Assembly: GCA_016930715.1 (NCBI GenBank)
Contig: JAFGGC010000013.1
Coordinates: 135,796 to 199,795 of the forward strand
Source: Endomicrobiales bacterium
GTDB taxonomy: Bacteria; Elusimicrobiota; Endomicrobiia; Endomicrobiales; JAFGGC01
Direction of reading: 5' to 3'
DNA: 64,000 nucleotides
This document shows positions 1 through 64,000 of the stretch, piece by piece (within the stretch, counting starts at the first letter, position 1; the number at the start of each line of letters is the position of its first letter). The position numbers and the translations under genes were made by a program. The notes under the pieces were generated by a model that made no database searches, was not told the origin of the DNA, and saw nothing but the letters and a program-made list of their open reading frames with translations.

Positions 1-414
1 AACCCCATAGAACAGCTTATAATCACTAACGGAAAAAAGGTATGGGTGTACACGCCCTCTTACAATCAAGTAATCGTTGACAGCTGGAAAAAATGGTCCT
101 CGAACAGCATGATACCTCCTTCCGTGCTCAATTTCGGGGACACCTGGTCTGACTTGAAAAAGAAATACAAATTTACCTACCTCGGCAAGACCGGCGACGA
201 AGAACTCATCGAACTGGTCCCGTTAAAAGACGATATATTCTCAATGAAATTCTGGATAAACAGCAGGACCTATTTTCCCGACAGGGTGGACCTGTCCGGA
301 GAGAACATAATCGTTGAAACAAAGATAAGCGCGTACGAACTGAACCCGAAAATCGACACGAAACTCTTCGAGTTCAAGGCGCCGTCCGGGGCGGACGTCC
401 TCAGCATTCCCTGA
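1..414 (+). CDS. lolA: LolA-like outer-membrane lipoprotein carrier protein, 5'-truncated by the window edge
   Basis: Frame 1 is open from base 1 (NPIEQLIITNGKKVWVYTPSYNQVIVDSW...), so the GTG at 46 in the ORF track is internal. The pattern ITNGKK.W.Y.P..NQV plus the C-terminal LFEFKAPSGADV fits my recollection of the LolA family. Stop is TGA at 412-414. Confidence 0.6.
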   Translation, partial: NPIEQLIITNGKKVWVYTPSYNQVIVDSWKKWSSNSMIPPSVLNFGDTWSDLKKKYKFTYLGKTGDEELIELVPLKDDIFSMKFWINSRTYFPDRVDLSGENIIVETKISAYELNPKIDTKLFEFKAPSGADVLSIP

Positions 415-428
415 TACAATCACGTTGT

Positions 429-455
429 CCGGGTCGCGTTTTTGCGGCGGCCCGG
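429..455 (+). terminator. Stem-loop after lolA (possible weak terminator)
   Basis: ccgggtcgc / gcggcccgg forms a 9-bp stem (one G-U pair) with the 9-nt loop gtttttgcg. No T-tract follows directly, so the terminator function is uncertain. Confidence 0.25.
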
Positions 456-549
456 CAGGAAGCGGGTTTTGAATCAAAAGGCTGTTTTACGTCCGAAAAT
501 GTTTTGCGTTGTTTGCATGTAAACTAAGTGATTTGCGGAGTATTTTCTG

Positions 550-1236
550 ATGAAAATCGGAGAGATGCTGAAGACAAAAAGGGAAAAGACCGGGCTTTCC
601 TTCGAGCAGATTACGAAGAGGACCAGGATACCGCTGAAATACATAAAGGCGCTGGAGTCCGGCGAATACGGAGAATTTCCCGCCGAGGTGTACGTTATCG
701 GATTCTTGAGGAATTATTCCGCTTTTCTGGGCCTTGATTCCGACGAGATCGTAGCCGTGTACAATGCCTCCAAAGGCAGGAATACCGATGATGATGTGGC
801 GGCAGCCCCCTCAAGAAAAATGAAAAAGACCGCTGTCGCTGGCATACTTGTCTGGACGCTCATGGCCGTTGCGATAGGGACGGTTTCGGTTAAGGTGCTC
901 GAGCACCGGTATTCAATACTTAAATATCCGTGCGAGAACGGAAAAAGCTCCGTCACTTCCGCGGCGGAAGGCAGCCCGGGCGCCGGGCTTAAGCTCGAAA
1001 TAGCCGCCAAGCAGGATTCCTGGATACGCGTAGTGGCTGACGGTGCCCAGATTTTCGAGGGGATCCTTTCGGGCGGGAGGAACGAGACATGGACCGCGAA
1101 GAATAAATTTTACGTCATATCGGGGTACGTACCAGGGATAGAAGTAAGGTTGAACGGGGTCCCCGTGGATATGGGCAGGAACGCCAAACAGGATGTCGGC
1201 GAGATAACGCTCTATGCCGATAAAGACGGACGGTGA
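550..1236 (+). CDS. rodZ: RodZ-like helix-turn-helix membrane protein (HTH + TM + DUF4115-like C-terminus)
   Basis: The N-terminus is IGEMLKTKREKTGLSFEQITKRTRIPLKYIKALESGEYGEFPAEVYVIGFLRNYSAFLGLD, the typical RodZ HTH. A central TM segment (VAGILVWTLMAVAIGTV) is present. The C-terminus (LEIAAKQDSWIRVVADG...) resembles DUF4115. Confidence 0.65.
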   Translation: MKIGEMLKTKREKTGLSFEQITKRTRIPLKYIKALESGEYGEFPAEVYVIGFLRNYSAFLGLDSDEIVAVYNASKGRNTDDDVAAAPSRKMKKTAVAGILVWTLMAVAIGTVSVKVLEHRYSILKYPCENGKSSVTSAAEGSPGAGLKLEIAAKQDSWIRVVADGAQIFEGILSGGRNETWTAKNKFYVISGYVPGIEVRLNGVPVDMGRNAKQDVGEITLYADKDGR

Positions 1237-2561
1237 CGCAGGTCTTTGAAAATATGAAAAAGCTTTCCCTGATAATCCTCGGGTGCCCGAAAAACGTGGT
1301 CGAAGGCGAGAACATGGCGGGGCTTCTTAAGGACGCCGGCTGGTCGTTCACGGCGGACGTGAACGAAGCTGACTGTGCCGTGGTGCACACGTGTTCTTTC
1401 ATCAGAGACGCCCAAAGGGAGTCAGAAGCCGCGATACGCCGGCTTTGCGGCCTCAAGAAACGCGGCGGGCTTAAAAAACTGATAGTCACTGGCTGCCACG
1501 TGCAGTCGAATTCCGAATCGCTCATTGACAAGTACCCGGAAGTTGACGGTTTCCTCGGAACCGGAAGCCTGGAAATGATAAATGAGATAGCGGGCCGCGG
1601 GGTTTCATGCCTGGTGACCGAACCCGGCGGTTTCCTTGAGACGCTTCCGGGTAAAGGGAGACTGCTGTCAAGCGCTCTGCCGAGCGCCTACCTGAGGGTC
1701 TCGGAAGGATGCGATCACAGATGCGGTTTCTGCGTGATACCGCGCATGAGGGGCGGATACAGAAGCAGGAAAAAGGAGAACATCGTCCTTGAAGCGCGCG
1801 AGCTGGCTGAACGCGGTGTTAGGGAATTCATTCTCATAGCGCAGGACACCACCTCGTACGGCCGCGATATATACGGTTTCTTCGCTCTTTCAAAACTCTT
1901 GAAAGACCTCTGCCGCGTGGACGGCGTGAAATGGATAAGGCTGATGTATGGGTACCCTGGAAGCGTGACGGACGAACTCCTGGACGTCATCGCCGGCGAG
2001 GACAGGATATGCAAGTACATTGACCTGCCTCTGCAGCACGTCAGCGAAAAAGTCCTGAAGCTGATGAAGCGGCCCGCGGGCGCCAGGCAAACCGCCAGGA
2101 GGGTAAAGAGCCGCGTTCCGGGAGTGTTTTTAAGGACCAGCCTGATAACGGGTTTTCCGGGCGAAGGAAAAAGAGAGTTTGAGGAACTGCTCGGTTTCGT
2201 GTCGGAGGGATGGTTCGACCATATGGGGGTTTTCGAATATTCCGACGTCGAGGGCGCAGCGTCGTGTTCCTTGATAAACAAGATTAAAAAGAATACTGCG
2301 GTTTCAAGGAAGAAAGCGCTGATGCTCGAACAGCAAAGAGTAGTAAAAATTAAAAACGGAAAACTCGTCGGAAAAACCGCCGAGGTGCTGCTTGAAAAAG
2401 GTCTCGGGGGCGGCCGTTTCAGGGGCAGGGCGTGGTTCCAGTCGCCTGAAGTCGACGGATCAGTATTTTTGAAAGCAAAAACCGGGTCAAGGGAAGGAGA
2501 TTTCGTGAAAACTACCATTGAAGGGTTTTCGGGTTACGACCTGAAAGGCGCGCAGAGATGA
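1233..2561 (+). CDS. rimO: Ribosomal protein S12 methylthiotransferase RimO (radical SAM + TRAM)
   Basis: Motifs seen are LGCPKNVVEGE, the radical-SAM cluster CDHRCGFCVIP and a C-terminal TRAM-like region. The GTG at 1233 overlaps the rodZ stop (GTGA). ATG at 1254 (MKKLSLIILGCPKN) is an equally plausible start. Confidence 0.8.
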   Translation: MTQVFENMKKLSLIILGCPKNVVEGENMAGLLKDAGWSFTADVNEADCAVVHTCSFIRDAQRESEAAIRRLCGLKKRGGLKKLIVTGCHVQSNSESLIDKYPEVDGFLGTGSLEMINEIAGRGVSCLVTEPGGFLETLPGKGRLLSSALPSAYLRVSEGCDHRCGFCVIPRMRGGYRSRKKENIVLEARELAERGVREFILIAQDTTSYGRDIYGFFALSKLLKDLCRVDGVKWIRLMYGYPGSVTDELLDVIAGEDRICKYIDLPLQHVSEKVLKLMKRPAGARQTARRVKSRVPGVFLRTSLITGFPGEGKREFEELLGFVSEGWFDHMGVFEYSDVEGAASCSLINKIKKNTAVSRKKALMLEQQRVVKIKNGKLVGKTAEVLLEKGLGGGRFRGRAWFQSPEVDGSVFLKAKTGSREGDFVKTTIEGFSGYDLKGAQR

Positions 2562-3175
2562 ACCTTGCCAACAAACTCACGTTAATAAGGATAGGGCTCG
2601 TGCCGGTCCTTATACTTTTTATGTACCTGAACAATTTCTGGACGAGAATAATCGCCTTGTTGATATTCATCATCGCGGCGGTAACCGACGTCTATGACGG
2701 CATGGTGGCGAGAAGGCAGAAAACCGTGACAACCCTCGGTATTTTCTTGGATCCGCTGGCGGACAAACTCATAATCTCGGCGGCGCTCATCTCATTCGTG
2801 GGCTTGAAGGAGCTTCACGTCCCAGCGTGGATGATTATACTGATAATTTCACGGGAGTTCATAATAACGGGTTTGAGGTCCATCGCTGCGACCAAAAACG
2901 TTGTCATACCGGCGAGCAAGTCCGGAAAGTTCAAAACGACGTCCCAGATTTTTTCGATAATAGTTTTGATGCTCGTTTTGATTGTTAACTCCGCGCTTTG
3001 GCGTTTTTACCAAATCAGGTCTCCCATGCTCCTTGAACAGTCCGGATGGGGTTTCGCGCTGGGGTGGGTGCTCGTCAAACTGCCTTTCTGGCTGATGCTT
3101 GTCACGACGCTCTTGACGATAATATCGGGTTTCACGTACATATCAAAGCACAGGGAACTTCTCAGGGAAAAATGA
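2558..3175 (+). CDS. pgsA: CDP-diacylglycerol--glycerol-3-phosphate 3-phosphatidyltransferase
   Basis: NLANKLTLIRI plus the CDP-alcohol phosphatidyltransferase motif DVYDGMVARR...GIFLDPLADKL. Multi-TM protein. ATGA overlap with rimO. Confidence 0.85.
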   Translation: MNLANKLTLIRIGLVPVLILFMYLNNFWTRIIALLIFIIAAVTDVYDGMVARRQKTVTTLGIFLDPLADKLIISAALISFVGLKELHVPAWMIILIISREFIITGLRSIAATKNVVIPASKSGKFKTTSQIFSIIVLMLVLIVNSALWRFYQIRSPMLLEQSGWGFALGWVLVKLPFWLMLVTTLLTIISGFTYISKHRELLREK

Positions 3176-3633
3176 ACCTAGTAATAAAAATTCTTGCGAC
3201 CGGTCTCGGCACCGGCTACAGCCCTTTCGCTTCGGGCACGGTGGCAAGCGCCGCAGCCCTCGGGATATACTTCTGCCTGTTTCCTTCAGACCCGCTGGCG
3301 GCCCTTGCGGTGGTCGCGGCCGTAACGGCGGTTTCGATACCGGTCTGCTCGAAGGCGGAGAAAATATTCGGGATGAAGGACGATTCGCGCATAACTCTCG
3401 ACGAGTTCGTGGGCATGTGGATATCGCTTCTTTTCCTGCCGCACGCTCCGAAGATTTTTGCCTTCGCTTTCCTGTTTTTCAGGGTTTACGACGTCTACAA
3501 GCCGTTCGGCATAAAGAGAGTCCAGAAGCTCGGCGGCGGTACGGGCGTTGTAGGGGACGATATCCTTGCGGGGATCGCCGCCAATCTTTCCATGCAGGCG
3601 CTGTTATGGATAAATTTTTTGCGGTTGAAATAG
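3172..3633 (+). CDS. pgpA: Phosphatidylglycerophosphatase A
   Basis: Motifs LATGLGTGYSPFASGTVAS, DEFVGMW, FRVYDVYKPFGIK and GGTGVVGDDILAGI are PgpA-like. I chose the ATG at 3172 (ATGA overlap with the pgsA stop), not the upstream in-frame 3046 of the ORF track. Confidence 0.8.
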   Translation: MNLVIKILATGLGTGYSPFASGTVASAAALGIYFCLFPSDPLAALAVVAAVTAVSIPVCSKAEKIFGMKDDSRITLDEFVGMWISLLFLPHAPKIFAFAFLFFRVYDVYKPFGIKRVQKLGGGTGVVGDDILAGIAANLSMQALLWINFLRLK

Positions 3634-4247
3634 CCATAGTCGGAAATCTCGCGACGAACTGCTACATCGTCTATGAGCCTTCATCTGGTTCGGGCGTCGT
3701 GATAGACCCTGGAGCCGAGGCCGAGTTCATAATCAAGAAGATAGAAGCCAAAAAGATAAAACCCAGAGCCATAATAAATACCCACGCCCACGCCGACCAC
3801 ATCGAAGCCAACGCCAAGATAAAGAAAAAGTACAAAATACCCATTTACGTCCACCGTTCAGACGCCGTAATGCTCAGGGACGAGATAATGAACGGTTCCA
3901 TGCTCGTCGGGGAGGCCTTCAAGTCGCCGGAGGCCGACGTGCTCATCGAGCACGGCGATAAGATAAGCGTTGGGAACCTGTCTTTTGAGGTTTTCCATAC
4001 GCCCGGCCACTCGGCGGGGGGCATCTGCCTCTACATCGGGAACACGCTTTTTACCGGGGACACCCTTTTCAAGGAAACCGTGGGCAGGTGGGACCTGCCC
4101 GGAGGCGACGAGAAGGCCCTAATGCGCTCTTTAAGGACCTTTGACTCGTTTCCCAAGGAAACGGTCATACTTCCCGGCCACGGCGAGGCGAGCACTCTCG
4201 ACTACGAGTACGCCCACAACCCGTTCTTCGAAAAGCGGAGGAGATGA
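3606..4247 (+). CDS. MBL-fold metallo-hydrolase (glyoxalase II-like)
   Basis: NCYIVYE..GSGVVIDPG, the HxHxDH motif (THAHADH), TPGHSAGG and LPGHG. The ATG at 3606 (MDKFFAVE) is preferred, because the N-terminal extension of the 3417 ORF is Arg-rich nonsense overlapping pgpA. Confidence 0.75.
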   Translation: MDKFFAVEIAIVGNLATNCYIVYEPSSGSGVVIDPGAEAEFIIKKIEAKKIKPRAIINTHAHADHIEANAKIKKKYKIPIYVHRSDAVMLRDEIMNGSMLVGEAFKSPEADVLIEHGDKISVGNLSFEVFHTPGHSAGGICLYIGNTLFTGDTLFKETVGRWDLPGGDEKALMRSLRTFDSFPKETVILPGHGEASTLDYEYAHNPFFEKRRR

Positions 4248-5122
4248 CGGAATACCTGAAAGGCTTCATTTCGTACCTGTCGGCCGAAAAAGGGCTCTCA
4301 AAAAACACCCTTCTTGCATATTCATCCGACCTCGACAATTTCACGGGATACCTTAAAAGAATAAAGAAATCGCCGCTGAACATAACCCACGAAAACCTCA
4401 CCGATTTTCTGTGGCACGAGAAGATGCGGGGTTTGAAGCCGCGTTCGCTCTACCGCCTGATGGAAACGCTCCGGCACTTCTACAGGTTTTTGGTCGCCGA
4501 AGGGATAATGAAAAAAAACCCGGCCTCCACGCTGGTGGCGCCGAAGATTCCCGGGAAGCTCCCGTCGATGCTGAACAAGGACGAGGTCGAAAGGCTGCTT
4601 TCCGCCGCGTCCGGCGAAAAAGAAAGAGAAGTCCGGAACAGGGCGATGCTTGAGCTCTTGTACGCCACGGGTTTGAGGGTTTCCGAGCTCGTGAACCTTG
4701 AAACGGACAATGTCGATTTCGGCATTTCCTGCGTGCGTGTGATAGGCAAGGGCAATAAGGAGAGGATAGTCCCGGTAGGAAAGACGGCCGTCAGATACCT
4801 TGAGAAATACATCGCGCTGCGAAATAAAAAATCAGGGGCATCGGAAAAGGGCCTGTTCCTTTCAAAGCTCGGCAGAAAGATGTCGCGCGTCGAGTTCTGG
4901 CGCCAGCTCAAGAACTACGCGAGAAAAGCGGGTATCACGAAAAACATTACTCCGCACGTCCTCAGGCATTCTTTCGCGTCCCACATGCTCTCCGGAGGGG
5001 CCGACCTGCGCTTCGTTCAGGAGATGCTCGGGCACAGCTCGATTTCCACCACCCAGATATACACCCACGTCGATACCGACCGCCTCAAGGAATTGCACAA
5101 AAAATACCATCCAAGGGGATGA
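4244..5122 (+). CDS. xerD: Tyrosine site-specific recombinase XerD/XerC
   Basis: The N-terminal SAM-like domain reads FISYLSAEKGLSKNTLLAYSSDLDNF. Catalytic-domain motifs are ELLYATGLRVSEL, GKGNKERIVP, HVLRHSFASHML, LGHSSISTTQIYTH. ATGA overlap with the preceding gene. Confidence 0.75.
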   Translation: MTEYLKGFISYLSAEKGLSKNTLLAYSSDLDNFTGYLKRIKKSPLNITHENLTDFLWHEKMRGLKPRSLYRLMETLRHFYRFLVAEGIMKKNPASTLVAPKIPGKLPSMLNKDEVERLLSAASGEKEREVRNRAMLELLYATGLRVSELVNLETDNVDFGISCVRVIGKGNKERIVPVGKTAVRYLEKYIALRNKKSGASEKGLFLSKLGRKMSRVEFWRQLKNYARKAGITKNITPHVLRHSFASHMLSGGADLRFVQEMLGHSSISTTQIYTHVDTDRLKELHKKYHPRG

Positions 5123-5146
5123 CGTTTTGCGGATATAGCCGGTTCA

Positions 5147-5175
5147 TTGAAATTTCGCCGGCAAAAGAGTATAAT
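5147..5175 (+). promoter_or_regulatory. Sigma-70-like promoter of the MoxR/Bat block
   Basis: TTGAAA (5147-5152), a 17-nt spacer, then TATAAT (5170-5175). A GGAGG Shine-Dalgarno at 5189-5193 precedes the GTG start at 5199. Confidence 0.55.
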
Positions 5176-5198
5176 TAACATACACGCTGGAGGTTAAA

Positions 5199-6212
5199 GT
5201 GGCTGAAATTTCAGACAAAAAAGACACCGAGCTTGTTGACAAACTGCGGAAGGGATTCATCTCGATAAAGGCGCAGCTTTCCAAGATAATAGTGGGCCAG
5301 GAGCGCGTTATCGAGGAGATGCTCATATCGCTTTTCGGCCGCGGACACGTCCTAATAGTGGGGGTTCCGGGCCTTGCAAAAACGCTTCTGATTTCAAGCC
5401 TCGCTCAGATACTCGACCTCGAGTTCAAAAGAATACAGTTCACGCCGGACTTGATGCCCGCCGACATAACCGGAACCGAGATAATCGAGCAGGACCCGGG
5501 CACGGGGAAACGCACCTTCAGGTTCGTGAAAGGTCCTCTCTTCGGCCAGATAATACTTGCCGATGAAATAAACCGCACGCCCCCGAAGACCCAGGCCGCG
5601 CTTCTGCAGGCAATGCAGGAGTGCAGGATAACGGCGGCCGGCCAGACCTACGAGCTTAAACTTCCGTTTTTCGTGCTTGCCACGCAGAATCCCATAGAGC
5701 AGGAAGGAACGTACCCGCTTCCGGAAGCCCAGCTTGACAGGTTCTTCTTTCAGATTAACATGGATTATCCCTCATACGGCGAGGAAAAAACGATAGTCAC
5801 ACAGACCACGGGCACGTGGTCGCCGAAGCTGGAAAAAAGCCTGTCAAACAAGGAGATACTGGCGCTTCAGGACATAGTGCGGAAAGTGCCGGCGTCCGAC
5901 TACACGGTTGATTACGCGGTCAAGCTTGCCCGTGCTTCGAGGCCGAAGGAGGATTCCGCTCCGGACTTCGTGAAGCAGTTCGTCAGCTGGGGAGCCGGGC
6001 CCCGCGGGGCGCAGGCCCTTATAATCGGCGCGAAAGCGCGGGCCCTTTTGAACGGGCGCTACGCCGTGTCCTGCGACGACGTTAAGGCCGTGGCCTTTCC
6101 GAGCCTCAGGCACCGCATAATAGTCAATTTCAACGCGGAAGCCGAGGGTATTAGTTCAGAAGAAATAATAAGACGCCTGCTTGATAACGTCCAGCCCGAA
6201 CGTTCTGTATGA
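5199..6212 (+). CDS. MoxR-family AAA+ ATPase
   Basis: Walker A is VGVPGLAKT. Also seen are FTPDLMPADITG, ILADEINRTPPKTQAALLQAMQE, VLATQNPIEQEGTYPLPEAQLDRF. This is a classical MoxR (AAA_3) signature. Confidence 0.9.
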   Translation: MAEISDKKDTELVDKLRKGFISIKAQLSKIIVGQERVIEEMLISLFGRGHVLIVGVPGLAKTLLISSLAQILDLEFKRIQFTPDLMPADITGTEIIEQDPGTGKRTFRFVKGPLFGQIILADEINRTPPKTQAALLQAMQECRITAAGQTYELKLPFFVLATQNPIEQEGTYPLPEAQLDRFFFQINMDYPSYGEEKTIVTQTTGTWSPKLEKSLSNKEILALQDIVRKVPASDYTVDYAVKLARASRPKEDSAPDFVKQFVSWGAGPRGAQALIIGAKARALLNGRYAVSCDDVKAVAFPSLRHRIIVNFNAEAEGISSEEIIRRLLDNVQPERSV

Positions 6213-6235
6213 GATTGCCGACAAGGCCGGCAATC
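6213..6235 (+). other. Stem-loop immediately after the moxR stop
   Basis: gattgccg / cggcaatc forms an 8-bp stem with the 7-nt loop acaaggc. There is no T-tract. It may be a processing or stability element or part of the adjacent repeat element. Confidence 0.3.
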
Positions 6236-6238
6236 TCT

Positions 6239-6321
6239 GATTACACCGATTAATACGGGGATTAAACAGATTAAGGTCTGTCGACGTATCTGTGTAATCG
6301 GTTTAAAAAATCTGTGGAATC
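6239..6321. repeat. Repeat family 1, copy a (2 forward + 2 reverse GATTACACAGATT-type boxes)
   Basis: Forward boxes are gattacaccgatt (6239-6251) and gattaaacagatt (6260-6272). Reverse boxes are atctgtgtaatc (6288-6299) and aatctgtggaatc (6309-6321). The architecture matches the copies at 30042 and 41179. Confidence 0.8.
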
Positions 6322-6330
6322 CTGTTTTCA

Positions 6331-7203
6331 ATGAAATACCTCGATTCTCTCACCTTAGCCAAGATCTCCAAATTCAATCTCAAAGTGCGGTATGTCGTTG
6401 AGGGAGTAATGAGCGGTCTCCATTCGAGCCCGCTCAAGGGGCACTCGCTCGAATTCGCCCAGCACAGGGAGTATTCTTCCGGGGACGAGCTGCGGCACAT
6501 CGACTGGAAAATATACGGGAGAACCGAAAGGTTCTTCGTCAAGCAGTTCCAGGACGAAACCAACCTGCGTGCCTACATACTTCTTGACGCCTCCGCGTCG
6601 ATGGGGTATTCCTCCGGGAAAAACCCGAAAAAAATGGAGTACGCCGCGCAGCTTTCTGCGGCTCTCGCCTACCTTCTTGTTCATCAGGAGGACTCGGTTG
6701 GTTTTTCGATGTTTGATTCCTCTCTGCGGTTCTTTGTCCCTCCGTTCCACAGAGTAAGCCACCTGGCAACCATATTTGACAGGCTCGAGCACGTTGAGAC
6801 AGGCGGCGAAACGGACATCGATGGGATCTTGCGGGATTTCGCAAGGCACGTCAAGAAAAGGTCGTTGTTGATCGTTGTTTCCGACCTTCTTGACGATCCG
6901 GAAAAGACCCTCAAGGCCCTAAAATATTTTCGTTTCCGCCACCACCAGATCATCGTCCTTCAGGTCCTCGACAGGCAGGAGGTCGATTTCGGTTTTTCGG
7001 GAGAGAACCTGTTCAGGCATCTTGAGACCGGCGGAGGGCTCTTTGTAGATGCCGACGAGCTGAGGGCTTCCTACAGGCAGGTTTTCGGTTCGTTCGTCGA
7101 AAAATACAAGTCGGGTTTCAGGCAGGCGGGAATAGAATACTTTCTCGTGACAACCGACGTTCCGATCGAAGTATCTCTGGCAAAATGTCTCACGGCCAGG
7201 TAA
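6331..7203 (+). CDS. DUF58 domain protein (MoxR partner)
   Basis: G.H.S...G.S.EF..HREY..GD..R.IDWK.Y.R....FVKQF, followed by LDASASM, which is the DUF58 hallmark. The gene position after MoxR is canonical. Confidence 0.85.
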   Translation: MKYLDSLTLAKISKFNLKVRYVVEGVMSGLHSSPLKGHSLEFAQHREYSSGDELRHIDWKIYGRTERFFVKQFQDETNLRAYILLDASASMGYSSGKNPKKMEYAAQLSAALAYLLVHQEDSVGFSMFDSSLRFFVPPFHRVSHLATIFDRLEHVETGGETDIDGILRDFARHVKKRSLLIVVSDLLDDPEKTLKALKYFRFRHHQIIVLQVLDRQEVDFGFSGENLFRHLETGGGLFVDADELRASYRQVFGSFVEKYKSGFRQAGIEYFLVTTDVPIEVSLAKCLTAR

Positions 7204-7205
7204 AG

Positions 7206-7297
7206 AGTGCAAGTTGAATGGTATATGCTGTTGGCAATACAAAAGACATCCGAGGTACGTGCTTTTAACTTTCAACATTTACCTTTTACCATTTGTC
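7206..7297. repeat. Repeat family 2, copy a (inverted heptamer arrays)
   Basis: Forward heptamers are agtgcaa, gttgaat and ggtatat (7206-7226). Reverse heptamers are ttttaac, tttcaac, atttacc, ttttacc and atttgtc (7263-7297), the reverse complement of GGTAAAA/GTTGAAA-type units. Confidence 0.65.
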
Positions 7298-7304
7298 ATT
7301 ATTT

Positions 7305-9299
7305 ATGAGCATCTCTTTCCTTAATCCATCGTATTTGTGGTTTCTGCCCCTGGCACTCGGGCCCCTGGTCATCTATTTCCTTTACAGGAAAAACCCGAAG
7401 AAGATAGAATTTTCCGACCTGCGTTTTATCGAAGAGGCCTTGAAGCGGATAAGCCGGCGCCTGAGGTTCAAGCAGAACCTCCTTCTCATTGTAAGGATGC
7501 TCATAGTCCTTTTGCTCGTGTTGTTCTTTTCAAGGCCCGTCAGGCATATCCTGTCTTCGGGTGTTTCAAAGGAAGCGGGAAACATCGCGGTGGTCCTGGC
7601 TCTTGACGTTTCCTATTCAATGTCCTGCGTGTCCGACGGCAGGAAGAACCTGGAGTATTACAAGGACGCGGGAAAAAAAATAATCGACTTACTCCCTTCT
7701 TCGGCAAGGATAGGCGTCGTGGTTTATTCCGACAGGGTGCACTCCGCCACGCCGGTGCTCTCGTCCGACAGGAATTACCTTGCCGGGATCATCGGGCAGG
7801 CCAAACCGACCGATTTTACCACCAAACATGCCGCCGCGTTCGAGGAAGCACAGCGCCTGCTCGGTTCCGGAACGTTTTCGAACACCACCGTTGTCTTTCT
7901 TTCCGACCTTGCAGCTCACGGTTTCGGCGCGAAGATAAAAACCGTTTCCGGAAAAACACGGGTGATAGCCATAGACAGAGACAGGCCGTGCGAGAATTTT
8001 TGGATAGACGACGCGAGGCTCTCATACGATGCCGCCGCAAAGCATTGGCAGGTTGAGGTGACGGGCGGTTCGCATCCGGCCGGGAAAACCGGGGCAAGGT
8101 CCGTGTCATACCATGCCGGGTTAATCAAGGTGGGAGAGGATTTCATAAAACCAGGAGAGGACGGCAGGTTCAGGCACGTTTATTCCTTCAGACGGGGTGA
8201 AGGTGAGTCATGTTCGGGGCGCGTCAGGATCGAGCAGGACGCGCTTGACGCGGACAATGTGTTCCATTTTGCCGCCAGAAGGCCGGGGGAGTTCGGGGTC
8301 TGGCTCGTGGACGGCGACCCGAAATTCGGAGCCGGGTCGGAGAGCTATTATTTAAGGAATATCTTCCCTGCGGCCGAGGTATTGACCGAAAGCGAGGTTC
8401 CCGGCGCTTCTTTTAACGCGCCAGGGGTCATTATTCTTGCCAACGTGCGCCAGGACAGCGAGCGCGTCGCGGATTTCGTCAAGAACGGAGGGGGGCTCAT
8501 TGTGTTCCCCGGCAGCAACACGACGGATGAGTTCTCACCGCCGTATCTTCCGGCTTCTTTCGGCCAGAGGTTCAGAAAATCGATGAACGTCACCTGGCAG
8601 GACGCCGGTTTCTGGGAAGAGCTCGGGACTTCACCCGAAGAGTTTGAATGGCAAAGAATCAGCGTCGAAAGCGGTTTTTACATGAAACCCGAACAGGGTT
8701 CGCGTGTGCTCGCCTCGCTTTCCGACGGCTGGCCTTTCGCGGTCGTCGGCGGCTACGGCTCCGGAAGGGTGGTCGTGTTCGCCACCAGCGCCGACAGGGA
8801 CTGGAGCAACATCGTAAGCAAGCCGGTGTACGCCCCGCTTCTTTCCGGTCTCGCGAGGCATCTTTCCGGTACGCAGGACAACGTTGGGATCAAGTATCTT
8901 AAGGCCGGCGAAGTACTGAGGGTGCAGCATAAGGGGCCCTGCACGGTTGTCCTTCCGGAAGGCGGAAGGGAGAAGTGCGAAGGCGGTCCGAACGAGGTAA
9001 TATTCGAGAACACTTCGCGGACCGGCGTGTACGCCGTTTTATCGGACGGAAAGGAGGTCGCCAGAGCGCTGGTCAATCTGGATACGGGTTCGGATGAAGG
9101 CAATACATCAAGGGCGTCTTCCGGCGAGATAAGGAAGTATTTCAGCCCGAACCCGGTTTACGAGCTTCCGGAAAACGGATGGGAAGACAGGCTGTCGGCT
9201 ATTATCGCGGGAAAAGAGGTTTCTGACGGGTTATTGTTCGCGGTCCTGCTGCTTCTTGCGGGTGAAGTTTTGCTTTCCTCGAGGAAAAGAGAAACATGA
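7305..9299 (+). CDS. BatA-N-terminal-domain / vWA membrane protein
   Basis: The N-terminus FLNPSYLWFLPLALGPLVIYFLYR is the aerotolerance-regulator N-terminal double-TM domain. The MIDAS-like motif is LDVSYSMS. A C-terminal TM is present. ATG at 7305 is preferred over the TTG at 7293 in the ORF track. Confidence 0.75.
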   Translation: MSISFLNPSYLWFLPLALGPLVIYFLYRKNPKKIEFSDLRFIEEALKRISRRLRFKQNLLLIVRMLIVLLLVLFFSRPVRHILSSGVSKEAGNIAVVLALDVSYSMSCVSDGRKNLEYYKDAGKKIIDLLPSSARIGVVVYSDRVHSATPVLSSDRNYLAGIIGQAKPTDFTTKHAAAFEEAQRLLGSGTFSNTTVVFLSDLAAHGFGAKIKTVSGKTRVIAIDRDRPCENFWIDDARLSYDAAAKHWQVEVTGGSHPAGKTGARSVSYHAGLIKVGEDFIKPGEDGRFRHVYSFRRGEGESCSGRVRIEQDALDADNVFHFAARRPGEFGVWLVDGDPKFGAGSESYYLRNIFPAAEVLTESEVPGASFNAPGVIILANVRQDSERVADFVKNGGGLIVFPGSNTTDEFSPPYLPASFGQRFRKSMNVTWQDAGFWEELGTSPEEFEWQRISVESGFYMKPEQGSRVLASLSDGWPFAVVGGYGSGRVVVFATSADRDWSNIVSKPVYAPLLSGLARHLSGTQDNVGIKYLKAGEVLRVQHKGPCTVVLPEGGREKCEGGPNEVIFENTSRTGVYAVLSDGKEVARALVNLDTGSDEGNTSRASSGEIRKYFSPNPVYELPENGWEDRLSAIIAGKEVSDGLLFAVLLLLAGEVLLSSRKRET

Positions 9300-10042
9300 A
9301 ACGAATGATGCGCAAAATCGCGATTTTTACCATAGCGGTATGCTGCGCCGCGGCGTTCGCGGGCGCCCAGAACGGGAACAGGTTCGTTTTTACCCAGATG
9401 AAGTATTCGGGGAAATGGGACCCGTACCCCGAGGTCTGGAGGGACATACTTGAGTTTGTCGCCGTCACCACGAGCATCAAGGCCGAATATTCGAGGAAGA
9501 TCATAACGGCCGGCGAGCCGGCGTTGTTTGCGTCCCCTTTCATCGTGGTGGCCGGCACGGAAAAATTCCCGGATCTGGGCGAAAGAGAGAGGAGCGCTCT
9601 CAGGAGTTACCTGGTAAACGGCGGGCTGATGTTCGTGGAAGATTCTTCCGCGTCGAGAAGCGGAAGCTTTGACAGTAGCTTCAAGAAAGAGATCGCGCTG
9701 CTTTTTCCCGAAACATCTCTCAAAAAACTTCCAATGAACCATCCGCTGTTCAGGTCGTACTACCTGCTGCGCAAAATCGGCGGACGCAGGATAACGAACA
9801 ATTACCTTGAGGGCATAGAAGCGGGAGGGCGCACAGTGATAGTGTATTCGCAGAACGACCTGCTCGGCGCCTGGGCAAAGGACAGGTTCGGCAATTACCT
9901 GTGGGAGTGCGCTCCGGGAGGCCAGGACCAGCGGTTCGAGGCGCAAAAACTGACGTTAAACCTCATAATGTACAGCGTCACGGGGACGTATAAAAGCGAT
10001 GCCATTCACAAGCCGTATATTCAGCGGAAACTGGGCAGGTAG
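9296..10042 (+). CDS. DUF4159 domain protein (secreted)
   Basis: Signal peptide, then FVFTQMKYSGKWDPYPEVW, PFIVVAGTEKFP, LRSYLVNGGLMFVED. This fits my recollection of DUF4159 and its usual position after BatA-like genes. ATGA overlap. Confidence 0.7.
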   Translation: MKRMMRKIAIFTIAVCCAAAFAGAQNGNRFVFTQMKYSGKWDPYPEVWRDILEFVAVTTSIKAEYSRKIITAGEPALFASPFIVVAGTEKFPDLGERERSALRSYLVNGGLMFVEDSSASRSGSFDSSFKKEIALLFPETSLKKLPMNHPLFRSYYLLRKIGGRRITNNYLEGIEAGGRTVIVYSQNDLLGAWAKDRFGNYLWECAPGGQDQRFEAQKLTLNLIMYSVTGTYKSDAIHKPYIQRKLGR

Positions 10043-12207
10043 TGTTTCACGCGCGGGGCGATATGTTTCATTTTAGTTTCAGGGAACTGGATTACATCGT
10101 GCTTCTTTCGTTTGCGGCCGCCTGCGCGGGGTTTTACCTTCTTTACCGCCAGAGGATAAAGGCGGTCGTTTTTTATTTGAGGGTATTGTGCGTCGCGCTG
10201 ATGCTGTTCGCCCTGATGAGGCCCGTTTTCGCGCCGGTGTCCGGAGATAAGCGGCAGCGCCTTGCCGTCGCGGTGGACGTTTCGCAAAGCATGAAGATGA
10301 CCGGAAGGCTGTCGTCGGCTGTCAGCCGTCTTGAAAAAATTGAACCCGATTTGAAAAGGAAATACATTGTCCGTTATTACGGGTTTGGAAGCTACGCGGG
10401 CAGGGTCAAGAACGCGCAATCCCTGAAGAAGACGGTTTTTGGCTCCGGGACCGACGTTCACAGGTCCCTTTGGGACGTGGTAAGGGAGGAAGGCGGCGGG
10501 TTGTCGGGAGTGCTCCTGGTTTCCGACGGCAACCACAACAAAGGGGAGCTGGCCGCCTCGTGGGTGGAAGAACTCAATACCAGCATTTCTGTCCTGCGGC
10601 CCGAAGTTAAGGATGAATTCAGGGACGTGGCGGTGAGGTCCGTCAGCGTGGGCGATTTTGCTTTCAAGAACGTCCCGGTTGAGATCACGGCAAAGATCTC
10701 GGCCCAGGGGCTTACAGGAAAAAAACTCACGGTAAACCTGAAGAGCGTGGCGCCGGATCGCAGGCTCATTTCCTCAAAGCAGGTCCCTATCGGTTCGGCT
10801 AAGGAGTTAAATGACGTACGGTTTGTTTTCACGCCCGCCGTTTCCGGAGGATACGCCTACGAGGTCGAAGCCGTTCCGTTGAGGGGCGAAGCTACCACCG
10901 CCAACAACAGGAAGGAATTTTCGCTCGATATCATCAGGGACAAGGTGAGGATACTCTACCTCTGCGGCCAGCCGGGTCCGGAATACGCTTTTTTGAGGCA
11001 CACCTTGAAGAGCGATCCGTTGTTCGAGCTCGTTTCTTTCGTCATACTGAGGAACCCTGAAAACCTGACGCTCGTGCCCGATCTTGACCTGGCGCTCATA
11101 GCGTTCCCGGTGCACAACATCTTCTCGAAAGACATTTATGATTTTGATATACTTATCCTTGAGAATTTTACGTACAGGAGGTTCGGTTTTTTGCCGGAAT
11201 ACCTGGCCAATATCCGGAACTGGGTCACGGACAGGGGCGGCGGGCTGCTTATGTCGGGCGGCGAGAACGCCTTCGGAAGCGGCGGATGGGACAATACGCC
11301 GGTCGCGGAAGTCCTCCCGGTAACCCAGCAGGAAGAGCAGTTCTGGGAAGACGGCTTTTTCAGGCCTCAGGTTACGGCGCCCGGCCATCAGATAATGAGC
11401 GTTTTTGAAGAGAGAAAACAGAACGAGGATGCTTTCAAGAACATCATAGAGCTGGACGGCTGCCAGCGGCTTTCGGCGAAACCGCGTTCCGAAGTCCTGA
11501 TGAAGCATCCCTTCGGCGGCTGGGCGGTCCTTGCCGCCTGGGAGAAGGGCAGGGGCAGGGTCGTCGCGCTGGGCGCTAACACCACCTGGCGGTGGGCGCT
11601 CGGGTCCCGCTATCCGGAGTTCTACGTGCGGTTCTGGAGGAACGTGATGCGCTACCTCTCCAGAAAGAACGATTCAAAAAAATTCTACGCGCATTTCGAC
11701 AGCCAGCAGTATTTCGCCGGCCAGGAGTTCACGCTTCGCCTGAGGCAGACTGAACAGTCGCCGGACGAACGGATAGACGTGACGATGGTCAGCCCTTCCG
11801 GGGCAAGAAGCGTTCTTTCCGTGTCGCGCAGCGGAAAGAGGGAATGGTCGTGCACGGGAACTTACGCTAAGACGGGGCGGTATGAATTCAGGATCAGGTC
11901 GGTTTCGGGCAGAAGGCCGGTTTACGAAGAGTCGATAACCACGGAAGTCGGCTCGTCCGACGTCAGGGAGGAGTCGGAGCTCGGCGTGGACGAAGAGTTC
12001 CTCGCTGGGATAGCCGAGAGGTCGGGCGGAGCGGTGTTCGAAGCTTCCGGCTTTGCGCCCGAAGGGCTTTCTTCGAAAATGAAGAAGGCGGAAACACGGG
12101 CCGGGGTGGCGCAAAAACCGGTGTGGGACTCGCGGTACCTGCTGCTTGCTATAATCGGGTTGTTCCTTTTTGAGCTTTACCTGCGGAAGAGGTACGGCAT
12201 CGCGTAA
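10042..12207 (+). CDS. Membrane protein with vWA-like MIDAS and GATase1-like (ThuA/DUF1355-like) domain
   Basis: N-terminal TMs are present. The DxSxS motif is VDVSQSM. Also seen are LLVSDGNHN, YLCGQPGPEYAFLRHTL and GGGLLMSGGENAFGSGGW, with a C-terminal TM. The GTG at 10042 overlaps the upstream stop (TAGTG). ATG at 10063 is an alternative start. Confidence 0.6.
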   Translation: MFHARGDMFHFSFRELDYIVLLSFAAACAGFYLLYRQRIKAVVFYLRVLCVALMLFALMRPVFAPVSGDKRQRLAVAVDVSQSMKMTGRLSSAVSRLEKIEPDLKRKYIVRYYGFGSYAGRVKNAQSLKKTVFGSGTDVHRSLWDVVREEGGGLSGVLLVSDGNHNKGELAASWVEELNTSISVLRPEVKDEFRDVAVRSVSVGDFAFKNVPVEITAKISAQGLTGKKLTVNLKSVAPDRRLISSKQVPIGSAKELNDVRFVFTPAVSGGYAYEVEAVPLRGEATTANNRKEFSLDIIRDKVRILYLCGQPGPEYAFLRHTLKSDPLFELVSFVILRNPENLTLVPDLDLALIAFPVHNIFSKDIYDFDILILENFTYRRFGFLPEYLANIRNWVTDRGGGLLMSGGENAFGSGGWDNTPVAEVLPVTQQEEQFWEDGFFRPQVTAPGHQIMSVFEERKQNEDAFKNIIELDGCQRLSAKPRSEVLMKHPFGGWAVLAAWEKGRGRVVALGANTTWRWALGSRYPEFYVRFWRNVMRYLSRKNDSKKFYAHFDSQQYFAGQEFTLRLRQTEQSPDERIDVTMVSPSGARSVLSVSRSGKREWSCTGTYAKTGRYEFRIRSVSGRRPVYEESITTEVGSSDVREESELGVDEEFLAGIAERSGGAVFEASGFAPEGLSSKMKKAETRAGVAQKPVWDSRYLLLAIIGLFLFELYLRKRYGIA

Positions 12208-12268
12208 ACACGGAAGTTGGATTTTAAATATCTATTTTCGCGGAATTGCGGATGATGGAGCCGGACAG

Positions 12269-14305
12269 ATGATTTATTGGCCGTTGTTTCTCGTTTATTT
12301 CGTCCTGTACCTTTTTTCGCTTTCGCCGAGCATTTCGGTGGGAGATTCGGGCGAGCTCTGCGCCTCAAGCGTCATACTCGGCGTGGCGCACAGCCCGGGC
12401 TATCCGCTTTTTTCGCTTATCGGGAAAGCGGCGACCGTCATTGTCCCTTTCGGTAATCTTGCCTACAGAATCAATATATTGAGCGCTTTGTTCGGTGCTG
12501 CGTCCCTGGTGGTAATCATCAGCTCGTTTATGGCGGCGTTGAAATTCGAAAAGGAGAAGTTAGGTTTTTCAGAAGCGGGGGTTCTTCTCGTCGCGTCTCT
12601 CTTCGTGGGCGTATCTCCCGCTTTCTGGAGCTCGTCGGTCCAGTCCGAGGTATTCACCCTTAACGCCTTCATCGCCGCGCTTCTGATACGGGCGGTAGTC
12701 GCTGCGCGGTACGAGCTCGCGGCGTTTATCTTCGGCATCGGGCTCGGCAACCATCACACGCTCGTTTTCCTTTCGCCGCTGTTCATCTTCGCCTTTTCGG
12801 GAGCCGGCAGCGCGTTCAAAAAGTCGGCTGCCATGTTTTTCGCTTTTCTGCTGGGTTTCAGCGTCTACTTCTACCTTCCCGTGCGTTCCGCCAAGGACCC
12901 CGGGCTTGACTGGGGTAATGCCGAAACGCCGGCGAACATCCTGCGGGTCATAAGAAGAGCCGATTACGGGTCCTTGTCCCTGACGGTGGGAAAAAAGATA
13001 GAGAGAAACGTTTCGAACACTTTCCGCCAGATAATTGAGTTCGCCGCGTCAATGAACAGGCAGTTTACCGTTCTGGGCATCGCGCTCGGGCTGTTCGGCA
13101 TATACGCGGCGGTTAGGAAAAAGCACAGGTTTTTCAACGCCCTCGTCCTGATATGGTTCATCGCGGGTCCCGGGTTCGCGCTTCTTGCCAACATGCCGTT
13201 CACCGCCCAGACAAAAGGGGTGATGGAGAGGTTCCACGTTTTCACCAACCTTTTATGGTTTTTTCCGGTGGCTCTGGGACTGAATGAACTTGCCAGGAGC
13301 AGGTTCGGCGGCATGCTCCTGGTGCCGGCGGGCGCGGTAATGCTGGCGGCGGCGGTGCCGGTCCATAACCAAGTCACGATGAGGAACTATTACCTTGCCT
13401 ACGACTATGGCAAGAACCTCCTGAAGACCCTCGCTCCCGGTTCGGTCTTTTTTATGGACGGAGGCGACGACACATTCTACAGCATGGCTTATCTGTGTTT
13501 CGCAGAAAAGAGGCGGCAGGACGTAGAGCTTCACGACAGGGGCGGGCTCGTTTTTAAAAGCGTTTACGGGCCCGACTTCAGAAGGATCCCGCCGCAACTC
13601 AAGGAAAAGCGCAGGAACCGGGTCGAGATGACATATCTTGGCATGCGCCCGCTCTATTATTCGACTTTCAACGTCGAGGTAATGCCGGGCGTGAAAATGG
13701 TGCCGGACGGCGTGCTCTACAAGCCCGGGAGCCAAAAAGGCCCCAACACGATGGAGTTCTACAGCTTGAGGGGGGTTTTTGACGGTAGTTACAGCGACCA
13801 CAGGAGCAGGGCGCTGGTGCCGATATATCCTTTTTTCATGGAACTGGAAAGCGGTGATAAAGAAAAGTACAGATACTGGAACTTCGCGCGCCTTTCGTGG
13901 CCCGAGATAGGGTGGCTTTCAAACAATCTGAAAGTAGAGATGGTCCAGCGGGGGTACAGGCAGCTCGTCGCTGGACGATATGACGAAGCCGAAAGGACGT
14001 ACGATCTTCTTCTTGAATGGTTCCCGGACGAGAGTTCAGTGCTCGTTAACCTCGGAGTAATAAACGAAAAAAGGGGGGACGCCGAGGCGGCCAAAAAGCT
14101 GTACCTCAGGGCCATTGAGCTGGACCCGAAAATGGCCGACGCTTATTATAACTTGAGCGTGATATTCTGGCGAGAGAAAAACTGGGAGATGGTTGTCAAA
14201 AACCTCGAAAGGCTTCTTGATGTAAACCCGAAGGATGAAAGAGGCAGGCATTTTATGCCCCTTGCCGTCGAGAACCTCAGTAAAACAAAGGGAAACGTGA
14301 AGTGA
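12269..14305 (+). CDS. DUF2723 (TMEM260-like GT-C fold) glycosyltransferase fused to C-terminal TPRs, paralogue 1
   Basis: The first loop is SPSISVGDSGELCASSVILGVAHSPGYPLF. There are more than 8 TM segments and a C-terminal TPR region (NLGVINEKRGDAEAAKKLYLRAIELDPKMADAYYNLSVIFWREKNW). ATG at 12269 is preceded by GGAG at 12257-12260. The ORF-track start at 12170 overlaps the upstream gene. Confidence 0.75.
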   Translation: MIYWPLFLVYFVLYLFSLSPSISVGDSGELCASSVILGVAHSPGYPLFSLIGKAATVIVPFGNLAYRINILSALFGAASLVVIISSFMAALKFEKEKLGFSEAGVLLVASLFVGVSPAFWSSSVQSEVFTLNAFIAALLIRAVVAARYELAAFIFGIGLGNHHTLVFLSPLFIFAFSGAGSAFKKSAAMFFAFLLGFSVYFYLPVRSAKDPGLDWGNAETPANILRVIRRADYGSLSLTVGKKIERNVSNTFRQIIEFAASMNRQFTVLGIALGLFGIYAAVRKKHRFFNALVLIWFIAGPGFALLANMPFTAQTKGVMERFHVFTNLLWFFPVALGLNELARSRFGGMLLVPAGAVMLAAAVPVHNQVTMRNYYLAYDYGKNLLKTLAPGSVFFMDGGDDTFYSMAYLCFAEKRRQDVELHDRGGLVFKSVYGPDFRRIPPQLKEKRRNRVEMTYLGMRPLYYSTFNVEVMPGVKMVPDGVLYKPGSQKGPNTMEFYSLRGVFDGSYSDHRSRALVPIYPFFMELESGDKEKYRYWNFARLSWPEIGWLSNNLKVEMVQRGYRQLVAGRYDEAERTYDLLLEWFPDESSVLVNLGVINEKRGDAEAAKKLYLRAIELDPKMADAYYNLSVIFWREKNWEMVVKNLERLLDVNPKDERGRHFMPLAVENLSKTKGNVK

Positions 14306-16302
14306 AAACGTTGCTGGGCGCTCTGATTTTTCTGTCGGTCTTTGCCGTGTACCTGTCCACGATGACCCCCTCGCTGACGGACGACGATTCCGGCGAGTTG
14401 GCCGCGGTGGGTGCCGTGCTGGGAACCGCGCATTCGCCCGGATACCCTCTTTATTGCATGGTGTCGAAGTTATTCGCCGAAACGTTTCCTTTCGCGAACT
14501 ACGCATACAGGGTCAACCTTGTTTCGGCTTTTTTCATAGCTCTGGCGGCGCTGGTGGTTTTCCTGTTTTCCGGATTCATCGTGAAGGACGCGGCGGTCTC
14601 GGCCGCGGTCGCGATGATGTTCGCGTTCTCAAAATCGGTGTGGTCCATGGCAAACGTGACGGAGGTCTACGGCGTCGCGGCATTTTTCCTGTCGGTGATG
14701 CTGCTCGTAATGTTTGCCGGCGCCGGCGCGCGGGTGCTTCCGCTTTATCTTGCCTCTTTTGTCTTCGGTCTGGGGCTTCTAGCGCACTACACGATAGGAT
14801 TTTCAGTGTTCGGTCTCCTGTTGTGGGCGGTGTTCAACAAAAAGGAGCTCGTGTTGAAAAGGCCGGCGGCGCTTTTGAGCGCTTTTTTATGGGCGGCGGC
14901 AGGTTTTTCGGCGGTAATGTATATATACATCAGGGCGAAGGCCGCCCCGGTGGTGTCGTGGGAGGAGCCGGACACGCTGGAACGTTTCTGGCAGGTGGTG
15001 GCGCGTTTCAGGTACGGGACGGCGGCGCTCGCTCAGGGAGGCATGCCGCCGCTTGACCCCGCGACCATATGGCGGAAAACAGTTTTCTTCGTTAAAATGC
15101 TGTCGGAAAATTTCACTGTTTTCGGTTTTCTGTTGTTTCTTTTCGGGGTATTCGTTGCTTTAAAGGATAAAAGAACCGGCTGGCCGGTGCTCTTGATGCT
15201 TCTGGCGCTCGGCCCCGGCTTTCTTCTGGCGGCAAACGTCGGCATGGACCCGGGTTCGGCCGAACTCCTGAAGAGGTTCTTCTTTCTTTCCGTCATAGTT
15301 TCGCTGGCGCTCATCGCCAATGGCCTCGGAAAAATACCGGAAAAGGCGGCCAGGGTGTCTTTGTTCATACCGGTGTACCTGTTGTTTTTCAATTTCGGCC
15401 AGATGAACCACAGGAACGAATACGCCTTCAACGATTACGCGAAAAACATACTAAGGACCCTGCCCGAAGGCTCGCTGCTTTTCTGCGACAGGGCCGACGA
15501 GATGGAGTTTTGCCTCGGGTATTACATGTTCGCCGAGAACAGGAGGGCCGATACCGTCATAGTCGATTGCAACGCCGGCATAACAAGGAGCATCTACGGG
15601 CCCGGGTATTACCGCATCTGGGGTAAACCGCGGCTCGCGATAAGAAAGAAGGTCGAGTCGGAAATAATAAGAAAGACCGAAAGGCCGGTCTATTACGCCA
15701 CGTTCTATCCGGATATGATAGACATACCCCGTTATCCCGAAGGGCTGATATTCAGGGCAAAGCCCGGCGGAAGCTCAAAATTTCCCTGGTGGGAGACCTA
15801 CGCTTTGAGAAAACCGCAGGAAAAGAGCATGAGCGCCAGGACGAAAAGCCTGATAATTTCCAATTACTACATAATGAGCGAGTACGCGCTCGGTCTCGGC
15901 GACGCAAAAAAGGCCGAGGATTTTATCGCGGGCTTAAGAGCTTACGATGAAACAAAAAGATGGATGCCGACGGTCGCATACATGTTCCACAAGCGCGGAA
16001 TGCTAAAAGAGGCAAAGAGGTACTACGAAGAAGCGGACGCGTCGGGGCTGGAGGTGCCGCTGATTTACACGAACCTCGGCGTGATTCTTGAGTCCGAGGG
16101 TAAGTCCGAAGAGGCGCTTGCCGCGTACGAGAGGTCTGCCTCACTTGACCCTGAAAATCCGCAGGTCTTTTTCAACATAGCCGTGCTCTACTGGAGAAAA
16201 GGCGAGTGGGACAGGGTGATAGACAATCTGGAAAAGGTGATCGCCCTTGACCCCGGGAACGCCCGGGCGCGGGGGTATCTTGAACAGGCCAGGCAAAAGT
16301 AG
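14302..16302 (+). CDS. DUF2723-TPR glycosyltransferase, paralogue 2
   Basis: TPSLTDDDSGELAAVGAVLGTAHSPGYPLY, multi-TM, and C-terminal TPRs (NLGVILESEGKSEEALAAYERSASLDPENPQVFFNIAVLYWRKGEW). GTGA overlap with paralogue 1. Confidence 0.75.
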   Translation: MKTLLGALIFLSVFAVYLSTMTPSLTDDDSGELAAVGAVLGTAHSPGYPLYCMVSKLFAETFPFANYAYRVNLVSAFFIALAALVVFLFSGFIVKDAAVSAAVAMMFAFSKSVWSMANVTEVYGVAAFFLSVMLLVMFAGAGARVLPLYLASFVFGLGLLAHYTIGFSVFGLLLWAVFNKKELVLKRPAALLSAFLWAAAGFSAVMYIYIRAKAAPVVSWEEPDTLERFWQVVARFRYGTAALAQGGMPPLDPATIWRKTVFFVKMLSENFTVFGFLLFLFGVFVALKDKRTGWPVLLMLLALGPGFLLAANVGMDPGSAELLKRFFFLSVIVSLALIANGLGKIPEKAARVSLFIPVYLLFFNFGQMNHRNEYAFNDYAKNILRTLPEGSLLFCDRADEMEFCLGYYMFAENRRADTVIVDCNAGITRSIYGPGYYRIWGKPRLAIRKKVESEIIRKTERPVYYATFYPDMIDIPRYPEGLIFRAKPGGSSKFPWWETYALRKPQEKSMSARTKSLIISNYYIMSEYALGLGDAKKAEDFIAGLRAYDETKRWMPTVAYMFHKRGMLKEAKRYYEEADASGLEVPLIYTNLGVILESEGKSEEALAAYERSASLDPENPQVFFNIAVLYWRKGEWDRVIDNLEKVIALDPGNARARGYLEQARQK

Positions 16303-16374
16303 GGACAGACACCATTTTTAACAAATCCCACCCCGGAGGTGGGCTCGGTTACGTCCTCTATAAAGAAGTAAAAA

Positions 16375-18498
16375 ATGATTGCATTCTTTACAATCTTCAT
16401 CATTTATCTGATAACCCTTTTCCCGGGGCTTGCTCCCTACAGGGACACCGGTGAGATGGTGAGCGTCGCTCATACCCTTGGCGTTGCCCATCCCCCGGGC
16501 TATCCGTTTTACATACTTGTATCCAAGGTGTTCATGGCGGTGCTAGGGCTCGGCAACCTTGCCTGGAGGATGAACGTCCTTTCCGCGCTTGCCGGGGCGC
16601 TGGCCGTCTGGGCGGTGTACCGGTTGTTCCTTGGGATGAAACTGACAAGGACGGCGTCGTTTTTTCTTTCCGTGCTTTTCGGCACGTCCTACCTGCAGTG
16701 GTACCTTTCGCTGGTTCAGGAGATGTACACCTTGAACATCCTTTTCGCTTCTGTTCTGATACTTCTTGTCCACCGCGCGGTTTCGTCCGGCGCGCCCTCG
16801 GCCATTGCGAAACGCCTGTATTTCATCTCGTTCATCTTCGGGATCGGACTCGGCTGCAGGATGGACCTCCTGATGCTTGCCCCGGGCCTCGTCTTCATAG
16901 TCTTCTCTAAAAGAAAGGAGCTTAAAGCCGCCAACATAGCCGCGGCGTTACTGTTTTTCGGCGCCGGGTTTTCGGTATACCTCTACCTTATGCTGCGCTC
17001 GGGGCTCTACCCGATGATAGACTGGAACCATCCCGGGACTTTCAAGGGCCTGTTGTCCTCGCTGATGAGAAAGACGCACGGCGGCACGCTGGACCTGATC
17101 TCTACCAACTACGCTCCAGGCGAGAATTTTATTTCGACGTTGGGTTTTTACTTCGCTCATCTCGCGAGGGGGTCCGCCTATGCCGGGCTCGCGCTCGGCG
17201 CTTTCGGCGCGTGGCATTCGTTCAGGCGGAACTGGGTTTTCGCCGTTTTCCTCCTTGCCTCGTGGTTTTTTTCGGGACCGCTTTTCATATACCTTGCAAA
17301 CATGCCGCCGAACCCTCACGCGCTGGCCATACTTGAGGCGCATTTTCTTCTTCCGAACCTTTTTTTCGCGGTGTGGATTGGCGAAGGGTTCTTGTTCCTC
17401 TGGCCGCGTATCGCAAGGATACACGGCTGGCTGCCCGCCGCCGCGGTTCTTTGCCTCGTTCTTTTGAACCTGAAGCTGCACTGCGCCGAACTTAACAAGC
17501 GGGACAATTTCATAGCTTACGATTACTCGAAAAACGTTCTCAGGTCTCTTCCGAAGGGCTCCGTCGTAGTGATGAAAAAAGACGTCCAGCTTTTTTCAGT
17601 GTGGAACAAGCAGTTCGTGGAGAAAAAAAGGCCCGACCTACTTCTCGTGAGCCAGGGCCTGGCCGGTTCACCGTGGTACCAGAAGGTATTTCACAAGTAC
17701 AGGGAGCCGCTGTTTCTGTGCCGGCTCGACGAGCCGGAGGACTGGGCAAGGTTTGCGGCGCTCAATCCGTCAAAGAGGATATTCCATTCGCTTGACGCAG
17801 ACTACAGGCATCCGGACGGCTACGCGCAGACCGGGCACGGCCTAGTGGCGGAAACGTCGAAAGAAAATGATGCCGGGACTTCAGGCGTGCTTCTTGAGCA
17901 CGTATACCCTTTCAGGGGAAAGTACGATTATCCGGCGTACAGGGAGTTCTTCACGCCAGACCTGATAGAGGAATACGTTAAGGCGTTTCTTAATTTCGGA
18001 ATAAACGAGATGAACGGGGGCAGGAGCGAAAGGGCCCTGAAAAACATGGAACAGGCGCTGGCCTTCAAGCCGCTTTTTCCCATAGCGGACAACTACATTG
18101 CTTTCATCCATTTCAACGCCGGCAGGCACGGCCGGGCTGAAGAAAGCTACGTCAAGGCCGCGCGCGGCTACGGCGAGATGGTGGAGCTGGCCGAAAAATA
18201 CAACGCTCTGGAGTCCGTTGCCAGCTCGATGAAGCGAAGCCTTTCGGACGTCTACATTTCGCTCGGCGTCTGCAGGGAAAAGGCCTCCGACGACGGCGGC
18301 GCGCTGGGGTTTTACACGAAGGCCCTTGAATCGGACCCGTCCCAGGCCCGGGCGTATTTCAACAGGGCGGTCATTTACTGGAAGAAAAACGACTGGAGGA
18401 AGGTCGTCGCGGAGCTTGAAAACGCTCTCAGGATCAACCCGAACTACGCCGAAGCGGCCTATTACCTCGAACAGGCGAAGAACAGGTTAAGGAACTGA
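16375..18498 (+). CDS. DUF2723-TPR glycosyltransferase, paralogue 3
   Basis: FPGLAPYRDTGEMVSVAHTLGVAHPPGYPFY, multi-TM, and C-terminal TPRs (FYTKALESDPSQARAYFNRAVIYWKKNDW). Confidence 0.75.
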   Translation: MIAFFTIFIIYLITLFPGLAPYRDTGEMVSVAHTLGVAHPPGYPFYILVSKVFMAVLGLGNLAWRMNVLSALAGALAVWAVYRLFLGMKLTRTASFFLSVLFGTSYLQWYLSLVQEMYTLNILFASVLILLVHRAVSSGAPSAIAKRLYFISFIFGIGLGCRMDLLMLAPGLVFIVFSKRKELKAANIAAALLFFGAGFSVYLYLMLRSGLYPMIDWNHPGTFKGLLSSLMRKTHGGTLDLISTNYAPGENFISTLGFYFAHLARGSAYAGLALGAFGAWHSFRRNWVFAVFLLASWFFSGPLFIYLANMPPNPHALAILEAHFLLPNLFFAVWIGEGFLFLWPRIARIHGWLPAAAVLCLVLLNLKLHCAELNKRDNFIAYDYSKNVLRSLPKGSVVVMKKDVQLFSVWNKQFVEKKRPDLLLVSQGLAGSPWYQKVFHKYREPLFLCRLDEPEDWARFAALNPSKRIFHSLDADYRHPDGYAQTGHGLVAETSKENDAGTSGVLLEHVYPFRGKYDYPAYREFFTPDLIEEYVKAFLNFGINEMNGGRSERALKNMEQALAFKPLFPIADNYIAFIHFNAGRHGRAEESYVKAARGYGEMVELAEKYNALESVASSMKRSLSDVYISLGVCREKASDDGGALGFYTKALESDPSQARAYFNRAVIYWKKNDWRKVVAELENALRINPNYAEAAYYLEQAKNRLRN

Positions 18499-20168
18499 TG
18501 GATAACAGGAAAGCGCAGGTTATAACGCTGTTATTATTTATCGCGGCGCATTTGGCGCTCGGGATGTACGCCGCGGGCAGGCTTTCGCCGACCTACGACG
18601 AGCACATACATCTTGCCTCCGGATACACGTATTTGAAACTCAACGACTACAGGCTGAATACCTCCGACCATCCGCCTTTCTCGGAGATGTGGGCGGCGCT
18701 TCCGCTTCTTTTTATGGGGCCTTCGGTGCCGGTGCATCATCCCTACTGGGAGAAGGCAAGAAAGCACCAGTACGCGTTCTCGGACATATTCGTTTACCAC
18801 AACAGGGTCGACCCGGAAAAGATGCTCAAAGCGGGCAGGGCGATGACCCTGCTTCTTTCGCTCGCGCTGGGTTTCCTGGTTTTCAAGTGGGCGAAGGATC
18901 TTTTCGGCACGCGTTCCGGGTTTCTTGCTCTCGCGTTATGGTGTTTCATGCCCGTTTTCCTGGCAAACGGCATGCTTGTTACGACCGACACGGCCATGAC
19001 GCTGTTCTATTTTTCAACCGTTTACTTTCTGTGGTTGTGGACGAAAAGCGCCAAAAGGAAGGGCAGCGGCTACAGAAGGGACGCGGTCCTTTTAGGCGCG
19101 TCTTTGGGTCTTCTTTTCGCGTCGAAATATTCCGCGCTCGCGATGCTGCCGGTTGCGGCGGCGATACTGGCGGCGTTCTACGTCGAGGAAAAAAAGGTAG
19201 ACCCGAGGTTCACCGTTTCGCTTTTCATAGCCGCCGCCTCCGCGGTGATAGTGCTGGAATTGGTTTACAGGTTCAATCCGCTCGGCCCGTACTTTTTCTA
19301 CGGCCTGAAAAGGGTGCTCTCCGGCGTCGCGTCCGGAAGGTCGAGTTTCCTGATGGGCGACCATTCAACCACCGGCTGGTGGTATTATTTCCCGGTCGTG
19401 TTCTTTTTCAAGACGCCCGCGGGTTTTCTGGCGCTTCTTGCGGCGTCGTTTTTCAGAAAAGAAATGTACCGGAAGGAGTACGCGCTGTTTCTGCTCCTTC
19501 CTGCGCTGTTTTATTTTGCCGTAAGCTGTTTTTCGAAAGTCCAGATAGGCCAGAGGCACATAATGCTGGTGTATCCGTTCCTTATAGTATGGGTATCGGG
19601 TCTTCTGGCGGAAGGCGCGGGGAAGGCCGCTAAGGTGTTCGTGGCCGCGATGCTGGTTTTTTTCGTCGTTTCGGCCGTGAAAGCGCGTCCGTGGTACCTG
19701 TCGTACTGCAACGAATTCGTCCCTTCGGGCAGGGGACACGAATATTTCACCGATTCCAATCTCGACTGGGGCCAGGGATTGAAAGAATTATCCCGATACC
19801 TGAAAGACAGGAATTCGGGCGGCATATATATGTGCTATTTCGGCACGGGCGACCCGTCATACTACGGAATAAGGTACCGGCCCATAGGTTTCATCGACAA
19901 CATAAGCGATACGGAGGCGCGCGACCTCAGACGCGGAGACAGGATAGATTTTTCAAGGCAAGCCGATGTCCTTTTCGCGATCTCCGCCACGAACCTTCAG
20001 GCGACGTACTACAAGGACAAGGGGGTATTCTCCTTTTTAAAGGATGTCGTTCCCGAAGCGGTCGTCGCGCGTTCCATATTCGTTTATGACCTTACAAAGA
20101 ACAAGCGGGCATTTTTGGAACTGACGAACCTTATCAAGGCAGTGAGAGGAGAACAAAATGGACATTAG
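18498..20168 (+). CDS. GT-C fold glycosyltransferase, PMT_2/ArnT-like (GT39/GT83-like)
   Basis: The first-loop acidic motif is SPTYDEHIHLASGYTYL. There are more than 10 TM segments and a soluble C-terminal domain. The 1-nt overlap (TGATG) links it to paralogue 3. Confidence 0.65.
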   Translation: MDNRKAQVITLLLFIAAHLALGMYAAGRLSPTYDEHIHLASGYTYLKLNDYRLNTSDHPPFSEMWAALPLLFMGPSVPVHHPYWEKARKHQYAFSDIFVYHNRVDPEKMLKAGRAMTLLLSLALGFLVFKWAKDLFGTRSGFLALALWCFMPVFLANGMLVTTDTAMTLFYFSTVYFLWLWTKSAKRKGSGYRRDAVLLGASLGLLFASKYSALAMLPVAAAILAAFYVEEKKVDPRFTVSLFIAAASAVIVLELVYRFNPLGPYFFYGLKRVLSGVASGRSSFLMGDHSTTGWWYYFPVVFFFKTPAGFLALLAASFFRKEMYRKEYALFLLLPALFYFAVSCFSKVQIGQRHIMLVYPFLIVWVSGLLAEGAGKAAKVFVAAMLVFFVVSAVKARPWYLSYCNEFVPSGRGHEYFTDSNLDWGQGLKELSRYLKDRNSGGIYMCYFGTGDPSYYGIRYRPIGFIDNISDTEARDLRRGDRIDFSRQADVLFAISATNLQATYYKDKGVFSFLKDVVPEAVVARSIFVYDLTKNKRAFLELTNLIKAVRGEQNGH

Positions 20169-21096
20169 CATCGTAATCCCGGTTTTCAACGAAAAGGGCA
20201 CGATAGAGGAGCTCTACGGGAAAATCAACAATGCCGTTAAAAATTTCCGTGAGATAATTTTCGTGGACGACGGCTCGTCGGACGGCAGTACGGAGATAAT
20301 CAGGGGGATCGCTTCCAAAGACAAAAAGGCGAGGGCGGTCGTCCTTTCAAGGAACTACGGGCAGACGGCCGCGCTCTCCACGGGTTTCTTGTGCGCGACG
20401 GGCGAATTCGTCGTGACGCTGGACGCCGACCTTCAGAACGACCCGGCGGACATACCGGAGCTGGTCAGGAAGGCGGAGGAGGGCTGGGACGTGGTTTCCG
20501 GATGGAGAAAAAAAAGGCAGGACCCTTTTTTAGCCAAGCAGCTGCCGAGCGCCGTCGCCAACGTGCTTATTTCGTCGATAACCGGAGTGCGGCTTCACGA
20601 TTACGGGTGCACCCTGAAGGCGTACAGGAGGAGTTTGCTTGAAAATCTCGTTCTGTACGGCGAGATGCACAGGTTCCTTCCGGCATACCTGGCCTGGAAC
20701 GGCGCCAGGATATGCGAGCTTTCGGTGAGCCATCACGCCAGGCGTTACGGCGAGTCCCATTACGGCCTTGAACGCGTGTTCAAGGTGGTGCTCGACCTTC
20801 TTGTCGCGAAATTTCTGCTTTCATACATCACCAAACCGATATACGTTTTCGGGGGGATGAGCCTTGTGTTTTTCCTGCTAAGCCTTCTGACCGGCGCGGC
20901 CGTGGTGGCAAGAAAGGTTTTTTACGAAGGACAATGGATAAGTCCTTTGATATTCGTATGTTTCTTTCTTGCCGGTGTTTCAGTGCTGTGCCTTCTTATG
21001 GGTTTTCTTGCCGAGATAATGACTAGGATATACTTCGAGGCCCGGAAGACGCCTCCGTGCGTCATCAAAGAAAAGATCAATTGTGAGCGGAATTGA
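20158..21096 (+). CDS. GT2 polyprenol-phosphate glycosyltransferase (GtrB/ArnC/Dpm1-like)
   Basis: SIVIPVFNE, FVDDGSSDGS, RNYGQTAA, LDADLQNDPADIPELV and GWRKKRQDPF, with two C-terminal TMs. This is the typical lipid-carrier sugar synthase layout. Confidence 0.85.
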   Translation: MDISIVIPVFNEKGTIEELYGKINNAVKNFREIIFVDDGSSDGSTEIIRGIASKDKKARAVVLSRNYGQTAALSTGFLCATGEFVVTLDADLQNDPADIPELVRKAEEGWDVVSGWRKKRQDPFLAKQLPSAVANVLISSITGVRLHDYGCTLKAYRRSLLENLVLYGEMHRFLPAYLAWNGARICELSVSHHARRYGESHYGLERVFKVVLDLLVAKFLLSYITKPIYVFGGMSLVFFLLSLLTGAAVVARKVFYEGQWISPLIFVCFFLAGVSVLCLLMGFLAEIMTRIYFEARKTPPCVIKEKINCERN

Positions 21097-24000
21097 CCTT
21101 CTTATCGGAAAAGCAAGAATAAGGCTTCTGGCGTCGCGGGCGGCGGAATACGCGTCCGGATGGCTGTTGTGGAATTTTTCGGCACTTGTCCTGTGGATCC
21201 TCTGCGATCTGATTTTTGTCCTTGACCCCCTTTCCAGAAAATCCTTCTATTTTGCGAGCGCGGCGATACTGCTTGCCTGGCTGTTGAGGTTCGCGCGCTC
21301 CGTTTCAGGCGGAAGGCTTTCCGAAAAAAACATACTCGTGCTGGTCGGGGAGAGGGCGCCCGATCTGGGGGACGGGCTCGTGAGCTCGTGGCAGTTGTCG
21401 CGCGCGGGAACGTCCGGTGTTTCGAGGGAACTGATAGAAACCCACGGGGAAAGAATAAATGAAAAGATCAGAAGGACGGATTTAGGCGCTGTCATACCGC
21501 TGGTCACCAAAAAAACGGCCCTGTACCTGAAGGTAATAATTCCGGCCGTTTTTCTGGCAGGAACGCTTGTCTGCGCGCCGCCGGGGGTATTGAGGGCGCC
21601 GTTTCTAAGGGTCGCGAAATCTCTTTTTCCTGCAGACTGGAGGGAATGGCTGGCGGTCGAGCCGCGCAGCGCCTCGGTCCCTTCCGGCAGCGCGGTCACG
21701 GTGAAACTCGAAAAGAAACAGGCCATTCAGGGGATTCCGCGCCTCTGGATAAGGACCGAACGAGGCCCGTGGACGAAAAACGATTTTACTTTCGCGGGAA
21801 AAGGTTCGTACTATTTCGAGATGGAAAAAATAGTATCCGAAACCGAGTACTACGCGGTCCTGGGCGACATCGAAACGGAGCGGTTCGTGCTCAAGCCCGT
21901 GACCTTTCCTAAACTCGGGAACTTTAGGATAAGCGTCCTGTATCCTTCATACACGGGGCTGACGGAGCCGGTGTTTTCTGAGAATCCGAATATCTCCGCG
22001 CCTGCCGGTTCAACTGTCAGGATAGCGGCCGAATCGGACAAGCCGCTTGCCGGGGTCGCCGTAAAAACAAGCTGGGGCGCGAGGCCAGCCGTCAAGCGCG
22101 GCAAGCGGAAACTTGATTTTAGTTTCACGATAAGCAAGGATGGCGATTTCAGGATACTGGCCGTCGGCGCCGACGGCGCGCGGGATCCCGATCCGGCGCG
22201 GTACCAGGTTTCGGTTCTGCGGGATGACACCCCGGACGTCAGGATCGTTTCGCCGGATGGCGACCTTCTCGTTTCAGAAGGCGCCGGGATACCGGTGATA
22301 ATCAGCGCTTCGGATGATTTCGGCGTTACGGGGATAGACGTGGTGTACAGGATTGACGGCGCGGGCGAGCGCAGGATAAATGTCGCGAAGTATCACGCCG
22401 CCAGAGAGTTCAGCGTGAACCTTGAACATATCTTAAAACCATCTTCGTTGGGCGTGAGGCCTGGCGGGAAAATAGCGTACTACGCCCAGGCGTTCGATAA
22501 CGACACCGTGTCTGGGCCGAAATCGTCCGTTTCCGCGCCGAGGAACGTTGAGGTCACGGATTCGATGAACGAGCACGAAAAGATCGAAGCCGGCGTAAAG
22601 GATCTCAGAGACTCCCTTCTGAACCTTCTGGCGGACCAGATGCAGGCGCGGGAGAAGACCGAGAAGCTTGAAGTGCGTTTTTCCTCGCGGGCCTATTCCG
22701 GCGCGCTGGAACTCCAAAAAAGAATCCTGGACAACGCGCGCAAGGGCTCTGACGGGCTTTCAGAACTGGTTTCAAGGATGGAACGCGACCCGTACACGGA
22801 TTTTTCAACGTTTTCAGAGTACAGAGGCATGAAGTCGCACCTTGATTACGTAAGGGACGATTTGATGCAAAAAGCGCAAGACGCCCTTGAAAGAAAGGAT
22901 TTCAGCGGCGCGGGGCTGAACCAGAAAGAGGCCGTGGCCGAGCTGGAAAAGATTTCACTCCTTGCGGAGGATATATTCGAATACCAGAAGATGCGGGACT
23001 TGCTGGCGAGCGCCGATGACCTGCACAGGAGGGTCTCGGATTTCAAGAGCGCCCTCAATGATTCCAGAGACGGCGCGGCCATGAAGGATGCATACGGCAG
23101 GATACAAGAACTGCTCGAAAAAATAAACGTGCAGCTGTCCAGGCTCGGCAGCGAACTGCCGGAGGATTTCGTGAATTCCCCGGCCGTCAAAAAGATCGAC
23201 ATGAACGAGTACCGCGACCTCTCCAAAAGGCTCGAGGATGCGATCGAAAACGGCAATTTAGAAGAGGCCGGAAAACTTGCCGAGGAATTCGAGAAAAGCC
23301 TCAAGAACCTTTCCGAAATGCTGGATTTGGCGGGAAAGAATATAGGTTTTTCTTCGTCGCTCAGCGCGGAGCTGTCTGAAAAGATAGAACGGTACAGGGC
23401 CGAACTTTCAAGAATAATAGACGAGCAGGAACAGATAACGTCCAGGACCGAGAAGCTCAATTCGCTTTATGAGGAGTTGCTGAACCGGGAACAGGAAAAA
23501 CTTTTTCCCGAGCTTGCCAGGAAACAGAAGAAACTGGTAAATTCGGCGGAATCCTCCAGGGAAGCTTTTCTCAAAGCCGGGACGTGGAAAATGGGAGAAA
23601 CATTGAAGCTGATGAGTAAGGTGCTTGAAGAATTCGAGGGGAAAAGAGCCTTTAATTCTCAAAAATATCTCAAGGACATCATAGACAACATGGAAGAGGC
23701 GAAAAAGCGCGTTGAGAAAGACGAACCGCTTTCCGCCAAAGCCGCCGGGATCGCGAATGGCGAAAAGGAGATACTTGAAATCCTTAAAAATGAAACCGAA
23801 CAAATCCCTTTCGGCCCTTCCGACAGGAAAAAGATGGGAGAATTAAAGGACGATCAGTCCCGTCTTTCCCGGGACACCAGGAAACTCCGCGAATCGGCCG
23901 GCGAATTCACGCGGAAAAGCATGTTGATGGATCCTTCGGTTTTCATGAACCTCAAGATGGCGGAGTACAGCATGAACGGCGCCGCCTCCGGCCTGTCGGA

Positions 24001-24316
24001 AGAGAAAATACCCAGTGCGCTTGAAAACTCGAGGCTCGCGCTTGAATACCTGAAAGGGACCGGAGAGGCTTTCCAGTCGGCCGGGTCGGGGTTGTCGGAC
24101 ATGCAGAAAAAAGCGGGGACTCCCGTGACGGGCCTTATAAAGATAAAACGGGGCGGAATGACCGGTTTTTCGGCCCAACCGGTGAAGCTTCCGGGGATAG
24201 AGGATTATAAACCTCCCCGGGAGTTCAGACAGGAGATAATGGAAGCCCTGAGGGAAAAATACCCTCAGGAATACGAAAAGATGATCAAGGAATACTACAG
24301 GAAACTCACGGAGTGA
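21083..24316 (+). CDS. DUF4175-like large envelope protein (2 N-terminal TMs, beta-rich region, long coiled coil)
   Basis: Two N-terminal TMs, an Ig-like middle region and a roughly 450-aa E/K/L-rich coiled coil. The C-terminus EFRQEIMEALREKYPQEYEKMIKEYYRKLTE is as I recall for DUF4175 members of Bat-type operons. The GTG start overlaps the GT2 gene. Confidence 0.55.
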   Translation: MSGIDLLIGKARIRLLASRAAEYASGWLLWNFSALVLWILCDLIFVLDPLSRKSFYFASAAILLAWLLRFARSVSGGRLSEKNILVLVGERAPDLGDGLVSSWQLSRAGTSGVSRELIETHGERINEKIRRTDLGAVIPLVTKKTALYLKVIIPAVFLAGTLVCAPPGVLRAPFLRVAKSLFPADWREWLAVEPRSASVPSGSAVTVKLEKKQAIQGIPRLWIRTERGPWTKNDFTFAGKGSYYFEMEKIVSETEYYAVLGDIETERFVLKPVTFPKLGNFRISVLYPSYTGLTEPVFSENPNISAPAGSTVRIAAESDKPLAGVAVKTSWGARPAVKRGKRKLDFSFTISKDGDFRILAVGADGARDPDPARYQVSVLRDDTPDVRIVSPDGDLLVSEGAGIPVIISASDDFGVTGIDVVYRIDGAGERRINVAKYHAAREFSVNLEHILKPSSLGVRPGGKIAYYAQAFDNDTVSGPKSSVSAPRNVEVTDSMNEHEKIEAGVKDLRDSLLNLLADQMQAREKTEKLEVRFSSRAYSGALELQKRILDNARKGSDGLSELVSRMERDPYTDFSTFSEYRGMKSHLDYVRDDLMQKAQDALERKDFSGAGLNQKEAVAELEKISLLAEDIFEYQKMRDLLASADDLHRRVSDFKSALNDSRDGAAMKDAYGRIQELLEKINVQLSRLGSELPEDFVNSPAVKKIDMNEYRDLSKRLEDAIENGNLEEAGKLAEEFEKSLKNLSEMLDLAGKNIGFSSSLSAELSEKIERYRAELSRIIDEQEQITSRTEKLNSLYEELLNREQEKLFPELARKQKKLVNSAESSREAFLKAGTWKMGETLKLMSKVLEEFEGKRAFNSQKYLKDIIDNMEEAKKRVEKDEPLSAKAAGIANGEKEILEILKNETEQIPFGPSDRKKMGELKDDQSRLSRDTRKLRESAGEFTRKSMLMDPSVFMNLKMAEYSMNGAASGLSEEKIPSALENSRLALEYLKGTGEAFQSAGSGLSDMQKKAGTPVTGLIKIKRGGMTGFSAQPVKLPGIEDYKPPREFRQEIMEALREKYPQEYEKMIKEYYRKLTE

Positions 24317-24357
24317 TCAATAGAGGCAGCGAAAATTGAAAAAATTTAGAATTAAAA

Positions 24358-25926
24358 ATGAAAATCATGAAATTTGAAACAGCTGTCGTCCTGGGGTTGT
24401 TTTTCGTGTTTGCCTCGAGCGGTCACTGTTCGAGCAGCGAAAACGCCGATATCGAAAGGCTTCTTGAATGCGGGGAGTTTGCCGCGGCTCAGAACAGGAT
24501 CGAACGGTTCGAGGACGATAGGGAAAGGGCTTACTGGAAATCGAAAGAATTGTTCTACAGGGGCGATTACCGCGGGGCGTTTGACGAGATGAACGGGGTT
24601 CTTGGCTCGGAGAAAGGCGAAGAGAAATGGATATATTTCAGGGACTATTGCGCTCTTGTGTGGAACAGTATAAAAGACCACGAGGCATTCCTTAGCGAGC
24701 ACTTCGTTATCAAAGCCAGGGACGAAGATGTCATACTGGCGGATTATGCCCTCGATGCTCTTGAAAAGGCCTATGAGAAGATAGGCGGCAGTCTCGGTGT
24801 TTTTCCTGAAGACAGGGTAACCGTCGAGATATATCCGGACAAGGAATCTTTCGCGATCGCATCCACGCTCGGCATGAAAACGCTCGAAAAAAGCGGGACG
24901 GTGGGCATCTGCAAGTTCAACCGCATAATGATGATATCGCCCCGCGCCCTGCCGCTTGGTTTTGCCTGGCAGGACACGCTCGCGCACGAGTACACTCACT
25001 TCCTGATAAACAGGAAAAGCGCCGGAATGTGCCCCCTCTGGCTGCACGAAGGCATAGCGAGATATTTCGAGACAACGTGGCGGCTGGATAAGCCGTATTT
25101 CATCAGCCAGTCTGCGGAAAACCTTATCGTTAAAGCCGTGAAGAACAAAAGCTTCATTTCGTTCAAAAGGATGCATCCTTCGATGGTTTACCTCAAGGAC
25201 CGCGACGAGATATCCCTTGCTTTCGGCGAGGTGGCGTATTCGGTCGACTATGTAATCAAGGAATACGGCAAGAAAAAGATCGGCGAACTGCTCGGGGAGA
25301 TGCCGTCCGGCGGCGTGGACGGGGCGTTTTCAAAAACGTTGTCGGTGTCGCAAAGGAAGTTCGAAAAAAACTTCTTTAGATACCTTGCCTCTCTTGATCT
25401 CGCGCTTTCAGAAGGCTCGATGAACGATCAGCCGGACTATTCTCGCAAGGATGAAGAGGCTTTCATAGGGGCTGATCTTGCCGGTACTGTGCGCCTGGGT
25501 GACAGGATGCGCCGGATAAAACGCTTTGACGCCGCTGTAGAGCACTACCAAGAAGCGCTTGAAAGCGAGCCGTCGAACCCGGTGATACTTCTCAAGAAAT
25601 CGAAGGCGCTCGTCATGCTGGGGCGCTACGAGGAAGCCGCGGACGCGCTTGAAGCGGCCATATCGGACAACCCGGGCTACGTGACCCTTTATGAAACGCT
25701 CGGGGGGGTATATTTCGCGCGCAAGGATTACGGCAAATCAGCAAAAGTATTCCTTGGAGCGGTCGCGATAAACCCGTACAACCCGGAGACCCACAGGTTC
25801 CTGTGGCAATGTTACCTGGCCAAAAACGACAATGCAAAAGCCCTGAATGAAATGCGGATCGAGCTCATCCTTGATCCCGGCGATTTTCAGACGAGGATTT
25901 TGTACGAAAAGATGAAAAGTCAATAG
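24358..25926 (+). CDS. Secreted HEXXH metallopeptidase-like (peptidase MA) protein with C-terminal TPRs
   Basis: Signal peptide, the HEXXH motif LAHEYTHFLIN followed by WLHEGIARYFE, and a C-terminal TPR region (AVEHYQEALESEPSNPVILLKKSKALVMLGRYEEA...). Confidence 0.65.
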   Translation: MKIMKFETAVVLGLFFVFASSGHCSSSENADIERLLECGEFAAAQNRIERFEDDRERAYWKSKELFYRGDYRGAFDEMNGVLGSEKGEEKWIYFRDYCALVWNSIKDHEAFLSEHFVIKARDEDVILADYALDALEKAYEKIGGSLGVFPEDRVTVEIYPDKESFAIASTLGMKTLEKSGTVGICKFNRIMMISPRALPLGFAWQDTLAHEYTHFLINRKSAGMCPLWLHEGIARYFETTWRLDKPYFISQSAENLIVKAVKNKSFISFKRMHPSMVYLKDRDEISLAFGEVAYSVDYVIKEYGKKKIGELLGEMPSGGVDGAFSKTLSVSQRKFEKNFFRYLASLDLALSEGSMNDQPDYSRKDEEAFIGADLAGTVRLGDRMRRIKRFDAAVEHYQEALESEPSNPVILLKKSKALVMLGRYEEAADALEAAISDNPGYVTLYETLGGVYFARKDYGKSAKVFLGAVAINPYNPETHRFLWQCYLAKNDNAKALNEMRIELILDPGDFQTRILYEKMKSQ

Positions 25927-25983
25927 CCGTGTCCCGGGTGCGGATGCGGTTCCCGGGCGGGGAAAACCAGTTGCCGGCTGAGC

Positions 25984-26012
25984 TTTACTCCGGCCGTATT
26001 TTCTGCTATTAT
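25984..26012 (+). promoter_or_regulatory. Possible promoter upstream of the CpXC gene
   Basis: TTTACT (25984-25989), a 17-nt spacer, then TATTAT (26007-26012). Hexamer match only. Confidence 0.3.
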
Positions 26013-26025
26013 TTAGAAACCAGCC

Positions 26026-26682
26026 ATGTCAATGTCAAAACTTGAGGAAATCACCTGTCCGTGTGGAGAGAAGTTCGAGGCGGAGCTCTGGAACGCGATA
26101 AACGCCGTCGAAGACCCCGAGCTTAAAGAGGCGCTTATCTCGGGAGAGATAAACGTCGTGTGCTGCCCCGCCTGCGGAGAGATATTCTACGCGGAGCATT
26201 TCCTTCTCTACCACGATTCAAGGAACGAGATAATAGCGTTCGTGTACCCGTCAAGTTTCCAGCATCAGGCGACATACTGGGCGGAGAAAATGCGCAGGGA
26301 TTTCGAGACGGCGGTCGCGGAGTTGATGCCCGAAGAACGCGTGGACTATGAGCCGGTACTGCTGTTCGGCCTGGATTCCCTTGCCGACCTTCTCCGCGCC
26401 GAAGACGAAGAGGGTGACGAAGTCACGATACTCGAACACGTCGCCAGCGACCTCAAGTTAAAGCTGATTAACCTGAAACCCTCCCTGGCAAGGCCCATGC
26501 GGATGCCAAGAGTCATTCCGTGCTGCGGTGGTGCCAAGTCCGACGACATGCGTGAAGAGATAATGGACGGACTGCGTAAACTCCTCAAACATAACACTAA
26601 TCTTGAAGCCTACAGAAAACTCCTTGATTCCATCGAACGCAATAAAAACTGGAAACTTGACAAGAAACTCCTGAAGAAATGA
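26026..26682 (+). CDS. CpXC domain protein
   Basis: ITCPCGEKFEAELWNAINAVEDPELKEALISGEINVVCCPACGEIF. The two CxxC pairs and their spacing fit the CpXC domain. Confidence 0.65.
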   Translation: MSMSKLEEITCPCGEKFEAELWNAINAVEDPELKEALISGEINVVCCPACGEIFYAEHFLLYHDSRNEIIAFVYPSSFQHQATYWAEKMRRDFETAVAELMPEERVDYEPVLLFGLDSLADLLRAEDEEGDEVTILEHVASDLKLKLINLKPSLARPMRMPRVIPCCGGAKSDDMREEIMDGLRKLLKHNTNLEAYRKLLDSIERNKNWKLDKKLLKK

Positions 26683-26843
26683 CGAGAACCTCGCGCGATG
26701 CTGCGGGATCGTTCCGGATGCCGTATTCGTTTCTCAACTGATAACCCGTCTCTTCGGCGGGTCAAACGAGAGATTGGTTTGACTTGAATCTATGATTCGA
26801 ACGATACTTCGTGAAAAATCAATAGTAAATTGGGGTTTTTCGT

Positions 26844-28634
26844 TTGAAAAAAGGTGAGATTCTCCTATCGTTGTCCATAGTCGTCCTGTTCGTGATACTG
26901 TCGTTCAGGCCGTGCTTCGACGCGGGTTTCGTGAACCTCGACGACGACGTGCTCGTGACGGGCAATCCCCAGATAAAGTCGCTTTCCGCAAAGAGCGTCG
27001 CGAAGATGTTCTTGGCTCCCTATAACGGGTTGTACCACCCGCTCGTGACCCTTTCGTACGCGGTCGAGCGCAGGATATTCGGCCTCGACCCCGCGGTTTA
27101 TCACACGACGAACCTGCTCCTTCACGTTTTTAACACCCTTCTCGTTTTCTGGATGTTGTTCCTGTTAAAGAAAGACGTGCTGTTTGCCGCGCTGGGAGCG
27201 CTTTTTTTCGGCATACATCCCGTGCACGTCGAATCCGTGGCCTGGATAAGCGAAAGAAAGGACGTGCTCTACGGTTTCTTCTTTCTCGGTTCTCTCGTCT
27301 TCTACCTGAGGTATGTTTTGTCTGCGAAAAGGGTCGATTTTGCGTTCTCGCTCGTGTTTTTTGTTCTCTCGCTTTTTTCGAAATCCATGGCCGTGTCGCT
27401 GCCCTTGGTCATCGTGCTGATCGACGTGTATTCCAAGCGCTCGCGGGACAAAAAAGTGATTATGGAAAAACTGCCCTTTCTTGCCGTTGCGCTTGTTTTC
27501 GGGGCGCTGGCCCTGTTGGTACATTACGTGCGGGGTCCGAGGGGAGGAGCGCCGAGCATCGACCCGGCGGCGGCCGTTATCGAGGCATCAAACAACATAT
27601 TGTTTTACGCGGTGAAGTTCTTCCATCCGTCCGGGTTGTCCGTCCACTATCCGTATTCGGGCGCCGGCTGGAGCGGATTCTTCGGGTCGATGTTCGCTGC
27701 CCTGCCGCTTATTGCGATCCTGACGGTTATAAGCATAAGGTTGTTCAAACACAACCGCCTCGCGGTTTTCGGGGCGTTTTTTTATGTTCTTGCGATACTG
27801 CCCGCCTCTCAGATAATACCGTTCGGCCAGAAGGTGCCCGCGGACAGGTACAACTACATTCCGTCAATAGGTCTTCTGATGCTGGCGCTTGAGCTCCTGT
27901 GGCGTTTTTACGCCTGGAGGACCGTCTTTAACAGGGTCAAAAAAGCTGTCGTCGTCTTTGCCGTTTTTTTTCTTGCGATATATTCGAGCAACGCGACGTT
28001 CAACAGGTGTTTAGTGTGGGAGGACAGCATTATCCTCTGGAATGACGTCATAAGGAAACACCCTTATTCGGCCAGGGCATATAAGTTCCGTGCCGACGCT
28101 TACAAGGACAACAAGGAGTATGAAAAAGCGTTCGTGAACTACGCAAAAGCGATAGAATTAAAGGAAGACTATGCCGAGAGCTACAACAACCGCGGGAACC
28201 TCTATAACGCTCTCGGGCGCCACGCAGACGCCGTCGCTGATTTCACGAAAGCCGTCGAGATACTGCCGGGATACACGGACGCGGTCTATAACAGGGCGTT
28301 AGCGTGGCAGGGCGCGGGAAAACCCAAAAAAGCCCTCGAAGATTACAGTCACGTGATAATGAAGGATCCCGGGCACGCGGCGGCCTTTAATAACAGGGGA
28401 GTGCTGCTGGCGCGGATGGGCGATATGTCCGGCGCGGTCCGGGATTTTAATTCCGCCGTATGCCTTGATCCGGAGTTTGACAGCGCGTACCTTAACAGGG
28501 CGCTGGCTCTATACGAGCTCGGGGATCATGAAGGGGCCCGCAGGGACGCCAGGCGTCTTGCCGGGCGGAGGGTTAAGCTGCCCGAAAAATTTGTGAAAAA
28601 GTTGTTGAAAGAGCAGCGGAAAATGATAGAATGA
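26844..28634 (+). CDS. TMTC-like GT-C membrane domain (DUF1736-type) fused to TPR repeats
   Basis: The first loop is FVNLDDDVLVTGNPQI. Also seen are YHPLVTLSYAVE, HTTNLLLHVFNTLLVF and GIHPVHVESVAWISERKDVLYGFFFL. The C-terminus has 5-6 TPRs (AESYNNRGNLYNALGRHADAVADFTKAVEILPG...). TTG start. Confidence 0.7.
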   Translation: MKKGEILLSLSIVVLFVILSFRPCFDAGFVNLDDDVLVTGNPQIKSLSAKSVAKMFLAPYNGLYHPLVTLSYAVERRIFGLDPAVYHTTNLLLHVFNTLLVFWMLFLLKKDVLFAALGALFFGIHPVHVESVAWISERKDVLYGFFFLGSLVFYLRYVLSAKRVDFAFSLVFFVLSLFSKSMAVSLPLVIVLIDVYSKRSRDKKVIMEKLPFLAVALVFGALALLVHYVRGPRGGAPSIDPAAAVIEASNNILFYAVKFFHPSGLSVHYPYSGAGWSGFFGSMFAALPLIAILTVISIRLFKHNRLAVFGAFFYVLAILPASQIIPFGQKVPADRYNYIPSIGLLMLALELLWRFYAWRTVFNRVKKAVVVFAVFFLAIYSSNATFNRCLVWEDSIILWNDVIRKHPYSARAYKFRADAYKDNKEYEKAFVNYAKAIELKEDYAESYNNRGNLYNALGRHADAVADFTKAVEILPGYTDAVYNRALAWQGAGKPKKALEDYSHVIMKDPGHAAAFNNRGVLLARMGDMSGAVRDFNSAVCLDPEFDSAYLNRALALYELGDHEGARRDARRLAGRRVKLPEKFVKKLLKEQRKMIE

Positions 28635-28683
28635 AGCAAGTCGGGCGTTTTGTTTTTTAAAAGCTGCCGCAAAAGAAATTAAT

Positions 28684-29025
28684 ATGTGCAAATACTCGCT
28701 TAAGTTCATCATCGGAATGATATTCCTTCTTACGAACAATGTCGTCGGATGGTCCGGGCTTGCCGCCGGCGCGTATTTCATGCGGAGGACGGGAAAGAAA
28801 CTCTTCATGAGCGCGGGGACTTTTGTGTACGCGGTCTCGTGGGCGATGCTCCTTGCCGGCGCCTATCTCGTGGGCCCGGACGGTGTTTGTTTCGCCAGGG
28901 AACTCCTGAAAAAGCACAGGATCGAAAGCTTTATCGTTTTTTCGTTGATAATAATCGCCGCATCGTTTTACGTAATTGCAAAGAGAAAGAAAGTCTATGC
29001 GATCAAGCCTTCCGGTCAGGTCTGA
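28684..29025 (+). CDS. Small hypothetical membrane protein (3-4 TM)
   Basis: The ORF has hydrophobic segments (IIGMIFLLTNNVVGWSGLAAGAYF, FVYAVSWAMLLAGAYLV, FIVFSLIIIAASFYVI). I recognised no family. It overlaps the next gene by 29 nt. Confidence 0.35.
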   Translation: MCKYSLKFIIGMIFLLTNNVVGWSGLAAGAYFMRRTGKKLFMSAGTFVYAVSWAMLLAGAYLVGPDGVCFARELLKKHRIESFIVFSLIIIAASFYVIAKRKKVYAIKPSGQV

Positions 29026-30031
29026 CAGAAGGCTGGCCAGAATCGGGCAATTCGCCGATTCTCTGGGGCTTGAGGCTTATCTGGTAGGCGGGGCCGTACG
29101 GGACCTTCTCTCCGGCAAAAAACTCACCGATCTTGACTTCTCAGTAGAAAAAAATCCGTTGCCGCTGGTTAAAAAAGCCGCTTCCGAATTCGGCGGGAAG
29201 ATCGTTTCCCACGGCCGGTTCGGGACTTTTACTCTTGCGATGAGAGACGGCCGCCATATTGATTTTGCGACAGCCAGGGAAGAGTCCTATCCGCAACCGG
29301 CTGTTTTGCCGACGGTAAAAAAGAGCACGATACGAAAGGACCTGTTCAGGCGGGACTTTACCATAAACGCAATGGCGCTGCGGGTAGGAAAATCCGGCGC
29401 GCGGCGTCTTCTGGATCCCTGCGGGGGAAGAAAGGACCTGGAAAAGAGGATTTTACGTGTTCTTCATCCGCGGAGCTTCCGCGACGATCCCACGAGGATC
29501 TACCGCCTTGCGCGTTTTGCCTCGAGGGGCTACAGGATAGACCCCGTTACCGTTAAATACCTGAAACGTGACAGAAAATTCGCCAGGCTCCTGACAAGAG
29601 AAAGGGTCAGGGAGGAACTGCTTGCGATCCTTTCAGAAAAAAACCCGGCGCCCGCGCTGAGACTCCTGATGAAGTGGAAGATAGCGGACGAGCTTTCGCG
29701 CATCCCGGCAGTTACGGGCAGGCTCGGCCTTCTGCAAAAATGCGGGGGGCTTCCCGAAAGAATAGCCGTTCTCATCAAAAACCTTTCAGCTGCCGGGAGG
29801 CTCGGGTTTCTTGAAGGTTTGAGGCTGTCCAGAAGGCTGAAAAGCGAGGTTCAGGAGCGTCTTGCGCCTGGACTGCCCAGGCCGGTGCTCAACGGCGACG
29901 ATCTCAAACGCATTGGATACAGGCCCGGACCCCGGTTCAAGCTAATGCTGTCCGCGCTTTCAAGGAGAGGATTCAGATCCCGCCGGAAGGCCGTCAAATT
30001 CCTGTTTGACAAATTTCCGCAAAAAAGTTAA
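28997..30031 (+). CDS. cca: CCA-adding enzyme / poly(A) polymerase-family tRNA nucleotidyltransferase (short form)
   Basis: AYLVGGAVRDLLSGKKLTDLDFSV, RDFTINAMA and DPTRIYRLARFASR. ATG at 28997 is chosen over the ORF-track 28976. Confidence 0.7.
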   Translation: MRSSLPVRSDRRLARIGQFADSLGLEAYLVGGAVRDLLSGKKLTDLDFSVEKNPLPLVKKAASEFGGKIVSHGRFGTFTLAMRDGRHIDFATAREESYPQPAVLPTVKKSTIRKDLFRRDFTINAMALRVGKSGARRLLDPCGGRKDLEKRILRVLHPRSFRDDPTRIYRLARFASRGYRIDPVTVKYLKRDRKFARLLTRERVREELLAILSEKNPAPALRLLMKWKIADELSRIPAVTGRLGLLQKCGGLPERIAVLIKNLSAAGRLGFLEGLRLSRRLKSEVQERLAPGLPRPVLNGDDLKRIGYRPGPRFKLMLSALSRRGFRSRRKAVKFLFDKFPQKS

Positions 30032-30041
30032 AATCAACAGA

Positions 30042-30139
30042 GATTACACAGATTTTTACTTCTGATTACACAGATTCAGACAGTAAAGGATTTAATGTTG
30101 ACAGTAATCTGTGTAATCGTTTTAAAAATCAATGTAATC
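30042..30139. repeat. Repeat family 1, copy b (best-preserved copy)
   Basis: gattacacagatt occurs at 30042-30054 and 30064-30076. aatctgtgtaatc occurs at 30106-30118 and aatcaatgtaatc at 30127-30139. The inner pair is a perfect 13-bp inverted repeat. Confidence 0.85.
30098..30126 (+). promoter_or_regulatory. Promoter-like hexamers embedded in repeat copy b
   Basis: TTGACA (30098-30103), a 17-nt spacer that is the inner reverse box, then TTTAAA (30121-30126). The -10 is weak. Confidence 0.3.
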
Positions 30140-30173
30140 AAGGTCTGATGGTTTGTTTCAGACCAAAGAAATT

Positions 30174-30803
30174 ATGGATCTGCTAATATCGCTTCCCGTA
30201 CTCCTTTTTTCCGTCATACTTCATGAATACGCCCATGGCTGGATGGCCGAAAAATTCGGCGACGACACGGCAAGAATAATGGGCCGTCTCACCTTCAATC
30301 CCGTGCCTCACATAGATTTTTTTGGCACCATTATACTTCCGGCCGTGGCGATAATCTCCGGCGCGCCCATTTTCGGCTGGGCGAAACCGGTGCCGGTAAA
30401 CCCGTACAGGCTGAACAACCCGCATAAAGACATGGTGTGGGTTTCGCTTGCCGGGCCGCTTTCGAACATAATGCTGGCGGTCGGCGCGGCGTTCGTGATG
30501 TGGGGTTTGAGACTCATAGATTTCCAGGCCTCCGGCCTCTTGATAGCCCTTTACCAGCTGGCCTACCTGACGATGCTCATAAACATAATACTTCCGGTCT
30601 TCAACCTGTTCCCCGTCCCGCCGCTCGACGGCAGCAAGGTCGTGATGGGGATACTGCCTCCGAGGCTGGCGTTCCAGTACGCGCAGCTGGAGCCGTACGG
30701 GTTTTTCATCATAATCATACTCCTTTCAACGGGTTTTTTCGGCAGGGTTCTTGGGCCGATAGTAAGTTTTTTTGTGTACGCTTTGAGCGGGCGGGGTTTT
30801 TGA
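30174..30803 (+). CDS. Site-2 protease family (peptidase M50) membrane protein
   Basis: HEYAHGWMAEKFGDDTA contains the HExxH motif. Also seen are NPVPHIDFFGT and the LDG motif FNLFPVPPLDGSKV. ATG at 30174 is preferred over the TTG at 30153. Confidence 0.8.
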   Translation: MDLLISLPVLLFSVILHEYAHGWMAEKFGDDTARIMGRLTFNPVPHIDFFGTIILPAVAIISGAPIFGWAKPVPVNPYRLNNPHKDMVWVSLAGPLSNIMLAVGAAFVMWGLRLIDFQASGLLIALYQLAYLTMLINIILPVFNLFPVPPLDGSKVVMGILPPRLAFQYAQLEPYGFFIIIILLSTGFFGRVLGPIVSFFVYALSGRGF

Positions 30804-30978
30804 TTCATATGGCATAATCTGTCTTCGCAGGTCGCATCAGCTATTACCATGCCTATTCGGCATATCGCTGATTCTGCTTCGGCGGACCACTTGTGGTTGT
30901 TGAGCGTGGAAAGGAAATTTGGTTGATAATTGCACAGATGCTGATATTTTTTAGAAGAAGACCAAGGAGAAATTACAG

Positions 30979-31953
30979 GTGAAGCGCATACTGTCCGGCA
31001 TGAGGCCCTCAGGCAAGCTGCACCTGGGGCATTTTTTCGGAGCCCTGTCCAACTGGGTCAGGCTGCAGGACGAATACCAGTGTTTCTACATGGTCGCCGA
31101 CTGGCACGCTCTGACGACGGAGTACGAGGATACTTCCAAAACCGCCGAGAGCTCAATGGAAATGGTGATCGACTGGCTCACGGTCGGCATAGACCCGGAG
31201 AAGAGCGTCATTTTCCGCCAGTCTGACGTAGCGGAGCACGCCGAGCTTTTCCTCCTTCTTTCTATGGTGACGCCTCTCGGCTGGCTGTTCAGGTGTCCGA
31301 CCTACAAGGAACAGCTCAAGGAGGTGCAGAACAAGGACCTCCACACGTTTGGTTTCCTGGGGTATCCGGTGCTTCAGGCGGCCGATATACTGCTCTACAG
31401 GGCCAATGCCGTTCCGGTGGGAGAGGACCAGCTCCCGCACCTTGAGCTGACGCGCGAGATATGCAGGAGGTTCAACAATTTCTACGGCGAGCTTTTTCCC
31501 GAGCCCCAGGCGATACTGACGCGGTCGGCCAGGGTCCCCGGGATAGACGCGCGGAAGATGTCCAAGTCCTACGACAACGCCATCAACATCGGCGAAGAAC
31601 CGGACGCGATAAAGAAAAAAATACAGCAGATGTTCACCGACCCCCAGAAGATCCGCGCCAACGACCAGGGCCATCCGGAAGGCTGCGTGGTTTTCGCCTT
31701 CCAGGAGCTATATAACCCCGGCGCGAAGAAGATAGAGTCCGAATGCCGGTCCGGTTCCCGGGGATGCGTGGCGTGCAAAAAAGAGCTTTCCGAAGCGATG
31801 GCGGAAGCCCTTAAGCCCTTGAGGGAAAAAAGAAAAGAGATATCGCGTGATAAAAAGCTCATAGAAAAGATACTGCAGGAAGGACAAAAGAAAGCTGCCG
31901 AAGCCGCCCTTGCCACTATGAAGGACGTTCGGAAGGCGATAAGACTGAAATAA
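30979..31953 (+). CDS. trpS: Tryptophan--tRNA ligase
   Basis: SGMRPSGKLHLGHFFGAL (HIGH-like), ADWHALT, GEDQLPHLELTREI and KMSKSY. The GTG start is preceded by AAGGAG. Confidence 0.9.
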   Translation: MKRILSGMRPSGKLHLGHFFGALSNWVRLQDEYQCFYMVADWHALTTEYEDTSKTAESSMEMVIDWLTVGIDPEKSVIFRQSDVAEHAELFLLLSMVTPLGWLFRCPTYKEQLKEVQNKDLHTFGFLGYPVLQAADILLYRANAVPVGEDQLPHLELTREICRRFNNFYGELFPEPQAILTRSARVPGIDARKMSKSYDNAINIGEEPDAIKKKIQQMFTDPQKIRANDQGHPEGCVVFAFQELYNPGAKKIESECRSGSRGCVACKKELSEAMAEALKPLREKRKEISRDKKLIEKILQEGQKKAAEAALATMKDVRKAIRLK

Positions 31954-31957
31954 ATCG

Positions 31958-32023
31958 GGTAAAAGTTGCAGGGTACAAGGTAAATATTAACGGTTTCAAA
32001 GACTTAAACTTTTACCTTTTAAT
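31958..32023. repeat. Repeat family 2, copy b (inverted heptamer arrays)
   Basis: Forward heptamers are GGTAAAA, GTTGCAG, GGTACAA and GGTAAAT (31958-31985). Reverse heptamers are cttaaac, ttttacc and ttttaat (32003-32023). ggtaaaagtt (31958-31967) and aacttttacc (32007-32016) form a perfect 10-bp inverted repeat. Confidence 0.7.
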
Positions 32024-32851
32024 ATGTTGAGGTTGTCGATGACGTACGACGTGCATCTTGAAATCTTCGAAGGGCCTCTTGACCTTCTTCTTCATCTGAT
32101 AAAGAAGAATGATCTTGAAGTGGCGGAGATCCCCATCGCGCAGATAACTTCCGAATACCTGTCGTACCTCGAAATAATGAAAGAACTGAACCTTGAGATA
32201 GCCGGCGAATTTCTCGTTATGGCGGCGACGCTGATGCAGATAAAGGCGCGCTCAATGCTTCCGAAAGAAGAAGGGATCGAGGAAGAGGACGAGGAGCTAA
32301 GGGACCTCAGGGACAAGCTTCTCGAGTATCAGAAATACAAGGAAGTGGGCAGGTTCCTCTCGTTCAAGGAGAACGAGTTCACGGGAATATACTACAGGCA
32401 CCCTCCCGTGTTCGACAAGGACGAGTACACGCTTGAAGTGTCCCTTTTCGACCTCATAAACGGTTTCCGCGAGGTCCTCAAAGAGCTCCCGAAGGAGCTC
32501 AAGGAAATAGTCTATAAAGAGATACCGATAGAACAGAAGATAAGAGAGATACTCGATATGCTCGAAGGAAAAGAGCACGTCACTTTGATGGATATTTTCA
32601 GGAAGGAAACGACCAGACAGCATCTCATCGTGAGCTTTCTGGCCATACTTGAGCTGATACGCCTGAAGCAGATAATAGCGAGACAGTCCGAACTCTTCGA
32701 GGAGATTAGGGTCTACAGGCTTACCGAGAGGACGGAAGAAAAGGCGGAAGATAAACAGGAACCCGGCTCGGACAACGCGCAAGGCAACGCTGATGCCGGC
32801 GGCGCGGAGAACGCGGAAGGCGAAGAAATAAATACAGATCAAGGAAGATAA
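32024..32851 (+). CDS. scpA: Segregation and condensation protein A
   Basis: LEIFEGPLDLLLHLIKKNDLEV.EIPIAQIT.EYL. The acidic C-terminal tail is unusual in length. ATG at 32039 is an alternative start. Confidence 0.85.
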   Translation: MLRLSMTYDVHLEIFEGPLDLLLHLIKKNDLEVAEIPIAQITSEYLSYLEIMKELNLEIAGEFLVMAATLMQIKARSMLPKEEGIEEEDEELRDLRDKLLEYQKYKEVGRFLSFKENEFTGIYYRHPPVFDKDEYTLEVSLFDLINGFREVLKELPKELKEIVYKEIPIEQKIREILDMLEGKEHVTLMDIFRKETTRQHLIVSFLAILELIRLKQIIARQSELFEEIRVYRLTERTEEKAEDKQEPGSDNAQGNADAGGAENAEGEEINTDQGR

Positions 32852-32853
32852 AA

Positions 32854-33504
32854 ATGGAAACTCAGGAAGTCAAAAAAATCGTAGAAGCGCTTCTTTTTCT
32901 AACGGACCAGCCGATCTCCGTGTCCGTGATCAAGGCGGTCCTCGGCGAAGCTGCAAAAGACCAGAACCTGGAGGAGATAATCAGCCAGATCGACGCGGAA
33001 TACAGGGAGAGGAACAGCCCCATGGAGCTCAGGTTCATCGCCGGCGGCTGGCAGTTCTCTACTAAAAAAGAGTTTTCTTCCTGGATAAGGAAGCTTTACA
33101 GGGAAAGAACGACCCTGCGCCTCTCGAACTCGGCGCTGGAGTCGCTTGCCATTGTCGCCTACAAGCAGCCCGTGACGCGCTCCGAGATAGAGGAGATAAG
33201 GGGCGTCGAAACTTCGGGGGTGCTTGAGACACTCCTCGAGAGGAAACTCGTGCGCATCGTCGGCCGCAAGGAAACCATAGGCAGGCCCCTTCTCTACGGG
33301 ACTACCCTGGAGTTCCTGAGGCATTTCGGGCTTTCGCACTTGAGCGAGCTGCCCATAATCGAAGAGCTGGTGCCGCCCGAACAGGCGGCGCCGCAGGTGA
33401 CAATAGAGGAAGAAACGCCCGAACTTCCTTTCGCGGGAGAAGGCGCGGAGCAAGAGCAGCCCGAAGAAAACAGGGGCGAACCCGAAAACGAGCAAAACAG
33501 CTAG
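32854..33504 (+). CDS. scpB: Segregation and condensation protein B
   Basis: IVEALLFLTDQPISV, AGGWQF.TK, LS.SALESLAIVAYKQPVTRSEIEEIRGV, GRPLLYGTT..FL..FGL. Confidence 0.85.
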   Translation: METQEVKKIVEALLFLTDQPISVSVIKAVLGEAAKDQNLEEIISQIDAEYRERNSPMELRFIAGGWQFSTKKEFSSWIRKLYRERTTLRLSNSALESLAIVAYKQPVTRSEIEEIRGVETSGVLETLLERKLVRIVGRKETIGRPLLYGTTLEFLRHFGLSHLSELPIIEELVPPEQAAPQVTIEEETPELPFAGEGAEQEQPEENRGEPENEQNS

Positions 33505-33506
33505 AA

Positions 33507-34424
33507 ATGCTTTCAATATCAACGGCCTACCATTTAGACCGCAACGATTCCTGGCAAAAATTACTTGATGACACCAAACGGCTCGGGTTCCGGAGCCTGG
33601 AGCTGAACGTTGAATTTCCAGCCGAGTGGCTTTCGGACGCCTTGAGATCAGTCGAAAAAGGCGAGATAGCCGTGTCAAGTCTTCACAATTACTGCCCCAG
33701 GCTCGAGCGTCTTCCGCCGGGAAAGACGGTTTATTCCGGATACCTGCTTTCCTCTGAAGACGAAGAGGAAAGAAAACTTGCCGTGAAATACACAGTCAAC
33801 ACCGTCGAATGCGCGTCCAGGCTAGGGGCAAAAGCCGTCGTGATACACGCCGGCGACGTGGTGACCGAGCCTTCGGGCAGGGAATTCGCCAAATTTGTCC
33901 GTCAATTCGGGATAAAAAGCATGCTGTACGCCAGGTATTTCGAAGAGATGAAGGCTTCAAGGAAGAAGAAGTCCGCCCGCTACATGAACAACCTTTTTAA
34001 AAGCCTCGACGAGGTGGTGAAATCGGCAGAAAGAGCCAAGATCGTGCTTGGCATAGAAAACCGTTACTATTACCACGAGATACCGAACATAGAAGAAACA
34101 AGGCAAATTCTTGACAGGTACGAAGGCGCGGCTCTCGCCTACTGGCACGACACGGGCCATGCTGAAATGTTCGTCAGGCAGGGCTGGGTGAAAGAACACG
34201 TGGAGTTCCTTGAGCCGTTCAAGAAAAGGATCGCGGGTGTCCACCTGCACGACGTGCGCGGGTTCACGGACCACAACGCGCCGGGAAGCGGCAGTTTCGA
34301 TTTCGCGATACTAAAAAAATACATGAATCCTGCAGTGATACCGGTGATAGAGGCGCACCCGAAGGCTTCCGATTCGGAGGTCAGGGGTGGCATCAAATAC
34401 CTGACAAAAATCGGATTGATTTAA
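33507..34424 (+). CDS. Sugar phosphate isomerase/epimerase (xylose isomerase-like TIM barrel)
   Basis: LGFRSLELN, GAKAVVIHAG, LGIENRYY, WHDTGHAEM, GVHLHD. This is the AP_endonuc_2-type metal-ligand pattern. Confidence 0.6.
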   Translation: MLSISTAYHLDRNDSWQKLLDDTKRLGFRSLELNVEFPAEWLSDALRSVEKGEIAVSSLHNYCPRLERLPPGKTVYSGYLLSSEDEEERKLAVKYTVNTVECASRLGAKAVVIHAGDVVTEPSGREFAKFVRQFGIKSMLYARYFEEMKASRKKKSARYMNNLFKSLDEVVKSAERAKIVLGIENRYYYHEIPNIEETRQILDRYEGAALAYWHDTGHAEMFVRQGWVKEHVEFLEPFKKRIAGVHLHDVRGFTDHNAPGSGSFDFAILKKYMNPAVIPVIEAHPKASDSEVRGGIKYLTKIGLI

Positions 34425-34437
34425 CTGATAGTTTTTC

Positions 34438-34466
34438 TTGACAAAGGGTGAATTCTCTGCTAAAAT
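34438..34466 (+). promoter_or_regulatory. Near-consensus sigma-70-like promoter of the kinase block
   Basis: TTGACA (34438-34443), a 17-nt spacer, then TAAAAT (34461-34466). It sits 64 nt upstream of the ATG at 34531, which is preceded by GAGAGG. Confidence 0.6.
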
Positions 34467-34530
34467 TTTTGTTGCGACCCGTTTTTGCTTTGAATTTCAG
34501 TCTTTTTTTAAGCGAGAGGTATATACCGGT

Positions 34531-37500
34531 ATGACTGAAAAACCCGTCCATGGAAAGATGCTCATAAACGAGCAATATCTGACCGTAAAGAAAATCGGCC
34601 AGGGCGGTTTCGGAGTAGTCTGGCGGGCATACGATTTCAGCCTCAAGAATTACGTCGCGGTCAAAGAGCTTCTTCAGGAATACAGCGAGGCGAAGTATGT
34701 CGAGATGTTCTATAAAGAAGCTCTCATCGCGAAAAATATCATACACGACAACATTGTCCGCGTGCAGCATTTCTGGAAGGGCTCCAACGGGGCCTTTTAC
34801 ATCACGATGGACTACGTGTCGGGTACCGACCTGGAAAACCTCCTCAAACTCTGCAATAAAGTCGAAGTCAGGCTTCCGTGGGAACTTGTAGTACTCATAG
34901 CCGGAAGCGCCCTCAAAGCCCTTGATTACGCCAACAGGATCGCCAAGGACGTGATAACCGGCAAACCCTACGGCATCGTATACAGGGACATCTCTCCGGG
35001 AAACATCCTCATTTCGTTCGAAGGCAACGTGAAACTCAGCGATTTTGGCGTGGCAAAGACCGCTGAAGAGATGGCCGACGCCGCCAAGAAAAGGATAGTT
35101 GCCGGGAAGTACGCGTATATGTCCCCCGAGCAGATGAGGGGTGAGCCGGACGTCGACCATCGTTCCGACGTTTTTTCCATCGGGGTCGTGCTTTTCGAAA
35201 TGCTGGCCGGCAGGCCGCTTTATTCCGGTGACACGACCCAGATAAGGGAACAGGTACTGAACGAAAAATTCGATCCCAATCTGCTCACGAGCATCGGGAT
35301 ACCCGACGACCTTGCCATAATAGTCCAAAAGGCGCTCGAGAAGGACAAAGAGCTCAGATACGAAAAAGCCATCGAGATGTTCAGGGACCTGAGGCGCCTT
35401 CTCAAGGGCAAGGAGACGGAGGAGCTCGCCCAGGACCTTTCCGTGTTCATAGCGAGGAATATGAACGAGGAAATCTCCAAGGAAAACGAGTTTGCCGAAA
35501 GCATCAGACAGTTGAACTTAACCGAAATAAAAGGCGATCCCAAAGTAACGAAAATAACCTGCAAGGATTTCATAGTAGGGGATCTCACCGCGGATGTTCC
35601 GCACGAGGAAGCGCCGCCGGCGCCGCAGTATCAGCCGAGCGGGCCGGCTCCTTCCCAGCCCCTTCAGCCGCCTCCGCCAGAAGAGCCGAAGGCGCAACAG
35701 GAACAGCCCGTTCCCGAAGACAAGGAAAAATCAGCCGAACCGTACTATCCCGAGCCGATAGGCGAACAACCGCAGGCGGCCGCGCCTTCCGAGCCGCAAA
35801 AAGCCAAATCCGTCCATAAACCCGAGCCCGAACCCGAACCGAAATACGAACCGCCGCCGCAGCCGCAACAGCCCCAGCAGGCGGCTGCGCCCATACAGCA
35901 GTATTATCCCGCAAAGCAGTCTCAACAGCCTTCCTACGATACGTACTATCCTTCACACCCTTCTCCAAGCGAAGAGAAGGGGAAAACGGTTTTTGAGGAA
36001 GTCGGCGACTGGCTCGTCAACAAGTTTAAGGTATACAAAAAACGCCTGATAAGGGTCACGATGGCCCTGATATTTTTCGCGATTCTTTTTACCGTGGCCG
36101 ATACTTTCTTGAGGATAACCCCGGTGGGCAGCAGGATATATTCCATGCTCTATCCGCCGGACGTGGTGATCACAACGGTGCCTCCCGGAGCCACGGTAAC
36201 GGTTAAAACAAGGGACGGGAAACCCGTCATTTCGAACGCCGATTCGTCCAGGCCCATAGAGCTGAGGAAGGTTTTGCCCAGGACCTACGTGCTTACCGCT
36301 ATGAAGGACGGATTCAAGACTGTCGAGCGCATAATCAAGATAGAGGAGCAGACCGGCGGCAAAAAAATGCAGCAGAACATAGAGGTAACCTTCGATTTCG
36401 CGCTTGAGATCGATTCGATGCCTCCGGGCGCCGAGGTTTACGTCGACGGAAATAAATTCAACGTCACGCCCTGCAGGGGGGAGTTTGTGGCTGGCGAACA
36501 CACGATAAAGCTCGCGATGAAGGGTTTTGAGGATCTGGGCTCAACGGCGAAAGAAGCGAAAGCCGGGCAGTGCAACATCGATTTCACGAGGCCTTCTCCC
36601 GATGAAGCGTTCGGAGGGATAGATCCCAAGTACTGGAAGTACGACGTTATAAATACCGAGTCGGGGGCGGTATTCAAGGTCACGGGGCACCTTTACAAAT
36701 TCTACAATCTCGGATCGGTGCCCAAGGACTGTGTCGTTCACATCGAGGGAGAGAGCCAGCCGAGAGGGAACACTCCTTTAAGGACCCCGCTAAAGGCGGG
36801 AACCTACAAGATAAGGTTCCTTGACTCGAGCGGCAAGTACCAGCAGACCACGAGACCGGTCACCTGCGACCAGAATTCAAATCAGAACATAAGCGTTTAC
36901 CTCAATAAGTGGGTGACGTTCAAAGTCCGCTCAAAAGAGCATCCGAACGAATCTTTCGTTACGAACCTGAAAATAAAAGGCGCCGGTATGAGTGTATCAA
37001 AAGAGATATCAACGAACAAACCAATAAGAATGGCCCTGCCGGTCACGACCTATGAAGTCATTTTCGAGGGCGACAAGGAATATAAAACGCTTGCCTTGAA
37101 GGTGAATATTGCCGGCAGGAGCCTGATACTGGGAGAACTGGAATACGAGAATTCCATTTTAACGGTCAACGTCAAGGATGAATCGACGAAAAAAGCGATA
37201 GAAGACGCGTATGTCTGGCTGGGGTCCAAGATAGCGGGCAAAACGAATTCTCAGGGCGCTTTTGAAACGGAAGTGCTTCACGGCACCACGAGCGTTAGGA
37301 TAGTGGCCAAGGGCTACATTGACAAGACCGTGGAAAAAGCGATAAAAGTCCGGAAAGAGCAGGTGGATATCGAACTGGCTCCGGAAAGAGTCGAGATTCC
37401 GGGCATTTCGACCGCTCCGCCCGTGGCGCCAACCGGCTATGGTTTACCGGGTCAAAAAACGATATTTTCTCCCGTGCCGGCCTCCGAAAAACCTTCCTAC

Positions 37501-37755
37501 GAAGCGCAGACTCCCGGACGGCGGCCCCGCACGCCGGGCGGTTCGCAGCCGGATAGCTATCAGCAGCCTCAGGCGCAGCCGCAGTACCAGCAGCCGCAAT
37601 ATCAGCCGCCCGCGCCCGTTCCAAGGCAGCCGGCGACTTCACCCGGCGGCCAGCAGGTTATAGTGTGCCCCAACTGCGGCAAGGAATATGTTATAACGGG
37701 GCCGAAGAAACCGAGGTTTTGCACGAACTGCGGAAGGCCTTTTAATTTAAGATAA
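34531..37755 (+). CDS. Membrane Ser/Thr protein kinase: Hanks kinase, P/Q-rich linker, TM, PEGA-type beta-sandwich array, P/Q-rich tail and C-terminal zinc ribbon
   Basis: Kinase motifs are GQGGFGVVW, VAVKEL, YRDISPGNIL, DFGVAK and YMSPEQ. The TM is VTMALIFFAILFTVADTFL. PEGA-like units include PPGATVTVKT and MPPGAEVYVDGNKFNVTPC. The C-terminus is CPNCGKEY...FCTNCGRPF. ATG at 34531 is chosen over the ORF-track TTG at 34438, which coincides with the -35 box. Confidence 0.85.
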   Translation: MTEKPVHGKMLINEQYLTVKKIGQGGFGVVWRAYDFSLKNYVAVKELLQEYSEAKYVEMFYKEALIAKNIIHDNIVRVQHFWKGSNGAFYITMDYVSGTDLENLLKLCNKVEVRLPWELVVLIAGSALKALDYANRIAKDVITGKPYGIVYRDISPGNILISFEGNVKLSDFGVAKTAEEMADAAKKRIVAGKYAYMSPEQMRGEPDVDHRSDVFSIGVVLFEMLAGRPLYSGDTTQIREQVLNEKFDPNLLTSIGIPDDLAIIVQKALEKDKELRYEKAIEMFRDLRRLLKGKETEELAQDLSVFIARNMNEEISKENEFAESIRQLNLTEIKGDPKVTKITCKDFIVGDLTADVPHEEAPPAPQYQPSGPAPSQPLQPPPPEEPKAQQEQPVPEDKEKSAEPYYPEPIGEQPQAAAPSEPQKAKSVHKPEPEPEPKYEPPPQPQQPQQAAAPIQQYYPAKQSQQPSYDTYYPSHPSPSEEKGKTVFEEVGDWLVNKFKVYKKRLIRVTMALIFFAILFTVADTFLRITPVGSRIYSMLYPPDVVITTVPPGATVTVKTRDGKPVISNADSSRPIELRKVLPRTYVLTAMKDGFKTVERIIKIEEQTGGKKMQQNIEVTFDFALEIDSMPPGAEVYVDGNKFNVTPCRGEFVAGEHTIKLAMKGFEDLGSTAKEAKAGQCNIDFTRPSPDEAFGGIDPKYWKYDVINTESGAVFKVTGHLYKFYNLGSVPKDCVVHIEGESQPRGNTPLRTPLKAGTYKIRFLDSSGKYQQTTRPVTCDQNSNQNISVYLNKWVTFKVRSKEHPNESFVTNLKIKGAGMSVSKEISTNKPIRMALPVTTYEVIFEGDKEYKTLALKVNIAGRSLILGELEYENSILTVNVKDESTKKAIEDAYVWLGSKIAGKTNSQGAFETEVLHGTTSVRIVAKGYIDKTVEKAIKVRKEQVDIELAPERVEIPGISTAPPVAPTGYGLPGQKTIFSPVPASEKPSYEAQTPGRRPRTPGGSQPDSYQQPQAQPQYQQPQYQPPAPVPRQPATSPGGQQVIVCPNCGKEYVITGPKKPRFCTNCGRPFNLR

Positions 37756-37817
37756 AAAAATTGGATGCCCTGCTTGACCCGGTTCCGGCCGGAACGGTCG
37801 GCGGGGGGAGGATACAG

Positions 37818-38915
37818 ATGGACGGAATACCGATAAAACGTATTTTAATTGCGTCGTTGTTTCTATTCGCGGTTTCGCTGAGCTTCGCGGTGATGCCCAG
37901 GCAGATGAATTACCAGGGGAAGCTGACCGACGATACCGGAGCGCCACTGAACGGGACCTATAATTTCACCTTCACGCTGTATGACGCCAGCGGTTCGACC
38001 TGGACGGAGACTCAAAACGGAATTACTGTGGAGAACGGTCTTTACAACGTTCAGCTTGGAAGCGTCAACAATGCCCTGGCTGACCTTCCCTTCAACACCA
38101 CGTACTTTCTGGAGATCAAGGTGGAAAGCGAGACCCTCTCGCCGAGGCAGATGCTCACTGTGAGCCCGTATTCCTTCAGGAGCAGGTATTCCGATTTCGC
38201 GTCGAGTCCTGGCCAACACGCGAGCACTCACCTTTCCGGTGGCACGGACCCGTTGTCCGGCGTTCTCGCGCCGACCGTCATCGTCAGTTCGGTCGCCTTG
38301 AATTCAATTCACAACGCTCAAGTAAACGGTAGTGCCGCCATCGCGATAAGCAAGCTGGCGTCGTCCGGCACGCTCGGGGCCGGTGTCGTCGCGAGTTCCA
38401 TAGCGGTCAATGCGGTTCATCCGCGGGCCGTGAGGAACGGCGAGTATGACCTTGCCACCAGCACGCTGAATATTGCCGTGATTAACGCGTACATGGTCAA
38501 AGCTTCAAGTTTCTACTCTACGGGCGCCGACCTTGCCGAGATATATCCGTCAATGGAGTTCCTCGAGGCCGGGGATATCGTTTCCATGAGCGAGGAGCGC
38601 GGATTCAACGTGCTCAACGTCGAGAAATCAAAAGTCCCGTACGACCCCAAAGTTCTGGGAGTGGTGTCGACCAAGCCGGGCCAGGTGCTCGGCGCCGGGG
38701 AAAAAGGATATCCCATAGCTCTTGCCGGCAGAGTGCCCGTCAAGGTCACGGCCGAAAACGGGGCGATCGAACCCGGCGACCTGATAACGACTTCGTCAAT
38801 GCCGGGTTATGGAATGAAAGCGACACAGGATAAGCGCGGAACGGTTATCGGCAAGGCGCTCGAATCGCACGATTTCGGCACGAAAAAGATACTTGTTTTC
38901 ATTATGCTAAGATGA
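37818..38915 (+). CDS. Secreted tail-fibre-like protein with possible peptidase-G2/IMC-type C-terminal domain
   Basis: Signal/TM segment ILIASLFLFAVSLSFA. The N-terminal module MNYQGKLTDDTGAPLNGTYNFTFTLYDASGSTWTETQNGITVENGLYNVQLG resembles modules seen in tail-fibre-domain proteins. The C-terminus (ADLAEIYPS...GDIVS...KVLGVVSTKPG...ALAGRVPVKV...PGDLITTS) resembles the autoproteolytic chaperone domain of phage appendage proteins. ATG at 37818 follows GGGAGG. Confidence 0.5.
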   Translation: MDGIPIKRILIASLFLFAVSLSFAVMPRQMNYQGKLTDDTGAPLNGTYNFTFTLYDASGSTWTETQNGITVENGLYNVQLGSVNNALADLPFNTTYFLEIKVESETLSPRQMLTVSPYSFRSRYSDFASSPGQHASTHLSGGTDPLSGVLAPTVIVSSVALNSIHNAQVNGSAAIAISKLASSGTLGAGVVASSIAVNAVHPRAVRNGEYDLATSTLNIAVINAYMVKASSFYSTGADLAEIYPSMEFLEAGDIVSMSEERGFNVLNVEKSKVPYDPKVLGVVSTKPGQVLGAGEKGYPIALAGRVPVKVTAENGAIEPGDLITTSSMPGYGMKATQDKRGTVIGKALESHDFGTKKILVFIMLR

Positions 38916-40120
38916 ACGGTAAAAAACTGTTTGTACTATTCGCCGCTGTGTTTGTTTTTTCGGCCGGGGCCTCGTCCGGAACCGTACAGCCTTTTTATTC
39001 CTCAAGCAACGGCTACGGAAAAGGCTCGTCATCTTCGTACGGAAACACCTCCAACGTGGGGCAGCTCGCCGGAGACTCGCTGAGTCTCAATTACAGGAGC
39101 TACGGCGGTTATCTTGCCTCGCAGGTCGTTGTGATAGATTTTTCAATGACCTTTTTCGACGAATCGCCGGCCGCCAGCGAATGGCAGGAGACCACGGACG
39201 TCACGGCCAGGGTCACGGTGTACGTTTCCACGGGAAACACGATAGCCAGCGTCAAATACAGGATATCGAACTCCGGCCCCGACGAATCAAGTTTCTTCGC
39301 CTGGCAGTCGGACGCGGTCGTGGACACAGTGATAGACGCGACGAAGACGAGGTACAGGGTATCGATTCCAAACTCGGCCGGACAAAGCCTCGCAGAAGGA
39401 GAGAACAATTACATACAGTGGCAGGTGACGAACAACGCGAACTCCAAGGCCCAGTCTGGCATTTACAGGATACGCGTCAGGAGCAACGACGCCCCGTCTA
39501 TCACGATAACGCAGCCGGACGCGAAAAGCAATTTCACCTCGATGTCGCCCCGCGTGGAAGCCACTATCACCGACGAGCACGGGGGAGTGGACGCCGGCAG
39601 CATCGGCGTCGGTATAAGCAGGTCGAATGGGACATCCGTGGCGTCGCTAAATTCGTCCGGCGTGCCGTCCATTTTTGACGCTTCGACGGGTAAGCTGTCT
39701 TGTACCTTTACGGGAGTCTCGCTTACCGCCGACGCTTCATACACGTTGACGGTGACCGCTTCGGACACTAAGGGCAGGTCGTCTTCCAGCACTATGACCT
39801 TTATTCCGAAATCCGGGGCCATAGCCGACCTTGTTCCTTACCCTTCGCCTTTCGACCCCAAGGCGGAGCCGATAAAGATAAGATACGTTCTGACTAAGAG
39901 ATCGGACGTTTCGATAAGGATATATGATATGAGCGGCCGTCTGGTGAGATCGATTGTTGACAATGACGTCAGGGAGGCCGGGTTGTCCGAAGATGAGTGG
40001 CGCGGCATCAATTACGCCGGGGAAGATATGGCCAACGGCGTGTACCTTTGCGAGCTTGTCGCTAAAGACGAGGACGGCGAACATCGTTCCCATACTGCCT
40101 TGGCGATTTTCGGTAAATAG
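38912..40120 (+). CDS. Secreted Ig-like repeat protein with FlgD-Ig / T9SS-CTD-like C-terminal domain
   Basis: Signal peptide, then an Ig-like unit (APSITITQPD...ATITDEHGGVDAGSI...YTLTVTASDTKG). The C-terminus is PYPSPFDPKAEPIKIRYVL...VSIRIYDMSGRLVRSIV...GEDMANGVYLCELVA. ATGA overlap with the upstream gene. Confidence 0.6.
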   Translation: MNGKKLFVLFAAVFVFSAGASSGTVQPFYSSSNGYGKGSSSSYGNTSNVGQLAGDSLSLNYRSYGGYLASQVVVIDFSMTFFDESPAASEWQETTDVTARVTVYVSTGNTIASVKYRISNSGPDESSFFAWQSDAVVDTVIDATKTRYRVSIPNSAGQSLAEGENNYIQWQVTNNANSKAQSGIYRIRVRSNDAPSITITQPDAKSNFTSMSPRVEATITDEHGGVDAGSIGVGISRSNGTSVASLNSSGVPSIFDASTGKLSCTFTGVSLTADASYTLTVTASDTKGRSSSSTMTFIPKSGAIADLVPYPSPFDPKAEPIKIRYVLTKRSDVSIRIYDMSGRLVRSIVDNDVREAGLSEDEWRGINYAGEDMANGVYLCELVAKDEDGEHRSHTALAIFGK

Positions 40121-40123
40121 AAA

Positions 40124-41167
40124 ATGAAAAAGATTCTGCTGGCTGCGACATTCACGGTTTTCCTGGCGAATCAGGTTTTCGGAGGAACGGGCGCCGCCGC
40201 TTTTCTGGATGTTGGCGTGGGGGCGAGGGCGCTGGGAATGGGCGGGGCTTTCGTGTCCGTGGCCGACGACCCGTCCACCGTTTACTGGAATCCGGCGGGC
40301 TTGGGAAGGCTCAACAGGTTCAGCTTCACGGCAATGAGCCAGTCGCTCGCGTCTTCTAAATGGGAAACGCTCGAGGATATTACGCCGAGTTACCAGTTTT
40401 TCGCGTTGACTATCCCGGTGAATACTTTCGGCCTGCCGTTCATAGGCAACGAAACCAACACTTTCGGAATCGGGATGATTTCCTGCGGGCTTGACTCGAT
40501 TCCGTACACGTACCTGGGATCTTCCGGTCAGATAGTAAGGGAAACTTTCAAGGATACGGAGAACGCCTATTTCATTTCTTACGGGGTGCCGATCTTTGAC
40601 GAAAGCGCCGAAGGGCTGTATGCCGGGACGACGCTGAAATTCATTACTCAGAAATTTTCAAAGATCGACGGAGCGAGTGCGACCGGTTACGATATGGATT
40701 TTGGGTTCATGTACAATTCAATGAATTTCAACATCGCGATGATGGTGGAGCGCGGTGCCTGCATGAGCTGGGCCAACGGCCGGTCCGACACGGCGCCTAC
40801 GACCGCAAAACTCGGCGTTTCTAATAAATTCTGGTTCAAGCAGTCGTACTCCATACTTGCGGTGGGGGATCTCGTGCAGAGACAGAACAGCCCGCTGACA
40901 CTTAATGCCGGCGCGGAATTCGGCTATGAAAGGGAATCGGGGAACAGAAGGTTGAAATTCGAGGGAATCTTCGCGCGCCTCGGGGTCGAAGGGTACGCGC
41001 TTGAAAACAGATACGGTTACGCGAGCAAGATAAACGAAGATATTAATCTAACGGCCGGTCTCGGATTGAGGCTGGTGACGTTCGGTTACAGCATCGATCT
41101 TGATTACGCGTTCGGCAGCTACAGGCTGGGCGACAAGAACAGGATCTCGCTGAGCCTTTATTTTTAG
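40124..41167 (+). CDS. PorV/PorQ-like (FadL-fold, UPF0164-like) outer-membrane beta-barrel
   Basis: Signal peptide, then AAFLDVGVGARALGMGGAFVSVADDPSTVYWNPAGLGRL. Alternating beta-strand pattern with a terminal aromatic (SLSLYF). Only 3 nt separate it from the upstream gene. Confidence 0.6.
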   Translation: MKKILLAATFTVFLANQVFGGTGAAAFLDVGVGARALGMGGAFVSVADDPSTVYWNPAGLGRLNRFSFTAMSQSLASSKWETLEDITPSYQFFALTIPVNTFGLPFIGNETNTFGIGMISCGLDSIPYTYLGSSGQIVRETFKDTENAYFISYGVPIFDESAEGLYAGTTLKFITQKFSKIDGASATGYDMDFGFMYNSMNFNIAMMVERGACMSWANGRSDTAPTTAKLGVSNKFWFKQSYSILAVGDLVQRQNSPLTLNAGAEFGYERESGNRRLKFEGIFARLGVEGYALENRYGYASKINEDINLTAGLGLRLVTFGYSIDLDYAFGSYRLGDKNRISLSLYF

Positions 41168-41178
41168 GTAAGTATCTT

Positions 41179-41291
41179 GATTACACAGATTTGCTGAGAC
41201 GATTACACAGATAAAAACGAACCGAAAGATGAAAAAAAGTAGGATTATTAGGTTTTAATCTGTGTAATCTATGTATTGAATCTGTGCAATC
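41179..41291. repeat. Repeat family 1, copy c
   Basis: gattacacagatt at 41179-41191 and gattacacagat at 41201-41212. aatctgtgtaatc at 41257-41269 and aatctgtgcaatc at 41279-41291. Confidence 0.85.
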
Positions 41292-41312
41292 AGATTTTAA
41301 AAAGAGGTATTT

Positions 41313-42107
41313 ATGAAAAGAGAGAATCTTATTAAGAAACTGCCGCCGGCGGTAACGGCTTTCTTTATGGTTGTCTCGTTTGTCGGGGCTGCTGATGCCC
41401 AGCCCAAGAAGGACGTTTCTGATCCCGTCCTTCAGGAGGTTATATCTTCCTTCAGTTCGCGGATGCCGAGGTTCATCGGAAAACACGGGGACGATATTTT
41501 TGTGGCGGACGGTCCTGTGAACAGGGGTAGCCTGCTTTACGCGCTCTATGAATATGACCGTTCGCTGAGGCTGCCCAGGAAAGATTATGTGAGCAAGCTC
41601 GAATTCGAGGAGTTCAGGCAGAAAATCGAGAATGACATGGCGCTATCGTCAAGGTCGAGAGCGAAGCAATCGGCTTCGGGAAAACTCGATATAATGGAAG
41701 TGATAAACGATCTTCAACCGAACATGCCCATCCTTCTGGACAACTCCCTAAACAATTCAAAAGTTTTCAATCAGCTGAAGGCCCAGGTCCGGTCAGGAGG
41801 AGGCGGTGGCGATGTAGCAGAACTTGAACGGAGGATCTCGAGGCTGGAGGGTGCTCCTTCGAGCGCCTCGGGGTCCAGGTATTCCGCTTCCGGGGCGGAA
41901 ATATCCGACTTGAGATCCAGGATAAAAAAACTGGAAGCCAACGAGAAAGACATAGCTAAACTCGAACGCAGGGTTGACGAGTTGTCGAGAAGAGATGGCG
42001 GCGGCAAATCTTCCGGGGCCGTTTCTGAGGTAAAAGGTTACACGTCTTCTTTGGTCAAGATAAGCCTGGGCTTGAGCATGGTGGCGGCGCTTTTCATAGC
42101 GAGATAA
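41313..42107 (+). CDS. Hypothetical secreted coiled-coil protein with C-terminal TM anchor
   Basis: Signal peptide (VTAFFMVVSFVGAADA), heptad-like segments (VAELERRISRLEG, ISDLRSRIKKLEANEKDIAKLERRVDELSRR) and a C-terminal TM (ISLGLSMVAALFIA). I recognised no family. Confidence 0.5.
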   Translation: MKRENLIKKLPPAVTAFFMVVSFVGAADAQPKKDVSDPVLQEVISSFSSRMPRFIGKHGDDIFVADGPVNRGSLLYALYEYDRSLRLPRKDYVSKLEFEEFRQKIENDMALSSRSRAKQSASGKLDIMEVINDLQPNMPILLDNSLNNSKVFNQLKAQVRSGGGGGDVAELERRISRLEGAPSSASGSRYSASGAEISDLRSRIKKLEANEKDIAKLERRVDELSRRDGGGKSSGAVSEVKGYTSSLVKISLGLSMVAALFIAR

Positions 42108-42116
42108 CAAGAACGT

Positions 42117-42197
42117 GGTAAAAGGTAAAAGTTGAAAGGTAGAAGTTAGAAGCAAAAGAAGATTATAATTTTTACCATTTACCTTGTACCTTGTAAC
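42117..42197. repeat. Repeat family 2, copy c (5 forward + 4 reverse heptamers)
   Basis: Forward heptamers are GGTAAAA, GGTAAAA, GTTGAAA, GGTAGAA and GTTAGAA (42117-42151). An 18-nt spacer follows. Reverse heptamers are ttttacc, atttacc, ttgtacc and ttgtaac (42170-42197). Confidence 0.75.
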
Positions 42198-42216
42198 TTA
42201 TCATAGGAGTCAATAT

Positions 42217-44466
42217 ATGCCGAGGATCACGGTAAAGAAAAGAGCCGAAGTGATAGCAGAATACAGGATTCCGAAAAGGCCCATCGTGAACATCGGGTCG
42301 GGGAAAGGTAACGAAATAGTCATTCAGGATAAAAATATCTCTGAATACCATTGCGTAATACAGAAAAAAGAAGGCGGCTATGAAGTAAAGGACAAGAACA
42401 CGCTCACCGGCACAAGGATAAACGACAAGCCGGTTACCGTCAGGGACATTCAGTTCGGCGACGTTGTCAACATAGGAGTTCATTCTCTTGTCTTCCGGTC
42501 GCTGAAAAGCTCCAGGACCGCGGAGGCGGCGGGCGCCGAAGAGAAAGCCGTGGTGGAAGCGCAGAAGATATACTATCTGCTCGGCATATACGGGAAGTTC
42601 GAAGGCAGGAAATACGAGCTTGGCGAGGGAGAGACATACATCGGGCGCGAGAATATAGCGCCCAAAGGCATGGACAACGACGTGGTCCTCGCCGGCGATA
42701 TGACAGTTTCCAAGGGCCACGCGAAAATAACGTGCGGCCCCAATCAGTGCATGATAATGGATGTCGGGAGCACGGGCGGTGTTGCGGTCAACGGCATCAA
42801 GGTAGGCCAGCTCAACGAAATAAACATCCGGCCCGGCGACGAGGTGGCTATCGGCCGAACGATATTCAGGTTTGTCGAGGAAGGCAGGGAAGACTACAGC
42901 GTACCCAAGAATTACGGCATCTTTCTTTTGAAGATCAAGCAGCCCGTTACCATACTCACGACCCTGGCCGTGCTCGGTTTCTCCGGTTTTCTTGCCTACA
43001 CGGGCATCAACGGCGTCATGGTCCTCAACGACAAGCCGAAAAAAGTGGATATCGACATAAACAGGTACTGGTCGCCCGAAGAAAACGTGGTGAAGACCGC
43101 TATGTCCGAATACGACATCTCCTGCACTCCGGCCATTGGCGACATCAACAACGACGGCAAGAACGATATCGTGTACCTGAATTCCGCCGGCAGCCTTCTT
43201 GCCTGGGACGGCGGGAAGGGTTCTCTTCTGTGGAGGCCGTCGGAGATATTCAATTCCGGCATGACTTCTCCGGCCCTGTACGATATGAACAAGGACGGAA
43301 TAAAGGACATCATAGTGCTATCGGACACTTCAATGCTCTATATCATCGACGGGCAGTCCGGAGGAATAATAAAAAGGGAAATGCTGGGGGGCGTGATCGC
43401 GGAATCCTCCCCCGCGATAGGGGACCTCGACGGCGACGGCAAACCGGACGTCGCGGTCTGTTCCGAGGAAGGCATGGTGCATTTCGTGTACGCGCCCGGT
43501 TTCGAGACCAATATGGGGAAATACACGGAGTTCGTGGAAGGGCCCATATACGCGTCTCCGGTAATAATCGGCACGAAAGAAATATCGCCCATGGTGGTCG
43601 TGTGCTCGAACGCCAGCAAGGTGTATTTCTTTGACGGCAAAGCGAGGAGCAAAAAGACGGTTGACCTCATAGAGAAGACGAACAAGGCCCATCTCATTGC
43701 GGCTCCCCCGGGGGTGGGGGATTTGAACGGCGACGGCATCCCGGAAGTTGTCGTTGTTTCTAACGTTCCTCAATACGTGTCGAGCATAGATATTTCGAAA
43801 TTCAGCGTGAACTGGACGTATTTCGTGGAGCCGGTGCCGCCCGCCGGTCTCAAGCATTCGGCTTCGCCCGCCGTGGCAGACTGCGACGGCGACGGTCTGA
43901 AAGACGTCATTGTTCCTTCGGCCAACGGCAGGATCTACTGCCTTAAAGGCAAAACCGGTTATCCTTCGGGAGAAATGCTTTGGAGCCTTGAGATACCTGG
44001 CGCCGGACGTTTCCTTTCTTCTCCGTCCGTGTGCGATTTTGACAAGAACGGAACGGCTGATTTCGTGCTCGGAGGGGAAGACGGTTCGATATACCTTCTA
44101 AGAAACGTTCCAAGCCGCAAGGAAATCGAAGTTTTCGCGACTCTTAAGGCCAGCAACGCTCCGATCACTTCGTCCGGAGTAATAGGGGACGTGAACGGGG
44201 ACGGCAAGATTGACGTGGTATGCTCAAATGTCGTGAACACCGTGCAGGTATTAAACACTAACGTAAAAACTTTCGGCGATAACCTCATCTGGCCCATGTA
44301 TCTCGGCAATATCGCCCGCTCGGGCCAGATGGCTCCGGCGAAGAATATCTGGATATACGTGTCGATGATCTTCGGGGGCGTGTTGCTGGCGTTATTGTTG
44401 TTTGTTTCGAGGTCGACGGTGAAGGCGAAGAAGATGCAGAAAAGACCAAAGGTATCGTATTTATGA
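42217..44466 (+). CDS. Two FHA domains, TM, seven FG-GAP/VCBS-like repeats (beta-propeller), C-terminal TM
   Basis: FHA1 is IVNIGSGKGNEIVIQDKNISEYHCVI...GTRINDKPV. FHA2 is TYIGRENI...VSKGHAKI...VNGIKV. The seven repeats are listed in the finding for this gene. ATG at 42217 is preceded by AGGAG at 42205-42209. Confidence 0.8.
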   Translation: MPRITVKKRAEVIAEYRIPKRPIVNIGSGKGNEIVIQDKNISEYHCVIQKKEGGYEVKDKNTLTGTRINDKPVTVRDIQFGDVVNIGVHSLVFRSLKSSRTAEAAGAEEKAVVEAQKIYYLLGIYGKFEGRKYELGEGETYIGRENIAPKGMDNDVVLAGDMTVSKGHAKITCGPNQCMIMDVGSTGGVAVNGIKVGQLNEINIRPGDEVAIGRTIFRFVEEGREDYSVPKNYGIFLLKIKQPVTILTTLAVLGFSGFLAYTGINGVMVLNDKPKKVDIDINRYWSPEENVVKTAMSEYDISCTPAIGDINNDGKNDIVYLNSAGSLLAWDGGKGSLLWRPSEIFNSGMTSPALYDMNKDGIKDIIVLSDTSMLYIIDGQSGGIIKREMLGGVIAESSPAIGDLDGDGKPDVAVCSEEGMVHFVYAPGFETNMGKYTEFVEGPIYASPVIIGTKEISPMVVVCSNASKVYFFDGKARSKKTVDLIEKTNKAHLIAAPPGVGDLNGDGIPEVVVVSNVPQYVSSIDISKFSVNWTYFVEPVPPAGLKHSASPAVADCDGDGLKDVIVPSANGRIYCLKGKTGYPSGEMLWSLEIPGAGRFLSSPSVCDFDKNGTADFVLGGEDGSIYLLRNVPSRKEIEVFATLKASNAPITSSGVIGDVNGDGKIDVVCSNVVNTVQVLNTNVKTFGDNLIWPMYLGNIARSGQMAPAKNIWIYVSMIFGGVLLALLLFVSRSTVKAKKMQKRPKVSYL

Positions 44467-45881
44467 TAATAGAATCGGCCGCAAAAACACACGTGGGAAT
44501 GAAGAGGACCGAGAACCAGGACTCCTACGGGATATCAAAGAGCAGGAATATCTTCTTTGTCTGCGACGGCATGGGAGGCGGAGCGGCTGGAGACTTTGCC
44601 AGCAGGTGCGCGGTGGAAGTAATGATAAAGGCCCTTGATCTCGTCGGTACGCAGGACACAGAAGCTATTTTTAAGGATACGAAACCGAACATACCCAAGG
44701 AGCTGCTTTTGACCCCTGCCGTCATAAGGCTTGCGAACAGGGCTCTCCATAATTTCACGGTGAAATATTCCGGGCTCTCCGGCATGGGAACGACCGTGGT
44801 CTCGGCCGCGTTTGACAAGAACGTTAACAAGATCCATATCTACAACGTCGGAGACAGCAGGTTATACAGGCTTCGGAACGGAGTCCTGGAGCAGTTGACT
44901 AAAGACCATTCCAAGATCAGCGAGCTCATCGAGCAGGGCAAGATGAAGGAGTCGGACGTTAAGACTGCCGAGATACAGAGCATGATAACCCGGGCGCTCG
45001 GGACCGGCTCAAATGTAAAAATAGATTTTCGTACGGAGTACGTGAAACCCGGAGACCTGTTCATGATGTGCTCGGACGGGCTTAACGGAGAACTTGACGA
45101 CAACGCGATACGTTCGATAATGATAGCCAACAAGAACGATATGGAAGCTCTGTGCGCCAGGCTGATCGAAGCCGCTAATGCGGCCGGGGGGCGTGATAAT
45201 ACCACCGTCGTCGCTATGAGAGAGCCGGAAGAGCACAAGAGCACTCTTCCCTACGATACCAGATCAGGCAGTACGGTGACGATAGACGCGGAAACCGAAT
45301 CCGAATCGCAGCAGGAAGACAAAACCCTCAAGAAGATCATGGAAAAGGTGCAGTTAAAGGTTCCAAAGGCGGCAATGGAAAAGAATATTTTTTCAAACCC
45401 GCTTCTTTTGGGAGCCGTGATAGCTTTTTTCGTGATAAGCGTGGGCATGATAGTTTCGAAGATGTCCAGGCCCGTAAAGCAGGAGACGGAGCTTATGGAC
45501 CTCGCGGGCAAGGTCACGGGTCTTGAGATAGACATAAGGACGCCCCTGCCGGAGAACCTGGCGCTTTTCAGGAGGTCCGACGACGTCGTCGCCAAACTTC
45601 AGATGATACAGGACTGGACAAGGCTCAAAGACGCGAATACGACGATGCTCAGGGACGCCGCCGTGATCATCGAGCAAAACGGCGCAGAATGCTTCAAGGG
45701 CGTTATCGAGGATAAACCCATCCAGGCCAAGCTTGACAGGGGAAGTTATCAGGTGAATTTCTTGTATCCGGGTTACAAGGTCATAACTAATAAAATGGAA
45801 ATGAAGGACAGTATATCGATTTCCGTAGAACTTTCGGAAAAGTACAAGCCGCTTTTTGTTTTGATGATTCCGGAAGAATAA
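44463..45881 (+). CDS. Membrane-anchored PP2C-family Ser/Thr phosphatase with extracytoplasmic C-terminal domain
   Basis: RTENQDSYG, FFVCDGMGGGAAGDFAS, GTTVV, NVGDSRLY, MMCSDGL and GRDNTTVV. The TM is LLLGAVIAFFVISVGMIV. The C-terminal beta-rich part of about 130 aa contains YQVNFLYPGYKV. ATGA overlap with the FHA gene. Confidence 0.85.
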   Translation: MIIESAAKTHVGMKRTENQDSYGISKSRNIFFVCDGMGGGAAGDFASRCAVEVMIKALDLVGTQDTEAIFKDTKPNIPKELLLTPAVIRLANRALHNFTVKYSGLSGMGTTVVSAAFDKNVNKIHIYNVGDSRLYRLRNGVLEQLTKDHSKISELIEQGKMKESDVKTAEIQSMITRALGTGSNVKIDFRTEYVKPGDLFMMCSDGLNGELDDNAIRSIMIANKNDMEALCARLIEAANAAGGRDNTTVVAMREPEEHKSTLPYDTRSGSTVTIDAETESESQQEDKTLKKIMEKVQLKVPKAAMEKNIFSNPLLLGAVIAFFVISVGMIVSKMSRPVKQETELMDLAGKVTGLEIDIRTPLPENLALFRRSDDVVAKLQMIQDWTRLKDANTTMLRDAAVIIEQNGAECFKGVIEDKPIQAKLDRGSYQVNFLYPGYKVITNKMEMKDSISISVELSEKYKPLFVLMIPEE

Positions 45882-45898
45882 TCCAGGGAGGAATTCAG

Positions 45899-46660
45899 GT
45901 GCCGGACAACAAAGTCAAGGTTTTGATAATAGACGATGATCCTGTCGTGCTTGAAGTGACCGCCGCGGGGCTCGAGACGGACGGTTTTGCGGTTTTTACC
46001 GCCGATGACGGCAAATCCGGCATAGAAAAGGTCAAAAGCGAAAAACCTGACATCATACTCCTTGACCTGAAGCTTCCGGACATAAACGGTTTTGAGGTTA
46101 CGAAGGTGCTCAAGCAGACCGCCGGCGTTTCAGAAATACCCGTGATAATGATAACGGGTGACCGGACGGTGGATATAGACCAGGCTTTTGCCGCGGGCGC
46201 CGACGATTGCATTATAAAACCCATTGATATGGGGTATCTCGTGGACAGGATACGCAAAACCGTCAAGAAAAAATTCAGGGTCCTTCTTGTTGATGATGAC
46301 AGGCAGATAGGGGATATCCTGAAGAACGTCATAATAAAGCAGCAGTTTGAGGCCGAAGTGATCTACGATGGCAGGAAGATATTCGACGTTATAAAGGCGA
46401 ACAGGCCCGACCTGATTCTTCTCGACATATCGCTCCAGATAGGCCCGGACGGCATCGAGCTGTGCCGCCAGCTGAAATCCGAATCTTCCACCAAAAGCAT
46501 CCCCATCATAATGATCACCGCGAACGAGTACTCCGACTCCGTAGAGAAGTGTTTCTCTTACGGCGCCGAAGACTACATATTCAAGCCTTTCAACCTTCCG
46601 GATTTCATACTTAAGATAAAGAAATACATGAAAATGAGCGAACAGCTCGAGAAAAAGTAG
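45899..46660 (+). CDS. Tandem receiver-domain (REC-REC) response regulator without output domain
   Basis: REC1 is KVLIIDDDP...PDIILLDLKLPDING...IPVIMITG. REC2 is RVLLVDDD...PDLILLDISL...IPIIMITA. The GTG start is preceded by GGAGG. Confidence 0.8.
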   Translation: MPDNKVKVLIIDDDPVVLEVTAAGLETDGFAVFTADDGKSGIEKVKSEKPDIILLDLKLPDINGFEVTKVLKQTAGVSEIPVIMITGDRTVDIDQAFAAGADDCIIKPIDMGYLVDRIRKTVKKKFRVLLVDDDRQIGDILKNVIIKQQFEAEVIYDGRKIFDVIKANRPDLILLDISLQIGPDGIELCRQLKSESSTKSIPIIMITANEYSDSVEKCFSYGAEDYIFKPFNLPDFILKIKKYMKMSEQLEKK

Positions 46661-46689
46661 CTCTGCCTGTTAAGCGGAACCATTTACGG

Positions 46690-48837
46690 ATGAAATATCT
46701 CGGGAGTCCAAGAACTTTAGCGTCGGCGCTTGCCCTTGTGTTGTTGTGCAGGATCATCGCTTTATCGGGTTCCGGGGCTTCCACGGTGTCCTTTCTCAAG
46801 ATTAATCCCGACCCGCAGTCCGAAGCTCTCGGGGGAAGCGTGCTTTCCCTTTCGGCGACGCCGACCGAGATACCTGTCAATCCCGCGCTTTCCGCGTACA
46901 TCTACCAGACTAAATTCGCTTTTTCCAACACATCCCTTGTTTCCGATGTCGAACATATGCACGGAGGGGCGGCCTTGCCGACAGAAATCGGGCATTTCGG
47001 CATCGGGGTGACGAACATCGGCTACGGCACCATGAAGGGTTATGCCGTGGACGCGAGCGAATATTCCATCCCGGAATCAAACGAAATGGCGGTCGTGCTG
47101 AATTATTCACGGGCTTTCAGGAGGTCGGTGCCGGTATACCGCGACTGGGGTGCCGTGGGCGCGAACCTGAAATTCGTGAGAAGCACGCTCGTGGATTATT
47201 CAAGCGACGCGATTGCCCTTGACGTCGGAGGTATACTCAAGGTCCCGGGCGCGAAAGGGCTTTCTGCCGCGCTTGTTTTTTCGAACATCGGGCAGGGCCC
47301 GAGTTTCGTAAAGGAAAGCAACCCTCTGCCGCTGTCGACGGATGTGGGCCTCAGGTACGACAAACCCGAATGGAAGGACGTGTTCGGCGTCGTGAATTTA
47401 AAAAACGATTCTGACGCGACGGCGTTCTCGGTCGGCGCCGGGGTCAGTCCCTTTTATCCGGCAAAGGTCTGGTGCGGATGGAAGGAATCCGAAAAGGCCG
47501 TCGATTCTGGCCTGAGGTTCGGGATGGGGCTCAATATAGGGTACATTAATTTTTCATATTCGTACGTTTTTTATAAAGATTTTTCGCCGGTTCACAGAAT
47601 CGGCATAGATATGGAGCTGGGCGGGTTCAGCGAGCCGAAAATCGCCTATGATTACTATCTCAACTACTATTTTCACAAAGCCAAGCAAAAATACAACAGG
47701 GGGGATTACCTGGCCGCAAGGCGCCTGTTCTCGGACATACTTTCGGTGTATCCCAACCACGAAGCATCCAAGGATTACCTCGAAAGAATCGCTTTTGAGC
47801 TCGACAAGATCGAACAGCAGAAAATGGTCGAAACGGACAGGCTGCTTCGCCGCGCGGAAGTGGCTCTTTTGAGGGACAACATCATACTTGCCAAAAAGTA
47901 TTACACGCGGGTTTTGGATGTGGACCCCGAGAATCAGAGAGCTCGCGAAGGAATGGACAGAATAGACGAAAGGCTGGGGGATTATTCATCCATCGAGGCC
48001 CAGCGCAGGAACAGGGCGAAACTGAACGTGCTTTGGGAGGATGGCTATACGGCCTACGAAAAAGGCGATTATGTCACCGCAAAGGAAAAATTCCAGCAGA
48101 TTCTAATTCTTGATCCCGAGAACGCCGAGGTTGCCAGATACCTCAGCGAGGTCCATGATCAGATATCCAAGGTTTCCTCGCTCCAAACGGAAGCGCTGTA
48201 TCAAAAAGGAGTGGAACTTTTTGACAAGGGGGATTTCGAGGAGGCGGCCAAATATTTCGGCGCGGTGAGCGTCGCCGACCCTGCAAGGGAAGACGCGAAG
48301 CATTACCTGGCCGAGAGTGAAAAGCGCATCGCGGAAAAGGAAAGAAGGGCCGCGTCGGGCGAAACGGAAAAAACCGCGAAAGAGAAACGGGAAGTCGAAA
48401 GCGTCTATTACGACGCCTTCAAACTTTTCGAGAACGAAGACTACGAAAAAGCCATAAGGGGTTTTACTAAATCAAGAGAACTGGCCAGCAAGTACGGCTT
48501 GAAGAAATACGCGGACGACTCGGCAAACTACATAACGGCCGCCAAAAGCGGCGCGGCTAACAAGTACTACAGGTTCGGCGTAGAAAACGAGAAGAAGAAA
48601 GACGAAGAAGCGGCATATGAGTTTTACCAGAAGGCTCTGGAGTTTAACCGCTCGCATATGGAGGCCAGGCAGGCGGCAAGCCGGCTCTCCGACGATCTTT
48701 CGCAGGCGTATTACGAGTCCGGCATGAAATACTACTCAAAGGGAAATATGAGGAAAGCAAGGGAATATTTTAAAAAATCGCTCTACTACAAACCCGGGAA
48801 ACTGGAATCACTAAGGGCGCTTGAGAGGATAAAATAG
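46690..48837 (+). CDS. PorV-like outer-membrane barrel fused to a long TPR/helical C-terminal region
   Basis: The N-terminus FLKINPDPQSEALGGSVLSLSATPTEIPVNPALSAY, followed by about 300 aa of beta pattern, parallels the gene at 40124. The C-terminal region of about 400 aa has TPR-like units (YNRGDYLAARRLFSDILSVYPNH, AYEKGDYVTAKEKFQQILILDPEN, YSKGNMRKAREYFKKSLYYKPG). Confidence 0.55.
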   Translation: MKYLGSPRTLASALALVLLCRIIALSGSGASTVSFLKINPDPQSEALGGSVLSLSATPTEIPVNPALSAYIYQTKFAFSNTSLVSDVEHMHGGAALPTEIGHFGIGVTNIGYGTMKGYAVDASEYSIPESNEMAVVLNYSRAFRRSVPVYRDWGAVGANLKFVRSTLVDYSSDAIALDVGGILKVPGAKGLSAALVFSNIGQGPSFVKESNPLPLSTDVGLRYDKPEWKDVFGVVNLKNDSDATAFSVGAGVSPFYPAKVWCGWKESEKAVDSGLRFGMGLNIGYINFSYSYVFYKDFSPVHRIGIDMELGGFSEPKIAYDYYLNYYFHKAKQKYNRGDYLAARRLFSDILSVYPNHEASKDYLERIAFELDKIEQQKMVETDRLLRRAEVALLRDNIILAKKYYTRVLDVDPENQRAREGMDRIDERLGDYSSIEAQRRNRAKLNVLWEDGYTAYEKGDYVTAKEKFQQILILDPENAEVARYLSEVHDQISKVSSLQTEALYQKGVELFDKGDFEEAAKYFGAVSVADPAREDAKHYLAESEKRIAEKERRAASGETEKTAKEKREVESVYYDAFKLFENEDYEKAIRGFTKSRELASKYGLKKYADDSANYITAAKSGAANKYYRFGVENEKKKDEEAAYEFYQKALEFNRSHMEARQAASRLSDDLSQAYYESGMKYYSKGNMRKAREYFKKSLYYKPGKLESLRALERIK

Positions 48838-49829
48838 TGTCTGAGCTGAGAAAAGACCCGGTGATAGGAAGGTGGGTAATAATATCATCGGACAGGGGAA
48901 AAAGGCCCGATGATTTCAAGGTCGGGGACGGAGGCGGAAGCCACGATAAATGTCCTTTCTGCCCGGGCAACGAAAAATTCACGCCTCCGGAAATCGTAGC
49001 CTACAGGGACGAGGCGTCAAAGAGCCCGTCGGAATGGCAGTTGCGTGTGATTCCGAACAAGTATCCGGCGCTTTCCGTTGAGGGTGATTTAAACCGCCAG
49101 GGCGAGAGCATGTACGATAAGATGAACGGGATAGGCGCCCATGAAATCATAATTGAAACCCCGGAACACTCAAAATGCATTTCCACGATGTCCGACCGGC
49201 AGGTCGAGAGCATAATCCTCGCTTATCGCGACAGGATAGTGGATTTGAAAAAAGACATTCGGTTCGAGTATATACTTGTTTTCAAGAACCAGGGGCCCCA
49301 TTCCGGCGCAACGTTGTCGCATTCACATTCCCAGCTGATAGCCACTCCGGTGGTGCCTAAGCGCGTCAGGGAGGAAGTGAACGGCGCGAAGAACTACTAT
49401 GATTACAAGGAAAGGTGCGTTTTTTGCGATATAGTGAAGAACGAGCTTGACGTGAAAACAAGGGTGGTGTGCGAGAATGAATTGTTCGTGGCCTTGTGCC
49501 CTTTCGCTTCGCGTTTCCCGTTCGAGTTGTGGATGCTGCCGAAAAAGCACGATTCGCAATTCGAGGACATACAAAAAGAGGAAGCGGCGAGTTTCGCATC
49601 TATTCTCAGAAAAGTAATGGCGAAAATAGACAAAGTCTTGAACAAGCCTTCATACAACTATCTTATTCATAATTCACCCCTCAAGGAGTCCCGCCTGTTG
49701 CATTACCACTGGCACATGGAGATCATGCCCAGGCTCACGAGGGTCGCAGGTTTTGAATGGGGCAGCGGTTTTTATATTAACCCGGTTGCCCCGGAAGAAG
49801 CGGCGAAGGTCCTGAGAGAGGCCGATTGA
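48837..49829 (+). CDS. galT: GalT-family (HIT branch) hexose-1-phosphate nucleotidyltransferase
   Basis: ELRKDPV.GRWVIIS..R.KRP, the zinc motif CPFCPGNE, NKYPAL, and the active-site HSHSQLIA. The GTG start overlaps the upstream stop (TAGTG). Confidence 0.75.
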   Translation: MSELRKDPVIGRWVIISSDRGKRPDDFKVGDGGGSHDKCPFCPGNEKFTPPEIVAYRDEASKSPSEWQLRVIPNKYPALSVEGDLNRQGESMYDKMNGIGAHEIIIETPEHSKCISTMSDRQVESIILAYRDRIVDLKKDIRFEYILVFKNQGPHSGATLSHSHSQLIATPVVPKRVREEVNGAKNYYDYKERCVFCDIVKNELDVKTRVVCENELFVALCPFASRFPFELWMLPKKHDSQFEDIQKEEAASFASILRKVMAKIDKVLNKPSYNYLIHNSPLKESRLLHYHWHMEIMPRLTRVAGFEWGSGFYINPVAPEEAAKVLREAD

Positions 49830-49847
49830 ACCGGCGGCCCAAGGAAA

Positions 49848-51584
49848 ATGAAAAATCTGGTATATTCAATTTTTAGGTTTGCGCGGAAGTTCTTCGGGGA
49901 CAGGGTTGCCGGGAAATACCTGTTTTTTCTCGCCGCCGGGATATTGTTCGCGTGGTTGACGCACGGACTTCACGGCCGAATTGCATTGGAAAACGTCAAC
50001 AATAAGGTCGAATTGTGCGTGAACCTGCGCGAAGCCGTTAGCCTGTGCGTCAATACTGGATATCCGCTCAAGGATTTGCTCCAGAGGTTCAGGACCATCG
50101 GCGTGTCGAGCCTGGCACTCAACGAAGAAACGATAGGAAGTCTCGCGTCGGACGAGAGGATAATCTTCTATCCGGCCTCGGAATATATGATGATGCGTCT
50201 GGTGGACTTGATCCCGAGGGCGAGCATTGTGTCATCGGGCGCGATAGCGACGAAGGACAGGCGGCTTTGCGAAGATCTAAAAGCAATCTTACAGACAAGG
50301 TATAAAATAACCGTAAGAACAAGGAAGGCAGGGAGTTTTTACATTATCCTGCCCCGTTCGGGTAAAAGGGAAGTGCCGTCCTTGCCGGTTGACAGGGATA
50401 TGTATGTCGGTTTCTATCACGCCGATTTGAAGATGGCGGGCGATCTGGGGTTCGGAACCGTGCTCGTGCCTGAGAATGAGGGCGACCCGTCGTGGCTTTT
50501 TGAGAATAATGCCGTTGGCAAGTCGGTTCTTCTGTGGGAATCAAACGATGTCTGCGGTTTTCCGGGCAGTGAAGCGGATTTCGGAAGTAAAATGGAGCAA
50601 GCCGGCGTGAACTACGTCGATCTGGAGTTCATAAACAATCCAGGCATGGAAATGCTGAAAACAACGGCTCTTGGCAGGCTCGTCCGGGGGCATACCATAT
50701 CGCAGGCGGAGATGAACAAGAAATACGATACCAATTTCTGGATCTCAAGATGGACACGGGGCGTAAGGGAAAGAAGCATAAGGTTTCTATACCTTCATTT
50801 TTGGGCTCAAAAGACAATCGAAAGCAATCTGCTGTATGTAAGGGAACTTGCGCAAGCGCTCAAAGCCGGGGGATATATCCTGTCCGTGACTCAGCCGCCG
50901 GATTACCCTTTAAGAAAAAGCACGAAAAGCAGAATATACATTTCCCTGGTCGCGGCAGTTTTCGTGCCTCTGGCCGGTCTCTGGCTGTGCCTGAAGACGG
51001 GCAATCCATACAAGGCGTTTTTTTCATATAACTTGACGACTATTGTCGGAGGAACTCTGGTCTCAGTGCTGCTTTTTGACAGGATGCTGATGCAGGGCGC
51101 GGTGAATTTTCCGTACGTCCGCGTGGTAATGCTTATACCTCTGGTGGCCTCGTTTTTTATGTTGTTTCCGAAAGAAGAGATTCGGAATATGCTCTCAAAC
51201 GACGTGAAAGTGCGGCATCTGGCCGTCGGAGCCCTGGCGGTCGTTGTTATGGTCATAATCATGATACGAGCCGGGAACAACAGCGCGGGATGGCTGCAGT
51301 TCGACCAGTTCATCAGGGAAATCACCGAAGACATTTTTATCGTGAGGCCCAGGACGAAAGAGTTCATCTTCGGCCAGCCGCTTCTTTTCGCGGGGTTATA
51401 TTTCAGGAACCCGTGGATGATACTTATTGGCGTCGTGGGCCAGGTCTCAATGGTAAATACCTTTCTGCACGCTCACACGCCGGTAATCGTTTCGCTCCTG
51501 AGGTCGATATACGGTATATTCCTTGGTTTTACGATAGGTTTTATCGGAGTAAAGACGACCGAATGGATCAAAAACAGGCTATGA
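49848..51584 (+). CDS. DUF5693-like polytopic membrane protein
   Basis: One N-terminal TM, a soluble region of about 300 aa, then about 6 C-terminal TMs. The family assignment rests on my recollection that DUF5693 genes sit directly upstream of csaB. Confidence 0.45.
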   Translation: MKNLVYSIFRFARKFFGDRVAGKYLFFLAAGILFAWLTHGLHGRIALENVNNKVELCVNLREAVSLCVNTGYPLKDLLQRFRTIGVSSLALNEETIGSLASDERIIFYPASEYMMMRLVDLIPRASIVSSGAIATKDRRLCEDLKAILQTRYKITVRTRKAGSFYIILPRSGKREVPSLPVDRDMYVGFYHADLKMAGDLGFGTVLVPENEGDPSWLFENNAVGKSVLLWESNDVCGFPGSEADFGSKMEQAGVNYVDLEFINNPGMEMLKTTALGRLVRGHTISQAEMNKKYDTNFWISRWTRGVRERSIRFLYLHFWAQKTIESNLLYVRELAQALKAGGYILSVTQPPDYPLRKSTKSRIYISLVAAVFVPLAGLWLCLKTGNPYKAFFSYNLTTIVGGTLVSVLLFDRMLMQGAVNFPYVRVVMLIPLVASFFMLFPKEEIRNMLSNDVKVRHLAVGALAVVVMVIIMIRAGNNSAGWLQFDQFIREITEDIFIVRPRTKEFIFGQPLLFAGLYFRNPWMILIGVVGQVSMVNTFLHAHTPVIVSLLRSIYGIFLGFTIGFIGVKTTEWIKNRL

Positions 51585-52618
51585 GAATACTCGTATCGGG
51601 CTACTATGGTTTCGATAACGCAGGAGACGAGTTAATACTCAACTCTCTGCTGATGGACCTCCGGCACAGATTTCCCGAAGCGGGAATAACGGTGTTGTCA
51701 AACAGGCCCGAAAAGACCTCCGCATTGCACGGGATAAATTCGTCTTCAAGGCGGAACCTGTTCAGGATAGTGTCATTGATCCGCTCGAGCAACATCGTCA
51801 TAACGGGCGGAGGCGGCCTTTTTCAGGACAGGACCGGGAGCCTGTCGCTGTACTACTATCTTCTGATAATTTTTCTTGCGTGGGTTTTCGGGAAAAAGAA
51901 TTATATTTTCGGCGCCGGAGTCAACGAGTTAAAAAAGCTTAACAGGTTCATGGCCGGCGCCGTGCTGAGCCTTGCGACCAAGATAACGCTGAGGGAGAAT
52001 ATCTCAAAAGACCTGCTTTTCAGGTGGGGGTGTCCGAAGAACAAGATTGAAGTTACGGCCGACCCCGTGCTATTAAGCGGGAAGAAATCAAATATCAGCG
52101 CCGAACGCACGAAGGTCATTTTTATACTGCGGCCGCCGCTTAAAGGGCAGGAGCCCGTGACAGCTTTTGCGAAGCTTGCCGATTCCATATACCAGAGGAT
52201 ATCCACGGACATAGTATTCATGCCGTTCCATCCGGAATATGACCTTAAATTCAATGAATCCGTTATGAAGGCCATGAAGTCGCCGTCGAAATTGTTCGCG
52301 TGGAGTAATTTCGGCGACCTGCACGACGCGGTCGCGGCCTCGGGGCTCATCATCAGCCAGAGGCTGCACGGCCTGATACTGGCGCTCATTTACGGCGTGC
52401 CGATGATAGGTATTTCCGACGACCCTAAAATAGACAGGTTCCTCAAGGAGCTGGGCCAGAGGAATGTTATGGAGCTGAGCAACGAAAACCTCTATTCGCT
52501 GCTTGCTATGATAACCGACGTTTTGGAATGGAAGGACGAATTCCGCAAAAAGGCCGATATAATGCTTCCCACGTACAGGATGAGGGCGAAAAGGAACGCT
52601 GAATTCCTCTTCGGATAG
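51581..52618 (+). CDS. csaB: Polysaccharide pyruvyl transferase CsaB
   Basis: MRILVSGYYGFDNAGDELIL, ITGGGGLFQD and SQRLHGLILA. ATGA overlap with the upstream gene. The ORF-track start at 51290 is an out-of-context extension. Confidence 0.75.
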   Translation: MRILVSGYYGFDNAGDELILNSLLMDLRHRFPEAGITVLSNRPEKTSALHGINSSSRRNLFRIVSLIRSSNIVITGGGGLFQDRTGSLSLYYYLLIIFLAWVFGKKNYIFGAGVNELKKLNRFMAGAVLSLATKITLRENISKDLLFRWGCPKNKIEVTADPVLLSGKKSNISAERTKVIFILRPPLKGQEPVTAFAKLADSIYQRISTDIVFMPFHPEYDLKFNESVMKAMKSPSKLFAWSNFGDLHDAVAASGLIISQRLHGLILALIYGVPMIGISDDPKIDRFLKELGQRNVMELSNENLYSLLAMITDVLEWKDEFRKKADIMLPTYRMRAKRNAEFLFG

Positions 52619-52639
52619 GGCCTTCCCGCCCCGGTTTTT
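52618..52639 (+). terminator. Weak intrinsic-terminator-like element after csaB
   Basis: gggc / gccc forms a 4-bp GC stem with the loop cttccc, followed by cggttttt. The stem is short, so confidence is low. Confidence 0.2.
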
Positions 52640-52779
52640 ATCCGACTCTAAAGATTCATCCGCGCAACGGACATCCGGGCCCGCAATGGATGCGCAGAAT
52701 GGATATCTGCGCGGGATTCCGCGCTCCAAACAACAGCTCGTGAGACTGTCCTGAAGATACGGATATGTTCATGGAGCGC

Positions 52780-52808
52780 TTCACAATTCTGCTTATTTTT
52801 TCTATAAT
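52780..52808 (+). promoter_or_regulatory. Near-consensus sigma-70-like promoter of the ftsX-envC-ctp block
   Basis: TTCACA (52780-52785), a 17-nt spacer, then TATAAT (52803-52808). GGAGAG at 52822-52827 precedes the ATG at 52837. Confidence 0.6.
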
Positions 52809-52836
52809 AAATTGAGCTGTCCGGAGAGCCGATAAT

Positions 52837-53580
52837 ATGGTTTTTGAAAAGAAAATCGTTAATAAGTCCATCATCGCAATGACCTGCATTTTTACGTGCC
52901 TGTTCCTCGGGCTCGCCTTGAACGCCTATTACCAGGCGAACAAATACTACTGGATAATGCTCCCGAAGAACCATATGGCGGTTTTCCTCACGCCGACCAG
53001 CCCTGTTTCGGCCGACGTTATAAAGGAAAAAATCATCAACCTTGAGGGCATCAAAAAGATACAGTTTGTTCCGAGCAAGACGGTCCTCGAAAAAGTCCTA
53101 AAATCCGATTCAAAAATAAAGGATGTCATAATAACCGGCAACAATCCTTTCTCCTCGTATTTCGTTATATATCCGAAAAAGACGGGTCTTGCCGCGGCGC
53201 TCAGGCTGAGAACACTCATTGCTTCATTTGATGGGGTAAGCGAAGTGCGGTTCGACACTAACCTGTTTTCTCTGACGGAGGAACTTTTCAATTTTGTTGC
53301 GTATTACCGGGCCCTTTTCAAGATATGCCTGGCCGTGCTTGCGGTCATAGTTCTTATGAGAATCCTTACGATGTTGTTGTACCGCAAGTACAATTACATG
53401 AAGATCCTGTCCCTGACCGTGCAGGGCCTTTTGTTCGGTGTCGTAGCGGCGGGTATTTACAGCCTGCTGAGCGCGAACCTGTTCCAGTCCGGGATACTTC
53501 AGCTGCCGGCGAAGTATTTATTGAGCATGCTTGTCCTTTCGCTCATCGTCACATTTATCATAGATGAAGGATGGGAATGA
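52837..53580 (+). CDS. ftsX: FtsX-like permease (short form)
   Basis: One N-terminal TM, an extracytoplasmic alpha/beta domain (VFLTP...IKEKIINLEGIKKIQFVPSKTVLEK...NPFSSYFVIY) and 3 C-terminal TMs. No ftsE lies upstream. Confidence 0.6.
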   Translation: MVFEKKIVNKSIIAMTCIFTCLFLGLALNAYYQANKYYWIMLPKNHMAVFLTPTSPVSADVIKEKIINLEGIKKIQFVPSKTVLEKVLKSDSKIKDVIITGNNPFSSYFVIYPKKTGLAAALRLRTLIASFDGVSEVRFDTNLFSLTEELFNFVAYYRALFKICLAVLAVIVLMRILTMLLYRKYNYMKILSLTVQGLLFGVVAAGIYSLLSANLFQSGILQLPAKYLLSMLVLSLIVTFIIDEGWE

Positions 53581-54710
53581 AGAAGATCTTTCTGCTTTTT
53601 TTGATGTTGCTGGTCGCGGCCGTGCCAGCGGGCGCAAAGAGCATTAAACAATACAAGAAAGAGATAAAAAAGAGCAAGGACAGCCTGAGAGAGCTTCAGC
53701 AGAACATAAAGGAAAAAAGGGAAGAAAAGGAAAAACATCTACTCGAAGAGAAAAGCATAAGGTCTGAACTGAACCGCGTCGACAAGGAGATCAAAAGGCT
53801 TCAGAAAAAGAAAGAATGGCTTGCCTCCGAGATCAGAAAAGCGGAGAAGAACCTTGCCTTGGCGACGAAGGAAATGAGCCAGGCGACATGGGAAAAGAAA
53901 CAATGGTTCAGCGTTTTGAACATAGAAACCGACAGCTGGTACCGGAATCAAAAGGGGTGCGTGTACCTTTTCTGCGATCCCATTGAGGAAAACCTGCGGT
54001 ATGAAGCGCTGAAGCAGAAAAAAGAGAACATGCTTTCAGCGAAGGAAAAGGAGTCCGTGTCGAAACGGGCGATAGAGAAATGGCAGGCGGCTGAAGTAAA
54101 GCTCAAGGAGTTGAAAGACCAGCAGGAAGCGACCATAAACGAGCAGGAAGGCGTCAAGGAGGAAAAACAGTCCATACTTGAAACCACGATAGGAAAACGT
54201 ATCGCGGCTGAGGAAGAGATAAAAAAACTCAGGGACACGGAACAGGCCCTGCAGTCGATGCTAATAAAGCTTGAAAGGGAGAAGAAGGAGACCGAAGAGG
54301 AGCTTGCCGCGAGAAAGAAGTTCAGGACGAGGAAAAAGATACTGAGCTGGCCTCTCAGGGGCGAGATAATCCAGTCGTTCGGAAAAAACAAGCACCCGGA
54401 GCTCGATACCTGCGTAATCAGCAACGGTATCAAAATAAAATGCGACGGGATGAGCGACGTGTCAGCCGCAGACAGCGGCGAGGTTATGTTCACGGGTGAG
54501 TTCCGTTCGTACGGAAACATGGTGGTTGTCGACCACGGAGGCGGATTTTACACTATATACGGGTTGCTTGGTGAGATATCGGTCAAGGAAGGCGACAAGG
54601 TCAAGGAATCGGTGGTCATCGGAAGGACATCTGATGACAAACCGTCCCTGCTTTATTTTGAAGTGAGAGTCGACAACAAACCAGATGATCCGAGATTATG
54701 GCTTAAATAA
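53577..54710 (+). CDS. envC: EnvC-like murein hydrolase activator (coiled coil + degenerate LytM/M23 domain)
   Basis: Signal peptide and about 230 aa of coiled coil. The LytM domain has HPELD (HxxxD) but reads DHGGGFYTIYGLLGE where active enzymes carry the HxH histidines. ATG at 53577 overlaps the ftsX stop (ATGA). ATG at 53571 is an alternative start. Confidence 0.7.
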   Translation: MKKIFLLFLMLLVAAVPAGAKSIKQYKKEIKKSKDSLRELQQNIKEKREEKEKHLLEEKSIRSELNRVDKEIKRLQKKKEWLASEIRKAEKNLALATKEMSQATWEKKQWFSVLNIETDSWYRNQKGCVYLFCDPIEENLRYEALKQKKENMLSAKEKESVSKRAIEKWQAAEVKLKELKDQQEATINEQEGVKEEKQSILETTIGKRIAAEEEIKKLRDTEQALQSMLIKLEREKKETEEELAARKKFRTRKKILSWPLRGEIIQSFGKNKHPELDTCVISNGIKIKCDGMSDVSAADSGEVMFTGEFRSYGNMVVVDHGGGFYTIYGLLGEISVKEGDKVKESVVIGRTSDDKPSLLYFEVRVDNKPDDPRLWLK

Positions 54711-54737
54711 AACATTCGACCAGGAGGTTAAGAAAAA

Positions 54738-56009
54738 ATGATGAAAAAACGAGTTAGTATCTTTACCGCTGCGGTTCTGTGCTTTGTTATCAGTTATTCG
54801 GTGATTACGCCCGTCAGGGCCGCCGTCGATCAAACTTACGACCAGTTGAGGCTTCTGGTCGATGTAATGGGGTTGATAAGGGAAAGTTACGTAGAGCCTA
54901 AAGAAAACAAGGAACTGCTCCTGGGCGCCATCAACGGAATGGTGAGAAGCCTGGACCCATTTTCGCAGTTCATGGAGCCCGACACCTACAAGGAGATGAA
55001 GACGGAAACTGAGGGGCAGTTCGGCGGTCTCGGCATAAGGATATCTATAAAAAGCGACTGGCTTACGATAATCACGCCCATACCGGGGACCCCCGCCTAC
55101 AGGATCGGGCTTCTTCCTGAAGACAGGATTGTCAAGATCGAGGGAACAAGCACCGCTGGCATCAGCATCAACGATGCCGTCAAGAAACTGCGCGGCACGC
55201 CCGGCACAAAGGTGACCATATCGGTGGCGCGCGAGGGGGAGAAGGAACCCATAGATTACACCATAACCCGCGAGATAATAAAGATAGAAACCATAAAAGC
55301 GAAAATGCTTTCGGACGGAGTGGGTTATATAAAGCTGACGGAATTTAACGCGAACACGGAAAGGGACCTTTCAAAAGCCCTTTCTTCGCTTAAAAAGCAG
55401 AAGATGGAATCCCTCGTGCTTGACCTGAGGAATAATCCCGGCGGGCTTCTTGACATAGCGGTGGACGTCTGCAAGGAATTCATCGGCGACGGCAAACTCA
55501 TAGTCTACACGCAGGGCAGGCGGCCCGAAAGCAGAAGGAACTACACATCTTCCGGGCCGGCTCCCCACAAAGACCTGCCCATGGTGGTCCTCGTGAACCG
55601 TGGATCCGCTTCCGGTTCGGAGATCGTGGCAGGCGCTCTGCAGGACCTCAAAAGAGCGCTAATAGTCGGGACGACCACCTTCGGCAAGGGCAGCGTGCAG
55701 TCCGTTTTCCCGTTTCCGGACGGCAATGCCTTGAGACTGACCACAGCCAAATACTACACGCCTTCCGGAAGGAGCATTCACAGGGACGAAAAAACCGGCG
55801 CGGGAGGCATAATACCGGACGTGGTGGTTGAAGTGCCGAGGGAAGTCGAGGCTAAACTGTACATGCAGTCGGAAGAGGTCTTCGCGCTCGGCAAAAAGCC
55901 TAAATCCTCGGTAGAGAAAAAGGATGTTATTGAAGATGCCGCACTTCAGCGGGCAATAGAGCTTTTGAAGATGCGCGAGATACTGATGTCTCTTAAAGAC
56001 TCGAAATAG
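54738..56009 (+). CDS. ctpA: Carboxyl-terminal processing protease (S41)
   Basis: FGGLGI, the PDZ domain (GTPAYRIGLLPEDRIVKIEG), LVLDLRNNPGGLL, LVNRGSASGSEIVAGALQD, GKGSVQ. Confidence 0.85.
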   Translation: MMKKRVSIFTAAVLCFVISYSVITPVRAAVDQTYDQLRLLVDVMGLIRESYVEPKENKELLLGAINGMVRSLDPFSQFMEPDTYKEMKTETEGQFGGLGIRISIKSDWLTIITPIPGTPAYRIGLLPEDRIVKIEGTSTAGISINDAVKKLRGTPGTKVTISVAREGEKEPIDYTITREIIKIETIKAKMLSDGVGYIKLTEFNANTERDLSKALSSLKKQKMESLVLDLRNNPGGLLDIAVDVCKEFIGDGKLIVYTQGRRPESRRNYTSSGPAPHKDLPMVVLVNRGSASGSEIVAGALQDLKRALIVGTTTFGKGSVQSVFPFPDGNALRLTTAKYYTPSGRSIHRDEKTGAGGIIPDVVVEVPREVEAKLYMQSEEVFALGKKPKSSVEKKDVIEDAALQRAIELLKMREILMSLKDSK

Positions 56010-56043
56010 AATTACCTGCAGGACCGTAGAACGGCGGACAAAA

Positions 56044-57141
56044 ATGTTATTGAATTCAAAAGGCATCGTTAAAATAGCGTATCTTGCCGTATTGTTTCTG
56101 CTCGGCGTGCTGATATGGCTTTTGTGGCAGTCCGCCAAGAGGGATTACACCGCCGTGTGCGTCGATTTCGACGGCATGGTCAATGCCGTCCTTGTCCAAA
56201 ACGGCGTCAGGGATTCGGATATCCTGGCGCAGGTGAGGAAGGAAAGAAAAGCGCTCGGGGATGTCTGGGTGGAGTATGAGAAAAAGATAAAGATTTCCGG
56301 AAAGGCGGACCCCGAGAAGATAATGTCGGGTATAAAAAAATCCGCACGCGGGCTTGAGATCGGCATCGAAACAAAGAAAGAAAAGAGCGGCTCGTTTTTA
56401 GTGGAAGCTTATCTGGGAAGGAAATGCCTGATGAGGCTTTCGCTCGTGGCAAAAACGGGCAAATCGGGCAAAAAAGCCGCAATAGTGATTGACGACGTCG
56501 GTTACGCCAAGAACCTCGAGCCGTTCATTGACATCGGCATACCGATAACGTTCGCCATTCTGCCGTCCGAAAGGTATTCCAAGTATTCGGCTCAATTCCT
56601 GTCCAAAAAAAGCATGCCTTATATTTTGCATATGCCGCTTGAACCGGAAGGATATCCCGAAGTCGACCCCGGAAAAGCTGCGATACTTGTTTCGATGGGC
56701 AGAAAAGAGATCAAGGAAAAATTCTATTCGGCGCTGGAATCCGTTACGGGAGCCGTCGGGGTGTCAAATCATATGGGCTCGCGGTTTTCCGCAGACGCAG
56801 AAAAAATGAGGATTTTTCTCGAACTGGTGAAGCAAAAAGGGCTCTTCTATTTCGATTCGTACACTTCGCAAAAGACGAAAGCCGAGAAGGTCGCCAGGGA
56901 GATCGATATGCCGTTTGCCGAAAACGCGGTTTTTCTCGACGTGAAGGATGACCCGGAATATTACAGCGGTCAGATGGAAATCTTCCTGCGCAAGGCAAAG
57001 AAAACCGGCCGGGCCATAGCGATAGGACACATACACAAGAAAGAGCTTCCGAACGTGATAAAGAGCAAGCTGGAAAAATTCAGGGAAAACGGGATTGAAT
57101 TCGTGTATCTTGATGAGATAGTGCGGGATGAATCGAAATGA
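56044..57141 (+). CDS. yibQ: Divergent polysaccharide deacetylase (YibQ family)
   Basis: N-terminal TM, then AAIVIDDVGY, PITFAILP, LHMPLEP, GVSNHMGSRF, IAIGH. Confidence 0.7.
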   Translation: MLLNSKGIVKIAYLAVLFLLGVLIWLLWQSAKRDYTAVCVDFDGMVNAVLVQNGVRDSDILAQVRKERKALGDVWVEYEKKIKISGKADPEKIMSGIKKSARGLEIGIETKKEKSGSFLVEAYLGRKCLMRLSLVAKTGKSGKKAAIVIDDVGYAKNLEPFIDIGIPITFAILPSERYSKYSAQFLSKKSMPYILHMPLEPEGYPEVDPGKAAILVSMGRKEIKEKFYSALESVTGAVGVSNHMGSRFSADAEKMRIFLELVKQKGLFYFDSYTSQKTKAEKVAREIDMPFAENAVFLDVKDDPEYYSGQMEIFLRKAKKTGRAIAIGHIHKKELPNVIKSKLEKFRENGIEFVYLDEIVRDESK

Positions 57142-58166
57142 AGCTCATTGGAATAGAGACGTCATGTGACGAAACGTCCGCGGCCGTGGTGGAAAACGGC
57201 GGGAAAATACTTTCGAACGTCGTAGCGTCTCAGGTGCACGTCCACAGACGATTCTCAGGGGTGGTGCCGGAGCTAGCCAGCAGGCACCACGTCGAGAATG
57301 TCAACTGGGTAATCGGCGCGGCGCTTAAAAAATCCGGGATAGGGAAAAAAGACGCCGCAAGGAAAATTTCGGCCGTGTGTTACACGAGGGGTCCCGGGCT
57401 TGCGGGTTCTCTGGTTGTGGGCCAGGTCGCGGCGCAGTCGTTCTCTCTTGTTTACGGCCTGCCTCTTGTGTCAGTCAACCATATTGAAGGGCATCTTTAT
57501 TCCGTTTTGCTCAAGCATAGAGAGCTCAAACCGCCTTTTTTGTCGCTTGTAGTGTCGGGCGGGCACACGGAGCTTGTGATAGTGAGGGATTTCGGGAAGT
57601 ACAGGGTTCTCGGAGGGACCAGGGACGACGCCGCGGGCGAAGCCTACGACAAGGTCGCGAAACTTCTCAAGCTGGATTATCCGGGAGGGCCCGCGATAGA
57701 CGCTCTTTCAAAAAGAGGGAACCCGGCCGCCGTTAATTTTCCCAGGCCCTATCTGTGGGGAAGCTGGGATTTTTCTTTTTCGGGCATAAAGACTTCAGTG
57801 GTGAACTACGTGTCAAAGAACAAGTACAGGACCGAAGACGTGTGCGCTTCTTTCCAGCAGGCGGTAGTGGAGACCTTGGTAAACAAAACGATGGCGGCCG
57901 CGAAGGCCCATAACATTAAAAAGATAGCAGTGGGCGGCGGAGTGGCGGCGAATTCTCTGTTACGGCTCGAATTCAAAAAGGCCCAGAAAGAATCCGGAAG
58001 AACGGTTTTTTTGCCGGATACTGAACTCTGCACGGACAACGCCGCTATGATAGCCTGCGCGGGCTATTATAAATTCAGATCACGCGATAATAAAAGATCT
58101 TTTAAAACTGCCATGAGCGAAGGAATTGAACCTTCGATGAAACTCGAGGACTGGAATGCAAGGTAA
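57138..58166 (+). CDS. tsaD: tRNA N6-adenosine threonylcarbamoyltransferase
   Basis: IGIETSCDETSAAVV, VPELASRHH, GPGLAGSLVVG, NHIEGH, SGGHT, GEAYDKVAK, GGVAAN. Confidence 0.9.
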   Translation: MKLIGIETSCDETSAAVVENGGKILSNVVASQVHVHRRFSGVVPELASRHHVENVNWVIGAALKKSGIGKKDAARKISAVCYTRGPGLAGSLVVGQVAAQSFSLVYGLPLVSVNHIEGHLYSVLLKHRELKPPFLSLVVSGGHTELVIVRDFGKYRVLGGTRDDAAGEAYDKVAKLLKLDYPGGPAIDALSKRGNPAAVNFPRPYLWGSWDFSFSGIKTSVVNYVSKNKYRTEDVCASFQQAVVETLVNKTMAAAKAHNIKKIAVGGGVAANSLLRLEFKKAQKESGRTVFLPDTELCTDNAAMIACAGYYKFRSRDNKRSFKTAMSEGIEPSMKLEDWNAR

Positions 58167-58191
58167 AACCGTCGCCGGGCGCGTGCGGCCA

Positions 58192-59181
58192 ATGAACATA
58201 GGCAAAGTCAGGCTGAAGAACAACCTGGTAATGGCTCCGATGGCGGGAATAACCGATTTTCCATTCAGGACGCTTGCGCGCGAAGCGGGCGCCGGGCTTG
58301 TCTGCAGCGAGATGTTTTCGTCAAAAGCAATTATTCACGGCCACGCGAGGACCGTCGAGTCGGTCAGGGTGAAAAGTTCCGATCATCCATTGTCCGTCCA
58401 GATATTCGGTTCGGCCGCCAGCGACATGGCCGAATCGGCCAGGATTGTCGAAGACGGCGGCGCGGACATCGTGGACATAAATCTCGGCTGTCCGGTAAGA
58501 AAAATAGTGAAATCCGGGGCGGGGGTCAAAACGGTCGAGAACGAGCAGAGACTGCGCGCCATAATGGAAGGCGTGGTCAAGCAGGTCAAGATACCCGTCA
58601 CGGTCAAGATAAGAACAGGTTTTGACGGAAGGACAAACATTTCTTCGCGCGTTGCCAAAATTGCCGAAGAATCCGGTATTAAAATGGTGGCCGTGCACGG
58701 CAGACCAGCCGAACGGCATCACAGCGGAGCCGTGGACCTTGACGCCATTAAAGAAACCGTAGATTCCGTCCGCATTCCCGTTATCGGCAACGGTGGCGTA
58801 AAGAACGAGCTCACGGCAAGGGAGTTTTTTGACAAGACGGGGTGTGCCGGGCTGATGATAGGCCGCGCGGCGATAGGGGATCCGGGGTTGTTCAAAAGGA
58901 TCGAGCATTTCATGGATCACGGCGACCTCCTGCCCGCGCCGACCTGGGAGGAAAAAATAGAGCTTCTTAAAAAACACGCCGAAAGATCTTCGGCGCATTA
59001 CGGCGAAAAGAGGGGTATCATAGTTTTGAGAAAAATAGCCGCATATTATCTGAAAGGCATGCCTAACGCGTCCAGGGTCCGGCAAAAATTCAACGCCATA
59101 GAATCATTAAGAGAACTGGAAGCTCTTCTAGGCGAAATATGGGAATCGCCGTATTTCGCTGAAGAAACCGCGTTTGAATAG
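58192..59181 (+). CDS. dusB: tRNA dihydrouridine synthase B
   Basis: NNLVMAPMAGITDFPFR, QIFG, DINLGCP, GAG, TVKIR.G, AVHGR. ATG at 58192 is chosen. The ORF-track 58156 would overlap tsaD by 11 nt. Confidence 0.85.
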   Translation: MNIGKVRLKNNLVMAPMAGITDFPFRTLAREAGAGLVCSEMFSSKAIIHGHARTVESVRVKSSDHPLSVQIFGSAASDMAESARIVEDGGADIVDINLGCPVRKIVKSGAGVKTVENEQRLRAIMEGVVKQVKIPVTVKIRTGFDGRTNISSRVAKIAEESGIKMVAVHGRPAERHHSGAVDLDAIKETVDSVRIPVIGNGGVKNELTAREFFDKTGCAGLMIGRAAIGDPGLFKRIEHFMDHGDLLPAPTWEEKIELLKKHAERSSAHYGEKRGIIVLRKIAAYYLKGMPNASRVRQKFNAIESLRELEALLGEIWESPYFAEETAFE

Positions 59182-59848
59182 GATTATCGTGCACAGAGAA
59201 AACAACGCTGACCATGGCAGGTTCAAAAGGCAGGGTTTTCCGGAAGCGGTATACGCTCCCGGCAAGCCGGCAAAAACCGTGATATCTATATGCAGGAAGC
59301 TCGCTGTTTCGGAAGGCCCGGTCATCGTGACGAGGGCTGAAAGGGCCCTTTTCGGGTCCGTCAAAAGGGCGTTCCCGAAAGCGGTTTATTTTGAAAGAGC
59401 CAAAATAGTACTTGTCAAGGCGATGAAGAAAAAGGCTATTTCGTCCGGCTATGTCTGTGTCATAACGGCCGGCACGACGGATGTTCCCGTGGCTGAAGAA
59501 GCCGCCGTTACGGCCGAGGCTCTAGGCGCGAAAGTCAGGAGAATTTACGACGTGGGAGTCGCGGGCGTTCACAGGCTGCTGGAGCACAAGGACGCCATAT
59601 CGGCGGCTAAATGCGTAGTCGTTTGCGCCGGTATGGAAGGGGCGCTGGGCAGCGTCGTGGGAGGAATGGCCGCCTGTCCGGTGATAGGAGTGCCGACTTC
59701 CGTTGGATACGGCGTGTCTTTCGGAGGGGTTTCGGCGCTTCTTTCAATGCTGAATTCCTGCGCGGCCAACGTTTCGGTCGTGAATATCGACGACGGTTTC
59801 GGCGCGGGAGTGATAGCAAGTCTGATTCTAAAAGGAAGCAAAAGATGA
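59174..59848 (+). CDS. larB: Nickel-pincer cofactor biosynthesis protein LarB (AIR carboxylase-like)
   Basis: D..R..R.GFPEAVY..GK, VITAGTTDVPVAEEA, AGMEGALGSVVGG, PVIGVPTSVGYG. TTG start. Confidence 0.75.
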   Translation: MNRIIVHRENNADHGRFKRQGFPEAVYAPGKPAKTVISICRKLAVSEGPVIVTRAERALFGSVKRAFPKAVYFERAKIVLVKAMKKKAISSGYVCVITAGTTDVPVAEEAAVTAEALGAKVRRIYDVGVAGVHRLLEHKDAISAAKCVVVCAGMEGALGSVVGGMAACPVIGVPTSVGYGVSFGGVSALLSMLNSCAANVSVVNIDDGFGAGVIASLILKGSKR

Positions 59849-60930
59849 AAACGGCATATTTCAACTGCTCGTCCGGCATAGCGGGTGACATGGTAACGGC
59901 CGCCCTGATCGATGCCGGAGTCAGCAAAAAAGCTCTCGTATCGGCGCTGAAAAAAGCGTTGGCCGTCAGAAACTGGGATATCGCGATGCGTAACACTATC
60001 AGGGGGCATTTTCCGGCCAAGTATCTGACGATACGCGGCGACAGGCATCTTTCATTGCGGGAAATGAAAAATGTTTTCAAAAAAAGCAGGCTGCCCCAGG
60101 AAACAAAGGAACGGAGCCTTCGGATACTTTACGAGCTTATCGACGCAGAGGCGAAGGTTCACGGCACGAAACCAGGGAAGGTCCATTTTCACGAGATGAG
60201 CTCCGTTGACACAGTGATAGACGTTGCCGCTTCCTGCCTGGCTCTGCGGATGACGGGCGCCAGAAAGGTGTATTCCTCGCCAGTGAACGTAGGCAGCCCG
60301 GCGCCCGCGGCGATCGAGATAATAAAAAAGAAGAAGATACCGGTGTACTCCGGAGACGTTGCAAGGGAACTTGCCACTCCCACGGGCATCGCCATAATTT
60401 CCCACCTGGCGGACGGGTTCGGGCCAATGCCACTGATGTCCGTAGAAAAATCCGGCGCGGGCGCCGGGACGGCCGATACCGGGAACCGGCCGAACATCTT
60501 AAGGGTCTTTATAGGAAAAGCGGGAGGGGTGCCACCGTCGAATATGGACAATGTAGTGCTTCTTGAAACGAATATCGACGACATGGACCCAAGAATATTC
60601 CCGTATGTTCTGGAAAAGCTTCTTGAATCCGGCGCCAGGGACGCCTGGCTCACCCAGTTGATAATGAAAAAAGGAAGGCCCGGGACTAAACTTTCGGTTA
60701 TTTGCGTGCCGGAGACAGAAGCTGAAATATCGGGTATAATATTCAAAGAGACGACTACTCTCGGAATCAGGCGTTTTGAGATATCAAGGCACGTGCTGAA
60801 AAGGCGGGAGCTTCGCGGTGAAAAAAGGATATACCTTCCCGGTGGTCGCGCGTTCACGAGACGGGAGTTCGAAACGGCAAAGAAAATGTCGGACAATGCC
60901 GGGGAGCCGATACTTGAATTCCTGGATTGA
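59845..60930 (+). CDS. larC: Nickel insertion protein LarC (DUF111)
   Basis: YFNCSSGIAGDM..AALIDAG, HFHE..S.D...D, TP.TG.AI, E.N.DD. ATGA overlap with larB. The ORF-track start at 59611 lies inside larB. Confidence 0.7.
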   Translation: MKTAYFNCSSGIAGDMVTAALIDAGVSKKALVSALKKALAVRNWDIAMRNTIRGHFPAKYLTIRGDRHLSLREMKNVFKKSRLPQETKERSLRILYELIDAEAKVHGTKPGKVHFHEMSSVDTVIDVAASCLALRMTGARKVYSSPVNVGSPAPAAIEIIKKKKIPVYSGDVARELATPTGIAIISHLADGFGPMPLMSVEKSGAGAGTADTGNRPNILRVFIGKAGGVPPSNMDNVVLLETNIDDMDPRIFPYVLEKLLESGARDAWLTQLIMKKGRPGTKLSVICVPETEAEISGIIFKETTTLGIRRFEISRHVLKRRELRGEKRIYLPGGRAFTRREFETAKKMSDNAGEPILEFLD

Positions 60931-60981
60931 TAGGGCGTAACTGCCGGACACATATTAAACTCATACGGAGGTAAACTTAAA

Positions 60982-61752
60982 ATGATTGACATCCTGACGT
61001 TATTGGGCCTCGGACTGGGCATCGGCGCGGTCTACATCGTGATGTACTGGGGGGGGATAAGCCATCTATTGTGGCACAGGGACGCCGCCGTTCTCGTGTT
61101 CGGAGGGACCTTCGCGTCAATGCTGATATCCTCCCCGCTTGACACGATACTGCGACTTCCCAAAGCGCTGCTTACGGTGTTTTTTCAGAAGAGGACGTAC
61201 GGGCCACAGCAGATAATCGACCTTATAGTCGGTTTTTCGGAAAAATCCATAAAAAGCGGCATAGATTCCCTGCAGGAAGACGTCGCTCAGATCAGGGACA
61301 GGTTCCTTGCCGACGGCATCGGCATGGTGATCGACGGCCTGAGCCCCGATCTTGTCAGGGAAAACCTTCTCAAGGAGATCACGTTCATAAGAAAGAGGCA
61401 TTATCAGGTTTCGAACATCATCAGGTCCATGGGGACATATTCCCCGATATTCGGGCTTCTGGCCACGCTTCTGGGAGTCGTTCAGGTGCTGCGCAGCATA
61501 AGCGACCCGAAGAGCCTTGGAACCTCAATGGCGATAGCCGTTACCGGAACGTTCTACGGCATAGCCGCCGCGAATTTCCTGTTTCTTCCCATCGCCAACA
61601 AGCTTGACGCGCACACCGACACGGAGCTTCTTGCCAAGGAAGTGATGATAGAGGGCATACTTTCGATACAGGCAGGCGATATGCCGATGATCGTCGGTAA
61701 AAAACTCAGGGCGTTTCTGGCCCCGAGGTTAAGGGGTACGGCGGGGAAATGA
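60982..61752 (+). CDS. motA: MotA/PomA-type proton/sodium channel stator subunit
   Basis: It is 256 aa with 4 TMs, the central cytoplasmic loop and the C-terminal channel helices (GTFYGIAAANFLFLPIANKL). Confidence 0.75.
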   Translation: MIDILTLLGLGLGIGAVYIVMYWGGISHLLWHRDAAVLVFGGTFASMLISSPLDTILRLPKALLTVFFQKRTYGPQQIIDLIVGFSEKSIKSGIDSLQEDVAQIRDRFLADGIGMVIDGLSPDLVRENLLKEITFIRKRHYQVSNIIRSMGTYSPIFGLLATLLGVVQVLRSISDPKSLGTSMAIAVTGTFYGIAAANFLFLPIANKLDAHTDTELLAKEVMIEGILSIQAGDMPMIVGKKLRAFLAPRLRGTAGK

Positions 61753-62423
61753 AGGGTTCATTCAGGTCGGACAGGGACGAGGAAGAGCATAAAGCCGCTA
61801 AGACCGAGAAGCTATGGCTGATCATTTACACCGACATGATCAGCAACCTGGTCATATTCTTTCTCATGCTTTACTGCCTGACCTGGCTCAATGAGGACGA
61901 GAAAAAGATAGCGGCGGCGTCCTTCAAGGAAGCGTTCGCGGGCGAAAGAAAAGCCGTCGAGAACGTGATGACCGAGATAGAAAAAGGCCTTGAAAAGGAC
62001 AGGAACGTCGAGGGCAAGCTGAAAGAGGAGTTCGCCAATAACATAGAAGTTAGCGAGAAAAGAATAACCATTATCCTGCCTAGCCCGGTCCTTTTCGATT
62101 CAGGAAGCGCGGAGCTGAAACCTTCCACCAAAAATACTCTCAAAGAGATTGCGGATATAGTTAAAAGCATATCCAACAAGATAATAGTCGAAGGCCACAC
62201 GGACGACATTCCGATAAGCGGCAGGTACGCCTCCAACTGGGAGCTGTCTTCGGCACGGGCGTTCAGCGTCATCAAGTATTTCATCGAGGAATGCGCCGTT
62301 GAGCCGGCAAGGCTTTCCTCCATCGGCCACGGGGAATTCAAGCCGAAATTTCCGAACGACAACGCGGAACACCGCTCCAAGAACCGCAGGATAGAGATCA
62401 ACATAATAAAGGCGAACACGTGA
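61749..62423 (+). CDS. motB: MotB/OmpA-family stator subunit, paralogue 1
   Basis: The TM carries the conserved Asp (WLIIYTDMISNLVIFFLMLY). The OmpA-like domain shows EGHTDD.P, SNWELSSARA and NRRIEI. ATGA overlap with motA. Confidence 0.75.
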   Translation: MKGSFRSDRDEEEHKAAKTEKLWLIIYTDMISNLVIFFLMLYCLTWLNEDEKKIAAASFKEAFAGERKAVENVMTEIEKGLEKDRNVEGKLKEEFANNIEVSEKRITIILPSPVLFDSGSAELKPSTKNTLKEIADIVKSISNKIIVEGHTDDIPISGRYASNWELSSARAFSVIKYFIEECAVEPARLSSIGHGEFKPKFPNDNAEHRSKNRRIEINIIKANT

Positions 62424-63142
62424 ACGAAAAAAATGGCCATAACGGCACGAGGCTGGACCGGAGGTCCAGGAAGATAGACACCACGGATATCTGGATAATC
62501 CCTTACGCCGATTTTATGAGCGTTCTCATGGTGCTTTTCTTGATGATGTTCGCTTTCGCCTACACGTCAAAAAACGAAAAAAGGTACGGAGAGATAATAG
62601 TGGCGCTACAGACGGAAATGGGGGGCAAGGTAAAGAAGGATTTCCTTGAAAAAATAGACGAAACCGCCAGAACGGAACAGACGGTGATGAAGTTCGACGA
62701 GATGGTCGAAGCTCAGAACCTCAAGAAATACGTGACGGTTTCCTATGACGCCGACCAGATCAAGATAATGATGAAAAACCCCGTCCTTTTCGGCTCCGGG
62801 CAGATTGAGCTCAGGAGAGAATCAAGGGTCATACTGCACGAAGTGGCGCAGATACTATCTAACATAGACAACGATATCATCGTCGAAGGCCACACGGACG
62901 ACATCCCTCTGGCCGGCACTGGAAAAATTCGTTCAAACTGGGAGCTTTCCCAAAGAAGGGCCATAGAAGTTATTAACTACCTCATAGAAAAAGAGAAGCT
63001 CGCCCCTAACAGGTTCGCCGCGGTCGGCTACGGTGAGTACAGGCCGCTGTATCCGAACGATACGCCTGACCACCGCAGCCAGAACAGGAGAATCGAGATA
63101 AATATCCTTCGCGGCAAATCTGACAAGCAACCCTCGAAATAA
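62420..63142 (+). CDS. motB: MotB/OmpA-family stator subunit, paralogue 2
   Basis: WIIPYADFMSVLMVLFLMMF, EGHTDDIP, SNWELSQRRA and NRRIEI. GTGA overlap with paralogue 1. Confidence 0.75.
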   Translation: MNEKNGHNGTRLDRRSRKIDTTDIWIIPYADFMSVLMVLFLMMFAFAYTSKNEKRYGEIIVALQTEMGGKVKKDFLEKIDETARTEQTVMKFDEMVEAQNLKKYVTVSYDADQIKIMMKNPVLFGSGQIELRRESRVILHEVAQILSNIDNDIIVEGHTDDIPLAGTGKIRSNWELSQRRAIEVINYLIEKEKLAPNRFAAVGYGEYRPLYPNDTPDHRSQNRRIEINILRGKSDKQPSK

Positions 63143-63154
63143 TTCAAAAAATAC

Positions 63155-63182
63155 TTGAAATTGCAGGAAAATCTGTTATAGT
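63155..63182 (+). promoter_or_regulatory. Sigma-70-like promoter upstream of the coiled-coil gene
   Basis: TTGAAA (63155-63160), a 16-nt spacer, then TATAGT (63177-63182). Confidence 0.4.
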
Positions 63183-63231
63183 TTTATTATCCATTGGAAA
63201 AACAGACACTTTTTCACTATGAGGTATTGAA

Positions 63232-64000
63232 ATGCACAATGAAGATGCTTCAAAAACCAACGCAAAATTCATTCTCGGAACGGCTCGCGAGGAAAAGAAA
63301 ATCCGGATGGATTCACCTGAATCGGTCGTCAGGGACTTGCTTCGCGCCGAAAAGGATATTGCCGTCGAAACCCTGAAAGCGCTGAGAAACAAGTACGAAA
63401 AATCAAAATCCGAATGGGAACGGCTGTATGCGGACAGGGAGCGGGAGATACTGGAGCTCAAAAAACAGATATCCGATGCCAACGACCGGATCAAGGAAAG
63501 GGACAGAAAATTTCAGGAAGAAAGGGAGTGTGAATTCGAACGGATGAAGCGGTCCGCCGCCGAGACGGAAGAGAAAAAGGTACTTGAAAAAAGAAAATGG
63601 GACGCTATTTCCGAAGAAATAAGGAAGTTCAAGGAGTCCTCTCTTTACGCGCAGAATAAACTGTTCGAAGAGCAGAGGGAGACCGACCGCCTTAGAAAGA
63701 ACATGGCTCTCATCGAGAAGGATTTCTCTGCCAAGACTGAAGTGTCGGAGGACAGCATATCAAGGCTCAAACAGCAGCTGATTCAGAAGGAGGAAGAGTT
63801 ACTGAAGGAAAAAGCGCGCCACGAAGAGCACGTCCATGTGTTGGACGAGCAGCTTTCGGCGCTTCAAAAGGTCGTGACCACCGAGACCGAAAGCCATGCA
63901 AGGATAATCGAGAAGAAGGAAAGAGACACGGCCGAACTTCAAAAGGCCCTGCAGGAGCTGATGATACAGCTCAATAAAGAAAGGGTCAGTAACGGCGATC
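63232..64000 (+). CDS. Long coiled-coil protein, 3'-truncated by the window edge (absent from the ORF track because no stop is reached)
   Basis: My own translation from the ATG at 63232 (GAGG lies 8 nt upstream) is MHNEDASKTNAKFILGTAREEKKIRMDSPES...EILELKKQISDANDRIKERDRKFQEERE...LKQQLIQKEEELLKEKARHEEHV...LQELMIQLNKERVSNGD. It is open to base 64000 and E/K/R/L-rich throughout. Confidence 0.6.
   Translation, partial: MHNEDASKTNAKFILGTAREEKKIRMDSPESVVRDLLRAEKDIAVETLKALRNKYEKSKSEWERLYADREREILELKKQISDANDRIKERDRKFQEERECEFERMKRSAAETEEKKVLEKRKWDAISEEIRKFKESSLYAQNKLFEEQRETDRLRKNMALIEKDFSAKTEVSEDSISRLKQQLIQKEEELLKEKARHEEHVHVLDEQLSALQKVVTTETESHARIIEKKERDTAELQKALQELMIQLNKERVSNGD

What the first reader, a model, noticed from the sequence alone, without database searches (positions are those of the whole stretch)
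12269..21096. Three tandem DUF2723(TMEM260-like)-TPR paralogues plus a PMT_2-like GT-C enzyme and a polyprenol-phosphate sugar synthase
Seen in sequence:
- Three consecutive 666-711-aa genes share the first-loop motif D-[ST]-G-E followed by G.AH.PGYP[LF][FY] (GDSGE..AHSPGYPLF, DDDSGE..AHSPGYPLY, RDTGE..AHPPGYPFY).
- All three end in the same TPR pair (...YWRK/YWKK/FWRE..W..V...LE..L..[DN]P).
- They are diverged, not recent copies.
- They are followed without gaps by a GT-C enzyme with a YDE first-loop motif and by a GtrB/Dpm1-like GT2.

Established knowledge:
- GT-C enzymes use lipid-phosphate sugars made by GT2 synthases and act on the extracytoplasmic side.
- Human TMEM260 (the DUF2723 founder) was recently shown to O-mannosylate IPT/Ig-like domains.
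- TPRs in TMTC/OGT-type enzymes select protein substrates.

Inference: this is a self-contained periplasmic protein O-glycosylation locus with three substrate-specific transferases. The bacterial function of DUF2723 is, to my knowledge, uncharacterised. Ig-like/PEGA-rich envelope proteins in this same window are candidate substrates.
Basis: partly seen in the sequence, partly recalled or inferred. Interest (0 to 1): 0.7.

Follow-up and report, generated by a model that had tools for sequence, protein, structure and literature searches.

The report
Three TMEM260-like glycosyltransferases inside MoxR/Bat operon
An uncultured Elusimicrobiota bacterium carries three anciently duplicated bacterial relatives of the human protein O-mannosyltransferase TMEM260 with the catalytic residues intact, and they are a conserved part of a MoxR/Bat-type envelope operon, which gives a testable lead on two gene sets of unknown bacterial function.

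Summary
Window 12269-21096 encodes three TMEM260-like (Pfam PF11028, CAZy GT117) GT-C enzymes with C-terminal TPRs (P1-P3, 26-33% identical to each other), a PMT_2/ArnT-like GT-C (P4) and an ArnC/GtrB-like polyprenyl-phosphate sugar synthase (P5).

All three paralogues align with the human TMEM260 cryo-EM sequence (E 1e-31 to 1e-35). They keep D52, H67, R264 and the catalytic base D441. The P3 lineage has lost R355 in all 118 homologues and usually has His in place of Y267; both are sugar contacts, so P3 may bind a different donor sugar.

The main new result is context. The block is not free-standing. In the Elusimicrobiota loci examined the order is MoxR-DUF58-BatA-DUF4159-GATase1-like-P1-P2-P3-(PMT_2)-DUF4175-Peptidase_MA/TPR, down to about 32% identity. 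P5 is found only in this genome's version.

Best reading: periplasm-facing, lipid-phosphate-sugar-dependent protein O-glycosyltransferases tied to the Bat-type envelope module. Acceptors are unknown. No human-type sequon and no Ser/Thr-rich segment was found, and nothing links the downstream PEGA/Ig proteins to the block. This is a new variant of a known kind, of moderate to high interest.

The parts
5147..5175 (+). Best sigma-70-like promoter match (TTGAAA-17-TATAAT, 11 of 12) just upstream of MoxR; possible operon start
   Evidence: a consensus match only
5199..6212 (+). MoxR-type AAA+ ATPase (AAA_3, AAA_lid_2)
   Evidence: Pfam AAA_3 4e-61; 65-78% identical orthologues at the head of the cluster in L002, L004, L006, L007, L010
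6331..7203 (+). DUF58 protein
   Evidence: Pfam DUF58 9e-44; syntenic in related loci
7305..9299 (+). BatA-type protein: N-terminal double-TM anchor, VWA domain, C-terminal TM. The large domain is predicted to be periplasmic.
   Evidence: Pfam BatA 1e-16 and VWA_2 3e-11, TIGR02226; TM segments; start as called in L001; the VWA domain of Borrelia BB0173 is periplasmic (PMC5700661)
9296..10042 (+). DUF4159 protein with an N-terminal signal-like hydrophobic segment
   Evidence: Pfam DUF4159 4e-33; fused to BatA in L013 and L014
10063..12207 (+). GATase1-like membrane protein (two N-terminal TM helices, large extracytoplasmic part); always directly upstream of P1
   Evidence: Pfam GATase1_like 2e-12; P1 follows it in 13 of 13 related loci
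12269..14305 (+). P1: GT117/TMEM260-like GT-C glycosyltransferase with a Rossmann-like domain and TPRs (678 aa)
   Evidence: PF11028 5e-25; 9rql E 3e-32; AF2 pLDDT 94.7 and Foldseek GT-C and TPR matches; equivalents of D52, H67, R264, Y267, R355 and D441 all kept
14302..16302 (+). P2: GT117/TMEM260-like GT-C with TPRs (666 aa)
   Evidence: PF11028 4e-20; 9rql E 7e-31; all six functional residues kept; base loop DRADE[MT][ED]F
16375..18498 (+). P3: GT117/TMEM260-like GT-C with TPRs (707 aa) and an altered sugar pocket (Y267 to H, R355-F356 to A-H)
   Evidence: PF11028 5e-24; 9rql E 7e-35; residue pattern in 7 syntenic orthologues and 118 homologues
18498..20168 (+). P4: PMT_2/ArnT-like GT-C enzyme (556 aa) with an invariant T-x-D-E first loop, no MIR domain and no TPR
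   Evidence: PMT_2 2.6e-11; AF2 pLDDT 95.8; Foldseek ArnT 6e-8 and Pmt4 4e-7; invariant T32, D34, E35, D164, K210, R353; syntenic in 9 of 10 loci that reach it
20158..21096 (+). P5: GT2 polyprenyl-phosphate sugar synthase (ArnC/GtrB/Dpm1 type) with a C-terminal TM pair; an accessory of this genome's cluster
   Evidence: Glycos_transf_2 3e-33; ArnC 8e-52, GtrB 2e-30, DPMS 5e-17 in the PDB; absent from the other loci
21083..24316 (+). DUF4175 membrane protein (1077 aa; N-terminal TM helices, weak Ig-like Big_7 hit, long helical region)
   Evidence: Pfam DUF4175 9e-17; follows the GT block in L002, L005, L006, L009, L010, L012-L015
24358..25926 (+). Peptidase_MA_2 plus TPR protein with an N-terminal signal-like segment; conserved end of the cluster
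   Evidence: Pfam Peptidase_MA_2 2e-11 plus TPRs; same position in L012 and L014

Best explanation
P1, P2 and P3 are catalytically competent bacterial members of the TMEM260 family (CAZy GT117). They are inner-membrane GT-C enzymes whose first-loop Asp/His, Rossmann-like domain and TPR domain face the periplasm.

Proposed mechanism:
- Each enzyme takes a single sugar from a polyprenyl-phosphate-sugar donor. In this genome the donor is probably made by the adjacent ArnC/GtrB-like GT2, P5.
- Each transfers the sugar to Ser or Thr on an extended stretch of a Sec-translocated protein.
- The TPRs hold the acceptor, and the Asp equivalent to human D441 acts as the general base.
- P3 keeps the phosphate contact and the base but has replaced two sugar-contact residues. 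It probably binds a different sugar, or binds the sugar differently.

The three genes arose by an ancient triplication. Usually together with the ArnT/PMT-like P4, they form a fixed internal module of a MoxR-DUF58-BatA-DUF4159-GATase1-like ... DUF4175-Peptidase_MA/TPR envelope operon in Elusimicrobiota. The most likely role is therefore modification of, or joint action with, that operon's large periplasm-exposed membrane proteins.

What is shown: family membership, fold, residue conservation, triplication and synteny. What is inferred: periplasmic orientation, lipid-linked donor, protein acceptor and the link to Bat-type proteins.
For: Family and catalytic apparatus:
- PF11028 scores above the gathering cut-off in all three.
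- phmmer E-values of 3e-32, 7e-31 and 7e-35 against human TMEM260 cover residues 29-479.
- D52, E55, H67, E144, R264 and D441 are invariant in every orthologue examined. The cryo-EM preprint 10.64898/2026.03.17.711096 assigns these residues to donor binding, phosphate binding and general base.

Fold:
- The P1 model (pLDDT 94.7, pTM 0.93) has a TM core, an alpha/beta domain and TPR helices.
- Foldseek matches GT-C enzymes (ALG12 1e-5, ALG9, ArnT, STT3) and peptide-binding TPRs (OGT, CHIP, SGT).
- Two TPR position-6 asparagines (N594, N628) are at least 90% conserved across 80 homologues.

Donor supply:
- P5 aligns over its full length with ArnC, GtrB and DPMS and overlaps P4 by 11 nt.

P3 pocket:
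- Among 118 P3 homologues, position 355 is never Arg (A 82, P 35, V 1), position 356 is His in 109, and position 267 is His in 85 and Tyr in 32.
- All 113 P1-type sequences keep R..Y[GS].

Synteny:
- The same gene order occurs in L002, L004-L006, L009, L010 and L012-L015 at 25-50% identity, often with overlapping stop and start codons.
- Orthogroup trees have parallel topologies.

Topology: a BatA-type VWA domain has been shown experimentally to be periplasmic (PMC5700661).

Precedent: in the streptococcal Pgf system, substrate adhesins are encoded in the same cluster as the GT2 and GT-C enzymes (PMC12041528).
Against: - There is no direct evidence for any acceptor.
- The core of the human sequon (P-x2-GG-x3-[ST]) is absent from all 48 window proteins.
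- No cluster protein has a Ser/Thr-rich segment.
- The TPR region could not be aligned to human TMEM260, so equivalence of the Asn ladder is not shown.
- P4's best structural match (ArnT) and P5's best sequence match (ArnC) both come from a lipid A modification pathway.
- Two related loci carry a diacylglycerol-glycolipid-type GT28 in P5's slot, which could point to a lipid or glycan acceptor.
- Operon membership shows a functional link, not a substrate relationship.
- Exceptions exist: L008 shows P1 followed directly by a P3-type gene, and L014 lacks P4.
Confidence: 0.55

Rival explanations
1. P1, P2 and P3 (perhaps with P4) form one obligate hetero-oligomeric glycosyltransferase, as yeast Pmt1-Pmt2 do. 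They would act on one class of acceptor rather than being three independent substrate-specific enzymes. P3 may be a specialised or partly regulatory subunit.
For: The three genes are inherited as a fixed, ordered and often translationally coupled block in 10 loci, with parallel orthogroup phylogenies. Independent substrate-specific enzymes would be expected to be gained and lost more freely. P3 has an altered sugar pocket.
Against: All three keep a complete set of catalytic residues, including the base. Each has its own conserved base-loop signature, which suggests distinct acceptor pockets. The passages of the human TMEM260 preprint that I read describe the enzyme without mentioning a partner subunit. 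L008 shows P1 next to a P3-type gene with no P2 between them. No multimer prediction could be run here.
Confidence: 0.3
2. The GT-C enzymes modify a non-protein envelope acceptor, such as lipid A or LPS core, a glycolipid or a cell-wall glycan. The TPR domains would serve only to dock the enzymes onto the Bat-type complex.
For: P4 is closest in fold to ArnT and P5 is closest in sequence to ArnC. An MGDG-synthase-like GT28 occupies P5's slot in L005 and L015. No sequon or Ser/Thr-rich candidate acceptor was found.
Against: For P1-P3 the only characterised homologue is a protein O-mannosyltransferase. Its Rossmann-like-domain base (D441) and TPR module, which there bind an extended peptide, are conserved. 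P4 scores about as well against Pmt4 and STT3 as against ArnT. Some P4 homologues carry TPR fusions.
Confidence: 0.2
3. One reading: a self-contained, general periplasmic O-glycosylation locus whose three enzymes serve Ig-like or PEGA-rich envelope proteins encoded further along the window.
For: Human TMEM260 modifies Ig-like IPT domains (PMC10214176). The window does encode a PEGA-containing Ser/Thr kinase and a FlgD_ig protein with a Ser/Thr-rich stretch.
Against: Those genes lie more than 13 kb downstream, past CCA/polyA polymerase, TrpRS and ScpA/B, with no evidence of conserved linkage. The block is embedded in another conserved operon. The GT2 is not conserved with it. No TMEM260-type sequon was found.
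Confidence: 0.1

Closest known systems
Human TMEM260 (CAZy GT117; PDB 9rql, 9rqm, 9rqn), an ER protein O-mannosyltransferase for IPT domains
   Same: Same Pfam family. Nearly the same length (666-707 aa against 707) and the same domain order: GT-C TM core, Rossmann-like domain, TPR. D52, E55, H67, E144, R264 and D441 are conserved in all three paralogues, and Y267 and R355 in P1 and P2.
   Different: Bacterial, so presumably periplasmic and using undecaprenyl-phosphate rather than dolichyl-phosphate donors. Triplicated. P3 has lost R355 and usually Y267. No IPT-type sequon occurs in the window. The genes are encoded inside a MoxR/Bat-type operon. Sugar and acceptor are unknown.
Streptococcal Pgf (PgfS, PgfM1, PgfM2) and GtrB/PgtC2 protein O-glycosylation systems
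   Same: Same logic: a GT2 makes a Und-P-monosaccharide, and a GT-C enzyme transfers it to Ser or Thr of extracytoplasmic proteins. In Pgf, multiple GT-C paralogues and the substrates sit in one cluster (PMC12041528). P5 hits the NCBIfam PgfS model at 7e-42.
   Different: Those GT-C enzymes belong to the YfhO family, not GT117, and lack TPRs. Their acceptors are Ser/Thr-rich disordered regions, and none is present in this cluster.
ArnC/ArnT (lipid A aminoarabinose modification) and the PMT/GT39 protein O-mannosyltransferases, compared with P4 and P5
   Same: P5 aligns over its full length with ArnC (8e-52). P4 has a GT-C fold closest to ArnT and Pmt4 and a PMT-like D-E pair in the first loop.
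   Different: P5 scores far below the ArnC equivalog cut-off (205 bits against 529). P4 lacks the MIR domain of PMTs and has its own conserved C-terminal periplasmic domain (TDSNLDWGQGLK). No other arn genes are present.
Bat (Bacteroides aerotolerance) / MoxR-DUF58-VWA operons, for example Borrelia BB0170-0176 and Rhizobium RL3499-RL3502
   Same: The host cluster has the MoxR AAA+ ATPase, DUF58 and BatA-type double-TM VWA proteins. The title of the Rhizobium study cited links that operon to cell morphology and envelope integrity.
   Different: I found no described Bat/MoxR operon that contains GT-C glycosyltransferases. In Elusimicrobiota a GT117 x3 (+ GT39-like) block sits between the GATase1-like and DUF4175 genes.
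TMTC1-4 (GT105) O-mannosyltransferases
   Same: They are GT-C cores with TPRs that take a lipid-linked sugar donor and act on proteins (PMC7801869).
   Different: Different family. TMTCs have a DD motif in the first loop rather than DSGE...AHxPGYP, and lack the Rossmann-like domain. A separate TMTC-like gene may lie at 26844-28634.

Membership tests
GT117 / TMEM260-like (PF11028) | Significant match to the family HMM above the curated cut-off | tested here: met
   88.7, 72.6 and 85.6 bits against a cut-off of 24.2; phmmer against 9rql gives 3e-32, 7e-31 and 7e-35
GT117 / TMEM260-like (PF11028) | GT-C transmembrane fold (about 11 TM helices) | tested here: met
   P1 AF2 model with pLDDT 94.7; Foldseek matches ALG12, ALG9, ArnT and STT3 at E 1e-5 to 8e-4. 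Only P1 was modelled; P2 and P3 are inferred from the alignment. 9rql itself is not in the Foldseek library.
GT117 / TMEM260-like (PF11028) | First-loop sugar-recognition motif: the D52 and H67 equivalents | tested here: met
   Invariant in 32 P1, 7 P2 and 7 P3 sequences, and in every one of the 118 P3 homologues with a residue aligned there
GT117 / TMEM260-like (PF11028) | Donor contacts R264 (phosphate), Y267 and R355 (mannose) | tested here: inconclusive
   P1 and P2 keep all three. The P3 lineage keeps R264 but never has R355 (A or P), and 72% have H at position 267. So the feature is met for P1 and P2 and not met for P3.
GT117 / TMEM260-like (PF11028) | Luminal or periplasmic Rossmann-like domain carrying the catalytic base D441 | tested here: met
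   The Asp is invariant in all orthogroups. The P1 model has an alpha/beta domain at residues 376-500.
GT117 / TMEM260-like (PF11028) | C-terminal TPR domain with an Asn ladder that binds an extended acceptor peptide | tested here: inconclusive
   TPRs are present, and N594 and N628 (TPR position 6) are at least 90% conserved. The human TPR sequence could not be aligned, so residue equivalence is not shown.
GT117 / TMEM260-like (PF11028) | Transfer of mannose from polyprenyl-phosphate-mannose to Ser or Thr of a protein | not testable with these tools
   Needs biochemistry or glycoproteomics
PMT / GT39 protein O-mannosyltransferase (P4) | D-E pair in the first extracytoplasmic loop | tested here: met
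   T32, D34 and E35 are invariant in 67 homologues
PMT / GT39 protein O-mannosyltransferase (P4) | MIR (beta-trefoil) domain in the large luminal loop | tested here: not met
   There is no MIR hit in Pfam. The 556-aa model has only a C-terminal alpha/beta domain. P4 should therefore not be filed as a PMT proper.
ArnT / GT83 (P4) | GT-C fold with a C-terminal periplasmic domain, closest structural neighbour | tested here: met
   5ezm and 5f15 are the top Foldseek hits (E 6e-8 and 4e-7, TM about 0.5). Pmt4, ALG9 and STT3 score similarly, so this does not discriminate.
ArnT / GT83 (P4) | Lipid A acceptor and co-occurrence with the arn pathway | tested here: not met
   No other arn genes are in the window. 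P5 scores below the ArnC equivalog cut-off. Acceptor chemistry is not testable here.
Polyprenyl-phosphate glycosyltransferase, ArnC/GtrB/Dpm1 type (P5) | GT2 GT-A domain with a DxD motif plus a C-terminal TM hairpin, and full-length similarity to solved members | tested here: met
   Glycos_transf_2 3e-33. ArnC 8e-52, GtrB 2e-30 and DPMS 5e-17, each over nearly the full length. 'LDADLQ' is visible in the translation. TM segments at 233-251 and 264-282.
MoxR/Bat-type envelope operon (host cluster) | MoxR AAA_3 ATPase, DUF58 and a BatA-N double-TM VWA protein in one co-directional cluster | tested here: met
   AAA_3 4e-61, DUF58 9e-44, BatA 1e-16 with VWA_2 3e-11, and TIGR02226

The most novel reading that the evidence does not exclude
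The GT117 triplet, with the GT39/ArnT-like P4, is a dedicated maturation machinery that site-specifically O-glycosylates the large periplasmic proteins of the MoxR/Bat-type envelope complex (BatA-VWA, DUF4159, GATase1-like, DUF4175). P3 would add a different sugar from P1 and P2. That would be a bacterial, domain-specific O-glycosylation pathway homologous to the metazoan TMEM260 pathway. It would also be the first biochemical handle on the enigmatic Bat/MoxR-VWA operons.
Probability: 0.25. Interest if true: 0.8.

Novelty: new variant of a known kind. Interest (0 to 1): 0.6.

Why it matters
TMEM260 was recognised as a protein O-mannosyltransferase only in 2023, and its structure is a 2026 preprint. 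The 2023 paper notes only 'distant homologs in bacteria', and I found no study of a bacterial member. Yet the family has about 13,000 representative clusters at 50% identity.

These Elusimicrobiota proteins keep the complete catalytic apparatus. They are therefore tractable bacterial models for GT117 mechanism and evolution. The P3 lineage is a natural variant of the sugar pocket.

The conserved insertion into a MoxR-DUF58-BatA-DUF4159-DUF4175 operon links two sets of genes of unknown function. It also suggests a concrete experiment: express the operon and look for gene-dependent glycosylation of its own periplasmic proteins. If confirmed, it would show that domain- or site-specific O-glycosylation by GT-C/TPR enzymes predates eukaryotes, and that Bat-type envelope complexes are glycoproteins.

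Tried and rejected
- **Human sequon scan.** I scanned all 48 window proteins for the human TMEM260 sequon P-x6-P-x3-P-x2-GG-x3-T and its core P-x2-GG-x3-[ST]. There were no hits, so the human sequon cannot be used to nominate substrates.
- **Ser/Thr-rich segments.** I scanned cluster and downstream proteins for streptococcal-type Ser/Thr-rich segments. No cluster protein has one. Only the distant FlgD_ig protein reaches 52% S+T in a 25-residue window.
- **Foldseek against the PDB.** This was meant to score P1 against TMEM260 itself, but 9rql is not in that library. Only general GT-C and TPR matches were obtained, so the TMEM260 comparison rests on sequence.
- **Aligning the TPR region to human TMEM260.** phmmer aligns only residues 29-479, so Asn-ladder equivalence is unresolved.
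- **Looking for the arrangement outside Elusimicrobiota.** The one clearly non-Elusimicrobiota P4 homologue (Riflebacteria, L011) is not in such a cluster. Cluster-member names for 10 distant GT117 representatives gave almost no taxonomy, and representative-search hits cannot be used for context look-ups. The distribution in other phyla therefore remains open.
- **Literature.** Among the papers returned by the DUF4159/DUF4175/BatA/MoxR query, none contains DUF4159 or DUF4175. The GT117 and DUF2723 searches returned only the TMEM260 papers.
- **Rejected: P1-P3 as non-catalytic TPR scaffolds.** Every catalytic residue is under strong conservation.
- **Rejected: the 12170 TTG as the start of P1.** The ATG at 12269 is preferred.
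- **Terminator scan.** Terminator-like sites are not enriched (35 found against 29.8 expected), so no internal operon boundary can be claimed.

Full report

Yes. Five co-directional ORFs lie on the + strand at the stated positions.

| Gene | Coordinates | Length (aa) |
|---|---|---|
| P1 | 12269-14305 | 678 |
| P2 | 14302-16302 | 666 |
| P3 | 16375-18498 | 707 |
| P4 | 18498-20168 | 556 |
| P5 | 20158-21096 | 312 |

The longest P1 ORF opens at a TTG at 12170. The junctions are -4, +72, -1 and -11 nt.

- Pfam assigns P1-P3 to PF11028 'TMEM260-like' (E 5e-25, 4e-20, 5e-24) plus C-terminal TPRs.
- P4 matches PMT_2 (2.6e-11) and P5 matches Glycos_transf_2 (2.9e-33).
- Pairwise identity among P1-P3 is 26-33% over the full length. 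P4 has no detectable sequence similarity to them.

The source is an Endomicrobiales (Elusimicrobiota) metagenome-assembled genome. NCBI already labels these proteins 'DUF2723 domain-containing', and labels relatives 'glycosyltransferase family 117 protein' or 'protein O-mannosyl-transferase family'.

**2. Are P1-P3 real TMEM260-type enzymes?**

The human TMEM260 cryo-EM chains (9rql, 9rqm, 9rqn) are in the PDB sequence set. The non-TPR parts of P1, P2 and P3 match them at E 3e-32, 7e-31 and 7e-35 over human residues 29-479.

The 2026 preprint (10.64898/2026.03.17.711096) describes this architecture:
- a GT-C core of 11 TM helices (residues 24-415);
- a luminal Rossmann-like domain (416-564);
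- a TPR domain (565-706) that binds an extended acceptor peptide.

It assigns these roles: D52, H67, Y267 and R355 contact the mannose, R264 contacts the phosphate, and D441 is the catalytic base.

I rebuilt the human segment from the HMMER alignments, verified its numbering, and aligned it with the window proteins and their orthologues.
- D52, E55, H67, the PGYP motif, E144, R264 and D441 are invariant in 32 P1-type, 7 P2-type and 7 P3-type sequences.
- Each orthogroup has its own conserved sequence around the base: P1 FFMDGGDDTFY, P2 DRADE[MT][ED]F, P3 [KR][EK]DV[QP]LF.

An AlphaFold2 model of P1, built from 80 sequences, has pLDDT 94.7 and pTM 0.93. It shows a TM helical core, an alpha/beta domain (about residues 376-500) and TPR helices (548-675). 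Foldseek against the PDB returns GT-C enzymes (ALG12 E 1e-5 with TM 0.57 on the target, ALG9, ArnT, STT3). For the C-terminus it returns peptide-binding TPR domains (OGT, CHIP, SGT). 9rql is not in that structural library, so the direct comparison with TMEM260 rests on sequence.

**3. The P3 lineage has a different sugar pocket.**

In the window and in all seven syntenic orthologues, P3 reads R[KR][TS]HGG where P1, P2 and human read R..YG (Y267 to H). It reads EAH[FY] where the others read [ED]RF (R355-F356 to A-H).

In 118 P3-type homologues from the large database:
- position 355 is never Arg (Ala 82, Pro 35, Val 1);
- position 356 is His in 109;
- position 267 is His in 85 and Tyr in 32;
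- D52, H67, R264 and D441 remain invariant wherever a residue is aligned.

All 113 P1-type sequences keep R..Y[GS].

The two lost residues are sugar contacts in the human enzyme. R355A leaves about 20% activity and Y267A abolishes it. The simplest inference is that P3 is active but binds a different sugar, or binds the sugar in a different pose. This is inference and was not tested.

**4. Age of the triplication.**

Each protein from the related loci scores about 1.3-2.6 times higher against its cognate window paralogue than against the other two. An NJ tree rooted on human TMEM260 recovers P1, P2 and P3 as clades, with bootstrap 100, 73 and 100. Their internal topologies are parallel. The branching order among the three is unresolved (P2+P3 63%). 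The triplication therefore predates the divergence of the sampled Elusimicrobiota, and the three genes have been inherited together.

**5. Context: the block is part of a larger conserved operon.**

Upstream, on the same strand and tightly spaced:
- MoxR AAA+ ATPase, 5199-6212 (AAA_3, 4e-61);
- DUF58, 6331-7203;
- a BatA-type double-TM VWA protein, 7305-9299;
- DUF4159, 9296-10042;
- a GATase1-like membrane protein, 10063-12207.

Downstream:
- DUF4175, 21083-24316;
- a Peptidase_MA_2-TPR protein, 24358-25926.

The best promoter-like site lies just before MoxR, and terminator-like sites are not enriched.

Thirteen related loci were examined: nine Elusimicrobiota MAG loci from the genome collection (L002-L010) and four contigs recovered through database homologues (L012-L015). 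Their proteins are only 25-50% identical to the window's.
- P1 directly follows the GATase1-like gene in 13 of 13 (L004 has an IS200-type insertion between them).
- P1-P2-P3 occur in order in 10 loci.
- A PMT_2 gene follows P3 in 9 of the 10 loci that reach that point.
- DUF4175 follows in nine loci, and Peptidase_MA/TPR follows where contigs extend that far.

Exceptions:
- L014 lacks PMT_2.
- L008 shows P1 followed directly by a P3-type gene.
- L007 is interrupted by a restriction-modification island after P2.
- L004 and L006 have unrelated insertions between P1 and P2, a PAS histidine kinase and a subtilase respectively.

The GT2 (P5) was found in none of the other loci. In L005 and L015 an MGDG-synthase-like GT28 sits between PMT_2 and DUF4175 instead. 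The 'self-contained locus' is therefore specific to this genome. The conserved unit is the GT117 triplet, usually with P4, inside the MoxR/Bat-type cluster. A Riflebacteria homologue of P4 is not in such a cluster.

**6. P4 and P5.**

The P4 model (pLDDT 95.8) is a GT-C enzyme. It is closest to ArnT (E 6e-8) and Pmt4 (4e-7), followed by ALG9 and STT3, all at TM about 0.5.
- It has an invariant T-x-D-E first loop, D164, K210, R353 and a conserved C-terminal periplasmic motif, TDSNLDWGQGLK.
- It has no MIR domain, so it is not a PMT proper.
- Its acceptor cannot be read from the fold.
- A few homologues carry C-terminal TPRs.

P5 aligns over its full length with ArnC (8e-52), GtrB (2e-30) and archaeal Dpm1 (5e-17). 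It is far below NCBIfam's ArnC cut-off. It is a polyprenyl-phosphate sugar synthase of unknown sugar specificity.

**7. Acceptors.**

Nothing tested identifies them. The core of the human sequon is absent from the whole window (sequon taken from 10.64898/2026.09.21.753134). No cluster protein has a Ser/Thr-rich segment of the streptococcal type.

By hydrophobicity and charge, the BatA-like, GATase1-like and DUF4175 proteins are membrane-anchored with large extracytoplasmic parts, and DUF4159 has a signal-like N-terminus. A Borrelia BatA-type VWA domain has been shown experimentally to be periplasmic (PMC5700661). These proteins therefore share a compartment with the GT-C active sites. The streptococcal pgf cluster gives a precedent for substrates encoded next to their GT2 and GT-C enzymes (PMC12041528). 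This makes the cluster proteins the best candidates, on circumstantial evidence only.

**8. Comparison with what is known.**

Family-level annotation as GT117 already exists. The 2023 discovery paper says only that TMEM260 has 'distant homologs in bacteria' (PMC10214176). My literature searches found no study of a bacterial member, and no paper linking GT-C enzymes to Bat/MoxR operons.

The family is large: 13,035 representative clusters at E<=1e-3 and 570 at E<=1e-30.

What appears to be new:
- full conservation of the TMEM260 catalytic apparatus in bacteria;
- an ancient, co-inherited triplication, with one lineage carrying a remodelled sugar pocket;
- fixed placement inside a MoxR-DUF58-BatA-DUF4159-GATase1-like ... 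DUF4175 operon.

**9. Verdict.**

It is a new variant of a known kind: GT-C/TPR protein O-glycosyltransferases.

| Claim | Probability |
|---|---|
| P1-P3 are active periplasm-facing GT-C transferases | about 0.85 |
| Their acceptors are proteins | about 0.6 |
| Their acceptors are encoded in the cluster | about 0.25-0.3 |

Interest is 0.6.

Noticed in passing
window 26844-28634 (+): A 596-aa protein with about 8-9 TM helices and C-terminal TPRs. Its first loop, 'FVNLDDDVLVTGNP', resembles the strictly conserved DD motif of TMTC-type GT-C O-mannosyltransferases (PMC7801869). Pfam and PDB sequence searches find nothing for its TM part. It may be a fifth GT-C enzyme, 5.7 kb downstream of the block.
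   Followed up: partly
L005 14258-15376 and L015 17951-19063: An MGDG-synthase-like GT28 gene occupies the slot between PMT_2 and DUF4175, where the window has its GT2 Und-P-sugar synthase. Other loci have nothing there. The slot seems to collect different cytoplasmic-face lipid glycosyltransferases.
   Followed up: partly
L013 2253-5090 and L014 1435-4257: BatA (double-TM plus VWA) and DUF4159 are fused into one protein of about 940 aa. This supports a physical association between the two proteins that are separate in the window (7305-9299 and 9296-10042).
   Followed up: no
window 16327-16343 (P2-P3 intergenic gap): A perfect 7-bp G+C-rich hairpin, CCCACCC-CGG-AGGTGGG (its reverse complement as listed), lies in the only sizeable gap inside the GT block. 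No T-run follows it on the + strand. Its function is unknown, and its conservation was not checked.
   Followed up: no
window 34438-45881 (+): A co-directional signalling and envelope set: a Ser/Thr kinase with PEGA and CarboxypepD_reg domains; two proteins with no Pfam match (37761-38915, 40124-41167); a FlgD_ig protein with a T9SS-like C-terminal tail and a 52% Ser/Thr stretch; an FHA plus FG-GAP beta-propeller protein; and a PP2C phosphatase. No link to the GT block was found.
   Followed up: partly
P0152, P0163, P0162 (homologues of P4): Some P4-type (PMT_2/ArnT-like) GT-C proteins carry C-terminal TPR repeats (617-738 aa). This hints that the P4 family can also recognise protein partners or acceptors.
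   Followed up: no
L006 12088-15021; L004 9004-9972 and 13082-15616; L007 14390-21493: Unrelated genes are inserted inside the otherwise conserved cluster: a subtilase with a CHU_C tail, an IS200-type transposase and a PAS histidine kinase/response regulator, and a type I restriction-modification island. The operon tolerates insertions between the GT117 genes.
   Followed up: partly
window 49848-51584 and 51290-52618 (+): Two long same-strand ORFs overlap by about 295 nt; the first is a DUF5693 protein. This could be a mis-set start codon or a real overlap. It was not examined.
   Followed up: no

Follow-up and report, generated by a model that had tools for sequence, protein, structure and literature searches.

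Intergenic box clusters of an Endomicrobiales bacterium are probably gene-less copies of a GxxExxY nuclease cassette present in many phyla

Three clusters of a repeated 13-nucleotide box lie between genes in a 64,000-nucleotide stretch of DNA from an Endomicrobiales bacterium, referred to here as the window (C24:135796-199795 of the genome G000, an assembly of 2.30 Mb in 45 contigs with 51.4% G+C). From sequence comparison we consider it probable that these clusters are gene-less, non-autonomous, REPIN-like copies of a cassette that encodes a GxxExxY nuclease, the boxes being candidate sites of that nuclease and the copies possibly being mobilised by it in trans. The full form, with the nuclease gene, occurs in several phyla and identical boxes in many, which argues for a replicating repeat and not for an operator specific to this genome.

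When the window was searched with GATTACACAGATT, allowing up to 2 mismatches, 12 matches were found against 1.07 expected, and none of 100 shuffled sequences reached 12. All 12 boxes fall into three clusters, each built as forward, forward, variable centre, reverse, reverse. This confirmed the shared architecture described in the initial annotation, with the boxes at the places given there and their starts 21-22 bp apart within an arm. The features of the three copies and of one neighbouring promoter are as follows.

Copy a, 6239..6321: gene-less complete 2+2 unit of 83 bp, between a MoxR-like ATPase gene (stop 6212) and a DUF58-like gene (ATG 6331)
Copy a outer forward box F1, 6239..6251, + strand: GATTACACCGATT
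Copy a inner forward box F2, 6260..6272, + strand: GATTAAACAGATT
Copy a inner reverse box R1, 6287..6299, - strand: TATCTGTGTAATC as read on the + strand
Copy a outer reverse box R2, 6309..6321, - strand: AATCTGTGGAATC as read on the + strand
Host sigma-70-type promoter, 30006..30034, + strand: TTGACA-17-TAAAAT with 11/12 matches, context outside the element
Copy b, 30042..30139: gene-less complete 2+2 unit of 98 bp, inside the transcribed leader of an M50-peptidase-like gene
Copy b box F1, 30042..30054, + strand: GATTACACAGATT
Copy b box F2, 30064..30076, + strand: GATTACACAGATT
Copy b box R1, 30106..30118, - strand: AATCTGTGTAATC as read on the + strand
Copy b box R2, 30127..30139, - strand: AATCAATGTAATC as read on the + strand, with 2 mismatches
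Copy c, 41179..41291: gene-less complete 2+2 unit of 113 bp, between a gene ending at 41167 and a coiled-coil protein gene (ATG 41313)
Copy c box F1, 41179..41191, + strand: GATTACACAGATT
Copy c box F2, 41201..41213, + strand: GATTACACAGATA
Copy c box R1, 41257..41269, - strand: AATCTGTGTAATC as read on the + strand
Copy c box R2, 41279..41291, - strand: AATCTGTGCAATC as read on the + strand

The spacers between the forward and reverse arms measure 14, 29 and 43 nt in copies a, b and c. Of the values given earlier (15, 29 and 44 nt), the second agrees and the other two are off by one, the 15 nt of copy a because its inner reverse box had been counted from 6288, omitting the mismatched first base. 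The flanks gtYgacRgt and cgKtttaaaaa, noted as common to copies a and b, are present, and the short distances to start codons were essentially right, the last box standing 9 nt from the start codon in copy a and 21 nt in copy c. In copy b the last box is followed after 34 nt by the ATG at 30174, or after 13 nt by a TTG at 30153. A promoter, TTGACA-17-TTTAAA, had also been proposed within copy b; its letters are indeed present at 30098-30126, but the promoter scan does not report it. The only report of that scan is the promoter at 30006-30034, from which transcription is predicted to start at or near the first base of copy b and which is kept in the orthologous loci of other families and of metagenome relatives.

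The whole-assembly pattern search that the initial annotation had proposed gave a result far beyond chance. At up to 1 mismatch, G000 holds 202 boxes against 0 for the reversed control word, and 198 of the 202 are intergenic (intergenic DNA is 9.9% of the genome). The 2+2 architecture recurs in 57 complete units of 69-115 bp, with partial units besides. Within the complete units, box starts are 19-23 bp apart, mostly 21-22 bp, and the centres range from 0 to 46 nt; among adjacent box pairs within 100 nt, 56 are forward-reverse, 36 forward-forward and 29 reverse-reverse, and the reverse-forward order does not occur. The box logo is (T)GATTACACnGAT(T/a), and the spacers inside the arms have a weak A/T-rich consensus only. 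The units almost fill their intergenic gaps and mostly start a few nucleotides after the stop codon of the upstream gene. Sorted by the orientation of the flanking genes (++, --, -+ and +-), they number 27, 21, 5 and 4, as in the background, with 4 units between convergent genes, so that they are not tied to promoters. A general promoter immediately 5' of the units was considered and rejected, the A-rich 'TAAAAC' flanks being the stop codons of the preceding genes. Half-units point either way with respect to the gene that follows them, and the downstream genes have no visible common theme.

The repeat had been described as genome-specific, which is not the case. A search with one arm (two exact boxes 7-10 nt apart), covering one genome per prokaryote species, found the identical two-box arm in more than 118 contigs of metagenome-assembled genomes (MAGs) labelled Deltaproteobacteria, Omnitrophota, Nitrospirae, Planctomycetia, Elusimicrobia, WOR-3, Stahlbacteria, Atribacterota and others, and also in one Nanoarchaeia bin. 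Several MAGs have arm matches on 3-5 contigs. The order forward-forward-reverse-reverse prevails at these loci, with start distances near 22, 28 and 21. Viral contigs gave a single match, which carries half-units. Clustering of the ORFs around the 118 cross-phylum loci yielded no universal neighbour gene, the recurrent domains being generic signalling and ABC domains, and it brought up small PF13366 ORFs lying between the arms in an Omnitrophota MAG (L112) and a Deltaproteobacteria-labelled MAG (L045); in a Planctomycetia MAG (L070) the ORF is cut by the contig end.

G000 itself has exactly one PF13366 (PDDEXK_3) gene, at C28:79210-79584(-) on another contig than the window (E 8.8e-35), which also matches TIGR04256, 'GxxExxY protein', at 3.2e-38. 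The gene is bracketed by two arms, the forward one spanning 79133-79167 and the reverse one 79582-79614, and it takes its ATG from the end of the inner box (CAGATG). The same bracketing was found within the order in G001 (2/2 boxes), G008 (5/5) and, with variant GATTAC boxes, G003 and G006, and outside it in five Deltaproteobacteria-labelled MAGs (L138, L214, L215, L216 and L045), two Planctomycetia MAGs (L139 and L070) and the Omnitrophota MAG L112. An ATG within the inner box likewise recurs in the bracketed genes of G001, G008, G003 and G006 and in those of other phyla. Of the 18 PF13366 genes examined, 17 lie between arrays of direct repeats that are inverted relative to each other. The full cassette is about 480 bp long and consists of an arm of at least 2 direct boxes, a nuclease gene of about 125 codons and an inverted arm, the gene being single-copy per box type.

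The nuclease conserves E31 (of GxxExxY), D70, E80-x-K82 and Q95..Y99. An AlphaFold2 model (pLDDT 94.6, pTM 0.86) has as its closest solved folds Cas4 SSO0001 (4ic1, TM 0.61, E 1e-4), the alkaline exonuclease LHK-Exo, lambda exonuclease, AddAB and MGME1. On this predicted fold, the GxxExxY protein belongs to the Cas4/RecB/lambda-exonuclease branch of PD-(D/E)XK nucleases, and the conserved residues together with the model make it look catalytically active. The small PD-(D/E)XK homing endonuclease I-Bth0305I is among the weak fold matches. A search of the PDB by sequence with the nuclease as query gave no match, nor did the PADLOC defence models. PF13366/TIGR04256 is listed as 'function unknown', and 'multiple transfers' have been remarked for the GxxExxY family (PMC3424549). 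In the literature searched, the 13-mer is unnamed, GxxExxY, PDDEXK_3 or PF13366 is nowhere tied to flanking repeats, and the gene-plus-repeat unit is undescribed.

Different lineages of the nuclease carry different words in their flanking arms, namely GATTACACNGAT, ACACGGAT, CGCAGAT, GGAGATA and GGCACAAAG. Proteins flanked by GATTAC boxes have NFGNKSCQIKR in common and show 51-66% identity to the G000 protein, whereas those with the ACACGGAT or CGCAGAT word are 35-44% identical to it and form one clade with 100/98 support. On the protein tree, the box labels cluster to a degree that 0 of 500 label shuffles attained. The GATTAC-box proteins do not resolve as one clade, the label counting 2 changes on the tree, and their monophyly is neither shown nor rejected (p-AU 0.28). 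The box word varies together with the protein subfamily. The GATTAC-box proteins of Planctomycetia, Omnitrophota and Deltaproteobacteria-labelled MAGs group together against the species phylogeny, a pattern that fits horizontal transfer.

Gene and boxes also tend to occur in the same genomes. In the order of G000, 6 of the 8 genomes that have 10 boxes or more carry the gene, as against 1 of the 33 with fewer (Fisher p = 4e-5), the lone box-poor carrier being G006, whose gene has variant boxes; among relatives of G041 it is present in 5 of 14 box-rich and 1 of 27 box-poor genomes (p = 0.013). These p-values overstate the case because related genomes are not independent. Box-rich genomes in which the gene was not detected include G004 (73 boxes), G052 (254) and G066 (95); the gene may have been lost there, the MAG may be incomplete, or the boxes may not depend on the gene.

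The passage from cassette to gene-less unit can be followed in a series of derivatives. In L093 and L137 the first 30-43 codons of the ORF are fused to the last 12-30, with intact arms on either side, and L134-136 and L040 are further truncations that keep one arm. To judge from their sequences, these are deletion intermediates that connect the gene-bearing cassette to the gene-less form. Some gene-less copies in G000 are homologous through spacers and centre, their similarity stopping exactly at the outer boxes; the closest pair in this genome, C17:29236 and C23:67179, is 89% identical over 82 nt, and copy a of the window is homologous over its whole length to C34:256-339 (84% over 86 nt). 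Dozens of matches between genomes of the G041 clade begin at F1 or within 2-6 nt of it, and most of them stop at R2. Similarity being bounded by the outer boxes, the copied unit extends from outer box to outer box. Most copies in G000 have no spacer or centre sequence in common, and this dissimilarity, together with the 89% of the closest pair, indicates that recent activity in G000 has been low or absent. With so little recent activity, the boxes must be kept by something, either a requirement of replication or a use by the host.

Filled and empty sites point the same way as the initial suggestion of a dispersed REP/MITE-like element, which the copying of gene-less units to new intergenic sites supports. 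A gene junction that reads TGAgaATG in G049 has in G041 the stop codon, 4 nt, a unit of 86 nt, 15 nt with GGAG, and the ATG. At the locus of copy b, the promoter TTGACAA-N17-TAxAAT is conserved in all relatives and the sequence after it varies: in L143 and L144 there is only a leader of about 12 nt between promoter and ATG, with no unit; elsewhere the place is taken by a 2+6 array (G008), a unit with variant boxes (G004) or unrelated hairpins (G003, L140 and L142). The metagenome relatives of this locus, at best 71% identical in amino acids, are too distant for base-exact empty sites. Compared with L143 and L144, copy b appears to have been inserted into the leader, which these relatives have in a short form with no unit. 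Copy number among relatives ranges from 0 to about 500 boxes.

We also looked at the unit as RNA, since the inner boxes had been proposed to form a hairpin. The unit is strand-symmetric, and therefore any transcript through it can fold as a two-helix hairpin. As RNA, copies b and c have a predicted hairpin with a dG of -32 to -35 kcal/mol (z -5.2 and -5.5), whereas copy a RNA folds no better than shuffled sequence (z -1.3). No compensatory changes were found between partner boxes: deviations are shared by F1 and R2 in 7 of 98 cases (5.6 by chance) and by F2 and R1 in 5 of 126 (10.3 by chance). A selected RNA hairpin is thus not borne out, in that the structure can form but the deviations of partner boxes are uncompensated. 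Rfam at gathering thresholds gave 0 matches over the whole window. The two-helix transcript hairpin may be a by-product, of which the host may or may not make use; some copies bring a TATAAT and a Shine-Dalgarno hairpin beside the downstream gene.

The boxes themselves change more slowly than the rest of the unit. In a relative-rate test the values were 0.15 for boxes and 0.36 for the rest, a comparison whose reading is limited by pair selection and chance alignments; in two clearly homologous pairs the differences were 3/52 in boxes against 6/30 elsewhere in the unit, and 3/52 against 11/33. The spacer inside one arm of a unit does not complement that inside the other (27% identity). Neither arm is templated from the other. 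Past the outer boxes we found no inverted-repeat identity, and target-site duplications around the units were in no excess over shuffled partners (k 2-9, offsets 0-12). In the absence of such duplications, the units cannot be attributed to any known transposition chemistry.

A multimeric DNA-binding protein had been suspected from the layout of the boxes, and the 21-22-bp phasing, the conserved boxes and the unconserved spacers do fit recognition of each box by a protein; the likely protein is the GxxExxY nuclease encoded between the same arms. Each box of 12-13 bp would bind one nuclease unit, the sites lying two per arm, two helical turns apart, on one face of the helix. The nuclease would then pair the two inverted arms and cut at or beside the outer boxes (T|GATTAC...GTAATC|A), and it would mobilise the 57 complete and the partial gene-less copies in trans, as RAYT is thought to serve REPINs. 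Copies would survive only at harmless sites, that is, operon junctions, leaders and gene ends. It counts against binding by the nuclease that a 125-aa core reading an asymmetric 12-bp word alone would be unusual.

Several other explanations have to be weighed against a nuclease-mobilised repeat. The boxes may have been adopted by the host and be kept for the cell's use, replication no longer being the point, whether as sites bound by a domesticated GxxExxY protein in nucleoid organisation or global regulation, or as intercistronic or leader RNA hairpins in RNase III-type processing or as an mRNA stabiliser of the kind proposed for REP/BIME. We regard this as unlikely, even though the single-copy nuclease gene per box type, the far smaller divergence of boxes than of the rest of the unit in homologous pairs, the location of units in transcribed places (copy b begins at the predicted transcription start), the strong hairpins predicted for copies b and c and the TATAAT and Shine-Dalgarno hairpin of some copies would all be in keeping with it. 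Against it stand partner boxes without compensatory changes, the unremarkable fold of copy a, the variable presence of units at orthologous sites, the range from 0 to about 500 boxes among relatives, the lack of a theme among downstream genes and the occurrence of half-units in either orientation to them. It might alternatively be the gene that came second, as a homing-type passenger inside palindromic repeats that already existed and spread by some other function of the host or of an element. Deletion intermediates spanning the full to the gene-less form, an ATG built from the inner box in several phyla, the covariation of word and protein clade across words as different as GATTACACNGAT, CGCAGAT, GGAGATA and GGCACAAAG, and the lack of any other gene recurring beside the units make such an order of events improbable. 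In its favour are the many box-rich genomes without the gene, the tiny minority of gene-bearing copies (1 in G000) and the existence of small PD-(D/E)XK homing endonucleases, I-Bth0305I appearing among the weak fold matches.

The main reading of the initial annotation, an operator or looping array through which a transcription factor governs the downstream genes, has the two-helical-turn phasing, the dyad layout, the closeness of start codons and the position of copy b at a transcription start on its side, but it is now very hard to uphold: the orientation classes are those of the background with 4 units between convergent genes, the units generally have no promoter upstream and stop codons make up the ends of their flanks, close relatives that retain the promoter of copy b have no unit after it, and the identical word stands beside unrelated genes in unrelated phyla. 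An ordinary MITE or REP would either descend by deletion from a DDE transposon whose ends carry several sites (of the Tn7, Mu, Tn552 or IS21 type) or be a REP/REPIN served by a Y1 enzyme (RAYT). The T-G...C-A-like termini and the pair of phased sites in each inverted end do recall the ends of Tn552, Mu and Tn7, and G000 has four Y1_Tnp genes (PF01797). We rejected a classical MITE, since there is no target-site duplication, the parent with the same ends encodes PF13366 and G000 has no rve gene (the DDE scan covered rve only); ends of Tn7, Mu or Tn552 type, since G000 has no rve transposase gene; and RAYT as the cognate enzyme, since no GATTAC box lies within 1.5 kb of any of the four Y1 genes and the arms bracket PF13366 genes instead. 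The boxes are, moreover, not palindromes themselves, unlike REPs, and an ordinary MITE or REP is in our view scarcely credible.

The closest known system to the nuclease cassette and its gene-less copies is nevertheless REPIN/RAYT. Both have short non-autonomous doublets of inverted arms with a variable centre, intergenic and in tens to hundreds of copies (PMC3116915, PMC3337134, PMC5581495); both have a small cognate nuclease gene that is present once for each repeat type, with its own repeats on either side, and each gene variant is bound to its own repeat word; and in both, repeat populations may outlive the loss of the gene. RAYT is a Y1 HUH transposase related to IS200 (PMC3337134), whereas the enzyme here is a PD-(D/E)XK protein of the predicted Cas4/RecB/lambda-exonuclease branch. 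An arm here consists of at least 2 phased direct boxes with free spacers, in contrast to the one palindromic REP of a REPIN arm, and one of the units encloses the gene, whose ATG falls within a box. Inheritance is mostly vertical in REPIN-RAYT systems, while here one and the same word recurs across phyla, implying horizontal transfer.

Bacterial MITEs (Correia, Neisseria) are similar in being gene-less intergenic units of about 70-115 bp with inverted ends, in arising by internal deletion of a gene-bearing parent and in giving the neighbouring gene, in some copies, promoter or Shine-Dalgarno signals; the units described here differ in having neither a target-site duplication nor a DDE transposase parent, and in that conservation is limited to the boxes and does not extend to the rest of the 'terminal repeat'. 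Tn7, Mu and Tn552 have ends with direct repeats of the transposase site about 22 bp apart, the two ends being inverted; they encode rve-type DDE transposases and make target duplications of 5-7 bp. The phased direct sites at each end and the inverted ends are thus shared with these elements, but G000 has no rve gene and the units no target duplications. The intervening sequence (IVS) of the Coxiella 23S rRNA with S23p (PMC4990558) is comparable as a selfish unit of a few hundred bp with inverted repeats and one small ORF, a unit that lies within transcribed DNA and is able to form a long stem. Its ORF is of another family, and IVS sit in rRNA helices and are cut from the RNA by RNase III. With Cas4, RecB and lambda exonuclease the cassette protein shares the predicted fold and the E..D..ExK..QxxxY active-site pattern, but it is a bare core of 125 aa that lacks an Fe-S cluster and any helicase or CRISPR partner and is tied to the repeats on its own flanks.

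It is tempting to speculate that the unit of about 480 bp is autonomous and represents a new class of mobile element, the smallest known, driven by a PD-(D/E)XK enzyme that reads phased boxes, making no target duplications and seeding in many phyla REPIN-like gene-less populations that reach about 500 boxes in a genome; we put this forward tentatively, as a possibility about which we remain somewhat doubtful. If the unit is truly autonomous, the orphan GxxExxY family would gain its function. The association with flanking repeats already gives PF13366/TIGR04256 a concrete candidate role, and it would explain intergenic 'palindromes' in many uncultured phyla that are otherwise read as operators, terminators or small RNAs. 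For annotation, the boxes may serve to mark insertions into leaders and operon junctions, where the coupling of genes may change. Should the nuclease really mobilise the units, this would be a second, mechanistically unrelated REPIN-RAYT lifestyle, possibly with a new transposition chemistry carried out by a minimal Cas4/RecB-like core.

The GATTAC arms, which bracket a GxxExxY (PF13366) nuclease gene or stand as gene-less units, are accompanied across phyla by two accessory hairpins. The first, AGACATCC…GGATGTCT, is found 5' of the gene, beyond the arm; the second, aGGTATAATg…cATTATACCaGGAG, lies on the gene's 3' side and holds a perfect TATAAT and a Shine-Dalgarno sequence, directed at the next host gene. 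The loci carrying accessory hairpins were as follows.

Compared loci L126, L093, L136, L137, L040, L139 and L099
C37:162464-162578 in G000, the genome holding the window

The arms themselves can be expanded into tandem 22-bp arrays, as observed at two loci of another genome, G008.

L005 1325-1482, array at the orthologue of copy b (the window's unit at 30042-30139): 2 forward and 6 reverse boxes
L129 (G008 C8), array around the G008 gene: 5 + 5 boxes

A second hairpin family, with the pattern …aaggcYGTTGAaaa…TCAACRgcctt…, was found close to some GATTAC units. In G000 it occurs within 45 nt of 7 of the 57 complete units, against 0.4 expected, and it is likewise present beside units of a Deltaproteobacteria-labelled MAG (L138 1345-1470). 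3' of copy b its place is taken by a GGTCTGA…TCAGACC hairpin (window 30142-30164).

Sites of the second hairpin family in G000: C1:36848, C28:20393, C23:44159, C36:22123, C30:66102, C37:32838

The …aaggcYGTTGAaaa…TCAACRgcctt… family may be the second repeat family of the initial annotation (family 2), an accessory module or a preferred target. Family 2 consists of GGTAAAA/GTTGAAA-like heptamers in inverted arrays at two places.

Window 42117-42197, inverted heptamer array
Window 31958-32023, inverted heptamer array

Its build, an array followed by the inverse array, is shared with the arms of short words that border genes of other GxxExxY subfamilies. G000 holds only one PF13366 gene. The G041 clade has a further short repeat (L030 1-160), which bears no relation to the GATTAC boxes and recurs with 95-99% identity at many sites in genomes G049 and G054.

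Upstream of copy b, a promoter is kept at the orthologous loci of several families and of metagenome relatives.

Window 30006-30034, sigma-70-type promoter TTGACA-17-TAAAAT, inside the CCA-adding-enzyme-like gene at its 3' end

The leader 3' of this promoter is a hot spot, in which different lineages carry different hairpin insertions. At the site of copy b, genome G003 has a distinct nested hairpin made of GAAGATT / AATCTTC words (L003 1415-1490), which appears to be a gene-less unit from a different word family.

We found four Y1_Tnp (PF01797) matches in G000, in open frames of 227-347 aa, whereas IS200 TnpA is shorter; none of the four was linked to GATTAC boxes.

C28:98303-98632, Y1_Tnp match
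C30:87536-87862, Y1_Tnp match
C14:10066-10392, Y1_Tnp match
C10:9973-10206, Y1_Tnp match

The gene-bearing GxxExxY unit is followed, 22 nt further downstream, by the start of a single ORF of ~21.6 kb (C28:57445-79110, minus strand). Across the whole of G000, according to the ORF-based gene calls made in this analysis, 92% of neighbouring gene pairs point the same way, the median gaps being 18-23 nt, and most insertions therefore fall within operon-like runs.

What the first reader, a model, noticed from the sequence alone, without database searches (positions are those of the whole stretch)
34438..52618. One promoter-delimited block couples Ser/Thr phospho-signalling (kinase, 2xFHA, PP2C, 2xREC) to PorV-like barrels, CTD-type cargo and a glycan-pyruvylation module
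Seen in sequence:
- A near-consensus promoter (TTGACA-17-TAAAAT at 34438) is followed by 14 same-strand genes with gaps of 145 nt or less. Five junctions overlap (38912, 44463, 48837, 51581) or are 3 nt apart (40124).
- The next consensus promoter appears only at 52780.
- Gene order is membrane STK-PEGA, tail-fibre-like secreted protein, Ig/FlgD-Ig-CTD protein, PorV-like barrel, coiled-coil orphan, FHA-FHA-TM-propeller, membrane PP2C, REC-REC, PorV-like barrel fused to TPRs, GalT, DUF5693, CsaB.

Established knowledge: STK/FHA/PP2C triads act as post-translational switches for T6SS (PpkA/Fha1/PppA) and for actinobacterial wall synthesis (PknAB/FhaAB/PstP). PorV-type barrels shuttle CTD cargo in T9SS.

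Inference:
- I know of no described system in which a phosphothreonine triad sits in one operon with PorV-like barrels and CTD-like cargo.
- No T9SS core gene (PorK/L/M/N or Sov-like) is visible in the window.
- Kinase, phosphatase and FHA reader all carry their own periplasmic domains. This suggests an envelope-spanning, phospho-gated surface-display, secretion or contact-sensing apparatus.
Basis: partly seen in the sequence, partly recalled or inferred. Interest (0 to 1): 0.8.

Follow-up and report, generated by a model that had tools for sequence, protein, structure and literature searches.

The report
Elusimicrobial envelope phospho-signalling gene cluster
A group of little-known bacteria (Elusimicrobiota) keeps a kinase, a phosphatase and a phospho-binding membrane protein next to outer-membrane barrels, and often next to a surface-fibre gene set. 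The cluster is real and undescribed, but its job is unknown and the sugar-modifying genes at its end are only neighbours.

Summary
The sequence observation holds with corrections. The block has 12 genes, not 14. Every domain call was reproduced, and the two best promoter-like sites in the region bracket the block. Same-strand orientation means nothing here, because the whole 64-kb window is on the + strand.

The window comes from an Endomicrobiales (Elusimicrobiota) genome. About 30 related loci were compared.
- Always adjacent: the FHA-FHA-TM-propeller protein and the membrane PP2C. Where the contig reaches upstream, the PEGA kinase usually lies there.
- Usually present: an orphan coiled-coil protein with a conserved C-terminal helix, a REC protein and a PorV/PorQ-like barrel fused to TPRs.
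- Optional cassette: the fibre-like protein, the Ig/CTD protein and the first PorV-like barrel. It sits at the same site when present and is missing in several lineages.
- Not conserved with the cluster: DUF5693 and CsaB. Most relatives carry only a glycogen-synthase-like gene at that position.

The first barrel is closer to T9SS PorV than to FadL by sequence profile and predicted fold. No T9SS core gene lies in the window.

Best reading: a lineage-specific, envelope-spanning phosphothreonine signalling module, probably tied to envelope growth or division. An optional surface-fibre cassette is embedded in it. Phospho-gated secretion is not shown.

The parts
34438..34466 (+). Sigma-70-like promoter match, TTGACA-17-TAAAAT with TGn extended -10, in the 106-nt gap before the kinase gene
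   Evidence: It is one of only four matches of at least 11/12 on the + strand of the whole window.
34531..37755 (+). P01: membrane Ser/Thr kinase. Order: Hanks kinase domain, P/Q-rich linker, TM helix at residues 509-527, periplasmic PEGA x3 and CarboxypepD_reg, second P/Q region, C-terminal Zn ribbon.
   Evidence: Pkinase 135 bits, PEGA 81 bits. Stk1-family model 207 bits against a cut-off of 450. TM helix. The catalytic loop is (Y/H)RDISxxN in all 11 sequences aligned. It lies upstream of P06 in every locus that reaches that far, except L003, where ftsA takes that position.
37761..38915 (+). P02: secreted fibre-like protein with a conserved N-terminal domain of about 130 aa and a variable tip. 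The true start is probably the ATG at 37818. Belongs to the optional cassette.
   Evidence: Weak Bdello_MAT_N match, 31 bits against a cut-off of 60. The C-terminus weakly matches a phage tail-fibre PHROG. Orthologues are 384, 701 and 1271 aa long, with differing C-terminal tips.
38912..40120 (+). P03: signal peptide, Ig-like domains and a C-terminal FlgD_ig / type-A CTD. Belongs to the optional cassette.
   Evidence: FlgD_ig 49.7 bits; Por_Secre_tail 30.3 against 27; TIGR04183 31.3 against 23. The CTD carries a conserved YPSPFNPK motif in all 15 sequences aligned.
40124..41167 (+). P04: PorV-like FadL-superfamily outer-membrane barrel. Belongs to the optional cassette.
   Evidence: NF033709 90.5 bits against a cut-off of 90. 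The family profile hits only PorV among PDB sequences, E 1.3e-6. AF2 model pLDDT 87.8. Top Foldseek hit is PorV 8gl6_F, TM 0.64/0.61, against 0.47-0.54 for the top FadL/TodX hits. WNPAG is invariant.
41179..41291 (.). REP-like palindromic intergenic element: 2x GATTACACAGAT followed by 2x its reverse complement. It fills the P04/P05 gap.
   Evidence: 11 matches in the window against 0.11 expected, in three intergenic sites. The RNA hairpin folds at -36.4 kcal/mol, z -4.65.
41313..42107 (+). P05: orphan protein with a signal peptide, a KKDVxDPVLxEII motif, an S/G-rich and coiled-coil region, and a conserved C-terminal hydrophobic helix ending ...AALFIAR. It travels with P06.
   Evidence: No Pfam or NCBIfam hit. 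19 orthologues were aligned, and the motif occurs only in this family among the sequences held. The family has only 83 cluster representatives among 1.84 billion. It is kept in L091, which lacks P02-P04.
42217..44466 (+). P06: signature protein. Order: FHA1 (lacks the GR arginine), FHA2 (canonical), TM helix, 8-bladed BamB-like FG-GAP propeller in the periplasm, TM helix, short basic tail.
   Evidence: FHA 93 bits, FG-GAP_3 111 bits. Invariant residues. TM helices. AF2 pLDDT 85.8. Foldseek hits BamB with target-normalised TM 0.70-0.78. All named homologues but one (labelled Paludibacter) are from Elusimicrobiota.
44463..45881 (+). P07: membrane PP2C phosphatase with a TM helix at 314-332 and a periplasmic C-terminal domain of about 140 aa. 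The gene overlaps P06 by 4 nt.
   Evidence: Stp1/IreP model 213 bits against a cut-off of 230. PP2C_2 52 bits. It lies directly downstream of P06 in every locus that reaches that far.
45899..46660 (+). P08: REC-REC protein with no output domain. Most relatives have a single REC.
   Evidence: Response_reg 185 bits over two stretches. Relatives.
46690..48837 (+). P09: signal peptide, PorV/PorQ-like barrel (about residues 30-310) and a long C-terminal TPR region.
   Evidence: PorQ model 88.9 bits and PorV_fam 88.2 bits against a cut-off of 90. TPR. It follows REC in every locus that has a REC and reaches that far. In L007 a barrel-TPR protein lies upstream of the kinase instead.
48837..49829 (+). 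P10: GalT-type hexose-1-phosphate nucleotidyltransferase. It is a conserved neighbour of P09 and is followed by a GlgA-type gene in most relatives. Probably sugar or glycogen metabolism, not signalling.
   Evidence: TIGR00209 140.8 bits against a cut-off of 102. Context.
49848..51584 (+). P11: DUF5693 polytopic membrane protein. A neighbour, not a conserved part of the cluster.
   Evidence: PF18949 261 bits. Found only in the window, L002, L089 and L091.
51581..52618 (+). P12: CsaB-type polysaccharide pyruvyl transferase. A neighbour, not a conserved part of the cluster.
   Evidence: PF04230 139 bits. Same distribution as DUF5693.
52780..52808 (+). Promoter-like match, TTCACA-17-TATAAT, ahead of the ftsX-like gene, the M23 peptidase and the S41 protease
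   Evidence: Downstream genes.

Best explanation
This is a real gene cluster specific to Elusimicrobiota, mainly Endomicrobiia. It encodes an envelope-spanning phosphothreonine signalling module.

Shown:
- The core is an inner-membrane PknB/Stk1-like kinase with a periplasmic PEGA/Ig-like array, an Stp1-like PP2C with its own periplasmic domain, and a double-FHA protein. The FHA protein's periplasmic part is an 8-bladed BamB-like propeller held between two TM helices.
- These usually come with a small orphan coiled-coil protein (P05), a REC protein and an outer-membrane PorV/PorQ-like barrel carrying a periplasmic TPR arm.

Inferred:
- The kinase senses an envelope or periplasmic cue and autophosphorylates.
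- The canonical FHA2 of P06 docks on phosphothreonine.
- The propeller, P05 and the TPR arm of P09 link the inner and outer membranes.
- PP2C resets the switch.
- The most likely output is coordination of envelope growth or division.

A three-gene optional cassette sits between the kinase gene and P05/P06. It encodes a chimeric fibre, an Ig protein with a type-A CTD and a PorV-like barrel. It most likely builds an outer-membrane-anchored surface fibre or adhesin that shares the cluster's transcription and possibly its phospho-control. GalT, DUF5693 and CsaB are neighbours, not components.
For: - Domain identities. Topology.
- P06-PP2C adjacency holds in every locus that reaches downstream of P06, spanning at least 10 lineages below 60% P06 identity and down to 27-30% identity.
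- The kinase sits immediately upstream in L006, L008 and L090, with only its own split-off C-terminal fragment between in L005, and one gene further upstream in L007 and L091.
- P03-P04-P05-P06 order is kept at only 31-35% P06 identity in L023 and L024.
- In L007 the barrel-TPR gene has moved upstream of the kinase but is still adjacent.
- P05 is retained with P06 when P02-P04 are absent, as in L091.
- The kinase/FHA/PP2C/REC/barrel-TPR genes (without P05) survive in termite Endomicrobium loci, one of which carries a fragmented S41 gene.
- Division or segregation neighbours recur: scpAB upstream, ftsX-M23-S41 downstream, and ftsA directly upstream of P06 in L003.
- The kinase and phosphatase score best against the Stk1 and Stp1/IreP models; the FHA region scores best against FhaB/FipA.
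- In other organisms FG-GAP propellers are fused directly to kinases (L027, L030, L031, L060). This supports a periplasmic partner-binding or sensor role for the propeller.
Against: - No experimental or transcript data exist.
- Among closer relatives, flanking housekeeping genes are collinear too, so some of the synteny is inheritance and not selection.
- No peptidoglycan synthase, FtsZ-ring or known secretion gene lies inside the cluster, so the output is a guess.
- The kinase lacks the catalytic-loop lysine in all 11 sequences aligned, and FHA1 lacks the phosphothreonine-binding arginine. The phospho-relay may therefore be atypical.
- No histidine kinase for the REC protein lies nearby.
- No physical contact between any pair of components was tested.
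Confidence: 0.5

Rival explanations
1. The whole set is a phospho-gated secretion or surface-display apparatus. Kinase, PP2C and FHA switch on a T9SS-independent route, using PorV-like barrels, that exports or anchors the CTD protein and the fibre.
For: - P04 is nearest to T9SS PorV by profile and fold.
- P03 passes the type-A CTD thresholds, and the CTD is its best-conserved part.
- P03 and P04 are 3 nt apart and are present or absent together in all loci that reach that far.
- The cassette is always inserted between the kinase gene and P05/P06.
- P02 looks like a chimeric surface fibre.
- There is a precedent: the T6SS threonine-phosphorylation pathway (established knowledge).
Against: - Six of the loci that reach upstream of P06 keep the triad without the cassette: L005, L006, L007, L008, L090 and L091. 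Cargo display therefore cannot be the core function.
- No translocon, motor, sortase or ATPase gene lies in the window.
- A FadL-superfamily barrel of this kind with an N-terminal hatch is not known to export folded proteins by itself (established knowledge).
- The abstracts retrieved describe T9SS as a system of Bacteroidota.
Confidence: 0.2
2. Adjacency without coupling. The STK/FHA/PP2C triad is a housekeeping regulator. The fibre/CTD/PorV cassette, the barrel-TPR protein, REC, GalT and the CsaB module are unrelated genes that lie in a collinear, densely packed, single-strand chromosome region.
For: - The whole window is on the + strand and tightly packed.
- Flanks are collinear in relatives.
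- The cassette and the CsaB module come and go.
- In relatives the block runs on into glgA-ftsX-M23-S41 with gaps of 2-25 nt, so tight spacing does not mark a functional unit.
Against: - P03-P04-P05-P06 order persists at 31-35% P06 identity.
- The barrel-TPR gene stays next to the triad in L007 even after rearrangement.
- P05 is an orphan family of only 83 cluster representatives. It was found only directly upstream of P06 in the loci held.
- When present, the cassette always occupies the same slot inside the triad.
Confidence: 0.25
3. An anti-phage defence island built around a Ser/Thr kinase.
For: The kinase domain hits PADLOC PD-T4-6 and mad6 models and NCBIfam MADS6.
Against: - The hits cover only the generic kinase domain. 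The other cluster proteins have no defence-model hit or only weak generic ones.
- The locus sits at a fixed chromosomal position among housekeeping genes across a class-level clade. This is unlike the variable placement of defence islands.
Confidence: 0.02

Closest known systems
T6SS threonine-phosphorylation pathway (PpkA / PppA / Fha1 with TagQRST), Pseudomonas aeruginosa
   Same: A membrane Hanks kinase with a periplasmic domain, a PP2C phosphatase and an FHA reader, encoded together with outer-membrane and periplasmic accessory proteins. The switch links envelope state to a trans-envelope machine.
   Different: - No T6SS core genes lie in the window.
- P06 scores 39.7 bits against the TagH model cut-off of 120.
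- Here the FHA protein is itself a membrane protein with a periplasmic propeller.
- The phosphatase is membrane-anchored.
- The outer-membrane partners are PorV/PorQ-like barrels.
PknB-PstP-FhaA/FhaB(FipA) cluster of Actinobacteria and Stk1/Stp1 (PrkC/PrpC, IreK/IreP) of Firmicutes
   Same: - The best-scoring NCBIfam models for the kinase (Stk1 family), the phosphatase (Stp1/IreP, 213 bits against 230) and the FHA region (FhaB/FipA).
- A conserved chromosomal position beside division and segregation genes.
- Retention in what look like reduced genomes.
   Different: - The periplasmic sensor is PEGA/CarboxypepD_reg, not PASTA.
- There is no rodA or pbpA in the cluster.
- The host is diderm, and outer-membrane barrels are part of the set.
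- The kinase catalytic loop lacks the conserved lysine.
T9SS PorV shuttle with type-A CTD cargo (Bacteroidota)
   Same: P04 meets the PorV/PorQ family threshold, and PorV is its top structural and only PDB sequence hit. P03 carries a CTD that passes TIGR04183 and PF18962. The two genes are adjacent.
   Different: - The host phylum is Elusimicrobiota.
- No SprA/Sov, PorK/L/M/N, PorU or PorZ gene lies in the window.
- The PorV2 and PorQ equivalog scores are far below their cut-offs (66 against 325; 36 against 220 for P04).
Treponema pallidum FadL-like OMPs TP0548 / TP0859 / TP0865
   Same: A 14-stranded FadL-superfamily barrel followed by a C-terminal, presumably periplasmic, helical extension with TPR motifs (PMC8407342). 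This is the same domain order as P09.
   Different: P09 has a much longer TPR region (about 400 aa). It scores as PorV/PorQ-like and not as FadL. It is encoded inside a kinase/phosphatase cluster.
Bdellovibrio mosaic adhesive trimer (MAT) chimeric fibres
   Same: P02 has a conserved N-terminal domain with a weak match to Bdello_MAT_N. Its length and C-terminal tip vary between orthologues. This parallels the invariant N-terminus and swapped tips of MATs (PMC10769870).
   Different: The match is below the family cut-off (31 against 60 bits). Trimer formation and surface location were not tested.

Membership tests
Type IX secretion system (PorV shuttle + CTD cargo) | PorV-family FadL-like outer-membrane barrel | tested here: met
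   P04: NF033709 90.5 bits against a cut-off of 90. The only PDB sequence hit is PorV. Top Foldseek hit is PorV, TM 0.64. P09 barrel: 88.2 bits against 90, just below the cut-off.
Type IX secretion system (PorV shuttle + CTD cargo) | Cargo with a type-A C-terminal sorting domain | tested here: met
   P03: TIGR04183 31.3 bits against 23; PF18962 30.3 against 27. FlgD_ig scores higher, at 49.7.
Type IX secretion system (PorV shuttle + CTD cargo) | Translocon and motor genes (SprA/Sov, PorK/L/M/N) and the PorU/PorZ attachment complex | tested here: not met
   None was found among all the large ORFs of the 64-kb window or in the annotated relatives' loci. The rest of the genome could not be scanned with these tools.
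Type IX secretion system (PorV shuttle + CTD cargo) | Host in Bacteroidota | tested here: not met
   The window protein is identical to one in an NCBI MAG labelled 'Endomicrobiales bacterium'. Relatives are Elusimicrobiota. The T9SS abstracts retrieved describe the system as one of Bacteroidota.
T6SS threonine-phosphorylation pathway | Hanks kinase + PP2C + FHA protein encoded together | tested here: met
T6SS threonine-phosphorylation pathway | Linked T6SS core genes; Fha1/TagH-type FHA protein | tested here: not met
   No T6SS families were found in the window. TagH model 39.7 bits against a cut-off of 120.
PknB/Stk1-PstP/Stp1 cell-wall signalling pair | Stk1-type kinase with extracellular PASTA repeats | tested here: not met
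   The kinase domain matches (207 bits) but falls below the cut-off of 450. There is no PASTA domain; PEGA and CarboxypepD_reg take its place.
PknB/Stk1-PstP/Stp1 cell-wall signalling pair | Cognate Stp1-type PP2C encoded nearby | tested here: inconclusive
   213.3 bits against a cut-off of 230 over the full model length. It is membrane-anchored with an extra periplasmic domain.
Plain FadL-type hydrophobic-substrate transporter | Match to the FadL/Toluene_X family; the FadL fold as nearest structure | tested here: not met
   Neither barrel has a PF03349 hit. FadL/TodX structures rank below PorV, at TM 0.47-0.54 for the top hits. The superfamily and the NPA hatch motif are shared.
CsaB / pyruvylated-glycan module as part of the system | Pyruvyl transferase conserved with the cluster | tested here: not met
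   CsaB and DUF5693 are present only in the window, L002, L089 and L091. They are absent from L004, L005, L006 and L090, and from loci L011-L016 and L020-L022, where no match to either was found between GalT and M23.

The most novel reading that the evidence does not exclude
Elusimicrobiota possess a previously unknown envelope-spanning machine. In it, a BamB-like propeller/FHA scaffold, a tail-anchored coiled-coil protein and PorV/PorQ-like barrels attach a CTD protein and chimeric fibres to the cell surface without any T9SS translocon. Assembly is switched by threonine phosphorylation. This would be a PorV/CTD sorting route independent of, and perhaps ancestral to, the Bacteroidota T9SS.
Probability: 0.15. 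Interest if true: 0.85.

Novelty: new variant of a known kind. Interest (0 to 1): 0.5.

Why it matters
STK/FHA/PP2C triads are known switches for the T6SS and for Gram-positive wall synthesis. None has been described with outer-membrane PorV/PorQ-like barrels, and none in Elusimicrobiota, a phylum with almost no experimental cell biology.

The cluster offers a defined, phylum-specific candidate for how these small diderm bacteria link outer-membrane and periplasmic state to cytoplasmic signalling. It also provides a natural test case for what PorV-like barrels and type-A CTDs do outside the T9SS.

The nested pattern (core triad, then REC and barrel-TPR, then the fibre cassette) gives clear comparative and biochemical hypotheses.

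Tried and rejected
- Exact-match look-up of the window's P06 found nothing.
- A homology search with the 99-aa CTD of P03 returned only one hit because of the word index. It could not show whether this CTD is a common tag in Elusimicrobiota.
- The metagenome scan used an FG-GAP repeat pattern. Most of the 80 loci were unrelated propeller proteins, and only L009-L026 were true relatives.
- PADLOC gave only generic kinase-domain hits, so the defence-system reading was rejected.
- Rfam and tRNA scans of the window found nothing.
- P02 had no PDB sequence match.
- The periplasmic domain of PP2C had no Pfam hit. Only a faint PEGA hit is on record for the L007 orthologue.
- Literature searches found no relevant paper. 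The term sets were Elusimicrobia + type IX secretion; PorV + FHA + PP2C; Endomicrobium + FHA domain; Elusimicrobia + PorV; PEGA domain + kinase + FHA.
- The C-terminal ...AALFIAR motif of P05 was considered as a general sorting tag. It occurs only in P05 orthologues among the sequences held, so that idea has no support.
- An intrinsic terminator or promoter in the two larger internal gaps was considered. The consensus scan found neither.

Full report
**1. What is in the sequence**

Between 34438 and 52618 there are 12 + strand ORFs, not 14.

The junctions are as described. Overlaps occur at 38912, 44463, 48837 and 51581. There is a 3-nt gap at 40124, and the largest gap is 145 nt (41167-41313).

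The promoter-like site TTGACA-17-TAAAAT at 34438 is there and carries a TGn extended -10. In 33500-53400 the only other 11/12 match is at 52780. On the + strand of the whole window only four such matches exist: 5147, 30006, 34438 and 52780. Each lies just upstream of a gene start, so they look meaningful. The total count of weaker matches equals chance, 15 against 14.8. No intergenic terminator-like site lies inside the block.

Same-strand orientation carries no information. Every Pfam-supported ORF in the 64 kb is on the + strand.

**2. Identities**

- **P01** is a Hanks kinase. Its best model is the Stk1 family, at 207 bits. It has one TM helix at residues 509-527 and periplasmic PEGA and CarboxypepD_reg domains.
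- **P03** has Ig-like domains and a C-terminal FlgD_ig domain. The domain also passes both T9SS type-A CTD thresholds.
- **P04** reaches the PorV/PorQ family cut-off (90.5 against 90 bits).
- **P06** has two FHA domains, a TM helix, an FG-GAP propeller and a second TM helix.
- **P07** is an Stp1-like PP2C (213 against 230 bits) with a TM helix and a periplasmic domain of about 140 aa.
- **P08** is REC-REC.
- **P09** is a PorV/PorQ-like barrel (88-89 bits) with about 400 aa of TPR.
- **P10, P11 and P12** are GalT, DUF5693 and a CsaB-type pyruvyl transferase.
- **P02 and P05** have no Pfam family.

The flanks are housekeeping genes.
- Directly upstream: M50, TrpS, ScpA, ScpB and a TIM-barrel protein.
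- Downstream: an FtsX-like protein, an M23 peptidase, an S41 protease, a polysaccharide deacetylase, TsaD and Dus.
- Further upstream: a MoxR/Bat operon and PMT-TPR glycosyltransferases.
- No T9SS, T6SS or other secretion core gene was found anywhere in the window.

**3. Are the barrels PorV-like or plain FadL?**

Only P04 was modelled.
- A profile of 32 P04 homologues hits only PorV (6h3i_F, E 1.3e-6) among all PDB sequences.
- The AlphaFold2 model has pLDDT 87.8.
- Its best Foldseek match is PorV from the substrate-bound T9SS translocon (8gl6_F, TM 0.64/0.61).
- The top FadL, TodX and TbuX hits follow at TM 0.47-0.54.

P04 therefore belongs to the FadL superfamily. It keeps the invariant WNPAG hatch motif, but it is nearest to PorV.

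**4. The signature protein P06**

Its model has pLDDT 85.8. The periplasmic propeller is closest to the 8-bladed BamB (target-normalised TM 0.70-0.78) and to YxaL.

FHA2 keeps the canonical GR...SxxH...N residues. FHA1 lacks the arginine.

**5. Origin and distribution**

P06 and P04 are identical to proteins of an NCBI MAG labelled 'Endomicrobiales bacterium', on a contig of 233,994 bp. All named P06 homologues but one (labelled Paludibacter) come from Elusimicrobiota: Endomicrobia, Endomicrobium spp. and Ca. Ruminimicrobium.

**6. Synteny test**

I collected 29 loci that encode a P06 relative. They fall into at least 13 lineages below 60% P06 identity (made before the last three loci were fetched).

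| Feature | Where it holds |
|---|---|
| PP2C directly after P06 | every locus that reaches downstream, down to 27-30% P06 identity (L008, L026) |
| PEGA kinase upstream of P06 | every locus that reaches upstream, except L003, where ftsA precedes P06 |
| P05 directly upstream of P06 | most lineages, including L091, which lacks P02-P04 |
| REC then barrel-TPR after PP2C | the window and 21 of the related loci (L001 shows REC only before its contig ends) |
| Barrel-TPR moved upstream of the kinase, still adjacent | L007 (37% P06 identity) |
| P02-P03-P04 cassette present | window, L089, the L004/L014-L018/L020/L022 group; partial contigs L001, L002, L009-L013, L019, L023, L024 |
| P02-P03-P04 cassette absent | L005, L090 (termite Endomicrobium), L091, L006, L007, L008 |
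| DUF5693 + CsaB present | window, L002, L089, L091 only; elsewhere a GlgA-type gene alone follows GalT |

P05 is an orphan family. It has only 83 cluster representatives among 1.84 billion proteins. Its C-terminus...SLGLxMVAALFIAR, is conserved.

The structure is nested: a triad, then P05, REC and barrel-TPR, then the optional fibre/CTD/PorV cassette. The pyruvylation genes are outside it.

**7. A caveat on the synteny**

Among the closer relatives the flanking housekeeping genes are collinear too. M50-TrpS-ScpA-ScpB is kept upstream, and FtsX-M23-S41 and, in L005, TsaD-Dus are kept downstream. In L004 the genes from P06 through GlgA, FtsX, M23 and S41 are separated by 2-25 nt or overlap. Part of the conservation is therefore simple inheritance.

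The informative cases are these:
- the deep lineages (L006-L008, L023-L026);
- the rearranged L007;
- the fixed insertion slot of the cassette.

**8. What it most likely does**

Shown: the components, their topology and their nested conservation.

Inferred: a trans-envelope phosphothreonine device.
1. The kinase's periplasmic beta-sandwich array senses an envelope cue.
2. FHA2 of P06 reads phosphothreonine.
3. The BamB-like propeller, P05 and the TPR arm of the outer-membrane barrel P09 provide the contacts between inner and outer membrane.
4. PP2C resets the switch.

For the output I favour envelope growth or division control.
- The kinase/FHA/PP2C/REC/barrel-TPR genes are retained in termite Endomicrobium loci. 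In one of them the neighbouring S41 gene is fragmented.
- The cluster's neighbours in different lineages are scpAB, ftsA and ftsX-M23-S41.
- The best family models are Stk1, Stp1/IreP and FhaB/FipA.

The optional cassette most likely builds a surface fibre or adhesin.
- P02 has a conserved N-terminal domain with a weak match to the Bdellovibrio MAT fibre N-domain.
- Its lengths are 384, 701 and 1271 aa, with different tips. In MATs the invariant N-domain is thought to bind a cell-surface element (PMC10769870).
- P03 and P04 are present or absent together wherever the contig allows a check.

In unrelated organisms FG-GAP propellers are fused directly to kinases (L027, L030, L031, L060). This supports a periplasmic partner-binding or sensor role for the propeller.

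**9. Comparison with known systems**

The logic resembles two known systems: the T6SS threonine-phosphorylation pathway and the PknB/PstP/Fha cluster. Membership in either fails on defining features, namely no T6SS genes and no PASTA domain.

The PorV/CTD pair resembles T9SS parts. However, the translocon, motor and sortase genes are absent from the window, and the host is outside Bacteroidota. The T9SS abstracts retrieved describe the system as one of Bacteroidota.

P09's domain order has a precedent in the T. pallidum FadL-like proteins with TPR-bearing C-terminal extensions (PMC8407342).

No paper in the searchable library links these elements.

**10. Verdict**

This is a genuine, undescribed, lineage-specific cluster, and a new variant of the STK/FHA/PP2C theme. 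The proposed function, phospho-gated secretion, is one of several readings and not the best supported. Interest is moderate.

Noticed in passing
window 6239-6321, 30042-30118, 41179-41291: A dispersed REP-like intergenic element: two direct copies of GATTACACAGAT followed by two copies of its reverse complement. There are 11 matches against 0.11 expected. The copy between P04 and P05 folds into a hairpin of -36.4 kcal/mol (z -4.65). It could act as an mRNA stabiliser or attenuator inside operons.
   Followed up: partly
window 41313-42107 (P05) and orthologues in L001-L025, L091: An orphan family with only 83 cluster representatives among 1.84 billion. It has a signal peptide, an S/G-rich linker of variable length and a conserved extreme C-terminus, (K/R)(I/V)SLGLxMVAALFIAR. 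The layout resembles C-terminal sorting or anchor signals, but no other protein in the sequences held carries the motif.
   Followed up: partly
window 34531-37755 (kinase), catalytic loop 'YRDISPGN': All 11 kinase sequences aligned (the window's and 10 orthologues) have (Y/H)RDISxxN in place of HRDxKxxN, so the catalytic-loop lysine is replaced by serine. The G-loop, VAIK lysine, DFG and SPE motifs are intact. Activity may be atypical.
   Followed up: partly
window about 37650-37755 (kinase C-terminus); L005 9567-9971: The kinase ends in a CxxC...CxxC zinc ribbon after the periplasmic domains and a second P/Q-rich stretch. With a single predicted TM helix the ribbon would be periplasmic, which is odd. 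In L005 this C-terminal part is a separate 134-aa ORF.
   Followed up: no
L027, L030, L031, L060 (metagenome loci, other organisms): Ser/Thr kinase domains are fused directly to FG-GAP propellers in single large ORFs. This is the same propeller type that Elusimicrobiota attach to FHA domains.
   Followed up: no
window 60982-63142: A MotA/ExbB-type proton-channel gene is followed by two MotB-plug/OmpA-like genes. No flagellar genes were found in the window.
   Followed up: no
window 5199-12207 and 12170-20168: A MoxR-DUF58-BatA-DUF4159 (Bat-like) operon is followed by three paralogous TMEM260-like/PMT glycosyltransferases with TPR tails, plus PMT_2 and GT2 genes. This is a large protein- or glycan-mannosylation-like block upstream.
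   Followed up: no
L003 171-5196: In one Elusimicrobiota lineage ftsA sits directly upstream of the P06-PP2C pair, and lptF/lptG lie convergent downstream. This adds a link to division and envelope biogenesis.
   Followed up: partly
L005 20140-20549: The S41 (CtpA-like) gene downstream of M23 is broken into small fragments in a termite Endomicrobium MAG, while the kinase, P06, PP2C, REC and barrel-TPR genes stay intact. This is consistent with genome reduction that spares the core.
   Followed up: no
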